Shown: piece after piece, positions 1 through 64,000 of the stretch
Layout of the letters: every line of letters begins with the position of its first letter
Numbering within the stretch: position 1 is the stretch's first letter
Assembly: GCA_016214075.1 (NCBI GenBank)
Contig: JACRPI010000036.1
Span: 2,376 to 66,375, forward strand
From: Candidatus Woesearchaeota archaeon
Lineage (GTDB): Archaea > Nanobdellota > Nanobdellia > Woesearchaeales > DSVV01
DNA: 64,000 nt
Reading direction: 5' to 3'
The notes under the pieces: generated by a model
Told to the model about the DNA's origin: nothing
Databases searched by the model: none
Seen by the model: the letters and a program-made list of their open reading frames with translations, nothing else
Position numbers and translations under genes: made by a program

Positions 1-138
1 ATAACGCTGAAAAAAAGTCCATAATCAGCAACAGAGAGATAAGAGGTAAGAATTTTCCTGAATAAATATGCAAGAAAACTTCCAAGAATAATGAAAACAA
101 AAGAAAGGCTTATTCCACGGATAATACGTTTATACATG
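1..138 (-). CDS. Partial N-terminus of a membrane protein, possibly a Wzx-like polysaccharide flippase; the gene continues beyond the window start
   Basis: Reverse complement of 1..138 opens with ATG and translates to MYKRIIRGISLSFVFIILGSFLAYLFRKILTSYLSVADYGLFFSV, a hydrophobic N-terminus with an ARYLGPxDYGLFS-like flippase motif. Context: adjacent UDP-sugar genes. Only 46 aa visible. Confidence 0.3.
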
Positions 139-544
139 AATGGAAAGAGCACCTCGTCGCTATAAAAAACTTGTGCATGATGATAAAGATTTGTTTATGA
201 TGGAAAGCCAACAACAACGGCACAAGTAAAAACACGCACCCGCAAAGTCCTACAAAGCAAGTAGATGAGTTACGTTAAGCGTACGACCGAACGAAGTGAG
301 TGATTGGAACGTGTTGCAATTCATTACGAATCGAAGATTCGAAATGGTCGTACCCGATCTCGCTTCCAATTCTTTGATCTCTGATCAAAGTTGACTGAGC
401 TTTGCTCAGACTAAGGCGAAAGAATTGACACAATTCATCTCTTTTTATTTATGTAAAACAAAAAATACAGGGGAATTCAAAAGCAGTAAGGCGAATCAGG
501 AAAAACAGAGCAACTGAAAAAGCAATCGAGAATAATGAAAAAGA

Positions 545-660
545 AGGAACAGCTATCCATGGTTCCCACACAACAGTGCAGTACAACATGGAACGTGGGT
601 GTTCTTGACGGCTGTGTTCGAAATGGGAACAGGTAGAGCCACACCACTATGGCCGTTCAC
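545..660 (-). rRNA. rrf: 5S ribosomal RNA
   Basis: Minus-strand sequence GAACGGCCAUAGUGGUGUGGCUCUACCUGUUCCCAUUUCGAACACAGCCGUCAAGAACACCCACGUUCCAUGUUGUACUGCACUGUUGUGUGGGAACCAUGGAUAGCUGUUC aligns block-for-block with archaeal 5S consensus (GGCCAUAGCGG..CCCAU..CGAACACGGAAG..AAGC..CGUUCC..GUACUG..UGGGAA). A terminal helix closes GAACGGC/GCUGUUC. No ORF covers this region. Confidence 0.65.
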
Positions 661-679
661 GAATATGTGGATAACTGGT

Positions 680-694
680 TTATTTATAAAGGTT
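680..694 (-). promoter_or_regulatory. TATA box (minus-strand CCTTTATAAATAAACC) about 25 nt upstream of the 5S rRNA 5' end
   Basis: Plus strand 681-694 ggtttatttataaagg; archaeal BRE/TATA spacing relative to the 5S start at about 658-660. Confidence 0.5.
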
Positions 695-789
695 TTGTAA
701 AATCAAAGAAAACCGAGTAGAAAAGAACCAGACAACTTATAGAATCCAAGAGCACAACCTATTTAAATGCTCCAAAGCCTCTCCGTCTC

Positions 790-2109
790 ATGAACATAGC
801 TATTTTTGGGTCAGGATATGTTGGTCTTGTCACAGGAACCTGCCTCGCAAATTTGGGAAACATGGTCACCTGCGTGGACATTGATCAACAGCGAATCGCA
901 AACCTCCAGAAAAACATTCTTCCTATCTACGAACCCGGATTGCAGGAATTAGTAACAAAGAACGTACAAGAAAAACGCCTTTCTTTCACCACAGACGCAG
1001 CAGCAGCAATCCAGCAATCAGATGTTATTTTCATTACAGTAGGAACTCCTTCTGATGAAAATGGAAAAGCAAATCTGACTTATGTTTTCCAAGTTGCGGC
1101 AACCATTGGAAAACACATGAAGAGCTACAAAGTAATTGTAGATAAAAGCACAGTGCCAGTAGGAACTGCAGACCAAGTTCGTGCAATCATCATGCAAGAA
1201 CAAAAAGAAAAGCATCCATTTGATCTTGTTTCAAATCCAGAATTCCTACGAGAAGGAGAAGCAATTCATGATTTCATGAATCCTGATCGAATTGTAATAG
1301 GAGTAGAGTCAGACAGAGCAAAAGAAATTATGACGAGACTCTACAAAGGATTAGAACGAACAGGAAAACCAATATTCATTACAGACATAAAAAGTTCAGA
1401 GATTATCAAGTATGCGGCAAACGCATTCCTCGCGACAAAAATATCCTTCATGAACCAAATCGCGCAGCTCTGCGAAAAAGTAGGAGGAGATGTCAAAGAG
1501 ATTGCAAAAGGTATTGGTCTTGACCAAAGAATAGGGTCCAGATTCCTACAAGCAGGAGTAGGGTATGGAGGAAGTTGTTTTCCAAAAGATGTACAAGCAT
1601 TAACGCATACAGCACAAGAAGCTGGAATCGACTTTCCATTACTGCAAGCAGTGCATGAAGTCAATAACAAACAAAAACAATCACTCCTTCCAAAAATACA
1701 AACACTCATTGGAGATACCAAAGGAAAAACAATTGCAGTGTTGGGATTATCATTTAAACCAAAAACAGATGATATCCGAGATGCGCCATCTGTAACAATT
1801 ATACAGCAGTTACTCAATGCAGGAGCAAAAATCAACGCATACGATCCAATTGCAATGAATGTAATGAAAAAATATTTTCCAACAATAGAGTACACAGAAT
1901 CAGCGTACGATGCAGTAAAAAATGCAGAATGTTTGGTCATCGTCACAGAATGGGATGAATTTCGCTATCTCGATCTCAGTAAAATAAAAGAAACAATGAA
2001 AAATCCAGCAATTGTGGATGGAAGAAATATCTACGATCAAGAAGAAGTAAAAAGAATGGGCTTCAAATATGTGGGAGTAGGAAGAGGAAACAGCGAGGAA
2101 CCACAATGA
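790..2109 (+). CDS. ugd: UDP-glucose 6-dehydrogenase (UDP-glucose/GDP-mannose dehydrogenase family)
   Basis: 439 aa. N-terminal Rossmann GSGYVGLVTG, catalytic GGSCFPKD motif, C-terminal UDP-binding domain. Overlaps next gene by 4 nt (operon). Confidence 0.9.
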   Translation: MNIAIFGSGYVGLVTGTCLANLGNMVTCVDIDQQRIANLQKNILPIYEPGLQELVTKNVQEKRLSFTTDAAAAIQQSDVIFITVGTPSDENGKANLTYVFQVAATIGKHMKSYKVIVDKSTVPVGTADQVRAIIMQEQKEKHPFDLVSNPEFLREGEAIHDFMNPDRIVIGVESDRAKEIMTRLYKGLERTGKPIFITDIKSSEIIKYAANAFLATKISFMNQIAQLCEKVGGDVKEIAKGIGLDQRIGSRFLQAGVGYGGSCFPKDVQALTHTAQEAGIDFPLLQAVHEVNNKQKQSLLPKIQTLIGDTKGKTIAVLGLSFKPKTDDIRDAPSVTIIQQLLNAGAKINAYDPIAMNVMKKYFPTIEYTESAYDAVKNAECLVIVTEWDEFRYLDLSKIKETMKNPAIVDGRNIYDQEEVKRMGFKYVGVGRGNSEEPQ

Positions 2110-3035
2110 AAATTCTCGTCACAGGCGGTGCAGGGTTTATTGGAAGTCAGGTCGTTGATAAGTATATAGAAGAAGGCCACACAGTTGTTATCGTTGACTC
2201 TTTAGTAGCAGGTGATGAAAAAAATATCAACCTTAAAGCAACATTTTACAAATGCGATATCACCTCGCTAGAATTAAAAACTATTTTTGAAAAAGAAAAA
2301 CCTGATGTCGTGAATCATCATGCAGCGCAGATGAATGTGCGAAAATCCATTGAAGATCCTATGTATGACGCGCAGACAAATGTCCTTGGATTAATTAATG
2401 TCCTTTCTTGCGCAGTAGAAGCAAAGGTAAAAAAATTTATATTCATCTCCTCTGGAGGAGCAATGTATGGCGACGCGCCAGTGCTGCCAACACCAGAGGA
2501 AACACATCCAACACCACTGTCTCCGTATGGACTCGCAAAGCACATTGGAGAACAGTATGTGCAGCTCTTCCATCGCTTGTATGGAATGCCGTATGTCATT
2601 CTTCGATATGCAAATGTCTATGGTCCAAGACAAAACCCTCTAGGAGAAGCAGGAGTCATTGCAATATTTATTGACAATATGCTCAACGGAAAAAGAGCAA
2701 TAATATTTGGTGATGGGCAACAAACACGGGATTATGTTTATGTTGCAGATGTTGTTGCTGCAAACAGCAAGGCGCTCACAGCAGGAGAAAATAAAATCCT
2801 AAATCTCGGAACAGAAAAAGAAGTTTCAGTGCTTGAACTGCACACGATTGTCCAGGAAGTTTTGACGACCAATGAAAAGCCAGTATTTGCAGAAAAAAAG
2901 CAGGGAGAAGTATTTCGTGGCGCATTACAGTGTCGTGCTGCGGAGAATGTTTTAGGCTGGAAAGCAACTGTTAATCTTAAAGAAGGCATTCAAAAAACAG
3001 CGCAATGGTTTAAAGAACAACGAGGCACACAATGA
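2106..3035 (+). CDS. NAD-dependent nucleotide-sugar epimerase/dehydratase (GalE-like, or UDP-glucuronate 4-epimerase)
   Basis: 309 aa. TGGAGFIGS Rossmann motif, YxxxK SDR-extended catalytic motif ([13 protein letters not shown]). Translationally coupled to ugd and uxs. Confidence 0.8.
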
Positions 3036-3973
3036 AAACATGCCTTGTCACAGGAGGAGCAGGATTTCTGGGAAGCCATTTGTGTACATTTCTCCTTGAA
3101 AAAGGACACCATGTTATAGCAGTTGACAATTGTATTACTGGCAATACAGAAAATATTGCGCATCTGAAAAATAATTCAAACTTCAAATTCATAAATCACG
3201 ACTGTACAAAACCAATAATAATTGATGAACCAATCCACTACGTTTTGAATTTTGCAAGTCCAGCGTCGCCTATTGATTATCAGAAGATTCCAATAGAAAC
3301 ATTGTTTGTTGGTGCATATGGAACCCAGCATGCGTTGGATCTCGCGAAGGAAAAGAACGCAGTCTTTTTGCAGGCATCAACATCAGAAGTGTATGGGAAT
3401 CCAGCAATAACACCACAACCAGAAACATATTGGGGGAATGTGAGTTCCACTGGACCACGAAGTTGTTATGATGAAGCAAAGCGCTATGCAGAAGCGTTAG
3501 TCATGGCATATCATAGAAAATACAAGATGGATACAAAAATAGTGCGAATTTTCAATACATATGGACCACGAATGCGAATAAATGATGGGAGAGTTATTCC
3601 TGCATTTATCAGCCAAGCCCTCGAAGGAAAACCATTAACAGTGTTTGGTGATGGAACACAAACAAGAAGTTTCAGTTATGTGGATGACCTCATCGCAGGA
3701 ATTTACGCGCTCCTGATCTCAACAATAAACGAACCAGTGAATATAGGAAATCCTGAAGAGTTCACTATGATTGATGCTGCAAAGAAAATAATTGCGTCTA
3801 CAGGAAGTAGAAGTACAATCACGTTCCAACCATTGCCGCAGGATGATCCAAAGCAGCGATGTCCGGATATTACAAAAGCAAAGACCCTGCTCAAGTGGCA
3901 GCCACAGATTTCTTTGGATGAAGGACTAAAGAAGACAATTCCGTGGTTTCAACAGCAATTAAAGAAAGATTAA
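3032..3973 (+). CDS. uxs: UDP-glucuronate decarboxylase (UDP-xylose synthase)
   Basis: 313 aa. [36 protein letters not shown] and the C-terminal pattern are highly characteristic of UXS. Confidence 0.88.
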
Positions 3974-4041
3974 CCTATTTCTGACGAGAAAGAGAAGAAA
4001 ATACAACAAAATTTAAAAAGATCAAGACGTAAAAGGAGAAA

Positions 4042-4245
4042 ATGCCTGTAAAAAAATGTCTTATCTGTGAAGAAGAAGCGAAATTCGCTATCAAAAGCAC
4101 GAATGACTATTATTGTGAAGAATGCGCGCAAGATCAGTTTGGAGACATTTCTTATTTAGTGAAAATTGAAGAAGCGACACAACAGCAGGAAAAAAGTGTT
4201 ATAAACAAACTTGAAGAAGAGCAAGAAATTCTGAAAGAAGAGTAA
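4042..4245 (+). CDS. Small zinc-ribbon protein (CxxC...CxxC) with acidic C-terminus
   Basis: 67 aa. CLICEEE...CEEC four-Cys motif. Confidence 0.5.
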   Translation: MPVKKCLICEEEAKFAIKSTNDYYCEECAQDQFGDISYLVKIEEATQQQEKSVINKLEEEQEILKEE

Positions 4246-4399
4246 AACTACTATTGGACAATCTGTTCTCGAACGTTGAAATTCTTACCACAATAAACGC
4301 ATTTTTTCTTTTTGCCAAAAAGCGTTCCTTCTTTCAAAGGAAGATATTTCATCCGATTCTTACAGTTCGGGCATTGAAGAAGAAATGTTTGAGGCATAA

Positions 4400-5242
4400 T
4401 TATTCCAGTGAATGTTTTTTCTTATGTTTATGTTGCGGATCTTTTTCTTGCGTCTTTTCTGCGTCTTTTTCATAGCTTGCGACAAAAGAAGCTTCTTCTG
4501 GTTTGACTTCATCGTCATCGACCATTTCTTCGCGGTCAACTGCAGAATCAAGTTCCTGTTCCTCTACACCCTGCTCAACTGCTTCCTGATGGACTTCACC
4601 TGCATTCTGTTGTGCTTGCTCTGCAACTTCAGGAACAAGATCTTCTGGACTTTTTTCTGGAGAAATAACTTCAAGGAGATTTGATTCAGCTGCGCCTGCG
4701 TCTGCTGCTGCGCGCGCTTCTTCCAGTTTACGCTGTGTTTCTTCTGATTCCTTGACATGCGCGAACATTTCTCGTGCGGCTTGTGCGTCGCGAAGGTCAA
4801 AATAGTCAAAAAATTTCTGTGTTAATTTGAGCATGAATGTTCTACCATACTTTTCTTTGATAAGAAAACCCATTTTTTCAAGTTCACCGATGTGTTCATA
4901 CGCTTTATTCGTGCGAATCGCGATTACTTCACTTTGGGTGATCGGCTGTTTCCACGCGATCACTGCGAGCGTTTCCATCATTGTTTTCGTAAGTTCAGTG
5001 TTTGGATTGATTTTGCGAACAATAGAAAGGTATTTTTCTCTGGTAGTCAATTTCCACGAATCCCCTTCTTGGACAATCATGACTGGGCTTTCGCGGTCAG
5101 TATATTCTTTTTGAAGCTCTGCAGTTGCTTCTTTAATTGCGGCAGATGAAGCAGGAAGATGGAGTTTTAATTCGTCAAGTGTCATCTTTCTTCCGCAGGC
5201 AAATAATAATGCCTCTATTTGATTTTTGAGCTCATTGACCAT
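4400..5242 (-). CDS. scpB: Segregation and condensation protein B (ScpB) with acidic C-terminal extension
   Basis: 280 aa. Tandem winged-helix pattern EALLFACGRKMTLDEL...QSEVIAIRTNKAYEHIGELEKMGFL is typical of ScpB. Long D/E-rich tail. Confidence 0.75.
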   Translation of the reverse strand: MVNELKNQIEALLFACGRKMTLDELKLHLPASSAAIKEATAELQKEYTDRESPVMIVQEGDSWKLTTREKYLSIVRKINPNTELTKTMMETLAVIAWKQPITQSEVIAIRTNKAYEHIGELEKMGFLIKEKYGRTFMLKLTQKFFDYFDLRDAQAAREMFAHVKESEETQRKLEEARAAADAGAAESNLLEVISPEKSPEDLVPEVAEQAQQNAGEVHQEAVEQGVEEQELDSAVDREEMVDDDEVKPEEASFVASYEKDAEKTQEKDPQHKHKKKHSLE

Positions 5243-5294
5243 GGGAAAAATAGCAGTTTCCTACTTTATATGTTTTTCGAAGAAAAAATTTGTA

Positions 5295-6011
5295 TTAAAT
5301 TGCCTGTTTCCAAAGTTCATGAAAAAATGCTTTTTCACTATCGACAAGCTGTTTGGATTGGATGAGAATACCGGTAGGTTTTTCACCCCACGTGATAAAT
5401 GCCATTTTATTATTACAAATACTCACATTAGAAGGAATAGGGAAATCAAGATATTTCATTTTAAGATTTTTTCTATTTTGAAAGAGAGAACGGAGTTCCT
5501 TTCTAGCAAGTCCTTTTATCACAAGTTTTTTTGCTTTTCGCTTAGCGTCATATCGTATAAAGAACGTTTGGATTTCTCTGTTCATGCCTGAAACATCCAT
5601 TGCAAAGAAATAATAAACATCACCAGGCTTTGTATCTTCTATCAACGCGCTCAGCATGCTTATAATTCCTTTTGTTCCTTCATATACTTCTGCACCTTTC
5701 TTTTCCTCAGCAAAACGTTGTAAGGACTCCAGATGGGGCAGGATATCCTCAAGCTTTTTTTCCTTTTCACGATATTGTTCAAGAAGTTGCTTTGGGCTAA
5801 CTGCTTGGTATATTTTTATCTTTCCTTGGAATATAAAAGTAACAAGACCTTTCTCAATCAAAGAATGAAGAGTATTATGTGTTGTTGAACTTTGAAGTCC
5901 TGTTTTTTTTATAATAAATCCTACTTTAACTGCTCCCTGTCGTAATAAGAGGAGATAGATTTTTGCTTCTGCTTGAGTAAAACCCATTTCTTGTAAGATT
6001 TCCTGCTCCAT
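5295..6011 (-). CDS. TrmB-family transcriptional regulator
   Basis: 238 aa. N-terminal wHTH MGFTQAEAKIYLLLLRQGAVKVGFIIKKTGLQSSTTHNTLHSLIEKGLV matches TrmB-type regulators. Confidence 0.7.
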   Translation of the reverse strand: MEQEILQEMGFTQAEAKIYLLLLRQGAVKVGFIIKKTGLQSSTTHNTLHSLIEKGLVTFIFQGKIKIYQAVSPKQLLEQYREKEKKLEDILPHLESLQRFAEEKKGAEVYEGTKGIISMLSALIEDTKPGDVYYFFAMDVSGMNREIQTFFIRYDAKRKAKKLVIKGLARKELRSLFQNRKNLKMKYLDFPIPSNVSICNNKMAFITWGEKPTGILIQSKQLVDSEKAFFHELWKQAI

Positions 6012-6130
6012 AATAAGAAGATGTATTATTAATTATTTAAATGTTCTGAAGAACCACTCCAATTTTGGAGAGTTAGTGTTTATATGTTTAAGAAGTTTCC
6101 ACTAAGTAATAACAAAGGAGGCAATAGAAT

Positions 6131-6445
6131 ATGATAAATAATGTAAGAAATGTGATAAAAATAGCAGGTCTTGGGCTTCTGCTTAGTTCATGTACACCAA
6201 GAGATACGGAATTAGTTATTTCTCCTATTTTTAGATATCAACAGAGGGATTATAGTTGTAGTGGATATGAAAATGCTGCAAGAGAGTATGAACGAATAAG
6301 CATTTTTAGAAGAGACACACCAGAAATAGTTCCAATCATACATTATTGGAGAGATTCAGGAAAAATAGAGATAAACAATGGAAATTTAGATATTCGAGAA
6401 GCAAAAAACTTACTCTCTATATGTGAAGAAGAACTAGAGAATTAA
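6131..6445 (+). CDS. Small predicted lipoprotein (signal peptide + LLSSC lipobox)
   Basis: 104 aa. N-terminus MINNVRNVIKIAGLGLLLSSC. Confidence 0.5.
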   Translation: MINNVRNVIKIAGLGLLLSSCTPRDTELVISPIFRYQQRDYSCSGYENAAREYERISIFRRDTPEIVPIIHYWRDSGKIEINNGNLDIREAKNLLSICEEELEN

Positions 6446-6494
6446 GCTATTTGAAATAGGTACTAAATAGAAAGAATCCGAAAATAATAGAATA

Positions 6495-6851
6495 TTATCT
6501 CCTCACTCGTTTCACCGAAGCAACTCCAACACGAGCACTACGAATTAAAGTACTTGTCTGATGTTCTTCAACAACCAATCGCAAACATTCTTTAAAGTCA
6601 CGAAGAAAAAGCTGGACATGTTTATCAGCTTTATTCAATTTATAGAGTTGTGTATTCCCAATAATCCGTGATTTCTGAACGTATCTTTTTCCTTCAAAAA
6701 GAGCAATGACTTGATATGCTTTTGGTCTGCTAATGGTAAGTTCATATGCCATATCTCCAACAGCAACGTCTAAATCCTGATTCTCAAGAAGATACTCCAA
6801 AACCTGATTTTCGATAGTATCTCCGTACACATCACAAAATACGCCTTTCAT
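6495..6851 (-). CDS. Small winged-helix (MarR/PadR-like) DNA-binding protein
   Basis: 118 aa. DTIENQVLEYLLENQDLDVAVGDMAYELTISRPKAYQVIALFEGKRYV wHTH pattern. Start overlaps the stop of the upstream gene (ATGA). Confidence 0.45.
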   Translation of the reverse strand: MKGVFCDVYGDTIENQVLEYLLENQDLDVAVGDMAYELTISRPKAYQVIALFEGKRYVQKSRIIGNTQLYKLNKADKHVQLFLRDFKECLRLVVEEHQTSTLIRSARVGVASVKRVRR

Positions 6852-7111
6852 GTAATCATCTCATATATTTCTTGAATAGTGTGTGGATTTAAGCTAACAT
6901 GCCACTCAGATCCTTTCCCAGTTCGTTTTTTTAATTGAATAATATACCCAAGACGAATAAGATTGTATAACTCCACTTTACATTCTTTCTGTTCGTTCTT
7001 GGAAAGATACTTTGTTCTTGAAGTATACAATTTATCCAAAGGAAAATGTTTTCCTCCAATATACCTTTTGTTGACCAAAAAGGTAAGGATTGCTTTTGTG
7101 CCAGCATGCAT
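6848..7111 (-). CDS. Hypothetical small protein, translationally coupled to the wHTH gene
   Basis: 87 aa. No recognised motif. Confidence 0.4.
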   Translation of the reverse strand: MHAGTKAILTFLVNKRYIGGKHFPLDKLYTSRTKYLSKNEQKECKVELYNLIRLGYIIQLKKRTGKGSEWHVSLNPHTIQEIYEMIT

Positions 7112-7239
7112 AGTACTCCCTCACAAAGGAAGCACGCTTTTGTTGCGCCACATGAGTTAATATTTATTTACACATAGTAATAATATATTAACTATTTAAA
7201 TCTTTCGCGAAAAAAGAAAAAAAGCGCAATAAAGCGCAC

Positions 7240-8325
7240 TTAAACATCCTGCAATCCGCCTTCAGTCACATAGAATGCAACTTCTGCTTCTGGCAAGTTT
7301 GGACTGTCCACAAGTTTTGCAACTCTGCTGCCTTTCTTGCCTTTGCGCAAGTAGATCCTGAACGTGCTCGCGTGTCCCACAATGTGTCCACCAATTGCCT
7401 GCGTTGGATCTCCAAAGAACTGATCTGGCTTTGACATGACTTGGTTCGTTACATAAACACAGATGTTGTAGGTGTCAGCAAGTTTCAAGAGCGCGTGCAT
7501 ATGCTTATTGATTTTCTGCTGTCGATCAGCAAGCGTTCCTCGTCCAACAAATTCCGCTCGAAAGTGCGCAGTAAGTGAATCCACAACAATAAGTTTGACG
7601 TTCAAATGTTGCTGCGTAATCATTTCTTCAATCTTATCAACGAGGAGCATCTGATGGTCAGAGTTGTATGCGCGACCTACTTTGATTTTTTTGAGCACAG
7701 CGTCAACATCCATGCCCTTTGCAGCAGCGAGCTGTTTGATTCGTTCTGGTCTAAAGGTGTTTTCTGTGTCAATGTAAAACACTGCTGGATTTTCTTCTCC
7801 TTCAACTGCGAGCGCATTGACCGCGAGCATATGCCCAATTTGCGTTTTTCCTGCGCCAAATTCCGCGTAGACTTCAGTGATTGCGCCCGTTTCAAAGCCA
7901 CCAGCCATCATTGCGTCAAATCCTTTATGCCCTGTGGAAATCTTAAGGACACGCTCTCGTTTGAGCATAACCTGATCCCCACTTTCAAAGCCCATGTCCA
8001 GATTGTCGCGTGCGGCGTTGATAATTTTTCGCGCGCCTGCTTCAGAAATGCCTGTTGCTTCGACAATTTCTCCAGGCGTCGCAACAGCAATAGCCATCAC
8101 AGTGCCAAAGCCGACTGCTGTTAATTTTTCAGCAGTTGCTGGCCCAATGCCAGGAAGATCATTGATAGTGATCTGCTTGCCTGTTTTTTTGATAGGCGCG
8201 GCGTCTTCAATGTCTTGCTTTTCTTGTCGAAATTGTTCTTCATCGAATCGTTCTTCCATTGTTTCCTCAAATACTTGTTCTTGTTTACGCATAGGTATCT
8301 CCTCCAAATTTATATGTTCTTTCAT
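7240..8325 (-). CDS. radA: DNA repair and recombination protein RadA
   Basis: 361 aa. N-terminal HhH (LPGIGPATAEKL), Walker A GEFGAGKTQ, RecA-fold core, archaeal RadA length. Confidence 0.9.
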   Translation of the reverse strand: MKEHINLEEIPMRKQEQVFEETMEERFDEEQFRQEKQDIEDAAPIKKTGKQITINDLPGIGPATAEKLTAVGFGTVMAIAVATPGEIVEATGISEAGARKIINAARDNLDMGFESGDQVMLKRERVLKISTGHKGFDAMMAGGFETGAITEVYAEFGAGKTQIGHMLAVNALAVEGEENPAVFYIDTENTFRPERIKQLAAAKGMDVDAVLKKIKVGRAYNSDHQMLLVDKIEEMITQQHLNVKLIVVDSLTAHFRAEFVGRGTLADRQQKINKHMHALLKLADTYNICVYVTNQVMSKPDQFFGDPTQAIGGHIVGHASTFRIYLRKGKKGSRVAKLVDSPNLPEAEVAFYVTEGGLQDV

Positions 8326-8362
8326 CTACTGTGAAATAAAAAAATAAAAAATAAAAAAAGAT

Positions 8363-8635
8363 TTAAGCAGCTTCTCCTTCTTCAGCGCCTTCTTTGTTGA
8401 GCACAAGGAATTCATACGCTTTGTTGACAACGACCGCGACTTTTGGCAAGTCATTTAAGCGAAGAGAGCTCGTTGTTTTCCAAGAGCCATCTTTATCTTT
8501 GTAGCTTCTTTCCAAAGAAATAGTGCTGTAGGTTGTTGGTTCCTTTCCTTCAAACTCTTTGCCTGGAGTGTTCCAGACAGTTGCGCTGACTGCGCCTGCT
8601 CTAAATTTCTTTACTGGTCCTTTTTTTGTTTCCAT
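8363..8635 (-). CDS. PC4/YdbC-like single-stranded DNA-binding protein (hypothetical)
   Basis: 90 aa. AGAVSATVWNTPGKE...YSTISLERSYKDKDGSWKTTSSLRLNDLPK resembles the bacterial YdbC/PC4-like fold motif (R.S.W...SF.RSYKD..G.WK). Confidence 0.45.
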   Translation of the reverse strand: METKKGPVKKFRAGAVSATVWNTPGKEFEGKEPTTYSTISLERSYKDKDGSWKTTSSLRLNDLPKVAVVVNKAYEFLVLNKEGAEEGEAA

Positions 8636-8745
8636 AGTTCCACCTTCCTTTCGGTTTTTATTTCAGCAGTGCAGAGCTGGTGTATTGCTACACATGTCTT
8701 TCAACTCAATGCCTGTGGTGTAAAGATATCTATAACCAAAGTTCC

Positions 8746-8818
8746 TTATATACCTCACAGCAGCGTGTCGAGTGGAGAATTCTAGTGTCGTTTACCGAGA
8801 ATAAAAGCACTGGACAAA
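8746..8818 (-). promoter_or_regulatory. Duplicated BRE/TATA promoter module, copy A (shared with 23577..23650)
   Basis: Minus strand reads GACACGCTGCTGTGAGGTATATAAGG. 28 nt identical to copy B, followed by a further degenerate conserved block (gagaataaRagcac..gacaaa). Confidence 0.5.
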
Positions 8819-8957
8819 TGAGTTTGTCGAGTGCAGAATAACTTCGTTAAATTCCGTTGTTATACACAATAAAAAATTCAATTTTAAATTATAGAAGGAA
8901 GATTTTCTTTAATGCGATGAGAAAAGTTTAAAAATCTTTTATCAATAACAGAATCAT

Positions 8958-9323
8958 ATGAATAATGCAAAAATAACAAAACCTCGCGTTTATACAATGA
9001 GCTTCGCAAACGTTTACGCTTGTTATGTTACTAAGGCAGAAAAAAAAGGACGCACGAAAACAGAAGTCGATGAAATAATTCGTTGGTTGACAGGATATAA
9101 CCAGAAAGAGTTAGAAGCGCATATAGAAAAAAAGACAGACTTTGAGATATTCATTGTGCAAGCTCCTCAACTGAATCCTTCGAGAGCTTTGATTAAAGGC
9201 GTGATTTGCGGCGTTAGAATAGAAGATATCAAAGATCCAACTATGCAAGAGATCCGCTATTTGGATAAGCTTATTGATGAGTTAGCAAAGGGAAAGACGA
9301 TAGAGAAGATTTTGCGAAGATAA
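8958..9323 (+). CDS. DUF2200-family protein
   Basis: 121 aa. [37 protein letters not shown] matches the conserved DUF2200 N-terminus. Confidence 0.55.
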
Positions 9324-9501
9324 CACAGACGCACCGCTCGCAGGGCATCCCAATCGCAGCAAGCTGCGGGGTATTGCCCGCTCGCGATTCGATGCGTCTG
9401 TGGAATTGTGAAATTGGGTCACAGCAAGCTGTGGGGTATTATTTCGAGCTATGCTCGTAATACTACGGACCTTTGGTCCGAAGTAAACCCAAATTTCACA
9501 A
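9324..9501 (+). ncRNA. Tandem pair of about 85-95 nt structured elements (candidate sRNAs or a structured 3' UTR)
   Basis: Element 1: 10-bp closing stem cacagacgca/tgcgtctgtg enclosing hairpin cgcagcAAgctgcg + gggtatt. Element 2: closing stem ttgtgaaattggg/cccaaatttcacaa enclosing cacagcAAgctgtg + gggtatt (compensatory G>A/C>T in the inner stem) and ggaccTTTggtcc hairpin. Confidence 0.3.
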
Positions 9502-9612
9502 TAAATGTTTAGGTTGGGAGTAAAATAGGATATTTTAAACAAAAAGAAGACAATGAGACTAAAAGAATTATTGCCATATTTTGATTGGTGAAAAAATAGG
9601 AATAAGTGTACA

Positions 9613-19109: not shown

Positions 19110-19346
19110 AATTCTATTTGAGAAATGCTTCTATATTAACCTTTGCCAGAATTTCCTACACAGTCATGTACCTTTACATCATCACACTTCATGATTCACT
19201 CCGCTGCTTTTGAATCCCCAATCTTTTTTATTTTTTAATGGTAAAGAGAAGAAACGAAATGTGACATAAGAAAGAGAAGAGGCAACTACAGAACGAACGC
19301 CAAGTATTCCTAAATCTTTATATATCCTGAACTTTTCTAAACATCT

Positions 19347-20624
19347 ATGCTCAACATTCAACTAATCCGAAAAAATCCTGAAGTCGTACGGGCAGACCTT
19401 GAAAAAAGAAATGACAAAGAAAGAGCAGTCTTCTTAGAAAAAGTAATTGGATTAGACGCAGCCTACTTAGAAAGTCTTAAACAAACAGAAGCGCTGCGAG
19501 CAAAGAGAAATGAGATTTCAAGAGAAGTAGGAAAGATCAAGAAAGCAGGAGGAGATGCAGCTGCCCTGTTGGCAGAAGCAGCAAAAATCCCGCTCCAAAT
19601 CGAGACAAAAGAAGTAGAACAACAACATATCAAAGACGAAGTAGATTATTATCTTAAACGTTTGCCAAATCTCCTACATGAATCTGTTCCCGTCGGCGCA
19701 GACGACACAAAGAATGTCGTAGTAGGAGAATTTGGAAAAAAACAAACAAGTGCATTCCCGCTGAAAAGCCATGTAGATTTGCTGACAGAAAACAACTGGG
19801 CAGATCTCGAACGAGGAGCGAAAATCGCAGGAGCAAGACAGTACTTCCTCAAAGGAGACCTTGTTCTTTTAGATATGGCAATTCAGCGATATGCAATGGA
19901 TTTTATGGACAAGAAAGGATTTCTCCTTCTCTATCCTCCATTTATGATGCATCGGGATGTCTATGAAGGAGTAACAGACATTGCGGATTTTGAGCATGTG
20001 ATGTATAAAATTCAAGGGGAAGATCTCTATCTTATTGCAACGTCAGAGCATCCGATGATTGGCATGTTCCAGAATGAAATCTTTGAACCAACACAATTAC
20101 CGATGAAGCATGTCGGTATAAGCGCGTGTTTCCGAAAAGAAGCAGGAGCGCATGGAAAAGATCAGAAAGGAATCTTCCGAGTCCATCAGTTTAACAAAAT
20201 TGAGCAAATAGTGATCTGCCAGCCAGAAGAAAGCTGGAAATTGCATGAAGAACTTCTAGAGAATGCAAAAGAGTTTTTCCAATCATTAGGATTCCATTTC
20301 CATATCGTCAACATCTGTACAGGAGATATTGGAACAGTTGCGGCAAAAAAATATGATATTGAAGTATGGTATCCCGTGCAAAATGCATACAGAGAAGTAG
20401 TTTCCGCAAGCAACTGCACGGATTATCAGGCACGACGATTAGGCATGCGCGTGCGAGGAAAAGAAGAAAACTACCCTCCACATACATTAAATTCAACCTG
20501 CGTCGCGACAAGCAGAGCAATAGTTGCGATTCTAGAAAACTTCCAGCAGAAAGACGGCTCAGTAAAGATTCCTGATGTGCTTGTGCCCTATATGAATGGA
20601 AAACGAGTTCTTGAGAAGAAGTAA
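19347..20624 (+). CDS. serS: Seryl-tRNA synthetase
   Basis: 425 aa. N-terminal coiled-coil arm, class II core motifs (FRKE, GxGxGxxR-like region), typical SerRS length. Confidence 0.9.
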   Translation: MLNIQLIRKNPEVVRADLEKRNDKERAVFLEKVIGLDAAYLESLKQTEALRAKRNEISREVGKIKKAGGDAAALLAEAAKIPLQIETKEVEQQHIKDEVDYYLKRLPNLLHESVPVGADDTKNVVVGEFGKKQTSAFPLKSHVDLLTENNWADLERGAKIAGARQYFLKGDLVLLDMAIQRYAMDFMDKKGFLLLYPPFMMHRDVYEGVTDIADFEHVMYKIQGEDLYLIATSEHPMIGMFQNEIFEPTQLPMKHVGISACFRKEAGAHGKDQKGIFRVHQFNKIEQIVICQPEESWKLHEELLENAKEFFQSLGFHFHIVNICTGDIGTVAAKKYDIEVWYPVQNAYREVVSASNCTDYQARRLGMRVRGKEENYPPHTLNSTCVATSRAIVAILENFQQKDGSVKIPDVLVPYMNGKRVLEKK

Positions 20625-20668
20625 AAGCGGGAAAGACTTATATATCTGTATTTCTAGAATAAACTGCA

Positions 20669-21184
20669 ATGGCAAAGAAATCAATAGGAGACATTAATGG
20701 ATGGGTCTTTATCGGCGTTGGTTTTATCGTCATGGCAGTTTCTATATTTTTCTATGACACGCTAAAGATATTTATCGCGCTTGGTGGTCTTATGACGCTC
20801 TATGGTCTTGGTAAATTATCGTATGATAATTTGAAAGCAAAGATATTTCCGAAAGATGAAGAAGAAGGTCCTATTGATTTGAACAAAGCGCAAAATCCGT
20901 ATATACAGCAAAAAGCAGCGCAAAGACCGCAACAAGCAGCACAGCAAATTCAGCACCATCAAACTGCGCATCCAGCACAGCAGCAAAGAGTACAGCATCA
21001 AGGACAAGCGCACCCTCAACATCGGCAAAGTCAACAAATACAATATACGCACCCGCAACGAGCGCAAGTGCAGCACAGAGCAGTGCATCCACAGCATAAT
21101 CAAGGAAGATATTGTCATAGCTGTGGCGCGCCAAAACAACCGCATCATAGGTTCTGCGCGAATTGCGGCGCTAGGATAATGTAG
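20669..21184 (+). CDS. Membrane protein with Gln/His-rich low-complexity region and C-terminal zinc ribbon
   Basis: 171 aa. Two TM helices, QQAAQQIQHHQTAHPAQQQ... repeats, CHSCGAPKQPHHRFCANCGA. Confidence 0.5.
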   Translation: MAKKSIGDINGWVFIGVGFIVMAVSIFFYDTLKIFIALGGLMTLYGLGKLSYDNLKAKIFPKDEEEGPIDLNKAQNPYIQQKAAQRPQQAAQQIQHHQTAHPAQQQRVQHQGQAHPQHRQSQQIQYTHPQRAQVQHRAVHPQHNQGRYCHSCGAPKQPHHRFCANCGARIM

Positions 21185-21198
21185 GGCTTGGATAATAC

Positions 21199-21540
21199 TC
21201 AATCTAACTTTTTATATAAAACATAGTAAAGAGAAGAGATTATTTCAACGACAGCTACGAGAATTGTGATCCACAATATAAGACTCAATTTAGCTGAACC
21301 TAAAAAAATATATAAAAAAGTAGGAATCAATGAGGAGAGTGGGCTAAAAACAAACTTCATCTCTAAACGATTTTTACTTTTAATTGCTTTAACAAATGCA
21401 TTGCCTGAAGCTAGTCCCCAAGAGATCATAAGAAATATTAAAAGATAAAATAATAGTTTCAATGGTAAGAACAACAAAATAAGTGAGCTTAGCAGGGTTA
21501 TTGACCATATAATGATGTTGCTTTGTAAATACTTTTTCAT
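21199..21540 (-). CDS. Hypothetical integral membrane protein
   Basis: 113 aa, three hydrophobic segments. Confidence 0.4.
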   Translation of the reverse strand: MKKYLQSNIIIWSITLLSSLILLFLPLKLLFYLLIFLMISWGLASGNAFVKAIKSKNRLEMKFVFSPLSSLIPTFLYIFLGSAKLSLILWITILVAVVEIISSLYYVLYKKLD

Positions 21541-21657
21541 ATAATTAAGTATACATGATACCTTTATTTAGTTTACTCTGAGTTATTATGTATTGAGTAG
21601 AGTCCAGGTAAAAACATAAAGAAAACGCATATAAAGCACAAAAATCTTCTTTTTTCC

Positions 21658-22725
21658 ATGGGTTTATTTGATACAATGCTAAAATCAGGAGAGAGTATTT
21701 TCCTTAACGAGCTTGCGTTAGACTTTTCATTTCAACCAAAACTTCTCCTCCATCGAGAGAATGAGCAATTTACCATCGCAAACTCAATCAGACCATTATT
21801 CAGCGAGCGAACAGGAAAGAACATCATGCTCCATGGCAAGCCAGGAATTGGAAAAACACTCGCAGTGCTCCATGTCTTCAGAGAACTTGAAGAGCAGCAT
21901 GAAGAAATTCTTCCCGTCTATGTCAACTGCTGGCAAAATAACAGCACCTACAAAATCGCGATCGCCCTCTGCGAAGCAGTGAACTACAAGTTCTATCAAA
22001 ATAAAAAAACGCATGAAATTTTCAAAGATCTCGAAAACACCTTTAACAAAAACTGTGTCGCGTTTTGTTTTGATGAAGTGGATAAACTAGAAGACTTTGA
22101 TTTTCTTTACACGCTTTTAGAAAATGTGTTCAAAAAAACAGTAATTCTCATCTCCAATTACAAAGAATGGTTTACAGGATTGGACGAACGGATTCGTTCA
22201 AGACTCAGACCAGAATTGGTAGAGTTCAAAGAATATAATGCGCAAGAAATAAAAGACATTCTCGAACAGCGAAAAGGATTTGCGTTCAAACCAGGAGTTC
22301 TGCAAGAGGACGCATTTGAAGTCATTTTACAACACACCATTCAGCAAAAAGATATTCGTGCGGGTTTGCACTTGATGCGCCAGAGCGCAGAAGCTGCAGA
22401 AGAAGTAAGTTCGCGAATCATTACTGCAACTCATGTCACCAATGTACTGGACAAAGGCGCAGAAGGATATAATAAAGAACCGCTGGAATTAGATGAAGAC
22501 TGCAGAGCAGTGCTTGAACTCATCAAAGCAAACAGCGGTATGAAAATTGGCGATCTCTTCAAGAAATACGAAGATACAGGAGGAACGCAATCCTACAAAA
22601 CATTTGTGCGAAAAGTGCAAACACTTGGGTTTGGAGGGTTTGTTTCCTTAAAGAGAGTTGTTGGTGCAGGCGGAAATAGTACATTAGTCTATCATCAGAA
22701 TATCAAAAGGTTGGATGAATTCTAA
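21658..22725 (+). CDS. cdc6: Orc1/Cdc6 replication initiator (AAA+ with C-terminal winged helix)
   Basis: 355 aa. Walker A LHGKPGIGKT, Walker B FCFDEVD, C-terminal wH region. Confidence 0.8.
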   Translation: MGLFDTMLKSGESIFLNELALDFSFQPKLLLHRENEQFTIANSIRPLFSERTGKNIMLHGKPGIGKTLAVLHVFRELEEQHEEILPVYVNCWQNNSTYKIAIALCEAVNYKFYQNKKTHEIFKDLENTFNKNCVAFCFDEVDKLEDFDFLYTLLENVFKKTVILISNYKEWFTGLDERIRSRLRPELVEFKEYNAQEIKDILEQRKGFAFKPGVLQEDAFEVILQHTIQQKDIRAGLHLMRQSAEAAEEVSSRIITATHVTNVLDKGAEGYNKEPLELDEDCRAVLELIKANSGMKIGDLFKKYEDTGGTQSYKTFVRKVQTLGFGGFVSLKRVVGAGGNSTLVYHQNIKRLDEF

Positions 22726-22728
22726 AGG

Positions 22729-23553
22729 CTACTGCCTTGGTTTATCTAATCTTTTCACAGTTCTTTCTGTTAAAAGAATCATTTGTTCTATCGCGATTGT
22801 GTTTAATTTTTCCAGGCGTTTTGCTTTTTCTAGTCCTTCTTTGATGAATAATGCGTTCAAGTTTTCCAAGTTAGACAAGCAAACGAGTTGAGAGACGTCA
22901 GCGTAATCTCGAATATTCCCATCAAGAGCAGGATTTTTCTCTCTCCATTCTTTGGCTGTAAAACCAAAAAGTGCGAGATTAAGTATATCAGCTTCTGTCG
23001 CGTAAATAAGGTTTTCTTCGCTTCGAGAGATTGTTTCTGGGACAAGATGTTTCTGAATAGCATCGGTGTGGATTCGATAGTTTATTTTTGCAAGATTCCG
23101 TTTAATGTCCCAGCCTAATTGTTTTCTTTCGTTCTCTTCTTCTTTGAGACGTTGAAATTCTTTAATAAGATAAAGCTTGAATTCAACAGAAATCCATGAT
23201 GCAAACTCAAAGGCAATATCTTTATGCGCATACGTGCCACCATATCTTCCGGATTTAGAGAGTATTCCTGTTGCTTTTGTTTTGTCTATCCATTGTTTTG
23301 CAGTAAGGATAAAGCTATTGAGTCCTGCTTGCTTTCTAAACCCATCGAATTCGATGGGATTAAAACAAGGATTGTTTATGGATTCCCAAAGACCAAGAAA
23401 CTCAATAGTATTTCTATTTCTAAGCCAATTTTGTATAATATAATCAGTTCTATCAGCATCTTTGTATCTTGCAATATCTGTAATGGAGATATAATCTTCT
23501 TTTTGTAAAGAAAGAGTGATATCCTTACCCAACACATGTATTTTTTTATCCAT
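22729..23553 (-). CDS. KilA-N domain protein with C-terminal coiled coil
   Basis: 274 aa. ISITDIARYK...DYIIQNWLRNRNTIEFLGLWE...GGTYAHKDIAFEFASWIS matches the KilA-N/APSES DNA-binding domain seen in phage and integrative elements. BRE/TATA (GGTATATAAG) 33 nt upstream. Confidence 0.7.
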   Translation of the reverse strand: MDKKIHVLGKDITLSLQKEDYISITDIARYKDADRTDYIIQNWLRNRNTIEFLGLWESINNPCFNPIEFDGFRKQAGLNSFILTAKQWIDKTKATGILSKSGRYGGTYAHKDIAFEFASWISVEFKLYLIKEFQRLKEEENERKQLGWDIKRNLAKINYRIHTDAIQKHLVPETISRSEENLIYATEADILNLALFGFTAKEWREKNPALDGNIRDYADVSQLVCLSNLENLNALFIKEGLEKAKRLEKLNTIAIEQMILLTERTVKRLDKPRQ

Positions 23554-23576
23554 AATGAATCCAAGAATGATGTAAA

Positions 23577-23650
23577 CTTATATACCTCACAGCAGCGTGT
23601 CCAGTGTGGGCTGTGGAACAACTTTACTGAGAATAAGAGCACACGACAAA
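23577..23650 (-). promoter_or_regulatory. Duplicated BRE/TATA promoter module, copy B (shared with 8746..8818)
   Basis: Minus strand GACACGCTGCTGTGAGGTATATAAG lies 33 nt upstream of the KilA-N ATG. Same 28-mer as copy A plus a partly conserved upstream block. Confidence 0.55.
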
Positions 23651-23677
23651 GAAAAATGTCCTGTGCTAAAGATGAAA

Positions 23678-24667
23678 TTAAGAAGAAGCAAATACTTCCG
23701 GAAGATACGTGAATTTATACTCTTGTGTATATTGCATAAATTGATAATCTCGAATAATATCACTAAATTTGAGTCTCAACTCTTGAATATGGGCATAAAA
23801 TTCATCATTGCTTTTCACTTGAAATTCTGTCTCAAGATCAGCACCACCGACAAGTTCTGTTGTATGGACAGTGTTTGGGTGCTGATGGATGTAAGAGAAG
23901 ATTCTTCTCTTTTTTTCTGGCGTTATATTTTGTAAGGTGAGATGAAGCTTAAAATAGAGATATCCTAACTTATGAATGTTCAAAAATGGTTTAAAGCCAA
24001 TAATTATTCCTTTTTCTATAAGTTTCTTTATCCTATAGCGTACGACAATTTCTGTAGTTCCTATTTTTCTGGCTATGTCTATAGACTTCATTCGGGCATC
24101 TTTAAGAATAGTTTTGAGAATTTTATAATCCATTTCATCAATGATTTTAAATCCATATGTTTTATGTTCATCAAATCCCATGAGTAATGGCTTGATGGTG
24201 CCGCTTTTTTTCTGAAGGAGGAATTCTTTGTGATATATCCACATTCTTGTAACAATGGAAACATCATATTTTTCAATATAAAAACTAAATTTAAGAAGAA
24301 AAGCATCGATAAAATCCCTATACTCATAGACATTTTTGACAAAAATACCTGTGTTAATATCCCAAATTCCTTCAACTTTCGTTATCCAGCTTACTTTTTC
24401 TTTCAAGTATGCTATAATCTCCTCTTCTTTTGCCACAGATATATTTCGGAGCTTGAAGAATGTTCGATACCAGTCATAACCTAATTTCATTGAATTCAAA
24501 AGAGTCATAAAATAGTGAATATGACCTTCAGTGCACATCCTGTTTATTCGATAGCGGACAGAATCTCTACTCAAACCAACATGTTTCGCTATTTCTGCAT
24601 CAGATTGCCGTGCATTTTTTTCCAACTCGTAAAGTATTTTCCTATCTTTGAGATTAAGATCTGTCAT
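23678..24667 (-). CDS. Fused tandem Lrp/AsnC-type transcriptional regulator (two HTH + RAM units)
   Basis: 329 aa. Two repeats of the Lrp HTH pattern (LDRKILYELEKNARQSDAEIAKHVGLSRDSVRYRI and DYKILKTILKDARMKSIDIARKIGTTEIVVRYRIKKL). Confidence 0.65.
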   Translation of the reverse strand: MTDLNLKDRKILYELEKNARQSDAEIAKHVGLSRDSVRYRINRMCTEGHIHYFMTLLNSMKLGYDWYRTFFKLRNISVAKEEEIIAYLKEKVSWITKVEGIWDINTGIFVKNVYEYRDFIDAFLLKFSFYIEKYDVSIVTRMWIYHKEFLLQKKSGTIKPLLMGFDEHKTYGFKIIDEMDYKILKTILKDARMKSIDIARKIGTTEIVVRYRIKKLIEKGIIIGFKPFLNIHKLGYLYFKLHLTLQNITPEKKRRIFSYIHQHPNTVHTTELVGGADLETEFQVKSNDEFYAHIQELRLKFSDIIRDYQFMQYTQEYKFTYLPEVFASS

Positions 24668-24762
24668 TTTCTCATAGAAATGATATTTTTCTATATATAT
24701 TTATCGTTTTTGTGGATTTTTGAGAAGAAGATTTTATATTTATTATAATCATACTTATCACT

Positions 24763-25560
24763 ATGGTGCTTCAAACAGAAACATATACTCCTAAAAGAAT
24801 AGTTCATTTAAACGCGGAGTTAACGAGAGCATGTAATCTTCGATGTAATTATTGTTTTAATGAATCAGGAACACGAATGTCTGGGGAGTTAGATCAATCC
24901 AAATGGCAACGTGTTATTGATATGAGTAAAATGTATGGTGCAGAAAGTGTTCTTTTTACTGGTGGCGAAGTTACTGCACGAAAAGACGCACCAGATATTG
25001 TTCGTTATGCACTTGCATCTGGATTAAGAACAAGTATTCTCACGAATGGGTTTCACCTACGAGATCACGTATACAAAGGACTTATTCCTTCTTTAGAACG
25101 AGTTCAGATTAGTCTTGACAGTGCAACTCCTTCTTTTCATAATCAAAAGCGTGGTGTTGGTTCTTGGAATATGGCAAGAGAAGCAATTGATTATGTTTGC
25201 GAATTGGATGTTGCTGTTGAAATCAGTGCAACTGTATCAGAAGATTCTCTTGATGAACTTTCTGGCATTGCAGACATTGCATATCAAACAAATTCCAAAG
25301 TATTGATACGACCAATCCAATGGATAGGAAGAGCAAACGCAAGAGAAAGAAATGATGTACAAGAAGCAATTGAACAGAGAAAAAAGGAGCTCGAAGAAAG
25401 AGTTGGAAATATATTCGTAGAGGACTTCGCAAAATATGTTCCAGTCCTTGGATCTAATCACGATATTATTATAAGAGAACAAGGATACATCACTATTCTT
25501 CCTGATGGAAAAATAAGAGGAGTAAGAGAAAAAAATTTTGAATTAGAAAGAGCTGCTTAA
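24763..25560 (+). CDS. Radical SAM protein (small, no SPASM/twitch extension; activase/QueE/MoaA-like core)
   Basis: 265 aa. CNLRCNYCFN (CxxxCxxC) and the GGE SAM-binding motif (LFTGGEV). Divergent from the Lrp-like regulator. 14-nt gap to the SDR gene. Confidence 0.7.
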   Translation: MVLQTETYTPKRIVHLNAELTRACNLRCNYCFNESGTRMSGELDQSKWQRVIDMSKMYGAESVLFTGGEVTARKDAPDIVRYALASGLRTSILTNGFHLRDHVYKGLIPSLERVQISLDSATPSFHNQKRGVGSWNMAREAIDYVCELDVAVEISATVSEDSLDELSGIADIAYQTNSKVLIRPIQWIGRANARERNDVQEAIEQRKKELEERVGNIFVEDFAKYVPVLGSNHDIIIREQGYITILPDGKIRGVREKNFELERAA

Positions 25561-25574
25561 TTTTCTTCTTTATC

Positions 25575-26294
25575 ATGGAAATAAAAGGTAAAGTTGCATT
25601 CGTTACTGGTTCGACAAGAGGAATTGGTAGAACTGTTGGAGAAAAACTATGTAGCCTTGGCGCTCTTGTCTATTTTAATTCTCATAATTCCAAAGATGAA
25701 GGAATTAAGCTCCAAACAGAACTTGAGCAACATGGATTAAAGGCATTATATCTTCATGGCGATGTTTCTTCAGAAGAAGAAGTTAGAAAAATATTTAAGA
25801 TTATTAAAAAACAACAAGGGAGATTAGATATTCTCATAAACAATGCAGGGATTTATCTTCCAGATAAGTCAGATTATGAAAGTTATTCTGCAATTCACAA
25901 AGTCAATGGGTACGGCTATTTTTTATGCACTTCTTTAGCTTCAGAAATGATGGAAAGTGGAAAGATCATAAATATTTCTTCCATTTATGAACTTGATGCA
26001 GATTCAAATTCAATTTTAGCAAGTGGAGTCAAAGCAGAGGTTGGAGCATATACGAGAGCATTCGCAAAAAAGCTAAAAGGAAAAATTGAAGTGAATGCTG
26101 TAGCACCAGGATACACAGAAACGCCATTATTAAGAAATAGCCTATCTCAAACCTTTATTGATACCATCATCACTAATACACCAATGGGAAGACTTGTTAG
26201 ACCTGTAGAAATCGCAGATGCGGTTATCTTTTTAATAAGAAATGATGGAATTACAGGACAAACGATCGTAGTAGACGGCGGGTACACAGTATAG
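25575..26294 (+). CDS. Short-chain dehydrogenase/reductase (FabG-like)
   Basis: 239 aa. TGSTRGIGR cofactor motif, NNAG, catalytic YxxxK region. Confidence 0.8.
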   Translation: MEIKGKVAFVTGSTRGIGRTVGEKLCSLGALVYFNSHNSKDEGIKLQTELEQHGLKALYLHGDVSSEEEVRKIFKIIKKQQGRLDILINNAGIYLPDKSDYESYSAIHKVNGYGYFLCTSLASEMMESGKIINISSIYELDADSNSILASGVKAEVGAYTRAFAKKLKGKIEVNAVAPGYTETPLLRNSLSQTFIDTIITNTPMGRLVRPVEIADAVIFLIRNDGITGQTIVVDGGYTV

Positions 26295-26314
26295 AAAACC
26301 CCTATTTTAATTTC

Positions 26315-26926
26315 TTACTTCTTAATCCTCTTCATCCTAAACACATTCTCTCGATCCATTTCATCAAGGCGCATTTGAATGAACTTTCGCTGCACATCAA
26401 GTCGTGGAATAATTTCAAACTCTAAAGCGTTAACACGACGTTTGGTTTTTTCGATTTCAGTCAACAACTTCTTAATCCCTGTTTCAACTTCAGCGGCTTC
26501 AATGATTTTGCGAACAACTTTTTCAAAAGAGACAGAAGCCTCATCAATAACAGCAGAGCTTGCGATAGTTCCATACCCTCTATCAGCGCCTTTTTCCTTG
26601 TGCGAAGTAGTTATTTTCGGAACAACAACACCCATAATGTTGCGAGAATGCATAGTGATTGAAGGTGCGTCACGAACAGCAAGCGCGAGAGAACTCACTT
26701 GAACATCGCCCTCAATGGTTCGCGCAATATTCACCGTGTAAAGCGCTTTCTTATACTCTTCTGTCAATTCCTGTCGAACAGTTTTCGCGCGCTTCAAGAT
26801 TTCAAAAAACTCTAAAATAAGACCATCTCTTTTTTTCTTCAAAAGATTGTAACCAGATTTCGCGAGTTTAATGCGATTCTTAAGCTTCATCAGCTCGCTT
26901 CGGGTTGGTTTAATGTTCTCTGCCAT
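26315..26926 (-). CDS. atpD: A-type ATP synthase subunit D
   Basis: 203 aa. Start MAENIKPTRSELMKLKNRIKLAKSGYNLLKKKRDGL is typical of V/A-ATPase D. Last gene of the operon. Confidence 0.88.
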   Translation of the reverse strand: MAENIKPTRSELMKLKNRIKLAKSGYNLLKKKRDGLILEFFEILKRAKTVRQELTEEYKKALYTVNIARTIEGDVQVSSLALAVRDAPSITMHSRNIMGVVVPKITTSHKEKGADRGYGTIASSAVIDEASVSFEKVVRKIIEAAEVETGIKKLLTEIEKTKRRVNALEFEIIPRLDVQRKFIQMRLDEMDRENVFRMKRIKK

Positions 26927-26940
26927 ACTTTCACATCAAT

Positions 26941-28314
26941 TTATTCTTTTTTTGCTTTGTAAAACTTTTCTTTGAGCTTTCCGCTAAGTCGTGTTAACTC
27001 ATTCGAAGGAATAGCGCCAAAGAGGTGCCACCCTAAGTCAAGTGTCTCTGAAATACTTCGATCTTCATCACGGCGTTGTCGGACAAATTGATCTTCAAAC
27101 GCTGCTGCGAATTTCAACAAACGAAGATCACGCTGGCTTAATGCTTCTTCACCAACAATTGCGACAAGTCCGCGAAGGTCTCGTCCTTCTGCGTAACATG
27201 CGTACAACTGATCAGAAACTCCTTTATGATCATCGCGAGTCTTTCCTTCTCCTACTCCAAGGTTCATCAATCGAGATAAACTCGGGAGAACGTCCACTGG
27301 AGGATACACCCCTTTTCGATGGAGTTCTCGAGAAAGAACAATCTGTCCTTCTGTAATGTATCCTGTCAAATCTGGAATTGGATGTGTAATGTCATCTCCA
27401 ACCATAGTCAAGATAGGAATCTGCGTGACAGATCCTTTTTTCCCTTTGATCATGCCTGCGCGTTCGTAAATCGTTGCAAGGTCTGTGTACATGTATCCTG
27501 GATATCCTCGTCGTCCTGGAACTTCTTCACGAGCAGCGCCGATTTCTCGCAAGCTCTCGCAGTAGTTCGTCATGTCTGTTAAGATAACAAGAACGTGCAT
27601 GTCTTTTTCAAAGGCGAGATATTCTGCAGTCGTCAATGCCATTCGTGGAGTAACAAGTCGTTCAACAGCGGGATCGTCTGCAAGATTCAAAAACACAACG
27701 CTTCTATCGAGAGCGCCAGTTTCTTCAAATCCTTTCATGAAGTATTGTGCTTCTTCATTGGTGATACCCATTGCTGCAAACACAACAACGAAGTTTTCTT
27801 TTTGTCCGACAACCTTTGCCTGACGTGCGATTTGCAATGCGATTTCGCTATGGGGCAATCCACTTCCTGAAAAGATAGGAAGTTTTTGTCCACGAACAAG
27901 CGTGTTTGTTGCGTCAATAGTGCTAACTCCTGTTTGAATAAAGTCGCTTGGCTGTTCTCTGCTATACGGATTGATTGCAGCGCCAATAATGTCCAGCTTT
28001 TTTTCTGGAATAATGCCAGGACCACCATCAATTGGTTTTCCTGCGCCGTTAAGAATGCGACCAAGCATTTCCTCTGAAACATTAACTTTCAGCGATTGTC
28101 CTAAAAATGTCACGCTAGATTGTTTGTCAATGCCAGATGTTCCTTCAAACACCTGAACAACAACAAGGTCATTGCTCGTGTCAAGGACTTGACCATTTTT
28201 TAATGAGCCATCAGAGAGGCGTAAGGTGACAATCTCTCCATATCCAACAGGTTCTGTTTTTTCAACAAAAACAAGTGGTCCCGCAATTCTATTAATTGTT
28301 TTATACTCTTTCAT
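26941..28314 (-). CDS. atpB: A-type ATP synthase subunit B
   Basis: Start trimmed to [17 protein letters not shown] (the track ORF begins 22 codons earlier). Non-catalytic B subunit core conserved. Confidence 0.88.
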
Positions 28315-28327
28315 GATTTTCACCTGT

Positions 28328-30106
28328 TTATTCACGCAATTGCGCGAATTCTTTTTCAATCTCTTTTTCAACAGTATCAAGATGTTGCTTCCATTCTTTG
28401 GTAAATTTCGCTTCTGCGATTTTATCTTTCGCGGTTAATCCAAGAATTGTTTTGACGTGAATGCCACGAGCAAGCGTCGCTTGCGCGATTGTGTTGTACT
28501 TCAAAATCAATGTCATGAGACGATACGATTTCTCAATAGTACAATACGTGTCAATATCGTGGAACGCGTTCTGCTGAAGAATAAATTCTCGGATCAAACG
28601 AGCAACTTCAAGAATAAGCTGCTCTTTGTCTGGAAGCGCGTCGCTTCCAACAAGCTGAACAATCTCGAGAAGTTTTTCTTCTTGTTGGAGAATAATCATC
28701 AATTGCTTGATAACATCAGGCCAGTCTTCAGAAACATGTTCTCTATACCATGGAGCAAGTGCTTCATGATACAAACTGTACGAAGTCAACCAATTAATAG
28801 AAGGGAAGTGTCGTCGTTGTGCGAGTTTTGCGTCAAGTGCCCAAAATGTTTTCACAACACGCAACGTGTTCTGGGTAACTGGTTCAGAGAAGTCTCCACC
28901 TGGAGGACTGACTGCGCCAATAACTGAAATACTTCCTGTCTTGTCTGTTCCAAGAGGAATACCAATACCCGCGCGTTCGTAAAATTCCGCAAGTCGAGTG
29001 CTGAGATATGCTGGATATCCCTCTTCTCCTGGCATCTCCTCAAGTCGTGAAGAAATTTCTCGCATCGCCTCTGCCCATCGACTGGTAGAATCCGCCATGA
29101 GTGCAACATCGTAGCCCATGTCACGGTAATATTCTGCGATAGTAATACCTGTGTAAACGCTTGCTTCTCGTGCAGCGACCGGCATGTTCGAAGTATTCGC
29201 AATCAACACAGTTCTGTTCATAAGAGGTTTTCCAGTTTTTGGATCCTTCATGTGTGGAAATTCAGTAAGAACTTCTGTCATTTCGTTGCCTCGTTCACCG
29301 CAGCCAATGTAAACAATAATTTCTGCGTCACACCATTTCGCGAGCTGTTGTTGGGAAACAGTTTTTCCTGCGCCAAATGGTCCTGGAATTGCGGCAACTC
29401 CCCCTTTTGCAAGAGGGAACAAGGTATCGAAAATACGCTGTCCAGTAATGAGTGGGGTGCTTGGAGATAATTTTTTCCTTAATCGTCGCGCGGATCGCAC
29501 AGGCCAATAGTGCATTAATTTCAATTCTGCGCCATTGTCGAGTTTCCCGATACCTTCTTCAACAGTGTACGTTCCTGATTTGAGTGCGACAAGTTTTCCT
29601 TTCAAATTTGGAGGAACCATAATCTTATGGATTAATCCTTCTGTTTCTTCAACAGTACCTAGAACATCGCCACCATTAACCATACTGCCAACAGACGCTG
29701 TTGCACTAAATTTCCATTTTTTTTCAAAAGGAAGTCCTGGCGCGTCAACACCACGTTGAATGTAGCTGCCCATTTTTTCTTCAAGAAGAGGAAGCGGTCG
29801 CTGAATACCATCATAAATGCTCGTCAATAACCCTGGACCAAGCGCGACAGAAAGTGGTTTTCCCGTGTTAATGACAGGTTCGCCAGGAGTAAGGCCAGTG
29901 GTATCTTCGTAAACCTGAATAATTACTTTGTCACCGTCAATCTGAATAACTTCTCCCATGAGTTTTTCATTGCCAACGCGAACAACGTCGTACATGCGTG
30001 CTGCAAGATTTTTTGCAACAACAACAGGCCCAGCGATGCGAAAGAGAACTCCTTTGGAGACTGCTTTTTCAGTTGTTTTTGTTTTTGTTTTTTCATTTTT
30101 TGCCAT
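28328..30106 (-). CDS. atpA: A-type ATP synthase catalytic subunit A
   Basis: 592 aa. Walker A GPFGAGKT, bulge domain, full catalytic core. Confidence 0.92.
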
Positions 30107-30146
30107 TATAGACTCACCTTATTCGTTTGTTTTCGTTTTGAATGTA

Positions 30147-30446
30147 TTATTTGCTCCAGAGATCAACGCCAATGGATTTTTTGATTTTCTTGCGAAGCGT
30201 TTCATTGCTTGTTGCGTCAGCAGAGACAACAACAGTCACTGGTTTGACCCGAGCTTCAACTGCCTCGCGAAAAAAAAGAGGAAGCTGCTGCATGGTTGTT
30301 TCATCAGTGATAATAATCCCGAGGGCACTATCTGCAAAAAGTGCTTCAAAATCTTCTTTTGCAGATTGCGTTTCACGGGTTTCAACACCCGCAAGTCGGA
30401 ATCCTAAGACAAATTCTGACGGTCCGAGTGCAATAATTTTATTCAT
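30147..30446 (-). CDS. atpF: A-type ATP synthase subunit F
   Basis: 99 aa. MNKIIALGPSEFVLGFRLAGV typical. Confidence 0.8.
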   Translation of the reverse strand: MNKIIALGPSEFVLGFRLAGVETRETQSAKEDFEALFADSALGIIITDETTMQQLPLFFREAVEARVKPVTVVVSADATSNETLRKKIKKSIGVDLWSK

Positions 30447-30462
30447 GAATGTCCACCTGTGT

Positions 30463-31533
30463 TTATTTTTTGTCGAGTACGAGTTGCTCTTCGAGGAACT
30501 GCTCTGTTAATCCAAATTGTTTTCCTTTGACGAGCACACGAAGATTACGCATTTCAATTTCTTTGGCAAACATATAACCAAGGAGTGTATCAACGCTTAA
30601 AGGAAATTGATGAAGCAAGAGTGTTGCTTTCTGTAAATGCCAAACATCAAGACTTTTTTCAAAACCTTTGAGATCCTGCTGGTTAAGTGCAGCCTGATGA
30701 AAAGAAACAAGCGAGCGAAGAGAAGTCTGAGAGAACGCCTGAATAATACCTGCAAAATCTTTTACTGCAAGAGCATGAAGTTTGGAAATAGAAAAGAGTG
30801 CTCCTCCTGAAAAAAAGAAGGAAGTAATTTCCTGCTGTCCAAGTCCTTGTTTTTTGAGGCGAAGCAAAAGTTTAACATTCAAGACATCAATTTCTGCCTG
30901 AAGAAGTTCTTTGAACAGTTGGTGTTCTCCTGCAAGCTTTGTGAGGAAACTAAAAAGGAATGTATAATACGATTTATCGAGGAAATTCTCAAGCGCGAGC
31001 AAAGACTTTTCTTTTTCATAATACGCAAGCGAGTCAGCAGATTCTCGGTCAGTAAATCCTGCCTTGATTAAGACAGAAGACATACTTTCAGAAGAAAGCA
31101 ACTGAGAAAGTTTTTTGTCAGAAAATGTCCCGAGAGGAAGAAGCAATGCTTCAACGTCCGCATGTTTCTGTCCTGCAGCTTTGCCGCGAAGTATGGTTTT
31201 CAAATTGTAAATGTCATGACGGAAAAGATACGCGCGAAGAAGATAATTCATCTCTGGACTGCAGATGCGTAAAAGTTTCTGCATATTGCGAATAAGGTTT
31301 GAATACAACCCCCGCTCAACAAGGGTATACCCTGAATAAGTCTTACCCAATGCGAGAATGTCTTCTTTGTAATCAGAATTTTCCAAATATGCGGCGATAT
31401 CGCTTCCTTGCATCTTAAGCAATTTATCATAATCTTGTTTTCGATAGAGCTTTCCTTTCATTGCCATCACACGAACGTAGGTGTATGGATAAAAGGAAAC
31501 GTGAATGCTTTCGGGGTAGTGTTCTTTAAACAT
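30463..31533 (-). CDS. atpC: A-type ATP synthase subunit C (V0 d-like)
   Basis: 356 aa helical protein at the canonical operon position. Confidence 0.8.
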   Translation of the reverse strand: MFKEHYPESIHVSFYPYTYVRVMAMKGKLYRKQDYDKLLKMQGSDIAAYLENSDYKEDILALGKTYSGYTLVERGLYSNLIRNMQKLLRICSPEMNYLLRAYLFRHDIYNLKTILRGKAAGQKHADVEALLLPLGTFSDKKLSQLLSSESMSSVLIKAGFTDRESADSLAYYEKEKSLLALENFLDKSYYTFLFSFLTKLAGEHQLFKELLQAEIDVLNVKLLLRLKKQGLGQQEITSFFFSGGALFSISKLHALAVKDFAGIIQAFSQTSLRSLVSFHQAALNQQDLKGFEKSLDVWHLQKATLLLHQFPLSVDTLLGYMFAKEIEMRNLRVLVKGKQFGLTEQFLEEQLVLDKK

Positions 31534-31577
31534 AGTATCACATTATTATTTGTTTATTCTTTGAAATGCGCTCATCT

Positions 31578-32132
31578 TCAGTTGCTAAAAAGCAACGCGT
31601 AAACCTCTTGAAGTTTTCTTTCCTGAAGTTGACTGAGGATAGTGTCAAAGCTGTAATCAAAACGGTAATTGCCATCTTTACTTTCCGCGACAATGCCACC
31701 AACAAGAGGTTTTTGTTCAACAGCGGAGAAAAAGCTCTTGACAATGGAAACATCTTGAGCGGCGCAATAGATTTTGCCAATCGCGCATTGTTTTTTTGCG
31801 CGATCAACAAGCGTTTGAAGGATTTTTGTCTTCTCTGCTTTAGGCATTTTTGCGAGACTCGCGCTAAATTCTTGAAAGAGTTCTTCCAAAAGTTCTTTCT
31901 TTTTTTGAAGAAGAACTTTTTTGGAAAGCAGCTGCATACTTGCGTAGTAGCGTTTGTCCAGTGCGTCAAGTTCTTTTTTAAGCGCTGCGTCTACTTCTGC
32001 CTCAAAAGCATCAGCAATGCCGTGGCTCGCATCAGTATCTTTTTTAACTTGTTCTTTTGCTGCACCAACAATGTGCTGTGCCTCTTCTTCTGCATGATCA
32101 ATGATTTCTTTTTTTACGTGGTCTAAACCCAT
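31578..32132 (-). CDS. atpE: A-type ATP synthase subunit E
   Basis: About 185 aa. MGLDHVKKEIIDHAEEEAQHI start (the track ORF begins 3 codons earlier at MFIM, alternative start 32141). Confidence 0.78.
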   Translation of the reverse strand: MGLDHVKKEIIDHAEEEAQHIVGAAKEQVKKDTDASHGIADAFEAEVDAALKKELDALDKRYYASMQLLSKKVLLQKKKELLEELFQEFSASLAKMPKAEKTKILQTLVDRAKKQCAIGKIYCAAQDVSIVKSFFSAVEQKPLVGGIVAESKDGNYRFDYSFDTILSQLQERKLQEVYALLFSN

Positions 32133-32141
32133 AATGAACAC

Positions 32142-32350
32142 CTGTGTTTTTGCTATGAATTACTTGAATGATAATGAATATAAAAAACCTTGAAAAAAGG
32201 AATGAAAAACAAAGCGCCAAAGCGCGTCTGTTTTATAGCGAACGAACCAAATTTTCGTAATTTTACATGTTCGTTCGCTTATTAGCTGACACACGAAATC
32301 ACCTTAAAAAAATTACGATTATTTCGTGCGTCAGCTATACTATTCCAAAT
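32142..32350 (-). promoter_or_regulatory. Structured 208-nt spacer between atpK and atpE with two strong hairpins (candidate attenuator or processing site)
   Basis: agcgaacgaac...gttcgttcgct (11 bp) and agctgacacacgaaat...atttcgtgcgtcagct (about 15 bp) inverted repeats lie inside an otherwise tightly packed operon. Confidence 0.4.
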
Positions 32351-32587
32351 TTATGCTGCCATTCCCATGATGAGAATTGCAACAACAAGGCCAAAGATAA
32401 CGAGCGTTTCTGGAATAACAGTAAGGATTAATCCTTTTCCAAATAACTCTTCTTTTTCTGCAAGTGCGCCAACTGCTGCAGTTCCAATGGATTTTTCCGC
32501 AATACCGCTTGCCATAGCGCTAAGACCAAATGCAAGAGCTGCACCAATAGATACCAATCCAACACCAATACTTACTTCTGCTGCCAT
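32351..32587 (-). CDS. atpK: A-type ATP synthase proteolipid subunit K (c)
   Basis: 78 aa two-helix proteolipid with conserved acidic residue (ILTVIPETL). Confidence 0.88.
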   Translation of the reverse strand: MAAEVSIGVGLVSIGAALAFGLSAMASGIAEKSIGTAAVGALAEKEELFGKGLILTVIPETLVIFGLVVAILIMGMAA

Positions 32588-32620
32588 ACGATTCTACCTC
32601 CGTAGCATGTTATTTTTTAT

Positions 32621-34588
32621 TCATCTATTTTTTTCCTGTCCAAACGCGACAAAAGGGATTCCTCCCCCTTTGTAAAATTTGGAAAAAAACTCCACATAAT
32701 GGAGTCGCAATGAGTGTAAAAATGGACCAATAACGCCAAGCGCGATGTTAATAGAGTGCCCTGCCACTAAAATAACAAGTGCGAGCACAAAATAAACCCC
32801 ACCTCTTTCCATAAAAGGAAGCGCGAGATTTTCATTAATAACGACTGCGAGACCAACAGAGCTTAAACCTACAGCGCCAAGTCGTAAATAGGAAAGAATA
32901 TTCGTGAGAATCGCAGGAATTTCAACAAGTCCTTGAATTCCTTCGCCAATGAAAAGAAGCACTGCTGCAAGAACAACGAGTGCAAGACCAATACTCCAAT
33001 GAAGAGGAACAAGACCAAGACTGCTCAACACAAGAACAGCTGCGCCAAGTTCTAAAATATACCAGCTGATTTTCGCGTAAAACGCGTGCGCAAATCCGTG
33101 TGAGACCAGTTCATTGATAAACCCGAGGAACAACCCAATGTTCACGTGAATAAAGCCAAGGATCGCGCCAAGCACAAGGACAGTGGGAAGCGTCGCTCCT
33201 AAAAGCGTCGTTTCTCCATGCAATCTATTCAAAAGCCGAGGGAATGAATACACTATTTCTCCATCATGGAGAACTTCTGAATGAAGCGGAATGCCATACT
33301 GAAGCAATTGTTCTCCTGTCTGTTCTGAAACATGTTCAAAGCCAAAATATTCTCCAAAGACAAAGCCAAAAAAGATGCTAATAATCGCAGAGAGCATCAT
33401 AACAGTAAGAATGCTTCGTGCAGTAGGCATCTTCCACCAAAGCAGTGCGAAAAGTAAAAGAGTCACAAGACCATAGCCAACATCTCCAAGCATAAGGCCA
33501 AAAAAGAAGGGGAACGTGAAAAAAAGGAAAAAGCTTGGATCAAGTTCTTTGTAGCTCGGCAATGTGTAGAGGTGCAGGAAAAATTCAAACGGTTTGACAA
33601 AAAACATGTTTTTGAGAATAATAGGCACTTTGTCTGTTTTTGTTACCTCAAGCGTTTCAAGATAGATCTTATGATTGGTCTCTTTTTCAAGCGCGTGTTT
33701 GAGTTGTTGGAATTCTTTTCCGCTAACCCATCCTTCAACAACAAATGAGCGTGCTGTCTCTGCGAAGCGCAACGGCGCTTGTGCTTGCTCAGATTCTTGT
33801 TGTAAATAAAAGACAAAGGAAAGCAGTTCTGAAACATGCTGTTTCTGAAATGCATAAAGTTGTGTCTCAATGTGTTCTACATCTTTTTCAAGAAGGTGAA
33901 GAGAAACCTGAAGTTTTTTTGCATGTTCACCAAGAGAACCATGATACGAAGAGAGATCAGCAAAAGGAAGTGGCTTAAATCCATGTATCTGAAGAACAGA
34001 AGAAACACCAGAACCATGGCGTGAATCTGCAAAAACTGCAACATAAGAAATACCATCAAGCTGTGCAAGAGTAATTTGTATTTTTTTAGTCACTTGCAAA
34101 AGTGCGGCTTCTACTCCTTCTGAAGAAGAAACAGAACCAATAAAAGAAGATAATGATTTGAATGGAGCAAGGCTTGCAGCGTCAAGATGCAACGCGTCTA
34201 AAAGACGAAGCTGCTGAGCGACTGCTTTTTTTTCTGCAACTGCAGAAGCGAGGGTTTGCTGTTGCTGCTGTAAAGTATCATGGTCACTGAGAAGTGTTGC
34301 AAGATCAGATTCTAAGTCTACAAGAGAAAGAGCAGTTTTCTTTTTTAATGCTGTCTGTGCAGCAGAAACAAGAAGGGGATCAAAAGACGCGAGCAATGAA
34401 CGTGCACGAACCAAAAGTCCAGAAATGTGTTCAGAATTCCTAAGCGGAGCTCCAATGTCAAGCTCTTCTGTCTTTTTATGATCAAGAAGATGAACAAGTT
34501 TTAAAGAATAAAGCGTGCGAATAAGAATAGAGAGCTGGGTCTGTGGACCGATAATCCGAATCTTTGTAACGCGTGCTGATTGTAACAT
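32621..34588 (-). CDS. atpI: A-type ATP synthase subunit I (a)
   Basis: 655 aa. Soluble N-terminal half plus multi-TM C-terminal half. Confidence 0.85.
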   Translation of the reverse strand: MLQSARVTKIRIIGPQTQLSILIRTLYSLKLVHLLDHKKTEELDIGAPLRNSEHISGLLVRARSLLASFDPLLVSAAQTALKKKTALSLVDLESDLATLLSDHDTLQQQQQTLASAVAEKKAVAQQLRLLDALHLDAASLAPFKSLSSFIGSVSSSEGVEAALLQVTKKIQITLAQLDGISYVAVFADSRHGSGVSSVLQIHGFKPLPFADLSSYHGSLGEHAKKLQVSLHLLEKDVEHIETQLYAFQKQHVSELLSFVFYLQQESEQAQAPLRFAETARSFVVEGWVSGKEFQQLKHALEKETNHKIYLETLEVTKTDKVPIILKNMFFVKPFEFFLHLYTLPSYKELDPSFFLFFTFPFFFGLMLGDVGYGLVTLLLFALLWWKMPTARSILTVMMLSAIISIFFGFVFGEYFGFEHVSEQTGEQLLQYGIPLHSEVLHDGEIVYSFPRLLNRLHGETTLLGATLPTVLVLGAILGFIHVNIGLFLGFINELVSHGFAHAFYAKISWYILELGAAVLVLSSLGLVPLHWSIGLALVVLAAVLLFIGEGIQGLVEIPAILTNILSYLRLGAVGLSSVGLAVVINENLALPFMERGGVYFVLALVILVAGHSINIALGVIGPFLHSLRLHYVEFFSKFYKGGGIPFVAFGQEKNR

Positions 34589-34597
34589 GAAAACACC

Positions 34598-34951
34598 TTA
34601 TGCTTTGAGCAAAACCTTAAATTCTTGAGAAAGAAAAGAGTGTGCTTTTTTCTTCTGCGAAGCTGCAGTTGCTGCAGCGTCATTTGCATGTTTCTCTGCT
34701 TTCTTGAGGAATTTCTGCTGTTCTTTTTCAAGTTCTTTTTTTCGATGAGTAAGCGATTCTGCCTTTTGTTCAAGGACTTCATGCTTTCGCTGGACTACAA
34801 ACGCGTCTGCGTCTGCTTTCCCTTTTGCGAGCATATGCATTGCTTTTTCTTTTGCTTCTGCGATTATATGATCAGCGTGTGTTTCTGCTTCCCGAATGTC
34901 ATGAAGTACTTTTTCCAAAAAAATCACCTTTATAGAGGCAAATGCCCTCAT
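34598..34951 (-). CDS. atpH: A-type ATP synthase subunit H
   Basis: Small coiled-coil protein (DIREAETHADHIIAEAKEKA...) at the head of the operon. Exact start uncertain. Confidence 0.6.
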   Translation of the reverse strand: MRAFASIKVIFLEKVLHDIREAETHADHIIAEAKEKAMHMLAKGKADADAFVVQRKHEVLEQKAESLTHRKKELEKEQQKFLKKAEKHANDAAATAASQKKKAHSFLSQEFKVLLKA

Positions 34952-35009
34952 CTCTTAAATATGTACTATAGAGTCTATAGGAACTAAATAGTTTTTACGA
35001 AAGATGCAA

Positions 35010-35909
35010 TTACGACTTCGCCTCCTGTTTTTCAAGTTCATAAAAGAGCGCCCAATCCACCAGTACTTCAGAGACTGACGTAAGGAGTTCTTTTGCGCGC
35101 TTTTTTTCATAAGTGCTGATATCTTTGACTTTGACTGTTTCGATGGTATCGACTTTTTTAATGAAGGTGATTGCTGCCTGAACACTAAGAGTAAAAGAAG
35201 CATCTCCGACATTGCCAAGAACGTCTTTGAGAACATCGACAACATCTAAGATTAATTTCAGGAAGGAAACATCAACAGGATCCATGACACTCAAAATATC
35301 AACAAGCCGTTCAAGCTCTTTGGACATATGGGAAATATAATACAACTCAATCGTCCGAAGTTGAGAAGAATGATGAAAGCTAAATGCTTCAACGATAGAT
35401 TTATCGAGGAGAAGCTGGCTTCTGTCGATTTCCTCCTCATAGCGCATAACAAGCTCCTTGTTATAATTTTTCATCATGACAGTAAGCATGTTTTTGATCT
35501 TGCGAAGCATGGTTTTGAGAAGCGAGCCTAATTCTTCAATCACAACAGAACCTTCACAAGTGATAGAATCTTTATTGAGTTCCACAAGTTCAAGACTGAT
35601 CAATTTTTTCTGCTGTAAAAGCTTTGTATAATCTATTTGTTTATCAAGATAGATAGTAAAGCCAGACGCAGGAGTGAGATAGCTTGCGATAATAAGCTTG
35701 TGCAAAACATCAAGATTGTCTTCTTTGACACGAAAGGTAAGTTCTTTTTTCTTCCCTTCCTGAAGTTCAGGAGAAAGCGTGAGGGTGCCATCTTCATTGA
35801 CAGCAGTAGAAACCTTGCTTTTCGAGCTCAGTTTATGTTTTCTGCACCAGGACGTCGGGAGGTACACATAATGCATATTCCCTGTTTTCTGTACATTTCG
35901 TATATCCAT
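35010..35909 (-). CDS. PhoU-like regulator with N-terminal AbrB/SpoVT domain (archaeal type)
   Basis: 299 aa. N-terminus NMHYVYLPTSWCRKHKL is AbrB-like. Helical remainder is consistent with PhoU repeats. Confidence 0.45.
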   Translation of the reverse strand: MDIRNVQKTGNMHYVYLPTSWCRKHKLSSKSKVSTAVNEDGTLTLSPELQEGKKKELTFRVKEDNLDVLHKLIIASYLTPASGFTIYLDKQIDYTKLLQQKKLISLELVELNKDSITCEGSVVIEELGSLLKTMLRKIKNMLTVMMKNYNKELVMRYEEEIDRSQLLLDKSIVEAFSFHHSSQLRTIELYYISHMSKELERLVDILSVMDPVDVSFLKLILDVVDVLKDVLGNVGDASFTLSVQAAITFIKKVDTIETVKVKDISTYEKKRAKELLTSVSEVLVDWALFYELEKQEAKS

Positions 35910-36060
35910 AAATAGGGAGTAAATAGTAGGTATTTATATAAGTTTTGTAAGAGATTTTGGTGAAAGAGAGAAATGAAGAATACAGAAGAAAAATAATGAA
36001 AAAGAGTAGGAATATAGTTAGCTCTGTAAAACGAAACGCGCACTAATTTATTGAATGTTC

Positions 36061-36100
36061 GCTCAGTAAAGTCCTTGTATGACAACGCAATCTATTATTA
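36061..36100. repeat. 38-nt near-palindromic intergenic motif, copy 1 (duplicated at 60643..60680)
   Basis: gctcagtaaagtccttgtatgacaacgcaatctattatta versus gctgagcaagtccttgtatgacaacgcaatctattatta. Contains TTGTatgACAA inverted half-sites. Confidence 0.5.
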
Positions 36101-36209
36101 GATTATGACGTACACAAAAAAATAGAAAAACGAGAATAAGGATAAAACATAAAGTAGAAAAATCAAAACAACCAAACCTATATATTCAAGTACCCATTAT
36201 TTTAGGAGA

Positions 36210-36944
36210 ATGAAAGACAAAATACTCGTAGACCCAGAAGGAATAAAATATCTCTTCAAAGGCAATGATCTCCATACAAAAGATGGCTTTGTCAGCAAAG
36301 ATGCGATCATAAAAGCAAAAGCAGGAGCGCAGCTCAAGACGAATAAAGACACGACATTAACAGTGCTTGAAGCATCGTTCTTGGACAAATACTGGAAAAT
36401 TAAGAGAAATGCGCAGATTATCCCGCTGAAAGACCTCGGCTTTATTGCGGCAGAAGTGGGAGTGGGAAATGACTGGACCATTGTCGAAGCAGGCGGGGGA
36501 AGCGGCGGCGCGACAGGGTTTTTCGCGCATCTCTGTACCAATGGGCAAATCTATACCTACGAAATACGAGAAGATTATATCAAGATTGTAGAAGAAAATC
36601 TCGCGTTTCTTGGACTTAAAAATGCCGCGCTCAAAAAGAAGAGCATCTATGATGGCATTGAAGAAAAGAATGTGGATATGGTCCTCTTAGATCTTCCAGA
36701 ACCATGGCTTGCTGTGGATCATGCGCTTGCTGCGCTAAAATATGGGGGCTATCTTGTTTCATATAGCCCTTGCGTACCACAAGTGATGGATTTTGTCGAT
36801 AAAGTGAGAAATACGCCAGGCTTCCTTTATCTGAAGACCTGTGAAATTGCGGAAACAGAATGGGATGTTCTCGGCAGAAAAGTCCGCCCAAAAAGTCAGA
36901 GTATTGGACATAGCGGTTTCTTGACGTTTGTAAGAAAAATATGA
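36210..36944 (+). CDS. trmI: tRNA (adenine-N1)-methyltransferase TrmI (Gcd14 family)
   Basis: 244 aa. VLEAGGGSGGATGFFA SAM motif, LDLPEPW motif, TrmI length. Confidence 0.8.
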   Translation: MKDKILVDPEGIKYLFKGNDLHTKDGFVSKDAIIKAKAGAQLKTNKDTTLTVLEASFLDKYWKIKRNAQIIPLKDLGFIAAEVGVGNDWTIVEAGGGSGGATGFFAHLCTNGQIYTYEIREDYIKIVEENLAFLGLKNAALKKKSIYDGIEEKNVDMVLLDLPEPWLAVDHALAALKYGGYLVSYSPCVPQVMDFVDKVRNTPGFLYLKTCEIAETEWDVLGRKVRPKSQSIGHSGFLTFVRKI

Positions 36945-36992
36945 AGAAATGATTTCTAAAAATATATTTTAATTGTTATAATTATTGTTCAT

Positions 36993-37211
36993 GAGAGAAA
37001 AAGACGCTCGACAAATGCTCACGTCTTAACGCACAAGGTCCAAGAGAAAAGTTTGGCTTTGTGCGTTTCTCAGAGCAAAAAATAACAACATGGCCAGACG
37101 GAGCGAACGAGGTTCACTTACGAAGTGAGTGGTTCTCGTTCGCGGAGTAGGGCTTGTGGAGCAAAGCGACACAAGACCGTCTGTGCCAGTGTTGTTGTTA
37201 TTTTTTGCAAC
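36993..37211 (+). ncRNA. Structured sRNA candidate, family E, paralog 1 (about 219 nt)
   Basis: 5' block gagaaaaagacgctcgacaaatgctcacgtcttaacgcacaagg and 3' block gttgttgttattttttgcaac are near-identical to 45527..45727. Helices: gacg/cgtc, acgcacaagg/ggctttgtgcgt, long stem aaaaataacaacatggcca/tgccagtgttgttgttatttttt. TATA-like ttgttataatta upstream. Ends in oligo-T. Confidence 0.45.
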
Positions 37212-37267
37212 GTAGTGACTATAACGAACAAACCTTTAAAAACGAATTTTCATTACCTTCTCAAATA

Positions 37268-37588
37268 ATGAAGAGACTTATCAAGAACAAAAAAGCAGCG
37301 ATGCCCTTTGTAGTCGCGTTCGTGGTCGTCATTGCACTATTCATCATTTTCTCAAAGATAGTAAGCATTACCACAAGAGAATGCAGCAAAGACGGAGATT
37401 GCAGTAATGACAGTTATTGTGGCAGTGATTTTCAGTGCCATAAATATCCTGTAATTACGCAAGTGACCTACATTCCTGCTGCGTTAATAATTGGCGCGTG
37501 TATTGTTGCAGGAGCATTGCTTCTGAAGAAGAAAAAAGAGTATGAAGAAAGCCATGGACATGGCGGCGGCCACGGAGGCCATCATTAA
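37268..37588 (+). CDS. Small membrane/secreted Cys-rich protein with C-terminal HGHGGGHGGHH tail
   Basis: Start trimmed to MKRLIKNKK (the track ORF starts at 37154 inside the RNA element). Two TM helices, 6 Cys, Gly/His tail. Confidence 0.5.
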   Translation: MKRLIKNKKAAMPFVVAFVVVIALFIIFSKIVSITTRECSKDGDCSNDSYCGSDFQCHKYPVITQVTYIPAALIIGACIVAGALLLKKKKEYEESHGHGGGHGGHH

Positions 37589-37597
37589 TCTTAAAAA

Positions 37598-38209
37598 TTA
37601 TTCTTCTTCATCAGCGATAGAAGCAACCCAATCTTCTGGAATAATACTCATCATGCGGAATGCCATTGTTTTCGGATAGACCATAACGTCGCCTGCTTTG
37701 TATCCTTGGAAAAGGAAGAGCAGCATATTTTTATCTTCGTGAAGTTCTTCAAATGCATCAGAACGAACAGAAAAAAGCTGATTGGTATCGCGCATTGTTT
37801 GTAAAAGAGCAGCATCCTGAGCGTCATATGCAGAGGTATTGATAGCAACAACTTTGTAGTATGCGCCATTATCCAAAATTGCGCGATAATTTTTTTGTTT
37901 CACGAATGCAGCGATTTGACTTTCTTCAAGAACAGATTGTTTTAAAGAATGTTTTGCAGTCATGTTGACCATAACAATAGGAAAGAACAATGTATCATCC
38001 TCATGAATAAGATACAAAATCTGTTCCTCCCCAAGTTCTTGTTTGAGTTCCTGTATATCAGAATAGGTTAAGCTGATCGTGATCGCGACAAAAAGCGCGA
38101 GAATGAAGAGAAAAGTAACCACCACTTTCAGGACATTTTTGACCACAAAATAACAGACAATAGTACCAATGATGAGAACTGCTACCCACATGAGAAAGTA
38201 TGATTCCAT
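37598..38209 (-). CDS. Hypothetical membrane protein
   Basis: Start trimmed to MESYFLMWVAVLIIG. Two N-terminal TM helices. Confidence 0.45.
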   Translation of the reverse strand: MESYFLMWVAVLIIGTIVCYFVVKNVLKVVVTFLFILALFVAITISLTYSDIQELKQELGEEQILYLIHEDDTLFFPIVMVNMTAKHSLKQSVLEESQIAAFVKQKNYRAILDNGAYYKVVAINTSAYDAQDAALLQTMRDTNQLFSVRSDAFEELHEDKNMLLFLFQGYKAGDVMVYPKTMAFRMMSIIPEDWVASIADEEE

Positions 38210-38244
38210 ACATAAATTTAAGAATTGGAATTTTATATAGTTTC

Positions 38245-38670
38245 TTATTTTGAAAGGTGGAGAAATGCTGCAAGAGCGTCTTGTGTTGGTAATGTGAGGG
38301 GAGAAGGAAGGGTGTCTAAAGCAAACCACTGAACAGCCTCACATTTAGTAGGTTCTTTAATCGCTAACGATCCTCCAACAATTTTACTCAGATATTGTGG
38401 AGTAACCCAATGCTGTTTTTCATCATGCATGATATCGTCAGTCAAGCAGAGCAAATCAATAATTTCAATATGGATACCAAGTTCTTCAAAAATCTCTCGC
38501 TTGACACCATCATGAAATTTCTCATTGTAATCAAGAGCACCGCCTGGAATAGACCAAACACCGCAATTATTTTTGCATTGAGAACCACGTTTCATAAGAA
38601 GCACTTCATTCTTTTCATTAACAATAAATGCGCCGCAGCCAACGCCAATATAATCAAATCCTGGTTTCAT
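38245..38670 (-). CDS. NUDIX hydrolase
   Basis: 141 aa. Nudix box GGALDYNEKFHDGVKREIFEELG. Confidence 0.8.
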   Translation of the reverse strand: MKPGFDYIGVGCGAFIVNEKNEVLLMKRGSQCKNNCGVWSIPGGALDYNEKFHDGVKREIFEELGIHIEIIDLLCLTDDIMHDEKQHWVTPQYLSKIVGGSLAIKEPTKCEAVQWFALDTLPSPLTLPTQDALAAFLHLSK

Positions 38671-38703
38671 AAGAAGAAGAGAAACAAGACAACATTAAAA
38701 AGA

Positions 38704-39300
38704 TTATTCCTTCCTGCTGCAATACACGCGAAATCCACCTTTCTTGACAAGTGTCTCCACATTGCCAAAGACTTCTTTCATTTTCTTTTCCAGCATTGCG
38801 CCTCCTTTATTGTGCAGTGCGACAAGCTGCAGAAAACCACCAGAACGCACGTGCCCAACTGCCTGTTCAATGAGCTGATACACCAACGCTCGTCCTGCGT
38901 GATGAGGAGGATTGGTAATAATAGTGTCAAATTGTCGATCAGCAAGAGCAGAAAATAAATCACTTTCCATAATCTCAACAAGAGTATCATTCGCGCGCGC
39001 GTTCTCCGCGGCAGTTTTCAATGCGCGTTGATTTACATCGGTTAAAACAACAGTACAAGAAGGAAATGCTTTTTTGATGGAAATACCTAAAACACCAATC
39101 CCGCATCCTAAGTCAAGAACGTCCCAGCTTCTTTGTATTTTTACATGTTCTAAAAGAAGGAGTGTCGCGCTGTCCAGTTTCTCTGAGGAAAAAACACCAG
39201 AAACACAAATAAATGCAAGCGCCTGTCCATGATAGGAAGAAGTAACGCGTGTTTTTTTCAGCCGAGATTGTGGTTGGGGAGTAAAATAATGTTCTACCAT
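38704..39300 (-). CDS. Class I SAM-dependent methyltransferase (RsmC/RsmD/HemK-like small domain, NPPxH)
   Basis: 198 aa. VLDLGCGIGVLG motif I and TNPPHH motif IV. Confidence 0.7.
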   Translation of the reverse strand: MVEHYFTPQPQSRLKKTRVTSSYHGQALAFICVSGVFSSEKLDSATLLLLEHVKIQRSWDVLDLGCGIGVLGISIKKAFPSCTVVLTDVNQRALKTAAENARANDTLVEIMESDLFSALADRQFDTIITNPPHHAGRALVYQLIEQAVGHVRSGGFLQLVALHNKGGAMLEKKMKEVFGNVETLVKKGGFRVYCSRKE

Positions 39301-39302
39301 GA

Positions 39303-40127
39303 TTAAATCATAATATTGTAGAGCTTATACAAAAATCTATCGACTGCGCGGACAAGTTCTGCCTGTTCCCCTTGAATCGTGATGCAATTACCGTTTGCGT
39401 AAATAAGAGTTGGTGTTCCTGATTTGATATAAATCACCGGTTCAGTGGTAGAATCACAAGTCACAATAGGAACAGAAGCGCATTGTGCGTCTTCAACTGT
39501 GCACGCAGAAACTGGTGCAATGTTAAAAGTAGTGACTAAGTTTTGAGAAAGTTCTCCTGACGCGAGTGCGACATAGCCAAGATTTTCATCAGTAGGATTA
39601 AAAGTAAGATAGTAACGAAGGCTTGTGTTCGAAAGATTGCTCATGAGAACCGCGTTAAAAAATGGGTTGACATCTCCTGTAATAATAATGTCAGTCAAAT
39701 TCTTTGGACCATAATGCAAAGGAACATCATACAAATCTTCTGAGAAAGAATTGTAAATTTGTGTATACCATAATCCGTCGTAATACACAAAGCTATAACC
39801 ATTATATGTATAGCGATCGTCTTCATCAAGTTCTTCTTCAACAGTTTCCTGATGAAGCTCTGTTAAAGTCTGTGGATCTTGATCAAAAAATCGTGGAATA
39901 AGAAAAATTGTAAGAAGCACAAGAATGAAGATGCCAAGACCAATAAAGAATGCGGAGGTCGATGTTGAAGACTCATCTGAGTGTGAAGGAGCGCCTGCGG
40001 TCTTTTGATGCTGCGAATGCGCATGAGAAGCAGGAGTTTCAGAAGATGTTGTTGCGTCTCGAATTTGATACATCGCGAGATCTTCTCCAAGATCAGAATG
40101 CTCTGTTTTCTCTTTTTTATCGTCCAT
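39303..40127 (-). CDS. Hypothetical membrane-anchored protein with Ser/Thr/His-rich N-terminus
   Basis: 274 aa. One TM helix after a low-complexity N-terminal region. Confidence 0.4.
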   Translation of the reverse strand: MDDKKEKTEHSDLGEDLAMYQIRDATTSSETPASHAHSQHQKTAGAPSHSDESSTSTSAFFIGLGIFILVLLTIFLIPRFFDQDPQTLTELHQETVEEELDEDDRYTYNGYSFVYYDGLWYTQIYNSFSEDLYDVPLHYGPKNLTDIIITGDVNPFFNAVLMSNLSNTSLRYYLTFNPTDENLGYVALASGELSQNLVTTFNIAPVSACTVEDAQCASVPIVTCDSTTEPVIYIKSGTPTLIYANGNCITIQGEQAELVRAVDRFLYKLYNIMI

Positions 40128-40168
40128 GGAAAATCAGGAATAATTAGCCCTTTTTTAAGCTTATGAAT

Positions 40169-40771
40169 CTAAGAAGCATCCATGATGCCCGCAAGCGTAT
40201 ACACAACGCGATCTTTAAGTTTAAACAAGTCTTCCCATCGTGCTGCTTCAAGAACAACACAACCCGCTTCTTGGTAAATTCGTGGAGAAGTGACATTTGC
40301 CGTATGAATGAAGAGTGTTGGAAGGGGAGTAGAAACGCAGTCTAAAACAAGATAGGAATAAAGAGAAGAATTTGTCGTAAGTGCGAAAGATGTTTCTTGT
40401 CCAAAAGCAGGAAAGTCATCAACAGCAAGATCGCTGCGAAGGATTTCAATGTACTCAAGTGCACTATCTTCGGGGTCAAAGAGAATAACAGCTTGAGAGG
40501 AAGAACTAAGATAAGAAACAAGTGCACGATCAAAAGAAAGTGCTTCGAGAGAAGAAGGATAATTATAGCCATGAATATCTCCATAATCTGATTCTATGAA
40601 AAATCCTTCATCAGTAAAGGTGATATCGTGATCGTTGTATGCTTCAATAGTATCAGAAGAGCTTTGCGTTCCCTGCCAGATTGCGAGAACGCTCGAGATC
40701 ATGAGGAACACAATGATAAGGCTCATGATATTCTTTTTGTTCCAAAATCCTTCGTCTTTCTTTTTGATCAT
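40169..40771 (-). CDS. Hypothetical secreted/membrane-anchored protein
   Basis: 200 aa. N-terminal TM/signal anchor. Confidence 0.4.
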   Translation of the reverse strand: MIKKKDEGFWNKKNIMSLIIVFLMISSVLAIWQGTQSSSDTIEAYNDHDITFTDEGFFIESDYGDIHGYNYPSSLEALSFDRALVSYLSSSSQAVILFDPEDSALEYIEILRSDLAVDDFPAFGQETSFALTTNSSLYSYLVLDCVSTPLPTLFIHTANVTSPRIYQEAGCVVLEAARWEDLFKLKDRVVYTLAGIMDAS

Positions 40772-40888
40772 CGTACTGCAAAGTATAAAGTGATTTATAT
40801 GTTTTGTTATAGGAAGTGATATTGATAATCAATGTTTTTCTAGAATCAATTCTAAAAATAATCCATTTGCTATAATTAAGAAAGACAT

Positions 40889-41010
40889 GGGGAGTCTCAA
40901 GGACTGTCAGGCGATTTAAGCAGCAGTAAAGCAAGGAGTAAAAAAACACGCACCAAGAAAAGTAAGAAATGTCAGGGGGACCCATTGCACCAAAGTGCAA
41001 TGGGGGTATT
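40889..41010 (+). ncRNA. Structured sRNA candidate, family S, paralog 1
   Basis: gactgtcaggcgatttaagcagcagtaaagcaa...acgcaccaagaaaagtaagaaatgtcaggggga + hairpin cccattgcacCAAAgtgcaatggg + tattgg U-tract. About 75% identical to 56866..56998. ctataattaag TATA-like box about 25 nt upstream. Confidence 0.35.
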
Positions 41011-41102
41011 GGAAATTATTTTATGAATAGAAATTATGAGATAATCAAAATGAGAAAGAAGAACAAAAAGCATATAAGACATAAAGACAACACAAAACAA
41101 CA

Positions 41103-41795
41103 ATGAAAGAAAAACCGATCATTGAAGTAAAAAACGTCTGGAAAACATATTACATCGGAAAAACACGAGTCGATGCGCTGCGAGGAATATCGCTCACGAT
41201 CAACAAAGGAGAGTTTGTCGCGATTCAAGGCCCTTCAGGATCAGGAAAATCAACGTGCATGAATATCATTGGCTGCCTAGACATGCCAACAAAAGGAGAA
41301 GTGTATTTAGATGGACATGACATTAGGGAGTTTGAAGAATCTGAACTCAGCCTCTTAAGAGGAAAAAAGATTGGCTTTATTTTCCAACAGTTTAATCTCA
41401 TCCACACATTAACAGCAGAAAAAAATATTATGTTGCCGATGATTTTTCAGGGAACAGAAAGAGACATTCAGAAAGAGCGCGCAGCAGAGTTATTGGAGCT
41501 TGTAGAACTCAGTGATAGAAAAGAACATCGTCCTGGAGAACTCAGTGGCGGACAACAACAGAGAGTTGCGATTGCAAGAGCGCTTGCAAATGATCCTGAA
41601 GTATTAATTGCGGATGAGCCGACAGGAAATCTAGATTCAAAGACAGGTGCCTTGATTATTGAATTTTTGAAAGAATTAAATGAAAAAGGAAAAACAATTA
41701 TCATTGTCACGCACGATGAAAAAGTCGCAGAGCAGACAAAACGGATTTTATTGATAAAAGACGGAAAAATTATTAAAGAAACAAAAAAGGAGTAA
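41103..41795 (+). CDS. ABC transporter ATP-binding protein (MacB/LolD-type)
   Basis: 230 aa. Walker A GPSGSGKST, signature LSGGQQQRVAIARAL, Walker B. Confidence 0.9.
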   Translation: MKEKPIIEVKNVWKTYYIGKTRVDALRGISLTINKGEFVAIQGPSGSGKSTCMNIIGCLDMPTKGEVYLDGHDIREFEESELSLLRGKKIGFIFQQFNLIHTLTAEKNIMLPMIFQGTERDIQKERAAELLELVELSDRKEHRPGELSGGQQQRVAIARALANDPEVLIADEPTGNLDSKTGALIIEFLKELNEKGKTIIIVTHDEKVAEQTKRILLIKDGKIIKETKKE

Positions 41796-41800
41796 GCACG

Positions 41801-43078
41801 ATGAACACAATAAAAAAAGGAATACTCATTATAACAATGATGATCATGAGTATAATCATCATGCAAACTGCAACTGCAGACATTCTCGACAGCCCGCACA
41901 TAAACGCAACATTGAGTTATCAGGATCCTGATCCTGTGGATCCAGGAGAGATTGTAGAGTTACGCTTCAGCATAAAGAATGATGGCGCAAGCACAGCAAA
42001 GACAGTAGAGTTCGAGATAGAAGGAGAGTATCCATTGCTCCTTGCGAATGGAGAAGATGAAATTAAATCACTCGGAGACATCTCAGTCTATAATGCGGAT
42101 AAAATTGACACAGGAGAAACAACCCTCAAATACAAATTGATTGTCGATCCAAATGCAGCAGAAGGAGAATATGAAGTCACGTTACGATACAAAACAGAAG
42201 GCGGTGTGAGTAGAGGAAATTGGATAACACTAGATCCGTTTAGCGTTCAGGTGGGTGGAAAAGCGGCAGGTGTCGTGATTGAAGAAACAAGAACAACACC
42301 TGAGCGCGTCGCGCCAGGAGAGAGTGCAGATATTTCTATTATAATCACAAACAATGGAAACACATACATTGAAGACATGACAATCACATTAAACCTACAA
42401 AATACAACAGAGATTGCACCATTGAAAACAAGTAACGAAGTGATTATACGAAATATTAAGGGAGAAGAAAGCAAAGAGGCAAATTTTAGTTTGATTGTCG
42501 CGCCAGATGCTGCAGTGAAAGTGTACAAAATTCCAGTCACGCTCAAATATACAGACCAAAGAAATAATAAGTATGAAAAAAATACCTACATCTCAATCGT
42601 TGTCGACGCAGAACCAGAATATGTATTGAATATTGAAGAAAGTGAAGTCTACGAAGAAGATGTTGCTGGAAATATTGTGGTAAGTCTTTCAAACATCGGC
42701 GTCGCGAATCTCAACTATGCGACACTCACCCTGGAAGAAGGGGAATATTATACGATTCTTTCCAGTGACACTGTATACCTCGGAAATCTTGAAAGCGACG
42801 ATTATGAAACTGCGCAATTCAAAATATATGCAAAGGACTATGTGGAAGATTTGCCATTACAGTTTCGCTTGGTCTATAAAGACGCGTTCAATAAAAATTA
42901 TGACGAACAGATAACGCTGACCACAAAAATGTTCACCTCTTGGGAGGCGAGAAAGTACGGCCTAACAGAAAATGGAACAGGATTTACAACAGTATTGATA
43001 CTTCTTGGAGCTGGAGTGCTTGGATGGTATCTCTGGAAGCGGCATAAAAAAGCGCAAACCAGTCCAAAAACAAAATGA
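41801..43078 (+). CDS. Secreted beta-rich protein with C-terminal TM anchor (S-layer/CARDB-like repeats), ABC-operon associated
   Basis: 425 aa. N-terminal signal peptide, repeated beta-sandwich-like segments, C-terminal TM + basic tail. Confidence 0.45.
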   Translation: MNTIKKGILIITMMIMSIIIMQTATADILDSPHINATLSYQDPDPVDPGEIVELRFSIKNDGASTAKTVEFEIEGEYPLLLANGEDEIKSLGDISVYNADKIDTGETTLKYKLIVDPNAAEGEYEVTLRYKTEGGVSRGNWITLDPFSVQVGGKAAGVVIEETRTTPERVAPGESADISIIITNNGNTYIEDMTITLNLQNTTEIAPLKTSNEVIIRNIKGEESKEANFSLIVAPDAAVKVYKIPVTLKYTDQRNNKYEKNTYISIVVDAEPEYVLNIEESEVYEEDVAGNIVVSLSNIGVANLNYATLTLEEGEYYTILSSDTVYLGNLESDDYETAQFKIYAKDYVEDLPLQFRLVYKDAFNKNYDEQITLTTKMFTSWEARKYGLTENGTGFTTVLILLGAGVLGWYLWKRHKKAQTSPKTK

Positions 43079-44283
43079 GGACAGAAGAAACAACGCTTGC
43101 GTTGTATCAAGATTTAATTGTCATTGCATGGACAAATGTCTGGAAACGAAGATTGCGAAATGGACTTACTGTTTTAGGTATTGTCATTGCGATAACGACA
43201 ATATTCTCATTAGTTTCGATAGGAAATGGATTAGATCAAGGAATACGAAAAGAGTTTGAAGAAATAGGAACAAACAGAATCTATGTCACCTCTTCTGGAT
43301 CAAGCATTACAAGTTTGCAGGGAGGATTAACAGAAGAAGATGTCAAAACATTGGAAAGTATGAGTGAGTTTCTTTGGGTAACTCCCTATCTGCAGGAAAA
43401 AGTCACTGTAGAATACGCGAACAAGAAAAAAGTATTAACAGTATGGGCAACAACAACAGAACAGTTAGAAGAACGCTGGGATGATATTAATTTCGAAATA
43501 GAGTCCGGAAGAGTATTTGTCAGCGGAGAAAAGTATAGCGCCATTTTAGGCTATAAAACAGCGCACGAAATATTTGATAAAGAGATTCATGTCAACGAAA
43601 ATATTATTATCAATGACAAACGATTCAAAGTTGTGGGCATATTTGCACCGATTGGAAACCCTGAAGATGACAGTGTTGTGGAGCTTCCGCTGGATACTGC
43701 GCAGGAAATGTTTGGGAAGGGAGATCAAGTCTCGATTATTGAACTCGTCGTAAAAGAAGGCGTTGATCTGAACGAAGCAGCGGCAAAAGCAACAAGGGCA
43801 TTAGAACGAAAACGAGGAAATGATTTGTTTGAGATAGTAACACCAGACCAATTACTCCAACAATTTTCTACCATCCTTAAAATCATCAATGTGATTCTTG
43901 GGGCAATTGCAGGAATCTCATTAATTGTCGGAGGTATTGGCATTATGAACTCCACTTATACTTCTGTTTTAGAGAGGAAAAAAGACATTGGCATCATGAA
44001 AGCGATTGGCGCGAAAAATAGGTACATTCTTTTTTTATTCCTCGCAGAAGCGGGGTTTCTTGGATTTGTCGGAGGAGTAATTGGAATCGCGTTGGGATTC
44101 ATGATTGCGAAGATGACACAGTTTGGTGCTGCTGCTGCGGGATTCCAAATGCTTGCGGTGGAATTTAATTGGAAAATCATGCTCTTTAGTTTACTTTTTG
44201 CAGTCCTTTTTGGAATTGCCGCAGGAGCATTGCCTGCGCGAGAAGCGATGAAGAAACAAGTAGTGGATGTGTTGAGGAAATAA
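43075..44283 (+). CDS. ABC transporter permease, FtsX/MacB family
   Basis: 402 aa. N-terminal TM, large extracytoplasmic domain, C-terminal FtsX 3-TM region. Confidence 0.8.
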   Translation: MRTEETTLALYQDLIVIAWTNVWKRRLRNGLTVLGIVIAITTIFSLVSIGNGLDQGIRKEFEEIGTNRIYVTSSGSSITSLQGGLTEEDVKTLESMSEFLWVTPYLQEKVTVEYANKKKVLTVWATTTEQLEERWDDINFEIESGRVFVSGEKYSAILGYKTAHEIFDKEIHVNENIIINDKRFKVVGIFAPIGNPEDDSVVELPLDTAQEMFGKGDQVSIIELVVKEGVDLNEAAAKATRALERKRGNDLFEIVTPDQLLQQFSTILKIINVILGAIAGISLIVGGIGIMNSTYTSVLERKKDIGIMKAIGAKNRYILFLFLAEAGFLGFVGGVIGIALGFMIAKMTQFGAAAAGFQMLAVEFNWKIMLFSLLFAVLFGIAAGALPAREAMKKQVVDVLRK

Positions 44284-44284
44284 G

Positions 44285-45475
44285 ATGGTCACACAGCGGG
44301 AATATTATCAATATGTTTGGAATAATATTACAGAAAGAAAAGTACGGTCATGGCTGACAGTGCTTGGCATCATCATAGGGATTGCTGCGATTGTCAGTTT
44401 AGTGACGTTAAGTAAAGGAATGAATACTGCAGTGCAGGATCAGTTTGAAAAAATGGGAATCTCTTCGATTCGTGTTGTTCCTGGAGGATTACATGGTCCT
44501 CCAACAGGATCAATGGGATTTTCTATAGGTTTACAAGAAAAAATTGAAAATGTCAAAGGAGTGGATTATGCAAATCCAGTTCTCATTGATTATGGAACTG
44601 TAAAATCAAACAGAGAAGAAGAAACAGTGATGGTGAATAGTTACGATACGTCGCTCAGTGAGCGCGCGTTTGTCGATACAGATTTGCAAATAGAAGAAGG
44701 GAGATTTTTTGTTCCAGGAGAGCGAGGCAGCATTATTATTGGTTATGATATTGCGTATGATCTGTTTGACAAAGATATTGGAGCGAAAAATTCTGTGTTA
44801 ATTAATGACCAGAAATTCAAAGTGATTGGGATTTTAGAAGAATCAGGCACAGACGCGGATGACAGAATCTACATGGGTCGTGAAGACGCAGAAGTATTGT
44901 TTAACAAAAAAGATGTTGTCAATGTATTTGTCGTCCAAACCACAAAAGGAATGAACGCTGAAGAAGTTGGAGCGAAAATTGAACAGGAATTGTTGAAAAC
45001 ATTGGAAGATGAGCAGTTTGATGTGTTTACCCCTGAGCAATTATTGAAGCAGATTGGCGCGATGATTGGGGTTATTCAACTTGTGCTTGCGAGTATTGCG
45101 TCAATTTCCCTTGTTGTTGGCGCGATTGGCATTATGAACTCGATGTTTACCGCTGTTCTCGAGAGAACACAGGAGATTGGCGTGATGAAAGCGATTGGCG
45201 CGCCGAATAAAACGATTGTTATCTTTTTTATTATAGAAGCAGGGATGATGGGGTTTGCGGGAGGCGCTATCGGAACGCTGGTCGGAACCCTGCTGTCGTA
45301 TGGGGTGCAACTTGGCGCGTATGTCGCAGGCTATAATTTGTTTAAAGTGACGATTGATGTTTCGATGATTGTCTTAACATTGGTGCTTTCGTTTGTGTTA
45401 GGCGCAGCAGCTGGCGCGATTCCTGCGTATCGTGCTGCGCGAATGAAACCGATTGATGCGTTGAGATACGAATAA
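44285..45475 (+). CDS. ABC transporter permease, FtsX/MacB family (second copy)
   Basis: 396 aa. Paralogous architecture to the preceding gene. Confidence 0.8.
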   Translation: MVTQREYYQYVWNNITERKVRSWLTVLGIIIGIAAIVSLVTLSKGMNTAVQDQFEKMGISSIRVVPGGLHGPPTGSMGFSIGLQEKIENVKGVDYANPVLIDYGTVKSNREEETVMVNSYDTSLSERAFVDTDLQIEEGRFFVPGERGSIIIGYDIAYDLFDKDIGAKNSVLINDQKFKVIGILEESGTDADDRIYMGREDAEVLFNKKDVVNVFVVQTTKGMNAEEVGAKIEQELLKTLEDEQFDVFTPEQLLKQIGAMIGVIQLVLASIASISLVVGAIGIMNSMFTAVLERTQEIGVMKAIGAPNKTIVIFFIIEAGMMGFAGGAIGTLVGTLLSYGVQLGAYVAGYNLFKVTIDVSMIVLTLVLSFVLGAAAGAIPAYRAARMKPIDALRYE

Positions 45476-45526
45476 TGTTACATAAAGGAAATATTTAATT
45501 TGAAAGAAGTATAATACAATAATTCT

Positions 45527-45727
45527 AAGAGAAACAGACGCTCGACAAATGCTCGCGTCCTAACGCACAAAGTCTCACAGGAACGTTCGACTTTGTGCGT
45601 TTGTTAAGGCGAAAAATAACAACATGGCGCCGACGCGACGGGGGTTGACCCCTTCGGGGTGTCGCGTAGGACAAAATTAGTAGAATTTTGTCCGTAGGCC
45701 GCCATCGTTGTTGTTATTTTTTGCAAC
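45527..45727 (+). ncRNA. Structured sRNA candidate, family E, paralog 2 (about 201 nt)
   Basis: agagaaacagacgctcgacaaatgctcgcgtcctaacgcacaaagtc ... gccgccatcgttgttgttattttttgcaac. Same helices as paralog 1 with compensatory substitutions (acgcacaaagtc/gactttgtgcgt perfect). Central domain replaced by different hairpins (gggggttgaccccTTCGggg; ggacaaaatt..aattttgtcc). gtataatac TATA-like upstream. Confidence 0.45.
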
Positions 45728-45796
45728 TTTTGATAATTTTTAGACCAAGCGTAAGATCAAGTAAAACATATAAACAAATGGAGTTTCTTTTCTTGT

Positions 45797-45952
45797 ATGA
45801 AATGTGAAGTCTGTAAAGGAACAATTCAACAGCACTTTTTGCAGAAGATTATTGGTACTGTAGTGAAAGACGCGAAAGGAAAAAAGCATACTGTTTGTTC
45901 GAATTGTCAGAAATTGTTGAAAGAGAAGAAGTTGATGTTAGAGAAATTATAA
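45797..45952 (+). CDS. Small zinc-ribbon protein (51 aa), below the ORF-track cutoff
   Basis: Hand-translated MKCEVCKGTIQQHFLQKIIGTVVKDAKGKKHTVCSNCQKLLKEKKLMLEKL. CxxC...CxxC. Confidence 0.4.
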   Translation: MKCEVCKGTIQQHFLQKIIGTVVKDAKGKKHTVCSNCQKLLKEKKLMLEKL

Positions 45953-45959
45953 TTGTATT

Positions 45960-46031
45960 GCCCCCGTAGCATAGTAGCCATTGCGTCGGTTTCGTAAACC
46001 GAAGGTCGTGGGTGCAACTCCCATCGGGGGC
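45960..46031 (+). tRNA. tRNA-Thr (anticodon CGU)
   Basis: Manual fold: acceptor GCCCCCG/CGGGGGC, D-stem GCA/TGC, anticodon stem TCGGT/ACCGA with loop TTCGTAA (anticodon CGT), T-stem GTGGG/CCCAT, T-loop TGCAACT. 72 nt, discriminator T, no encoded CCA. Followed by oligo-T. Confidence 0.7.
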
Positions 46032-46035
46032 TTTT

Positions 46036-46662
46036 TTAATCCTTCAACCTTCTTACTTTCTCTTTACAATATTCTACTTTTGTTTCAGAACCTAAATAAG
46101 TACAGAACGTCTCATCTTCGTTAGAAAGAGCAAACTGTTCTATGCATTTCTCAGAATCATCCCAGACTAGATAATCACTGCAAAATGTTTTTACATCTCT
46201 AAATTCCAAAATTCTATTAAAATATTCATAAGAAAATCCTTCACTATCATAATAAACCATCATCGTATCAAAATCAGTGGTATACATATTCGCAACATAG
46301 GCAATAAAAGTCTCGTCATCAATTTGTTCGAACTTTATTACCATAAAAGACGAGTAATAAACCCAGTATCTACAGACATTGAGAAAAGTCTGTTCATCAA
46401 CTTGTTTTTTATGATCATCAGACATATATTTGTATAATGCATTGCAATCTTCTTTGTTCATATAATAGACAACAGTCTCCGCAAATTGTTCTGCTTGCTC
46501 CGCAATATCATTTTCTGGTTCATCATTTACCCAAAGAGGTTCTTCAACAGTTTCTTGAACAACGGGAACTTCCTTTTCTTCTATACTTTCCGTAATTTCA
46601 GAACCACAAGAAAGAACAAATAAGAGAAGAACAAGCAACAAGCAAAAGAGTTTCTGTTTCAT
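46036..46662 (-). CDS. Predicted lipoprotein, hypothetical
   Basis: Start trimmed to MKQKLFCLLLVLLLFVLSCGSE (lipobox LSC). Acidic Cys-containing mature domain. Confidence 0.5.
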   Translation of the reverse strand: MKQKLFCLLLVLLLFVLSCGSEITESIEEKEVPVVQETVEEPLWVNDEPENDIAEQAEQFAETVVYYMNKEDCNALYKYMSDDHKKQVDEQTFLNVCRYWVYYSSFMVIKFEQIDDETFIAYVANMYTTDFDTMMVYYDSEGFSYEYFNRILEFRDVKTFCSDYLVWDDSEKCIEQFALSNEDETFCTYLGSETKVEYCKEKVRRLKD

Positions 46663-46747
46663 GAGGAGAAGTATATTTGTCTTGTTTAAAAATATAGTGC
46701 CCTTTTCCCCCACAACCATTAAAAACCAACCTGCATTTTTCTCCAAT

Positions 46748-47794
46748 ATGGAACTCAGTAAAGAAACAGAGCAAGTAATACAAAAAGCAGAAATAATCTA
46801 CAAGCAAAACTTCCCATTAACAACCTGCTTCGAAAGAGCGATCTTCTTCAGTTGGTGGTGCGGAATCAATGATTGTGGGTTCTGCTACATGTCCGCGTTG
46901 CCAAAAGATAAAGTAAGCAAAGAGGAATCCATCAGACACGAAGCAAGTATTCTCGCAGAAGTCTGGTTGTGCAAAAAAGTAGGATGGCAAATTGGCTTTT
47001 TTACAGGAGGCATTAACGCGTTTTCAGGAGATAAAGTTCTCGATATGTTAAAAAAGATCAACAAAATCTACGGAAAAGTATGGCTTAGTGTTGGTCCGTT
47101 GGCAAAAACGCAATTAGAAAAATATGCGCCGTATGTTGAAGGAATAGTTGGATCGCTGGAAACAGTGAATGAAGAGATACATAAAAAAGCATGTCCTTCT
47201 AAACCTCTTGCTCCATATTTTCGTATGTTTGATGCAGCACAGGAACTCAAACTAAAAACAGCAATGACGTTTATCATTGGGTTAGGAGAGACAAAAAAAG
47301 ATCTTGCAACAATAAGAGAAGTCATAGAACGATATCATATTTCTAAGATTCATATCTATGGACTTATTCCGCATGAAGGAACAATGTATGCGAATGCACA
47401 ACCTCCAACTGCTGATGAACAAGCATGGTGGATTGCACAAATACGCATTGCATATCCAACACTCGATATTCAGTGCGGCATTTGGAGTGATCGTACAGAG
47501 AGAATTTCAGTACTGCTTCGCGCAGGAGCAAATAGCATCTCCAAATTTCAAGCGATTAAACTATTCGCGACAAAACCTGCGCAGGACATTGAAGCGCAGG
47601 CGAAGATTGGAGGAAGAGAGTTTCTTGGTTCCCTCACCAAACTTCCAGAAATCAACATCAACGAAATCGATGATTTTGGATTTGACGAAGAATTAACAAA
47701 GAACATTAAGAAAAAAGCAGAACAATATCTCAAACTCATGAGACGAAATGTCGAGCATCCAGAGAGAACGCAGTTGATTCAAATTCATGAATGA
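46748..47794 (+). CDS. Radical SAM protein of the BioB/HydE/HmdB-like class with apparent Cx4Cx2C cluster motif
   Basis: Start trimmed to MELSKETEQV. Motif region FSWWCGINDCGFCYMS (codons tgc gga atc aat gat tgt ggg ttc tgc). TIM-barrel-like remainder resembles biotin-synthase-family proteins. Confidence 0.55.
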   Translation: MELSKETEQVIQKAEIIYKQNFPLTTCFERAIFFSWWCGINDCGFCYMSALPKDKVSKEESIRHEASILAEVWLCKKVGWQIGFFTGGINAFSGDKVLDMLKKINKIYGKVWLSVGPLAKTQLEKYAPYVEGIVGSLETVNEEIHKKACPSKPLAPYFRMFDAAQELKLKTAMTFIIGLGETKKDLATIREVIERYHISKIHIYGLIPHEGTMYANAQPPTADEQAWWIAQIRIAYPTLDIQCGIWSDRTERISVLLRAGANSISKFQAIKLFATKPAQDIEAQAKIGGREFLGSLTKLPEININEIDDFGFDEELTKNIKKKAEQYLKLMRRNVEHPERTQLIQIHE

Positions 47795-49248
47795 GTATTC
47801 CATTTCTTACTTCTTCCAACTGCATCTTTCCATTTGTTGTACAACTTCTCTCTTTTCTCGAAAGGCATCGTAGAAACAAATTCTTTCTCTTGTTGCCAAT
47901 ATTGTTGTATTTCATTCTGATCCTTCCAAAATCCAACAGCAAGTCCCGCTAAAAACGCAGCGCCAAGCGCAGTAGTCTCTCTATTTTTAGGAACAACAAC
48001 CTGTGCATCAAGTATATCTGCTTGAAATTGTAATAAAAAAGAGTTCGCAGCAGCGCCGCCATCTGCTTTCAAAGTAACAACAGAAATCCCTGCTTCTTTT
48101 TGCATTGTTTCCACAATATCTTTTGTTTGATACGCGATGCTTTCGAGTGTTGCCCGTACTATATGCGCAGGAGTAGTGCCGCGAGTCAAACCAATAAGCA
48201 TTCCTCGCGCGTCTGGATCCCAATACGGACAGCCAAGCCCGCTCAGTGCAGGAACAAAATAAACTCCATCATTCTCTTTCAAAGAATCCGCAAGCACTGC
48301 GGTCTCTTCAGCAGAGGTAATAATCTTTAATCCATCCCGCAGCCATTGCACAGCGGCGCCTGCGATAAAGACACTTCCTTCAAGAGCATAAGATGTTTTC
48401 TGATTAATAGTCCATGCAATAGTGGTTAGAAGATTTTGAGAAAGAACAGCTTTCTCTCCAGTATTTAATAGAAGAAAACAACCAGTGCCGTAGGTATTTT
48501 TGAGCTGTCCAGAAGAAAAACAACATTGCCCAAACAATGCTGCTTGTTGGTCACCTGCAATCCCTGCAAAAGGAATTTGTAAACCATCTATTTCCATGTG
48601 TCCATAAATTTCAGATGATTCCTTCACGACAGGGAGCAGTGTTTTATCAACAGAAAAAAGCCGCAATAATTCCTCATCCCATTGTTTTGTGTGAATATTA
48701 AAGAGCATTGTTCGTGACGCGTTGCTCATATCGGTAACATGTACTTTTTCTCGAGTCAAATTCCAGACAAGCCAACTATCTATTGTCCCGCAGAGAAGAT
48801 CTTCTATATTTCCGCCAACATGGTTCAAGATCCATTCTATCTTCGTTGCGCTAAAGTATGGATCACACACAAGCCCTGTTTTTTCTTTGATTATTTTTTC
48901 ATATCCTTCTGTCTTCAATGCATGGCAACGCTCTGTTGTTCTCCGACATTGCCAAACAATTGCCGGATGAACTGGCTTTCCAGTCTTCTTATCCCAAACA
49001 ACAACAGTCTCTCGTTGATTCGTAATGCCGATAGCAGCAATCTCTTTTGGAGAAATAGGTTCAGTTATTTTTCTTATCAATTGCTTCGTTTTAAGAATAA
49101 GCTCTTCAGGATCATGTTCTACCCAACCAGGCTGTGGATAATATTGCTGTAATTCCGCGTACGCTTTTGCAATTACTTCTATTTGCTTATTGATGAGGAG
49201 TACTGTTACTCCCGTCGTACCAGCATCGATAGAAAGAATATAAGACAT
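47785..49248 (-). CDS. glpK: Glycerol kinase (FGGY family)
   Basis: 487 aa. N-terminus MSYILSIDAGTTGVTVLLI, FGGY motifs, GlpK length. Confidence 0.88.
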   Translation of the reverse strand: MSYILSIDAGTTGVTVLLINKQIEVIAKAYAELQQYYPQPGWVEHDPEELILKTKQLIRKITEPISPKEIAAIGITNQRETVVVWDKKTGKPVHPAIVWQCRRTTERCHALKTEGYEKIIKEKTGLVCDPYFSATKIEWILNHVGGNIEDLLCGTIDSWLVWNLTREKVHVTDMSNASRTMLFNIHTKQWDEELLRLFSVDKTLLPVVKESSEIYGHMEIDGLQIPFAGIAGDQQAALFGQCCFSSGQLKNTYGTGCFLLLNTGEKAVLSQNLLTTIAWTINQKTSYALEGSVFIAGAAVQWLRDGLKIITSAEETAVLADSLKENDGVYFVPALSGLGCPYWDPDARGMLIGLTRGTTPAHIVRATLESIAYQTKDIVETMQKEAGISVVTLKADGGAAANSFLLQFQADILDAQVVVPKNRETTALGAAFLAGLAVGFWKDQNEIQQYWQQEKEFVSTMPFEKREKLYNKWKDAVGRSKKWNTHS

Positions 49249-49396
49249 AAGAGAAGGTTTTCTTTAGTGTTTATATTTTTTTATAAGATAAAGAATCACC
49301 AAGGAAAAGTCCTACAACACAATTCATCCTTTATCGAAGTATAAAAAAGACACAGAAATTCAGAAGCGAGCATGACAAAGAGAAAAAGGAGAATAA

Positions 49397-50047
49397 CTAA
49401 AGATACCGTTTCTTAATATACAGACTCAGCCCAAACAACACAACAAGAAACAACAGAGTAACACCCAAAATAGACAAGAAGAATGTCAAAAAGAATTGTT
49501 CCGGAAATAAATGAATAAGTTGATCAGTTGCAGGATCCATGAGCCAAGAATCATTGGTAAAAGCAAATCGATGAAAGATCGTAAAAGAGTCTGTAAAGAA
49601 GAAAGAAAGGAAGACAAAGAACACAAGAATCAAAAAACAGAACATGCACGTAGAAAAGAAGAGATCATAGAGAAAGAATTTGAAATCCTTCTTAACAAAC
49701 GTAAAAAAATAAAACACCAGCAAAATAAAAGTAAGCGACACTGCAAAATACAGCGCTTCGACAAACAAAAGAATGTTTCGAACATCCACCATGTGCAGAA
49801 TATCCCGTTCTGAATAATACTGGGAGGAAAGCGCTGCGCCATCTTTCATGTATGCCCAAAGAAGCCGCGTCATTTCCCATGTCTGTTCATAACCAAGTTC
49901 ATCATAAACACCATTGTGAACATACTGATTATCATAAAACCGAGGATTATAGAGAAATAGGTAAAAACTAGACAAAAACAAAAACAACGTCAGCGCAACA
50001 ACAGCAAGGGACAAAAGAACGCGATTCGAACGACTCAGATACTCCAT
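49397..50047 (-). CDS. Hypothetical polytopic membrane protein
   Basis: 216 aa, at least 5 TM segments. Confidence 0.45.
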   Translation of the reverse strand: MEYLSRSNRVLLSLAVVALTLFLFLSSFYLFLYNPRFYDNQYVHNGVYDELGYEQTWEMTRLLWAYMKDGAALSSQYYSERDILHMVDVRNILLFVEALYFAVSLTFILLVFYFFTFVKKDFKFFLYDLFFSTCMFCFLILVFFVFLSFFFTDSFTIFHRFAFTNDSWLMDPATDQLIHLFPEQFFLTFFLSILGVTLLFLVVLFGLSLYIKKRYL

Positions 50048-50065
50048 AGTAAAGTAAAAAACACC

Positions 50066-51838
50066 TCAACTATAATAAAGCTTTCCTGCTGCTTTCTGTT
50101 CTCGATCTTTGTAAGAATCTTTTTTGTTAATGCGCGGTCGATGGCTAAACTCATCTCGTCGAAGAGAAATCCCTAAATGAGAAAGCAAGGTATTCATCCC
50201 TTGTTCCATCGAAAATGGTCCAGCTGCTTCTCCTGCGACAGCAGGCTGGCCAGAAAACACGAGTAATTTGTCAGAGACATAATCAAGGAACAGCAGATCG
50301 TGGTCAACAACAAGAACAGAAACCCCTTTCATCTCCACAAAATAGCGAATCACTTTAGAGACAGCAAGGCGCTGTTCAACGTCAAGATACGCAGAAGGCT
50401 CATCCAACAAGACAAGATGTGCTTTTTTACTGAGCGCAGCTGCAATCGCAACACGCTGTAATTCTCCTCCGCTGAGTTCATTGAGTTGCTTTGAAAACAA
50501 CGGAATGAGATCAAGGGGCTTAATGATTTCCTGCGTATAGTTGGAGATCGCCTCAGCTAATACCTGCTGGACAAGATCATCAGAAGTACTATCAAGATAT
50601 TGTGGTTTGTAGGAAACAGTCACTGCGGTATCAACCTGTCCAGCGTCTGGAGCAAGGACACCCGCAAGCATTTTAACAAAAGTGGTTTTTCCAATACCGT
50701 TCTCTCCTAAAATTCCGACAACAAGGTGTCTATGTAACTCCCCTGCGTGAGCAACCAGAGAAAATCCGCCTTGCTTTTTCGTAAGTGTTGGCCATGACGT
50801 TAAAACAGAGCGAGTGGTAATATCAAGCGGCGCTTTCACATCAAATTGAATTTTTGAATCACGGAACCGAACGTTTTCGCCAGGAAGATGACCCGAGAGG
50901 TAAATGTTGATTCCTTCTTTGGAAGAGGTCGGCTGACTCACCACCCCAAAACTTCCTTCTTTTCCATACATGATGTGGAGAAGGTCGGTCATATAATCCA
51001 GAGAAATAAGATCGTGTTCAATAACAAGAACAGAATTTTGTGATTTCACTGGATCAGTAGGATCAACAAGAGATCGAATAATTTCCGCAACCTTGAGGCG
51101 CTGTTTGATATCAAGATACGACGTTGGTTCATCAAAGATATAGAGATTCGCTTTTTTCAAAAGCGTTGCTGCGATAGCGATGCGCTGTAATTCGCCGCCA
51201 GAGACTTTGTCAATCGGCGTGTCAAGAAAGTGACCAAGAGAAAGAGAAGTAACAACATCCTGCAATTTTCCTGTTTCATTAACTTTGTCTAATAATTGCC
51301 GAACAGTTCCTTGAAATGATTTTGGAATAAGGTCAACAGCTTGCGGTTTATAGGCAACTTTAATCGCTCCTGCTTTCACTTGTTCAAAAAAGCGCTGCGC
51401 TTCTGTGCCTTTGAAATAATTGACAATATCTTCGTGCGTCGCGTCATGATCCAAACCCAAATTTGGTTTATGAACGCCTGCTAAAATTTTGAGTGCGGTA
51501 CTTTTTCCAATCCCGTTCTTCCCAAGGATTCCTACAATTTTCCCAGGAATAGGGACAGGAAGAGAAAAAAGGACAAATTTGTTTTCGCCGTAGCGATGAA
51601 TAGGTTGTTGATTGAACGCTTCAGGAAGATTAATGATATCAATCGCGTCAAAAGGACATTTGTGCACACAGATCATGCACCCAATGCAGAGTTCTTCGCT
51701 AATCCCTGCTTTGCCATCTTCCGCTTTATGAATGCAATCCTCTCCTTTGCGGTTGATAGGGCAGTATCTAATGCAGAGAAAGTTCCCGCAGCCTTCAGGG
51801 TTGCAGCGGTCTTTTCGAATGATTGCGATACGTTTCAT
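50066..51838 (-). CDS. abcE1: ABCE1 / RNase L inhibitor (ribosome recycling factor)
   Basis: 590 aa. N-terminal double 4Fe-4S ferredoxin (CNPEGCGNFLCIRYCP; CIGCMICVHKCP) followed by two ABC NBDs. Confidence 0.92.
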   Translation of the reverse strand: MKRIAIIRKDRCNPEGCGNFLCIRYCPINRKGEDCIHKAEDGKAGISEELCIGCMICVHKCPFDAIDIINLPEAFNQQPIHRYGENKFVLFSLPVPIPGKIVGILGKNGIGKSTALKILAGVHKPNLGLDHDATHEDIVNYFKGTEAQRFFEQVKAGAIKVAYKPQAVDLIPKSFQGTVRQLLDKVNETGKLQDVVTSLSLGHFLDTPIDKVSGGELQRIAIAATLLKKANLYIFDEPTSYLDIKQRLKVAEIIRSLVDPTDPVKSQNSVLVIEHDLISLDYMTDLLHIMYGKEGSFGVVSQPTSSKEGINIYLSGHLPGENVRFRDSKIQFDVKAPLDITTRSVLTSWPTLTKKQGGFSLVAHAGELHRHLVVGILGENGIGKTTFVKMLAGVLAPDAGQVDTAVTVSYKPQYLDSTSDDLVQQVLAEAISNYTQEIIKPLDLIPLFSKQLNELSGGELQRVAIAAALSKKAHLVLLDEPSAYLDVEQRLAVSKVIRYFVEMKGVSVLVVDHDLLFLDYVSDKLLVFSGQPAVAGEAAGPFSMEQGMNTLLSHLGISLRRDEFSHRPRINKKDSYKDREQKAAGKLYYS

Positions 51839-51928
51839 GAAGTTTGAAAAATGAAGGTTTGTATATAAATGTTACTTGAACTTCGTGAGAGTATTTGAGA
51901 TAGACAAAAAATAAAGAATGAAATAAGA

Positions 51929-52345
51929 TTAATTATAATAAATAAGAAGGATAAGAGCAATATTATCTGGACCTTTAATTACTAAACGACAACCTGAATC
52001 AATTTTTACTTTTTTATGTTGTATTTTTATGTGTAGCTGAAAAATATCTTCTATACCTGGAGGCAGATAATATGTTCCATTAGTACTATGATCAGTATAA
52101 AAAAGAGAACGCTTGGAAGTGGAGAATATGCCTAATATTTTTTCATGCTCAAATTGTAAATGTCCATGGTTGTTACTTACAAAAGGATAGTTGATAAAAA
52201 CATCATTTGCTTTTGCTCTTCCAAGGGTAATGATTTCATCAGTAACCTCAGGAAATGTAAAAGAAGGACTTCCATATAAATGACCATATGATTGGATCTT
52301 ATTATTGTGATTAATATATACTGCAATTCTAATTTCATTAGTCAT
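51929..52345 (-). CDS. FHA domain protein
   Basis: 138 aa. ITLGRAKANDVFINYPFVSNNHGHLQ...YTDHSTNGTYY matches FHA core motifs (GR, SxxH, NGT). Confidence 0.6.
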   Translation of the reverse strand: MTNEIRIAVYINHNNKIQSYGHLYGSPSFTFPEVTDEIITLGRAKANDVFINYPFVSNNHGHLQFEHEKILGIFSTSKRSLFYTDHSTNGTYYLPPGIEDIFQLHIKIQHKKVKIDSGCRLVIKGPDNIALILLIYYN

Positions 52346-52360
52346 GAGTAATCACAATGC

Positions 52361-53440
52361 CTACCGCGTCACTTCAAACCCTTTAATCTCTTCATACATC
52401 TTCATAATTTTTTTGTCATCATGCAATTTCTTACGTACAGGTTCTAACAACAAATTCAAATTCTCCGCGACAGCGTTCTTCAAATCCATAGGATGCAACG
52501 CGCCAGAAGCATAAATCTCTTCCAATGCAGAATAGCTGCCAATCGTCAAATTGCCCCCAAACTTCTCTGGTCGTTTGATCGCAATGGAGTCAACTTTTTC
52601 AAAAATAATGTATTTGCAGTATTCGAGCATAGGATTTTCAACAATTTTCTTTTCAGGACAATACGCCTTGCGAATCTTTCGTTCCACATCTTCCTTCGAA
52701 TCAAGCATAAAAATCGCAGTGTCTGGTTTTGACTTAGACATCTTAAGAGCAATGCCGCGTTCAGCGCCTTCAAGTCCTTCTTTTGGCGGCTCCCCAAGAC
52801 CCATGAGCATATGATGACTAACAATAACAGGTTTCCAGAATCCAAGCTTCTCACCAACCTCGCGAGCAAGAACATTGACTTTCCGTTGATCCATGCCGAG
52901 CTGGCAAATATCAGCGCCTAAGTAGAAAATATCAGCAGTCTGCATACAAGGATAAAATATCTGAGAAGCATAAAGCGCGTCTTTCTCAGAACGCCCCATA
53001 ATTTCCACAGTGCGAAGCATGCGTTGTAATGTGCTCGAGCGCGCGACGTTCATCACCATTTTCCAATAATTCGTGTCTTTTGCAAGATCAGAAGCCCAGA
53101 CAAATTCCACATGCTTCATATCCATATCGCATGCTTTCCACACTTCAATGTAAAATTGACCTACTTTCTGAATTTTCTCAAGATCCCCCCCCATTTTGTT
53201 GTTTGCCCACGCGTGCCAATCAGCAACGAGCATCTTGAATGTGCAGCCAGCGGCAGTCATTTTGTTAATGTTAATAGCGCGTAATAATCCTTGTGCGATA
53301 TGAATGCTTGTTCCGCTCGGTTCAAATCCATCATACGCAACAGGATGTGGTTTTTTCTCAAAGAGTGTTTTCAGTTCATCATCAGTAAGAATTTCTTCAC
53401 CAACACCTTTGACCAAATCAATTTTTTTCTGAATGACCAT
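52361..53440 (-). CDS. tyrS: Tyrosyl-tRNA synthetase, archaeal type
   Basis: 359 aa. AYDGFEPSG..HIAQG (HIGH-like), KMSKSKP, KAYCP, RPEKFGGNLT, LHPMDLKNAVAE closely parallel archaeal TyrRS (M. jannaschii-type). Confidence 0.85.
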   Translation of the reverse strand: MVIQKKIDLVKGVGEEILTDDELKTLFEKKPHPVAYDGFEPSGTSIHIAQGLLRAININKMTAAGCTFKMLVADWHAWANNKMGGDLEKIQKVGQFYIEVWKACDMDMKHVEFVWASDLAKDTNYWKMVMNVARSSTLQRMLRTVEIMGRSEKDALYASQIFYPCMQTADIFYLGADICQLGMDQRKVNVLAREVGEKLGFWKPVIVSHHMLMGLGEPPKEGLEGAERGIALKMSKSKPDTAIFMLDSKEDVERKIRKAYCPEKKIVENPMLEYCKYIIFEKVDSIAIKRPEKFGGNLTIGSYSALEEIYASGALHPMDLKNAVAENLNLLLEPVRKKLHDDKKIMKMYEEIKGFEVTR

Positions 53441-53502
53441 ACAAGCAAGCAGGTCACTCGATTATATAAAGCTTTTTATACCAAGAACACTAGGAAAGAG
53501 CA

Positions 53503-54240
53503 ATGGAACAGCCATTAATTATCTTTGACAAAATCAGCAAGCAGTTTGGAGAAAAAAAAGTAATCAATGATCTCACGCTTTCCATCCACAAAAACGAAAT
53601 TTTTGGGATTATTGGAAAAAGTGGCGCAGGAAAAAGTACCCTGCTAAAAATGTTGATTGGCTTCTATAAAGTAGATGCGGGAAAAATCATCTACCATGGG
53701 AAAAACATTACAAATAACACCGCGTCCATGAAACAAATTGTAGGCTTTTGCACGCAGGAAAATTCTTTTTATCCAGAACTCACCGTGGAAGAAAACCTAA
53801 ACTATTATGGAAGGTTATACGGCTTAGATGGACGGGAATTAAAGAAAAGAAAAGACGAGCTTTTAGAAATTGTTGCATTGAACACAAATAGGTTCTCCCC
53901 CGCAAATACACTTTCAGGAGGAATGAAGCGCAGGTTAGATTTTGCAATTTCACTCATCCATTATCCACAACTCTTAATCCTTGATGAACCCACAACAGGG
54001 CTTGATCCCATTACAGAAAAAGCAATTTGGGATCTTATTAAAGAGCTTTCCGCGAGAGGAATATGTATTCTCGTCATCTCGCACACACTTGATTTTGTGG
54101 AAAAATATTGCAACACAGTGGGTTTTCTTGCGGCGGGAAAAATTATTGTTACTGCGAGTCCTGCTGCGTTGCGAAGAAAATATCCGCATAAAGAAACCTT
54201 TGCAGAAGTCTTTCAAGAAGTGCTTGAGGAGTACGCATAA
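53503..54240 (+). CDS. ABC transporter ATP-binding protein (ABC-2 type)
   Basis: 245 aa. Walker A GKSGAGKST, signature LSGGMKRRL. Confidence 0.88.
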   Translation: MEQPLIIFDKISKQFGEKKVINDLTLSIHKNEIFGIIGKSGAGKSTLLKMLIGFYKVDAGKIIYHGKNITNNTASMKQIVGFCTQENSFYPELTVEENLNYYGRLYGLDGRELKKRKDELLEIVALNTNRFSPANTLSGGMKRRLDFAISLIHYPQLLILDEPTTGLDPITEKAIWDLIKELSARGICILVISHTLDFVEKYCNTVGFLAAGKIIVTASPAALRRKYPHKETFAEVFQEVLEEYA

Positions 54241-56000
54241 TGGGACTGGAAAAACTCTATTTTATCATCCAAAAGAATCTACGATTAGTTTTTAGAAATT
54301 GGATGACCTTCCTCCTTTTAGTTCTCGGTCCAATGCTGCTTATTCTCGTCGTTGGATTTGCGTTTAGTGGCGATGATCTGCATGATATTTCAATAGGAGT
54401 CCATGCGCCAAAAGATGCGGAAATTCAAGAGGTCGTTGATGCGCTTGCGTCAGAAGAAATTTCCATTGTCTACTTTCCAAGAATTGACAACTGTATTCGC
54501 GCGATGAATCATTCCATAATAAATATCTGCGCGGATTTCTCAGAAGATTTTGGAGATGGAGAAGGAAGCATCACGTTTTACTATGACGCGACAAGATACA
54601 ATCTCGTACGATATATTCTTGAATATCTCAAAGAACAAGTTGCGATCACCAGTGAGCAAGTCAGTTTGGAAACTGCGGAACAGATTTTTTCAGACATTGA
54701 TAGTTTCGTCACCGATATGGAAACAGGACAACAACAGGTGCATGACTTAAGAGACAATGCGCTCCTGCTCCAACAAGATCTCATCAGAGCGCATGAAGAA
54801 GTGAAAGCTGCGCAAGACGCGTTTGATCCATCTTATTATAAAATAAAGAGATTGCAAGCACAGCTCAACGCGACAGTGCTGAATTACAGCGAAACGTATG
54901 CGGAAACAGCAAATGTTACCGAAGTTATTGATGACCTTGCTCTTCTTGAAAGCAGCATCAATTCCCTCAATGCAAGCCTCCACTCTGTTGAAGCAGCATT
55001 GACGATGTCAGGAACACAGTATAATAGATCAGTGTTTACAAAAGCGTATGAATCAATGGACAAAGCAGCAAGCGAGCTTGAAAGCACCATTGCCTCTTTA
55101 CACACAACAGAAGATCTGGAAAACCTCACTATGGCACAAACAGTGGATCTTCTAGAACAAATAAATGAAATTGTAGGCTATCTTGATGATGTGCACCAAA
55201 ATCTTGCAGACACAGAACTCCTCCTCAGAAGTCACATAGAAAATATAGACACTGGAGTTACAAATCTCGATGGTCTTTCTGCGTCATTTGACACCTACAT
55301 TGAAACATTTTCTGGAATTAATCAATCAGACGCGGAAAAATTCCTGCACCCATTAACCGCGACGTTTGAACCAATTCCTACAGATGCTGAAGAAAATAAA
55401 ACTGCGATTGTCTTCCCAATCATTCTTGTCTTTATGATGAGCTTCATTTGCATTTTGTTGTCAAACATGCTTGTATTGAACGAAACGCACAGCCCTGCAT
55501 ATTTCAGAAATTTCCTTGTTCCAGCGCCTGCAGTGTTTTTTATCCTTGGAATTTTTATAACAAACCTCATCCTTGTTGGATTCCAGTTAGGAGTATTTTT
55601 TGTCGTTGCGTATCTGAGTTTTGGAGTTTCATTTTTTCTGAATCTTCCAGTATTTTTGAGTGCAGTCTTTATAGGCACCGTGTTCTACATTTTGGTAGGA
55701 ATGTTGTTTGGATATGTCGTGCAAGACAGGCAAACATCATTGCTCTTCAGTCTCTTTTTTTCGTTGATTATGTTTTTCTTTTCGGATGTTATCTTTCCGC
55801 TGGAAATTATGCCCCCTGCGGCTGCGATGATTGCGCAGTTTAGTCCATTGGTATTGTTAGAAGGATTGTTCCGTCAGACCCTTTTCTTTGGTCATGGAAT
55901 CACAGAGCAGTGGTTCGGCTTTACTGCAATAGGGTTGTATAGCGGCGTGTTGGCGTGTTTTGTGATTGCGGCGTATTATTGGAATAGAAGAATGAAATAA
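54240..56000 (+). CDS. ABC-2 family permease with large extracytoplasmic coiled-coil domain (YhgE/Pip-like)
   Basis: 586 aa. N-terminal TM, about 350 aa helical ectodomain, C-terminal multi-TM ABC-2 region. Confidence 0.7.
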   Translation: MGLEKLYFIIQKNLRLVFRNWMTFLLLVLGPMLLILVVGFAFSGDDLHDISIGVHAPKDAEIQEVVDALASEEISIVYFPRIDNCIRAMNHSIINICADFSEDFGDGEGSITFYYDATRYNLVRYILEYLKEQVAITSEQVSLETAEQIFSDIDSFVTDMETGQQQVHDLRDNALLLQQDLIRAHEEVKAAQDAFDPSYYKIKRLQAQLNATVLNYSETYAETANVTEVIDDLALLESSINSLNASLHSVEAALTMSGTQYNRSVFTKAYESMDKAASELESTIASLHTTEDLENLTMAQTVDLLEQINEIVGYLDDVHQNLADTELLLRSHIENIDTGVTNLDGLSASFDTYIETFSGINQSDAEKFLHPLTATFEPIPTDAEENKTAIVFPIILVFMMSFICILLSNMLVLNETHSPAYFRNFLVPAPAVFFILGIFITNLILVGFQLGVFFVVAYLSFGVSFFLNLPVFLSAVFIGTVFYILVGMLFGYVVQDRQTSLLFSLFFSLIMFFFSDVIFPLEIMPPAAAMIAQFSPLVLLEGLFRQTLFFGHGITEQWFGFTAIGLYSGVLACFVIAAYYWNRRMK

Positions 56001-56160
56001 GAGTTGCACACTCAGGAGTTACTTCCGTCAATCATCTCCCGAAGGATCAGCTGGTGTTCACATCATCATCGTGTGCAAGAGAGAGTCTTGTTCTAATGTT
56101 TATAAATTTTTGTTGGGAGTTTAGATATATTTATTAGGAACAAAACAAATTCTATCCTCT

Positions 56161-56805
56161 ATGATAAATCTCATTATGAATGCGGATGACCTTGGGATGA
56201 GTAAAATGTTCAATAAATCAATATTGAGTTTAATAAAAGAAGAAAAGATAAACTCAACATCAGTATTAGTAAAGAGGATTACAGAAGAGCAAAAAGAGCA
56301 AGTAAAAGAGCTCATCAATCTCTCCAAAAAAATGAAAGTGAGTATAGGGCTTCACCTCGATTTTGAAAGCACTGATTATAATACGCAAATAAATACACAA
56401 TTTAAGAAGTTCCAACAAATCTTCAATGCTAATCCAAGTCACTTAGATATTCATAAAGCATCAACGTGGAAAGAGAGTATTCCTCTTGTCGCAGAGTTTT
56501 GCAGACAAAAGAAATTGCCTTGTCGTAATAAAGGAGGAACGAGTAAATACTGGAAAACAACAGATGCTCCTGCGTTTCATGGAACAACAGATAATTTTGA
56601 AGATATAGAGAATTGGATAAAAACATTAGAAGAAGGAAAGTGGTATGAAATATTGTTCCATCCTGGAATGTATGATCCTAACTGCAAATCGAGCCTCAAT
56701 AAAGAAAGAGAACTGGATACGAAACATATACACAAACTCCATTCCATATTGAAGAAGTATAACATTAAGTTAGTCAGCTATCATGACGTAGCAACTGCTC
56801 ATTAG
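56161..56805 (+). CDS. YdjC/ChbG-family carbohydrate deacetylase-like protein
   Basis: 214 aa. MNADDLGMS...SVLV...GLHLDF mirrors the YdjC NADDFG...HL.L motif. Confidence 0.6.
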   Translation: MINLIMNADDLGMSKMFNKSILSLIKEEKINSTSVLVKRITEEQKEQVKELINLSKKMKVSIGLHLDFESTDYNTQINTQFKKFQQIFNANPSHLDIHKASTWKESIPLVAEFCRQKKLPCRNKGGTSKYWKTTDAPAFHGTTDNFEDIENWIKTLEEGKWYEILFHPGMYDPNCKSSLNKERELDTKHIHKLHSILKKYNIKLVSYHDVATAH

Positions 56806-56865
56806 AATAATTTTAAGAAGTATGAGAAGGAAGAAAATTTCTGAAAAAATAATTCAAAATAGATT

Positions 56866-56998
56866 GGGGATTCAAAAAGACTGCTGAGCGATTCAAACAG
56901 CAGTAAGGCAATAGTTGCTCAGCAACACACAAGATACGCGCACCAGCAAAAGTAAAAATGTCAGGGAGACCCATTGCGTCAGCAATGGGGTTTTATTG
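56866..56998 (+). ncRNA. Structured sRNA candidate, family S, paralog 2
   Basis: gactgctgagcgattcaaacagcagtaaggcaa...acgcgcaccagcaaaagtaaaaatgtcagggaga + hairpin cccattgcGTCAgcaatggg + ttttattg. Convergent-gene spacer. Confidence 0.35.
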
Positions 56999-57048
56999 AA
57001 ATGTAAAATCAATCAGCAAACGAGAAAATGAAATAAAAGAACAAAAAA

Positions 57049-58191
57049 CTACCCAAACATCATCGCAGCATCTTTTTCTGCAGAGTCTTTCTGAATAACT
57101 TTGTCTGCTGCGTCAAGGAAATCTTTTTCAGAAACACTCGATCTGTTTTCACGAATAGCAAAATACCCTGCTTCTGTGCAAATGGATTGAATCTCGGCGC
57201 CGCTAAGTCCTTCAATTTTTTTATAAAAGACATCATAATTGATTCCTTTGTCAAGAGCCATTTTTTTACTGTGGATTTTGAAAATCTGTGAAACACCTTC
57301 TTTAGAAGGTAAGCCTACTTCAAGTAATCTATCCAAGCGACCTGGGCGAAGAATCGCAGGATCAAGAATATCTTTTCTGTTCGTGCACCCTATAATTTTG
57401 ACATTGCCCAGCGGTTTAAATCCATCAAGTTCTGCAAGCAACTGCATAAACGTGCGCTGAACTTCTCGTTCACCTGAAGTGCCAAGTTCCATACGCCGCG
57501 CAGCAAGCGCGTCAATTTCATCAATGAAAACAATAGAGGGCGCTTTTTCGCGGGCAAGTTCAAAGATCTCTTTGACAAGCTTCGCGCCTTCGCCGATAAA
57601 CTTCTGGACAAGTTCTGAGCCAACAATTTCAATAAAAGTAGAGTTCGTTGATGCGGCGACTGCTTTTGCGAGCAGAGTTTTTCCTGTACCTGGAGGACCA
57701 TGGAGTAAAACTCCTTTTGGAGGTTCAATTCCTATTTTCTTGAACAACGCAGGATTTTTGAGAGGAAGTTCAATCACTTCAATAAGCTCTTGTACTTGTT
57801 TATCAAGACCGCCCACTTCTTCCCATTTTGTGGTAGGCTTATCAATAATAACAAACTTCTCTACATGGAATTTTTTATTGGAAGGAATTTTACGAATAAT
57901 AGTAAGGTTTTTTTGTTCAGCAAGAACAGTATCACCAACGCGAAGATCAGTGCATTGGCTGGAAATGCTGACATAAAATTTGTTGCCATTAGGTGTTTTG
58001 ATAATTGCGCTGTTTTCAAGAAGATCTACAACATCGCAAACCATGAGTGCTGGCTGGCGAAATTTATTCAGTTCATTTTGCAAGTGAGAAACAGTTTCTT
58101 TGAGAATTCTATTTTCCATTTCAAGACGACTGTTATCTGTGGTGTAGCTGTACATCACATTGTCGAGTTGATTATCCACCTGGCTATTCAT
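57049..58191 (-). CDS. pan: Proteasome-activating nucleotidase PAN (AAA+ ATPase)
   Basis: 380 aa. N-terminal coiled coil, OB region, Walker A GPPGTGKT, Walker B, second region of homology, C-terminal HbYX-like end. Confidence 0.88.
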   Translation of the reverse strand: MNSQVDNQLDNVMYSYTTDNSRLEMENRILKETVSHLQNELNKFRQPALMVCDVVDLLENSAIIKTPNGNKFYVSISSQCTDLRVGDTVLAEQKNLTIIRKIPSNKKFHVEKFVIIDKPTTKWEEVGGLDKQVQELIEVIELPLKNPALFKKIGIEPPKGVLLHGPPGTGKTLLAKAVAASTNSTFIEIVGSELVQKFIGEGAKLVKEIFELAREKAPSIVFIDEIDALAARRMELGTSGEREVQRTFMQLLAELDGFKPLGNVKIIGCTNRKDILDPAILRPGRLDRLLEVGLPSKEGVSQIFKIHSKKMALDKGINYDVFYKKIEGLSGAEIQSICTEAGYFAIRENRSSVSEKDFLDAADKVIQKDSAEKDAAMMFG

Positions 58192-58256
58192 AGGAACGAG
58201 TAATCAAGTAACATATATAAACATTGCGCTTCTTTCCGCCGGAGATAAGACACAAA

Positions 58257-64000: not shown

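Follow-up and report, generated by a model that had tools for sequence, protein, structure and literature searches.

The E1 and E2 elements are probably (at a probability of about 0.6) non-autonomous mobile cassettes of ~280 bp that carry a selected structured RNA, of subtype A and subtype B, respectively, in Woesearchaeota/Nanoarchaeota (DPANN) archaea. Both lie in the window, the whole stretch of 64,000 nt that was analysed (GCA_016214075.1, contig JACRPI010000036.1), in which all coordinates are given. E1 (36993-37211) and E2 (45527-45727), whose positions were confirmed in the window, are true copies of an undescribed, strongly folded RNA of ~200 nt from Woesearchaeota/DPANN archaea, the transcript being predicted. 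An earlier note had reported two paralogous structured loci with near-identical 5' and identical 3' blocks. This observation is confirmed, and its interpretation is partly supported. A repeat search of the window finds a 101-nt direct repeat of 84% identity (36994-37094 versus 45528-45628), and the 3' block gttgttgttattttttgcaac is the same in E1 (37191-37211) and E2 (45707-45727). Exactly two occurrences of the 18-mer GACGCTCGACAAATGCTC are present in the window, against 0.06 expected by chance. Common to both copies are a 5' domain of ~85 nt with hairpins P1 and P2, and then a 16-bp A/U stem, which closes a branched, Y-shaped interior and terminates in oligo-T. The features are as follows, in 5' to 3' order.

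36946..37224, + strand: E1 cassette, 279 bp; the orthologous site in relative L098 is 3 bp
36977..36982, + strand: E1 TATA-like box TATAAT, 26 nt before P1; putative promoter
37003..37025, + strand: E1 hairpin P1, GACGC / ACGTC stem with 13-nt loop TCGACAAATGCTC
37029..37066, + strand: E1 hairpin P2, ACGCACAAGG.. / ..CTTTGTGCGT
37075..37090, + strand: E1 long stem, 5' arm, GCAAAAAATAACAACA; inverted repeat I1, 16 nt, 100% complementary
37091..37192, + strand: E1 interior type A; 4-bp helix TGGC/GCCA, 5-bp closing helix, 2 hairpins
37193..37208, + strand: E1 long stem, 3' arm; T6 run at 37201-37206, putative archaeal terminator
45476..45760, + strand: E2 cassette; missing at the orthologous sites of L098/L099 and L105
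45510..45515, + strand: E2 TATA-like box TATAAT, 27 nt before P1; putative
45537..45559, + strand: E2 hairpin P1, from the fold and leader alignment
45562..45601, + strand: E2 hairpin P2; inverted repeat I2, 13 nt, 100% complementary
45609..45624, + strand: E2 long stem, 5' arm, from the fold, inverted repeat and interior-B covariation
45625..45708, + strand: E2 interior type B; closing helix, hairpin 1 (apical CCCC/GGGG, TTC loop), junction TAGGAC, hairpin 2
45709..45724, + strand: E2 long stem, 3' arm; T6 run at 45717-45722

E1 folds to -101.4 kcal/mol on the + strand (z = -9.8; -87.7 kcal/mol on the - strand) and E2 to -83.1 kcal/mol (z = -6.9), and in each case none of 200 shuffles was as good. 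Hairpins closed by a long stem, as proposed earlier, are predicted in both copies. Within the E1 interior, hairpin 1 has a GTT/GTT internal loop and is followed by the junction GGAGTA and hairpin 2, with a 4-nt bulge in the 3' strand; the stem of hairpin 2 in the E2 interior is GGACAAAATT/AATTTTGTCC. The earlier view that the middles are entirely different and swapped is not upheld, because the two interiors are conserved subtypes, A and B, of one architecture. The junction GUAGGAC, the closing helix and the two-hairpin layout are common to both, and each subtype recurs in other genomes: interior A in L007, L008, L045, L022, L030, L034, L041 and L035, and interior B in L009.

The absence of resemblance to known RNA consensus sequences was borne out, as neither E1 nor E2 matches Rfam 15 at the gathering score, and at E<=10 only miRNA and snoRNA matches at chance level are found. 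These results support a structured-RNA family that is new relative to Rfam 15. The reading frames of E1 and E2 are riddled with stops, and a conserved ATG precedes short ORFs that are not conserved, so the element is not coding.

The family comprises 18 copies: two in the window, three in the MAG CAYLMH01, 12 in the metagenomes Ga0233425 and Ga0247727 from a pattern scan, and one from a search with the leader model. The 16 copies beyond the window come from one GTDB MAG and two JGI metagenomes. The copies were retrieved with an exact 18-mer from P1, which biases both the breadth of the family and the invariance of P1; the P1 loop is the same in 17 of 18 copies, partly through ascertainment, since that sequence was the search probe.

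Compensatory changes back P1, P2, the long stem and the interior hairpins. In the leader alignment (A2), 97.7% of cells are paired and seven pairs show two-sided change, against 22-58% pairing for slid partners. P2 has changed on both sides at 6 of 12 pairs (15 copies), and the long stem covaries at 4 of 15 pairs. For the stem with interior A (alignment A4), 97.1% are paired, with nine two-sided pairs, which none of 500 shuffles matched. The interior B counterpart in L009 keeps 100% of pairs with six two-sided changes. The P2 difference between the two window copies, noted earlier as compensatory, is in part a change on one side only (G·U versus A-U); it is the copies from other genomes that supply convincing covariation. 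As judged from these alignments, selection on base pairing is supported. On the + strand there are 21 cases of G·U against seven of A·C, which favours this strand.

Conserved pairing with a G·T bias could also come from single-stranded DNA hairpins. The foremost alternative, although an unlikely one, is a DNA-level element whose single-stranded hairpins would be recognised by a recombinase, such as a strand-specific HUH/Y1 transposase of the kind found in IS200/IS605 and its palindrome-associated derivatives; any RNA would be a by-product. Such an element would suit the hairpins close to both ends and the insertions in the window, which lack terminal inverted repeats (TIRs) or a clean duplication, and the ratio of 21 to 7 fits top-strand DNA just as well. 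E2 lies after TAA and ends in TCAA, and E1 lies after TATGA and ends in TATAA, loosely like 4-5-nt cleavage sites. However, the hairpins lie 45-60 nt inside the left end rather than subterminally, and P1, P2 and the long stem are mutually dissimilar, whereas the left-end and right-end hairpins of IS200/IS605 elements resemble each other. Nor would such an element have a role for a Y-shaped interior of ~100 nt in which the junction is conserved and the arms covary. The unit also has a TATA-like box, and its structured part finishes exactly in a T-run. No TnpA/TnpB-like gene recurs near the copies. In another lineage the unit moves with classical TIRs and 9-bp duplications, so the transposase there does not depend on recognising the internal structure.

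Mobility of the cassettes is apparent from their absence in relatives. The window is collinear with L098 at ~82-84% nucleotide identity, and by BLASTN E1 and E2 are clean insertions. At E1, the window up to 36945 corresponds to L098 up to 2899, and the match resumes at 37225 (L098 2903). The distance from the GCD14 gene to the next gene is 323 nt in the window, compared with 48 in L098, 25 in L100 and 48 in L103, so that the site is compact (25-48 nt) in three relatives with MacB identities of 92%, 76% and 63%. At E2, the window up to 45475 corresponds to L098 up to 11191, and the match resumes at 45751 (L098 11182), with a 10-nt overlap. The last 10 nt of E2 (45751-45760, GTAAGATCAA) agree with the target GTATGAGTAA at 7 of 10 positions, a possible degenerate target duplication; BLAST finds no direct repeat at the E1 ends. 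Empty sites occur in syntenic relatives at 92%, 88%, 76% and 63% identity of the neighbouring MacB, and were read directly in L098/L099, L105, L100 and L103. Neither the leader model nor a motif search finds any copy in ~109 kb of relatives. Because E1 and E2 are missing at orthologous sites of close relatives, they are insertions, and the idea of fixed paralogous sRNA genes is not supported.

Both insertions carry ~60 nt of AT-rich DNA 5' of P1, with the TATA-like box. A ATGATTTCTA-like sequence ~50 nt 5' of P1 is common to E1, E2 and the TIR-bounded copies, and the cassette therefore takes in the upstream region. In a third lineage, the same unit is contained in an element that is bounded by an 18-bp TIR and flanked by 9-bp target duplications: L041 and L030 have the TIR CAATGTC[A/G]TTAAGTTAAG and the direct repeats GGAGCCACC and CGTAGCAAG. 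The earlier statement that terminal inverted repeats are lacking holds for the window, where none was found around either copy. The accompanying statement on target duplications is correct in that no clean one is present there, but must be qualified by the imperfect repeat at E2. Likewise, the element is structured and non-coding, as had been argued, but the conclusion that it is not a transposon does not survive the insertions and the TIRs and duplications elsewhere. Duplications of the MITE type, which the earlier note regarded as refuting an RNA, occur in the other lineage, and the element appears to be both mobile and RNA-structured. Our verdict from sequence comparison is that ~280-bp cassettes probably inserted recently between genes, as a jumping RNA gene and not a fixed housekeeping gene.

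Vertically inherited host sRNA paralogues would instead require E1 and E2 to be old and deleted in relatives, with the TIR-bounded copies a separate capture by a transposon. That history also seems unlikely. Subtypes A and B are each present in two or more genomes and have diverged by compensatory change, which indicates that the RNA types are old, and conservation stops near the predicted transcript ends in most copies. On the other hand, L098 would have had to lose the elements precisely on two independent occasions, and the same applies to L105 at the E2 site. Precise loss in the relatives is conceivable for E2 and less likely for E1, because three relatives at different distances keep a compact ancestral spacer. 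Moreover, no copies are syntenic between genomes, L037 is truncated, and L015 and L028 have no interior. The Ga0233425 copies are near-identical, lie on several contigs and have TIRs and duplications. Among them, hairpin modules X and Y, and even the entire interior, have been gained or lost.

The mobile cassettes have promoter-like and terminator-like signals. The TATAAT begins at -26 (E1), -27 (E2), -25 (L007) and -31 (TIR-bounded copies) relative to the first G of P1, and 11 of the 18 copies have a TATA-like hexamer between -22 and -36. The box noted earlier at 20-30 nt upstream is therefore present, and is consistent with a promoter, although it is weak evidence in AT-rich DNA. The oligo-T end also stands: a T5-T7 run inside the 3' arm ends every complete copy. 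Because the A-tract/T-tract stem is an oligo-T terminator read from either strand, the element might be a cis-acting intergenic module, that is, a bidirectional terminator or insulator and/or a leader for the next gene, rather than a trans-acting RNA. Ten of the 11 scorable copies without TIRs sit 60-120 nt before a co-directional gene, but this is barely beyond chance (rough binomial p ~0.03, assuming 60% co-directional neighbours). The downstream genes are mutually unrelated, and each is preceded by a BRE/TATA-like box of its own, 25-35 nt upstream of the ATG. The copies have no element-specific complementarity to the downstream region. P1, P2 and the conserved three-way junction would be superfluous for a terminator, and a purely cis-acting role is quite improbable. 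The earlier link to small downstream genes is also lost. The membrane-protein gene after E1 and the zinc-ribbon gene and tRNA-Thr after E2 are present, and function, in element-free relatives, so these genes are incidental neighbours. No neighbour protein recurs across copies, and no partner gene emerges from their surroundings.

The layout is also reminiscent of archaeal rRNA units, in which a promoter and leader hairpins precede a long stem that encloses the RNA. If the leader and long stem were a processing cassette of this type, a splicing endonuclease would cut the interior at a bulge-helix-bulge and release it, perhaps circularised, as a mature RNA; circular pre-rRNAs are reportedly the subject of a preprint. 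Conserved bulges do occur in the stem. However, a bulge-helix-bulge has two 3-nt bulges on opposite strands with 4 bp between them, whereas the two bulges here (4 nt and 1 nt) share the 3' strand and are separated by 4-5 bp. In none of 16 loci is the leader followed by an rRNA, a tRNA or another known RNA, and the 5S rRNA gene of the window does not have this leader, which makes such processing very improbable. A genuine SRP RNA adjoins one copy.

Several known systems share features with the cassette. Like MITEs, it is short (~280-330 bp), protein-free and multi-copy, lies in intergenic spacers, is present or absent among close relatives and, in one lineage, has the 18-bp TIR and 9-bp duplications. 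In MITEs the ends are conserved and the interior drifts. Here, in contrast, compensatory changes across genomes maintain the interior, a five-helix RNA fold, it is the ends that vary from lineage to lineage, and the window copies have no TIR; no autonomous element matching the cassette was found. Pneumococcal BOX elements are modular intergenic repeats (boxA-boxB(n)-boxC) that similarly have conserved end modules, between which the number of hairpin modules varies, and are likewise predicted to fold strongly. The cassette is unrelated to them in sequence and has an archaeal host, its folded part is framed by a TATA-like box and oligo-T stop, and each of its two interior subtypes is conserved across genomes. 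Alu/B1 SINEs, which derive from 7SL RNA, are also selfish multi-copy genes for a folded small RNA, and the layout, in which two 5' hairpins are followed by a long helix and then a distal junction of two hairpins, recalls SRP RNA, but without sequence or model similarity. Unlike SINEs, the cassette takes in DNA on both sides of the predicted transcript, and its DNA-transposon signature and lack of an A-tail argue against retroposition. In Y RNAs and vault RNAs, the ends pair in a long stem with conserved motifs, a variable interior and a 3' U-tail. Their likeness to this paralogous family, with its conserved bulged stem, variable interior and U-rich 3' end, suggests by analogy a protein scaffold; it is architectural only, and the element has an extra conserved 5' domain (P1 and P2) and a mobile gene. 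The IS110 bridge RNA and IS200/IS605 omega RNA are guide or scaffold RNAs of mobile elements; such RNAs are reportedly the subject of PMC12558985. The element likewise is a structured non-coding RNA of 150-250 nt belonging to a mobile element, but no recombinase, TnpB or IscB gene adjoins any copy, and its variable parts are paired stems rather than open guide loops.

The preferred reading is of a cassette in which ~60 nt of AT-rich DNA with a TATA-like box precedes the gene for a highly structured RNA of ~200-220 nt. Transcription by archaeal RNA polymerase would begin a few nucleotides 5' of P1 and halt at the T5-T7 run. Because this stop would fall within the 3' arm, the U-tail would pair with the upstream A-tract to give a closed, exonuclease-resistant end. 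Several surfaces are conserved: the 13-nt P1 loop, P2, the sequence-conserved helix AACAACAUGGC/GCCAU(N)GUUGUUGUU, which has a bulge in its 3' strand, and the three-way junction (GGAGUA / GGA), which may form an S-turn. These surfaces may be recognised by one or more partners acting in trans, most likely proteins. The tips of the hairpins are freely variable. The cassette would move as DNA, in one lineage by a transposase acting on the 18-bp TIRs to give 9-bp duplications, and in the lineage of the window by a mechanism leaving at most a degenerate ~10-bp direct repeat. Our best guess is that the RNA is protein-bound with a protected 3' end. Most likely it would act as a selfish or accessory RNA in a ribonucleoprotein, either aiding the persistence or movement of the cassette or rendering the insertion harmless through a built-in two-way terminator.

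Direct reading of the window bears out the two related stretches described in the earlier note, here called E1 and E2. The shared 5' sequence extends to a 101-nt direct repeat with 84% identity (36994-37094 versus 45528-45628), and the final 21 nt are the same in both. The P1 18-mer GACGCTCGACAAATGCTC occurs exactly twice in the 64-kb window, compared with 0.06 occurrences expected. RNAs read from the + strand fold with energies of -101.4 kcal/mol (E1) and -83.1 kcal/mol (E2), corresponding to z-scores of -9.8 and -6.9 relative to dinucleotide shuffles.

Features of E1 and E2; hairpins and stems are those of the predicted fold.
E1: 36993-37211, + strand, element with a type A interior, within a cassette at 36946-37224
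E2: 45527-45727, + strand, element with a type B interior, within a cassette at 45476-45760
P1: + strand, 5' leader hairpin with a stem of 5-7 bp and a 13-nt loop UCGACAAAUGCUC
P2: + strand, 5' leader hairpin of 10-13 bp
Linker: + strand, short, between P2 and the long stem
Long stem: + strand, 16 bp, A/U-rich, GCAAAAAAUAACAACA / UGUUGUUAUUUUUUGC, with a T6 run in the 3' arm
Branched interior: + strand, 84-102 nt, enclosed by the long stem

Two bulges, of 4 nt and 1 nt, interrupt the 3' strand of the long-stem region. In the predicted folds of E1 and E2, the 3' end of the RNA pairs not with the 5' end but with an A-tract inside the molecule. The cassettes contain no conserved ORF, their reading frames being rich in stops, and a peptide translated from a conserved ATG was ruled out because the ORFs are short and neither their length nor their sequence is kept. 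Visual inspection revealed no K-turn, T-loop, C/D box or H/ACA box motifs.

The interiors of E1 and E2 had been described as entirely different in sequence and swapped, but they prove to be two conserved subtypes built on one plan. The type A interior of E1 is also found at L007, L008, L045, L022, L030, L034, L041 and L035, which are loci from other genomes and metagenomes. The type B interior of E2 is also found at L009, and L044 is intermediate. Common to both types are a 4-6 bp helix (UGGC/GCCA), a closing helix, hairpin 1, a junction that contains GUAGGAC, and hairpin 2, as well as a 3-5 nt bulge on the 3' strand at the boundary of the interior with the long stem. The hairpin tips are highly variable: at one extreme is a short GA...GA tip, at the other hairpin 2 is extended by 16 bp, and hairpin 1 of L035 carries insertions of ~100 nt. 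In type A, two nucleotides adjoining the closing helix change without compensation, and the third pair of hairpin 2 switches from G·A to A·G. These changes place the junction as a 5-bp closing helix, GGA, hairpin 1, GGAGUA and hairpin 2. In this model, the junction AGUA opposite GGA or GAA may form an S-turn.

Pairing statistics for the three alignments.
Leader (A2): 15 sequences, 97.7% of cells paired, 7 two-sided pairs; 22-58% paired in a control with partners slid
Long stem and interior A (A4): 8 sequences, 97.1% of cells paired, 9 two-sided pairs; 0 of 500 shuffles reach any of the measures
Interior B and stem (A5): 2 sequences with 91% identity, 100% of cells paired, 6 two-sided pairs

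Base pairing in these elements is under selection, and the relevant strand is the + strand. The leader and type A alignments contain 21 G·U pairs versus 7 A·C mismatches, and E1 folds 14 kcal/mol better on the + strand than on the - strand.

As the earlier note had proposed, E1 and E2 were scanned against Rfam 15, whose models cover SRP, RNase P, 5S, riboswitches, ribozymes, and C/D and H/ACA sRNAs, and no family matches either element at the gathering score. Only 5S rRNA (544-660, - strand) and tRNA-Thr (45960-46032) pass this score in the window. The best sub-threshold match on E1 or E2 has 20 bits against a cut-off of 96, and a permissive scan (E<=10) of both yielded only chance-level matches. 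On 14 related loci, Rfam detects only SRP RNA and tRNAs, which are located elsewhere and never on the element. The literature that we searched contains no description of this RNA or cassette family.

Several known kinds of RNA were considered individually. A relationship to SRP RNA was rejected: despite a similar layout, neither the models nor the sequences match, and one copy has a genuine SRP RNA as its neighbor. This archaeal SRP RNA (L030 3257-3528, - strand, 124 bits) lies directly beside the right terminal inverted repeat (TIR) of that copy, and in the Rfam alignment it has no counterpart for 40 model positions where helix 6 would lie. Retron ncRNAs are characterized by an adjacent reverse transcriptase and by pairing of their extreme 5' and 3' ends (a1/a2). 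This reading was rejected, as no reverse transcriptase was found beside the window copies or among recurrent neighbor families, and the two ends of the RNA do not pair together. The bulged stem might instead belong to a cassette for RNA processing. The archaeal bulge-helix-bulge comprises two 3-nt bulges on opposite strands that are separated by a 4-bp helix; the 4-nt and 1-nt bulges on a single strand exclude such a stem. A leader or processing stem of the rRNA type was also rejected, because the 5S rRNA gene of the window has no such leader and no rRNA or other known RNA is found 3' of the leader in any copy. A processing cassette is considered very improbable.

To locate corresponding sites in relatives, syntenic contigs were retrieved through homologues of the MacB-type permease encoded before E2, with protein identities of 92% (L098/L099), 88% (L105), 77%, 76% (L100/L101), 69% and 63% (L103). 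The window is collinear with L098 at ~82-84% nucleotide identity, with two clean breaks. The 279 bp at 36946-37224 that hold E1 are opposite 3 bp in L098, and 45476-45750, with E2, is opposite nothing. Empty sites are found in L098/L099, L105, L100 and L103. At the E1 site, the gap between the Trm61/GCD14 gene and the next gene is 48 nt (L098), 25 nt (L100) or 48 nt (L103), versus 323 nt with E1 in the window; the TATA box of the next gene overlaps or abuts the stop codon in L100 and L103. The empty E2 site reads GAGTAA/GTAAAACATATAAAC in L098 and L099 and GAATAA/AACATATAAAC in L105, where the slash marks the insertion point. In these three loci, the permease stop codon directly abuts the promoter of a zinc-ribbon gene, which is followed by tRNA-Thr; in the window, E2 sits between that stop codon and that promoter. 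Neither the leader model nor searches for stem, junction and P1 motifs detected a copy in ~109 kb of the relatives. Both window copies are insertions, and the element inserts neatly between a stop codon and the following promoter. That the two copies represent a fixed host sRNA family, lost in the relatives, is improbable.

The inserted segments start 57-61 nt upstream of P1, where a ATGATTTCTA-like sequence is common to E1, E2 and the copies in metagenome Ga0233425. The cassette thus includes the upstream AT-rich region with its TATAAT box and measures 279-285 bp. This box is located at -26 in E1, -27 in E2 and -25 in L007. Of the 18 copies, 11 have a TATA-like hexamer between -22 and -36; against the AT-rich background, it is at most a putative promoter. 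A run of T5-T7 occurs in every complete copy.

Comparison with relatives also revealed other differences. A 671-bp segment right after tRNA-Thr (46037-46707) is missing from L098, where 36 nt stand in its place. Its minus-strand ORF (within listed ORF 46036-46746) has no Pfam match, and the segment is a lineage-specific gene insertion beside a tRNA gene. Beside the 5S rRNA gene, 91 nt (415-505) are 81% identical to L098 14196-14283, a non-syntenic position, and may represent another small element that has relocated. Among public contigs, the exact permease of the window is encoded only on L051 (Logan contig SRR12113407_744010), which ends 166 nt past the permease gene, inside E2; this is consistent with the repeat breaking short-read assemblies.

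A search with the P1 18-mer identified copies in GTDB MAG CAYLMH01 and in JGI metagenomes Ga0233425 and Ga0247727. CAYLMH01 has three true copies, and the same scan gave 10 chance matches in bacteria; the metagenomes have 12 true copies, on 12 of 35 matched loci. A leader covariance model (R1) added one copy with a changed P1 loop (L035 7071-7147), which brings the family to 18 copies in four data sets, window included. Because every copy was found via P1, the search itself partly accounts for the apparent invariance of P1 and for the narrow host range. Scans of IMG/VR viral contigs with patterns for P1, the stem and the junction returned chance matches only, and a search for spurious ORFs called across the element yielded no candidate. 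The window itself is a segment of an archaeal chromosome, encoding A-type ATP synthase subunits A, B and I, RLI/ABCE1, SerRS and Trm61/GCD14, and homologues of its MacB-type permease bear the source label Woesearchaeota or Nanoarchaeota.

The differences between the near-identical Ga0233425 copies concern whole hairpin modules or the loss of the interior. L015 1013-1123 and L028 5455-5565 retain the upstream region, P1 and P2, and lack the long stem and interior. At L037 7321-7461, a truncated relic has the 5' half of P2 fused directly to the 3' half of hairpin 1. Additional short inverted or dispersed repeats near the element in Ga0233425 (GCTTCATCCAAAAA / TTTTTGGATGAAGC; GAAGGCGCTGCACTGC), at L028 5380-5400 / 5610-5630, L041 4580-4600 and L015 900-930, suggest nested small mobile elements.

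An absence of TIRs and target duplications had been reported, and the window copies indeed have no TIR at their empty-site boundaries. E1 has only an AT-rich 12-nt subterminal match (83%). At E2, 10 nt of the empty site align to both flanks, with 7 of 10 matching in each case; at E1, similarity is limited to a TATAA-like sequence, and BLAST shows no overlap. The Ga0233425 lineage differs. Here, the whole unit, including the upstream region, is bounded by an 18-bp TIR, CAATGTC[A/G]TTAAGTTAAG; in L030 and L041, the 18-nt terminal repeat CAATGTCATTAAGTTAAG perfectly matches the reverse complement of the right end. Exact 9-bp direct repeats adjoin the TIRs (GGAGCCACC in L041, CGTAGCAAG in L030) and differ between loci. 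TIRs with locus-specific 9-bp repeats are the signature of a DNA transposon in this lineage. As in MITEs, the element is short, non-coding and multi-copy (279-285 bp, 18 copies) and is present or absent at orthologous sites. The genes neighboring the copies are housekeeping genes; Pfam revealed no recurring transposase family among 85 neighboring ORFs, and neither Pfam nor all-against-all BLAST of neighboring ORFs revealed a recurrent partner protein. We read the element, with a probability of roughly 0.6, as a non-autonomous mobile cassette that bears the gene of a ~200-nt structured RNA.

Alternately, the hairpins might act at the level of DNA. Palindrome-associated elements of the IS200/IS605 type have similar subterminal hairpins at both ends, insert 3' of a fixed 4-5-nt target, and have no TIR or target duplication, and the window copies resemble them in the absence of TIRs. 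However, the hairpins here, located 45-60 nt from the left end, do not resemble one another, and the junction tetranucleotides of E1 and E2 differ. An IS200/IS605-type reading is not favored, and a DNA-level hairpin element is considered unlikely. Integron attC cassettes have their boundary inside the 3' arm (GTT core) of a hairpin; this candidate was rejected, as the insertions reach 16 nt (E1) or 26-36 nt (E2) past the hairpin and begin well upstream of P1.

The elements are upstream of small genes, as previously described, but a special tie to these genes is not borne out, for relatives have these genes and lack the element. From copy to copy, the downstream proteins are unrelated, and their genes have their own promoters. 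A role as cis-acting terminator or leader is therefore quite improbable. Regulation of the downstream gene by base pairing was likewise rejected, since by duplex energy no copy pairs better with its own downstream region than with the downstream regions of other copies, except in cases that include a TIR. Among scorable copies without a TIR, 10 of 11 lie 60-120 nt upstream of a co-directional gene, a marginal bias that may reflect tolerated insertion sites more than function. Candidate target sites for the P1 loop number 12 in the window at <=3 mismatches, versus 6.7 expected, and none is convincing.

Two other repeats were observed in the window. Copies of a second small family (8745-8850 and 23577-23690, + strand) are 97% identical over their first 30 nt, start with TATA-like CTTATATACC, and share a GAGAATAA[A/G]AGCAC block followed by a hairpin. 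The hairpin stem differs compensatorily (GCACTGGACAAA..TTTGTCGAGTGC versus GCACACGACA..TGTCCTGTGC), and the fold z-scores are only -1.9 and -1.25; these repeats may be another sRNA family. Two intergenic spacers (36069-36100 and 60650-60681, + strand) share an exact 32-nt repeat, AAGTCCTTGTATGACAACGCAATCTATTATTA, and a T-run follows the latter copy. Neither locus gives a fold signal.

In the mobile cassette that we favor, transcription would start at the TATA-like box and stop in the T-run inside the 3' arm, and the resulting U-tail would be sequestered by the A-tract. A trans-acting factor might recognize the conserved loop of P1, the bulged helix with its conserved sequence and the three-way junction. 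The RNA would most plausibly be bound by protein and benefit the cassette through persistence or mobility, or by making insertion harmless as a built-in two-way terminator. Conservation is reversed relative to a normal MITE or other small transposon: a five-helix interior is kept by compensatory mutation, whereas the ends and mode of moving are lineage-specific. This argues that selection acts on an RNA or, with lower likelihood, on a fold in single-stranded DNA. More speculatively, and with considerable doubt, the RNA might be the active principle of a protein-less mobile cassette. An enzyme encoded at another locus would copy or move this cassette, with the RNA as its guide, scaffold or recognition handle. 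Such a role would explain why the RNA fold is kept while the DNA ends are not, and would make the family an archaeal counterpart of bridge-RNA/omega-RNA systems or of SINEs.

Small non-coding mobile elements and sRNA families are known kinds, and it is their combination here that is new: a DPANN archaeal host, an RNA fold kept by covariation, a division into two conserved subtypes, lineage-specific ends, and recent insertion. The tiny genomes of DPANN archaea leave little DNA to spare, and to our knowledge almost nothing is known about their non-coding RNAs and mobile elements. In practical terms, the repeat appears to break assemblies, and a covariance model would allow the family to be annotated and not left as 'intergenic'. 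If the RNA is made, it would be either a new ribonucleoprotein RNA that spreads selfishly or an RNA needed for the mobility of its own element, and in both cases archaeal RNA biology would gain a new entry.

Follow-up and report, generated by a model that had tools for sequence, protein, structure and literature searches.

The 64 kb window examined here (the whole stretch of contig DNA that was analysed, 64,000 nucleotides) comes from a Woesearchaeota (DPANN) archaeon and contains two similar intergenic sequences, hereafter family S. They raise the question of whether such a pair represents copies of a small RNA (sRNA) gene, a dispersed repeat, a regulatory element of the adjacent genes or an overlooked small protein.

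Two homologous intergenic copies

The two intergenic regions were homologous by blastn within the 64 kb window (E 2.5e-10, ~75-79% identity) and showed a mean column identity of 79% across ~200 columns in the MAFFT alignment, in agreement with an earlier note on this DNA that had claimed a duplicated intergenic element. The conserved words quoted there were recovered, GCGATTYAARCAGCAGTAA occurring twice in the window vs 0.04 expected and AAATGTCAGGGNGACCC twice vs 0.24 expected, and no third copy was detected by blastn inside the window. The homology itself stood but the reported starts did not, as the true starts lie at ~40865 for copy 1 and ~56840 for copy 2, about 25 nt further upstream; the TATA-like boxes noted before both copies form part of the homologous region. 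The gene context was as previously described, with copy 1 located between the divergent genes for a 200-aa protein (40169-40771, minus strand) and an ABC ATPase (41103-41795, plus strand), and copy 2 between the convergent YdjC-like (56161-56805, plus strand) and PAN (57049-58191, minus strand) genes. Searches of the whole window against Rfam 15 returned only 5S rRNA and tRNA-Thr at the gathering threshold, and permissive scans of both copies gave chance matches only (E 2.5-7.9, far under the thresholds).

On the plus strand, copy 1 possessed an AT-rich TATA-like box (CTATAATTAA, 40870..40879), which is a conserved column block of the alignment, followed by a GC-rich box (GGGGAGTC, 40889..40896) predicted to lie at -11..-4 of an inferred start and so to be present in the DNA only. 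This GC-rich box is the first of two GGNGATTY direct repeats with a spacing of 21 nt. The predicted RNA of ~110 nt would occupy 40899..41012 (CM R1 match 40889-41012, 122.6 bits) and includes a 5' block conserved in the alignment (CAAGGACTGTCAGGCGATTTAAGCA, 40898..40922), a conserved 3' block predicted to be single-stranded (ACACGCACC..AAAAGTAAGAAATGTCAGGGGGA, 40946..40980) and the terminal hairpin (CCCATTGCAC-CAAA-GTGCAATGGG, 40981..41004), with no proper U-run behind it.

Copy 2, also on the plus strand, lies in a spacer of 243 nt between the YdjC-like stop codon and the PAN stop codon (56806..57048). It contained the same succession of an AT-rich TATA-like box (AAATAATT, 56847..56854), a GC-rich box (GGGGATTC, 56866..56873), a conserved 3' block (ATACGCGCACCAGCAAAAGTAAAAATGTCAGGGAGA, 56934..56969) and a terminal hairpin (CCCATTGC-GTCA-GCAATGGG then GTTTT, 56970..56994), and its predicted RNA of ~120 nt, again with an inferred start, would span 56876..56998 (CM R1 match 56866-56997, 146.7 bits). 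Judged from sequence, each copy is thus a self-contained cassette of ~110-120 nt, made up of a promoter-like box, an A-rich body and a strong end hairpin.

A promoter-like 5' module shared with other small units

A distance of 21-22 nt separates the AT-rich box from a conserved AAGGACT motif downstream of it, a spacing in agreement with that of three control promoters of the window, belonging to the 5S gene (TTTATAAA, 22 nt to G1), the 200-aa gene (21 nt) and the ABC ATPase gene (24 nt). The geometry of these three controls leads to a predicted start at AAGGACT; for copy 1, initiation is predicted at the A's of this motif and the 3' end just past the hairpin. The predicted start is flanked by two GGNGATTC direct repeats.

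The AT-rich box, GC box and AAGGACT..GCGAWT also headed four further small units of the window (444-512, plus strand; 19244-19178, 36111-36048 and 60692-60625, minus strand), as well as one in the locus L001, with bodies unrelated to family S. The alignment of this module comprised 12 units with at least four different bodies. A sequence-only model (R2) scored 11 module units at E 3e-7 to 5e-17 in the searched loci, ten of them being training sequences and the other L026, the same site as the training member L012; R2 newly finds a unit at L026 2203-2259. The pattern CAAGGACT-N4-7-GCGAW occurred three times vs 0.02 expected. These alignments show the promoter and 5' block to be a module, re-used by this lineage ahead of other small units, as would be expected of a promoter together with the first stretch of its transcript. 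The module qualifies as a re-used ('mobile') promoter, defined by a highly similar promoter region before non-homologous sequences, and promoter re-use has been documented in prokaryotes (PMC3575422).

Copies and empty sites in relatives

Further members of the family were found at L011, L012/L026, L017, L018, L024 and L027, and the family is known from six distinct sequences in a narrow clade. JGI 3300031576/Ga0247727, ENA ERZ4903137 and ERZ27254754 are examples of element-bearing samples. Orthologues of copy 1 were present in four relatives, and one relative carried its copy between the rpS15 gene and a convergent wHTH gene. Family S therefore occurs in three unrelated gene contexts (ABC operon/200-aa gene, divergent; YdjC/PAN, convergent; rpS15/wHTH, tandem/convergent), which makes a cis role bound to one neighbour unlikely.

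Other close relatives had clean empty sites at both loci, with the flanking genes retained. When filled sites (window, L024, L012) were aligned with empty ones (L019, L022, L025), the whole segment missing from the latter mapped to 40810..41058 (plus strand), ~250 nt between TTTTGTTA and the ABC promoter region, and in L002, a relative at 93% identity, a spacer of only 2 nt separates PAN and YdjC. No copy was found in ~90 kb of relatives whose PAN was 86% or whose 200-aa neighbour protein was 81-82% identical. Close strains differ in having or lacking the cassette as a whole, which shows the element to be dispensable and variable in copy number. It is a discrete unit, multi-copy and strain-variable. 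Downstream of copy 1, the ABC operon has a promoter of its own (CATATAAGAC), which is identical in element-less relatives. Because relatives without the unit retain both the flanking genes and this promoter, copy 1 is not merely a segment of some obligatory ABC 5' UTR, the outcome that the earlier note had named as contrary to its own proposal.

Conservation along the element was concentrated in blocks. The promoter, the 5' block (AAGGACT..GGCGATTCAAG), the 3' block (TGTCAGGGGGACCC, ahead of the hairpin) and the hairpin were near-invariant, and the middle varied through indels; this blockwise pattern appears to exceed drift after recent copying. Over the whole element, orthologous copies had an identity of 73-74%, modestly higher than the 53-76% of the flanking spacer.

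Such a distribution may also be produced by a dispersed intergenic promoter/terminator repeat that is spread and lost by recombination, has no RNA function and owes its conservation to recent copying, the main competing explanation and a possible but rather doubtful one. Consistent with it are the patchy occurrence at both loci among relatives with 80-97% identical neighbour proteins, the unrelated insertion carried by the element's spacer in L020/L021, the three assemblies (L017, L018, L027) that stop inside the element, as assemblies do at repeats, the modular build with an optional 13-nt block, the promoter module common to unrelated bodies, and an identity little above that of the flanks with zero covariation. 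However, neither terminal inverted repeats nor a target-site duplication are conserved in the family (a 17-nt, 82% AT-rich inverted repeat and a 9-bp direct repeat, GATAATCAA, flank copy 1 only and are missing from L024), its copies are few (two in 64 kb and none in the ~90 kb of relatives), and its 5' and 3' blocks are invariant where the middle and flanks diverge. Neither is the hairpin found apart from the full unit, as CCCATTGC-N4-8-GCAATGGG had no occurrence outside full copies in the archaeal loci examined, and no family member linked it to phage records, plasmid records or viral contigs.

Two specific repeat classes were rejected. A MITE or other non-autonomous transposon does not fit inverted repeats that are weak, AT-rich and different between copies, nor a direct repeat that is not conserved in L024, and a REP/BIME-type repeat does not fit a palindrome that, in the archaeal loci examined, was confined to complete family-S units. 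The 83 palindrome-only matches in viral contigs were attributed to chance; none occurred with the family, and the best (L059) lay inside coding sequence. Scanning metagenomes for the 3' block recovered two true members and four unrelated GC-rich matches. Scanning the GTDB representative genomes with GCGATTNAANCAGCAGTAANGC gave two chance bacterial matches only, a result silent on the family's true range, this pattern being too strict and matching, among the family copies examined, those of the window only.

Terminal hairpin, body structure and 3' end

Both copies do end in a strong hairpin, a perfect stem-loop of 10 bp with loop CAAA in copy 1 (arms 40981-40990/40995-41004) and of 8 bp with loop GTCA in copy 2 (arms 56970-56977/56982-56989). 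The covariation previously ascribed to it was not recovered: eight stem pairs were invariant over all complete-hairpin copies, no pair changed on both sides, and copy 1 differed from the others only by a 4-nt apical insertion giving two more pairs. As this insertion adds apical pairs, it represents a difference in stem length and not a compensatory substitution.

The description of the element as structured was likewise restricted to its end, as RNAalifold on five sequences backed the terminal hairpin only (consensus -8.7 kcal/mol, covariation term +1.76). No covariation-supported structure was found in the element, and shuffle controls were not exceeded. Folded as single sequences, copy 1 had a z-score of -1.5 and copy 2 one of -3.3, the latter because of a stem unique to copy 2. 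Copy 2 has an optional internal stem (TGCTGAGCGATT with AGTTGCTCAGCA, 56882..56924, plus strand; inverted repeat I3), whose 3' arm lies inside a 13-nt insertion that copy 1 does not have; the G-U pairs of the internal stem function on the plus strand only. As a conserved body structure, this candidate stem (helix 1, GGCGAUU/AGUUGCU) was rejected, having 93% of cells paired and zero both-side changes and being missing in copy 1 and L011.

The U-tract reported behind both hairpins was present in copy 2 (GTTTTATTG) and absent from copy 1 (GGTATTGG, not flagged). With terminator-like sites defined by a GC-rich stem-loop and, no more than 2 nt behind it, five or more T in eight, copy 2 was the top site within 40000-59999 and L011 also qualified on reading the sequence, whereas copy 1, L012 and L024 did not (GGTATTGG, GTTATTAT and GTTATTGG, respectively). 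Since these three have no U-run, they may lack a discrete 3' end, and transcription could continue into the ABC operon.

A cis element acting on the neighbouring genes, as a bidirectional terminator or insulator in copy 2 and L011 and as an ABC leader or attenuator in copy 1, appears unlikely. Copy 2 and L011 do sit between convergent genes, and on the minus strand a TTTTT follows within 12 nt of the copy 2 hairpin, itself 60-75 nt beyond the PAN stop codon. Copy 1 is furthermore co-oriented with the ABC operon and has no U-run of its own. Against such a role, ~100 nt of conserved upstream sequence and a promoter-like box would be superfluous for a terminator, no gene reads into copy 1 from either side, the ABC promoter is located downstream of the element and is the same in relatives without it, and L002 manages with virtually no spacer between PAN and YdjC. 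Hairpin terminators were not enriched in this genome either (21 sites vs 16 +/- 5 in shuffled sequences).

Coding potential

The element might instead encode a small protein, either an antisense hydrophobic peptide (MGPPDIF...) or a sense ORF of 45 aa whose end overlaps the ABC ATPase start codon. An ATG-initiated antisense ORF is indeed present in all copies, and the 45-aa sense ORF occurs in copy 1 and L012 and corresponds to a JGI gene call (L026 9666-9803). The antisense ORFs, however, measure 18, 30, 33, 53 and 110 aa and are shifted out of frame between copies by indels, and the sense ORF has a length of only 13 aa in copy 2 and of 7 aa in L011. Comparison of the 45-aa ORF between copy 1 and L012 gave eight amino-acid differences vs one synonymous change, substitutions read from the aligned sequences showed no third-codon-position bias, and no similar called protein was found in a set of 5.8 billion proteins with the antisense-ORF alignment as query. 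Coding potential was consequently rejected on both strands, as neither ORF length nor frame is conserved; the small-protein explanation is highly improbable and already largely refuted.

A candidate trans-acting small RNA

The reading we favour, with a probability of roughly 0.45, is that each copy may be the gene of an sRNA that is transcribed independently and probably acts in trans, the family being confined to a narrow Woesearchaeota clade. The earlier proposal of an independent small transcription unit stands in part: the AT-rich box of its own, the hairpin end, the three gene contexts, the absence of the entire unit from close relatives and the lack of a conserved ORF argue for it, and the covariation and the copy 1 U-tract dropped out. 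According to this model, an archaeal TATA-type box would set the transcription start at the conserved AAGGACT, ~21-24 nt downstream of it, yielding an A-rich, largely unstructured transcript of ~110-120 nt. A perfect GC-rich hairpin of 8-10 bp would end the transcript, marking or stabilising its 3' end, and the U-run of copy 2 would additionally terminate transcription. The functional parts would be the two conserved single-stranded blocks, AAGGACU-N-GGCGAUUCAAG at the 5' end and UGUCAGGGGGACCC just before the hairpin, through both of which the RNA may act in trans, either pairing with mRNAs or binding a protein. The plus-strand A>T skew was 0.52 in copy 1, 0.39 in copy 2 and 0.29-0.52 across copies, exceeding that of coding strands.

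Target predictions over the 64 kb paired the 5' block of copy 1 with positions -16..+13 of a metallophosphoesterase gene at 12722 (-32.8 kcal/mol, shuffled minimum -22.9 +/- 2.2 kcal/mol). Copy 2 paired weakly at this site (-24.2), and the 3' blocks had no target outlier within the window.

Several other RNA classes and elements were considered and rejected. A riboswitch or 5' leader does not agree with copy 2 and L011 facing the 3' ends of convergent genes, nor with the ABC promoter lying downstream of copy 1. Box C/D and H/ACA guide sRNAs were dismissed as the six sequences had no UGAUGA box and a perfect hairpin without a pocket, followed by GUU or GGU and not ACA. Inspection of the sequence revealed no matching features or partner genes for a diversity-generating-retroelement template, CRISPR repeats, tRNA halves or replication-origin boxes.

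Comparison with known systems and significance

Intergenic trans-acting sRNAs have been catalogued in the archaeon Haloferax volcanii (PMC5892119). Family S resembles archaeal intergenic sRNAs as an intergenic unit of ~100-150 nt with its own putative TATA-type promoter, no ORF and conserved single-stranded possible seeds, restricted to one lineage. It differs from them in having no sequence or Rfam kinship, and in being multi-copy and strain-variable with a bacterial-looking perfect 3' hairpin. The sRNAs of Methanosarcina are further archaeal intergenic trans-acting examples.

Mobile promoters (PMC3575422) share with the 5' module a near-identical promoter and first ~20 transcribed nt before non-homologous sequences, but the bodies downstream are here mostly tiny and non-coding instead of protein genes, and no associated mobile element was found. 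REP-type palindromes have been reported in bacteria and archaea and also within many sRNAs (PMC12306157). Like REP/BIME, BOX, ERIC and Correia elements, family S is intergenic and modular with a strong palindrome and presence/absence polymorphism, and such elements are often located between convergent genes and can provide promoters or terminators. Family S differs in its far fewer copies, a palindrome that never stands alone, a long asymmetric conserved part, the lack of terminal inverted repeats and target-site duplications, and its archaeal genome. Copy 2 and L011 resemble Rho-independent terminators in their GC-rich stem-loop and immediate U-run, unlike copy 1, L012 and L024, and the conserved unit is much larger than such a terminator. 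Archaeal RNA polymerase stops at oligo-T and does not require a hairpin.

A more speculative extension, which we consider improbable, is that family S may belong, as a single branch, to a larger DPANN small-RNA set defined by a portable promoter and a shared handle serving as protein dock or seed. All members would begin with a common 5' handle, AAGGACU-N4-7-GAGCGAUU, which together with a degenerate repeat before the 3' hairpin would form a docking site for a protein; alternatively, the handle would be a shared 5' seed pairing with AGUCCUUG sites in mRNAs. Landing of the portable module in new intergenic sites would then create new regulators, including small-ORF mRNAs.

Woesearchaeota and other DPANN archaea have tiny genomes and depend on hosts, and our literature search found no described non-coding RNA for them. 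Even as a neutral repeat, family S would matter, as metagenome assemblies break off within it at these loci and it is a source of wrongly called small ORFs in gene calling. If the sRNA reading is true, the family would offer a first handle on post-transcriptional regulation in Woesearchaeota and DPANN archaea, and the re-used promoter-plus-leader module would show how new small transcription units originate in streamlined archaeal genomes.

Sequence and genomic context of family S

Within the window (G+C content of 39%), the duplication of copy 1 (about 40889-41012, plus strand) and copy 2 (about 56866-56998, plus strand) was real at the core, with a mean alignment column identity of 79% and a blastn E-value of 2.5e-10, and the conserved words quoted in the earlier note occurred far above chance. 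The extent proposed there required correction, as both starts lie further upstream, where the two copies have an AT-rich box in common (about 40865 and 56840). No third copy was found by blastn within the window, and no Rfam family matched the element. Pfam annotation agreed with the gene context claimed for both copies. Copy 1 is flanked by the gene of a 200-aa protein without known domain (40169-40771, minus) and by the ABC ATPase gene of a MacB-type ABC operon (41103-41795, plus), and copy 2 by a YdjC-like gene (56161-56805, plus) and the gene for the proteasome-activating nucleotidase, PAN (57049-58191, minus). PAN is archaeal, its nearest relatives being annotated as Woesearchaeota/Nanoarchaeota (DPANN), with best matches 97% and 93% identical.

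Anatomy, predicted start and shared 5' module

Based on six distinct family S sequences, the element comprises an AT-rich box, a GC-rich 8-mer (GGGGATTC), a block (T/A)(C/A)AAGGACT-N-AGGCGATTCAAG, a middle part variable by indels in which GTTGCTCAGCAAC is optional, a second conserved block (ACACGCACC..AAAAGTAAAAATGTCAGGGGGACCC) and a conserved hairpin. The 5' and 3' blocks are alike (AAGGACTGTCAGG versus AAGAAATGTCAGG). In all three window promoters with known or near-certain starts (5S, the leaderless 200-aa gene and the ABC ATPase), the end of the TATA 8-mer lies 21-24 nt before the start. Applied to family S, this spacing would place transcription initiation at the A's of AAGGACT, at about 40899-40901 in copy 1 and 56876-56878 in copy 2; the GGGGATTC box would then occupy -11 to -4, with a near-repeat (GGCGATTC) at about +11 to +18. 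The plus strand of the family also shows a strong A-over-T skew (0.29-0.52), exceeding that of coding strands.

The promoter and 5' block layout recurs in front of unrelated bodies in five other places, which supports both the promoter reading and the plus-strand orientation of family S. Such modules adjoin the 5S gene (444-512, plus), precede, in front of a Sua5/YrdC gene, an 18-aa ORF with a Shine-Dalgarno-like site (19244-19178, minus), and occupy the minus strand (36111-36048 and 60692-60625) of a second repeat family (36069-36130 and 60650-60711). In contigs from relatives, they form a head-to-head pair in L001 (427-491, plus, and 556-490, minus) and occur once more in L026 (2259-2203, minus); the window orthologue of the latter unit (about 49335-49390) appears decayed. 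All share the promoter-like box, the GC-rich 8-mer and the block AAGGACT..GCGAWT with family S, and CAAGGACT-N4-7-GCGAW was observed three times in the window versus 0.02 expected. This recurrence supports a putative promoter with its initial transcribed sequence. Promoter re-use is a documented phenomenon, and the family S module resembles such re-used promoters (PMC3575422).

Hairpin and 3' end

A perfect hairpin closes both copies. The covariation attributed to it was not recovered: its eight stem pairs are identical wherever the hairpin is complete, with no pair changed on both sides, and copy 1 differs only by a 4-nt apical insertion that creates two added pairs. A structured body could not be demonstrated either, as RNAalifold retained the hairpin only, with a positive covariation term, i.e. 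a penalty. The folding z-scores were -1.5 for copy 1 and -3.3 for copy 2, the latter stemming from a helix that uses a 13-nt insertion lacking in copy 1. Of the U-tracts described after the two stems, that of copy 2 stood, with a U-run directly 3' of the stem, and that of copy 1 did not; between positions 40000 and 59999, copy 2 ranked first among the terminator-like sites, and copy 1 was unflagged.

A separate repeat pair (36994-37200 and 45528-45720) was also observed, with 84% identity over its first 101 nt and a long GC-rich stem domain, closed by AACAACATGGC...GTTGTTGTT, that differs in sequence with pairing apparently kept. Its appearance suggests a larger family of structured RNAs, each about 200 nt long, and it had no Rfam match.

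Filled and empty sites among relatives

Scanning metagenomes for the 3' block recovered two true members from the same sample, L012, the orthologue of copy 1, and L011, located in a third context with an rpS15 gene on one side and a convergent winged-helix gene on the other. Further members (L017, L018, L024, L027/L026) lie on contigs reached via homologues of the 200-aa protein. Four other metagenome contigs with a GC content of 54-57% (L013, 1292-1512; L014, 1349-1569; L015, 19-239; L016, 1-165) have in common about 90 nt of conserved sequence (..TGTCGTAGCAACGTCAAT.TGTCAGG.TAACAGCAAAGTAAAAATGTCAGGGTGACA..GGTCCATAGCGGAACCCC.CCCGCTTGCCGT); they were rejected as chance pattern matches to an unrelated conserved element.

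The copy 1 site is empty in L019 (neighbour protein 90% identical), L022/L023 (81%) and L025 (80%), where 12-20 nt replace the approximately 250 nt of the window and both flanking promoters are intact. At the copy 2 site, the PAN-YdjC gap is 2 nt in L002 (PAN 93% identical) versus 243 nt in the window. In L001 (PAN 97% identical), the sequence 3' of the PAN stop codon is unlike that of the window up to the end of the contig, 60 nt further on (4144-4203); with the L002 spacer, this renders the PAN 3' flank hypervariable among near-identical strains. In L020 and L021, the copy 1 spacer is filled instead by an unrelated insertion of 543 nt that contains a 90-aa ORF (4475-5019 and 617-1161, respectively; relative of 82% identity), and this divergent spacer appears to be an insertion hotspot. 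Taken together, presence and absence among relatives indicate that the family S unit is discrete, dispensable, multi-copy and strain-variable.

A purely cis role, as a terminator or an ABC leader, would agree with some of the gene contexts, but it leaves unexplained both the approximately 100 nt of conserved promoter-bearing sequence and the divergent setting of copy 1, and it is contradicted by the retained ABC promoter. The patchy occurrence would also suit a dispersed promoter/terminator repeat without function, as would the modular build, the absence of covariation and the three contigs that end inside the element, a pattern typical of repeats. Against such a repeat, copy number is low, conservation is block-wise, and neither terminal repeats nor target duplications were found. 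A search for links to phages, plasmids or viral contigs found none.

Coding potential

A coding role was rejected, as ORF lengths are inconsistent, the frames are shifted between copies and no protein matches were obtained. Antisense ORFs beginning within the hairpin (MGPPDIF...) span 18, 30, 33, 53 and 110 aa, with frameshifts between copies, and the antisense peptides had no homologues in a collection of 5.8 billion proteins. Sense ORFs measure 7, 13, 45 and 45 aa. The 45-aa ORF (window 40969-41106, plus; L026 9666-9803, minus), which the JGI record lists as a gene, has its ATG in the conserved 3' block, spans the hairpin and the ABC promoter, and ends in a TGA overlapping the ABC ATPase ATG. 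Its two versions differ by eight amino-acid changes versus one synonymous change, which suggests that it is spurious.

Candidate targets and proposed function

The favoured interpretation is that family S would be an independently transcribed small non-coding RNA, with the conserved single-stranded 5' and 3' blocks as its working parts and the hairpin as its 3' end and stabiliser. Scanning start regions in the window with copy 1 gave one suggestive partner, a metallophosphoesterase gene (12722-12090, minus). The predicted duplex covers 29 nt of this mRNA (-16 to +13, within the start region at window 12693-12738) with four mismatches over the first approximately 29 nt of the predicted copy 1 RNA, at -32.8 kcal/mol versus a shuffled minimum of -22.9±2.2. 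Complementarity of copy 2 to the same start was much weaker, and the 3' blocks gave no outlier; the pairing may reflect a target or a coincidence. The 8-mer AGTCCTTG, the complement of CAAGGACT in the 5' block, occurs nine times in the window (12710, 25443, 28182, 30842, 32928, 34771, 36070, 40898 and 60651) versus 1.5 expected with codon bias uncorrected, a count reached in 0 of 100 shuffles. Three sites are the elements themselves and six lie in genes, four of these on the sense strand; one falls at codons 2-4 of the metallophosphoesterase gene. The duplex and the 8-mer excess may both serve as leads only.

Family S is a genuine, lineage-restricted and previously unannotated cassette, and most likely a family of small RNA genes with predicted transcription. 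It joins known classes, either the intergenic sRNAs of archaea or dispersed repeats between genes that carry re-used promoters, and would gain interest if the shared 5' module were a functional RNA handle.
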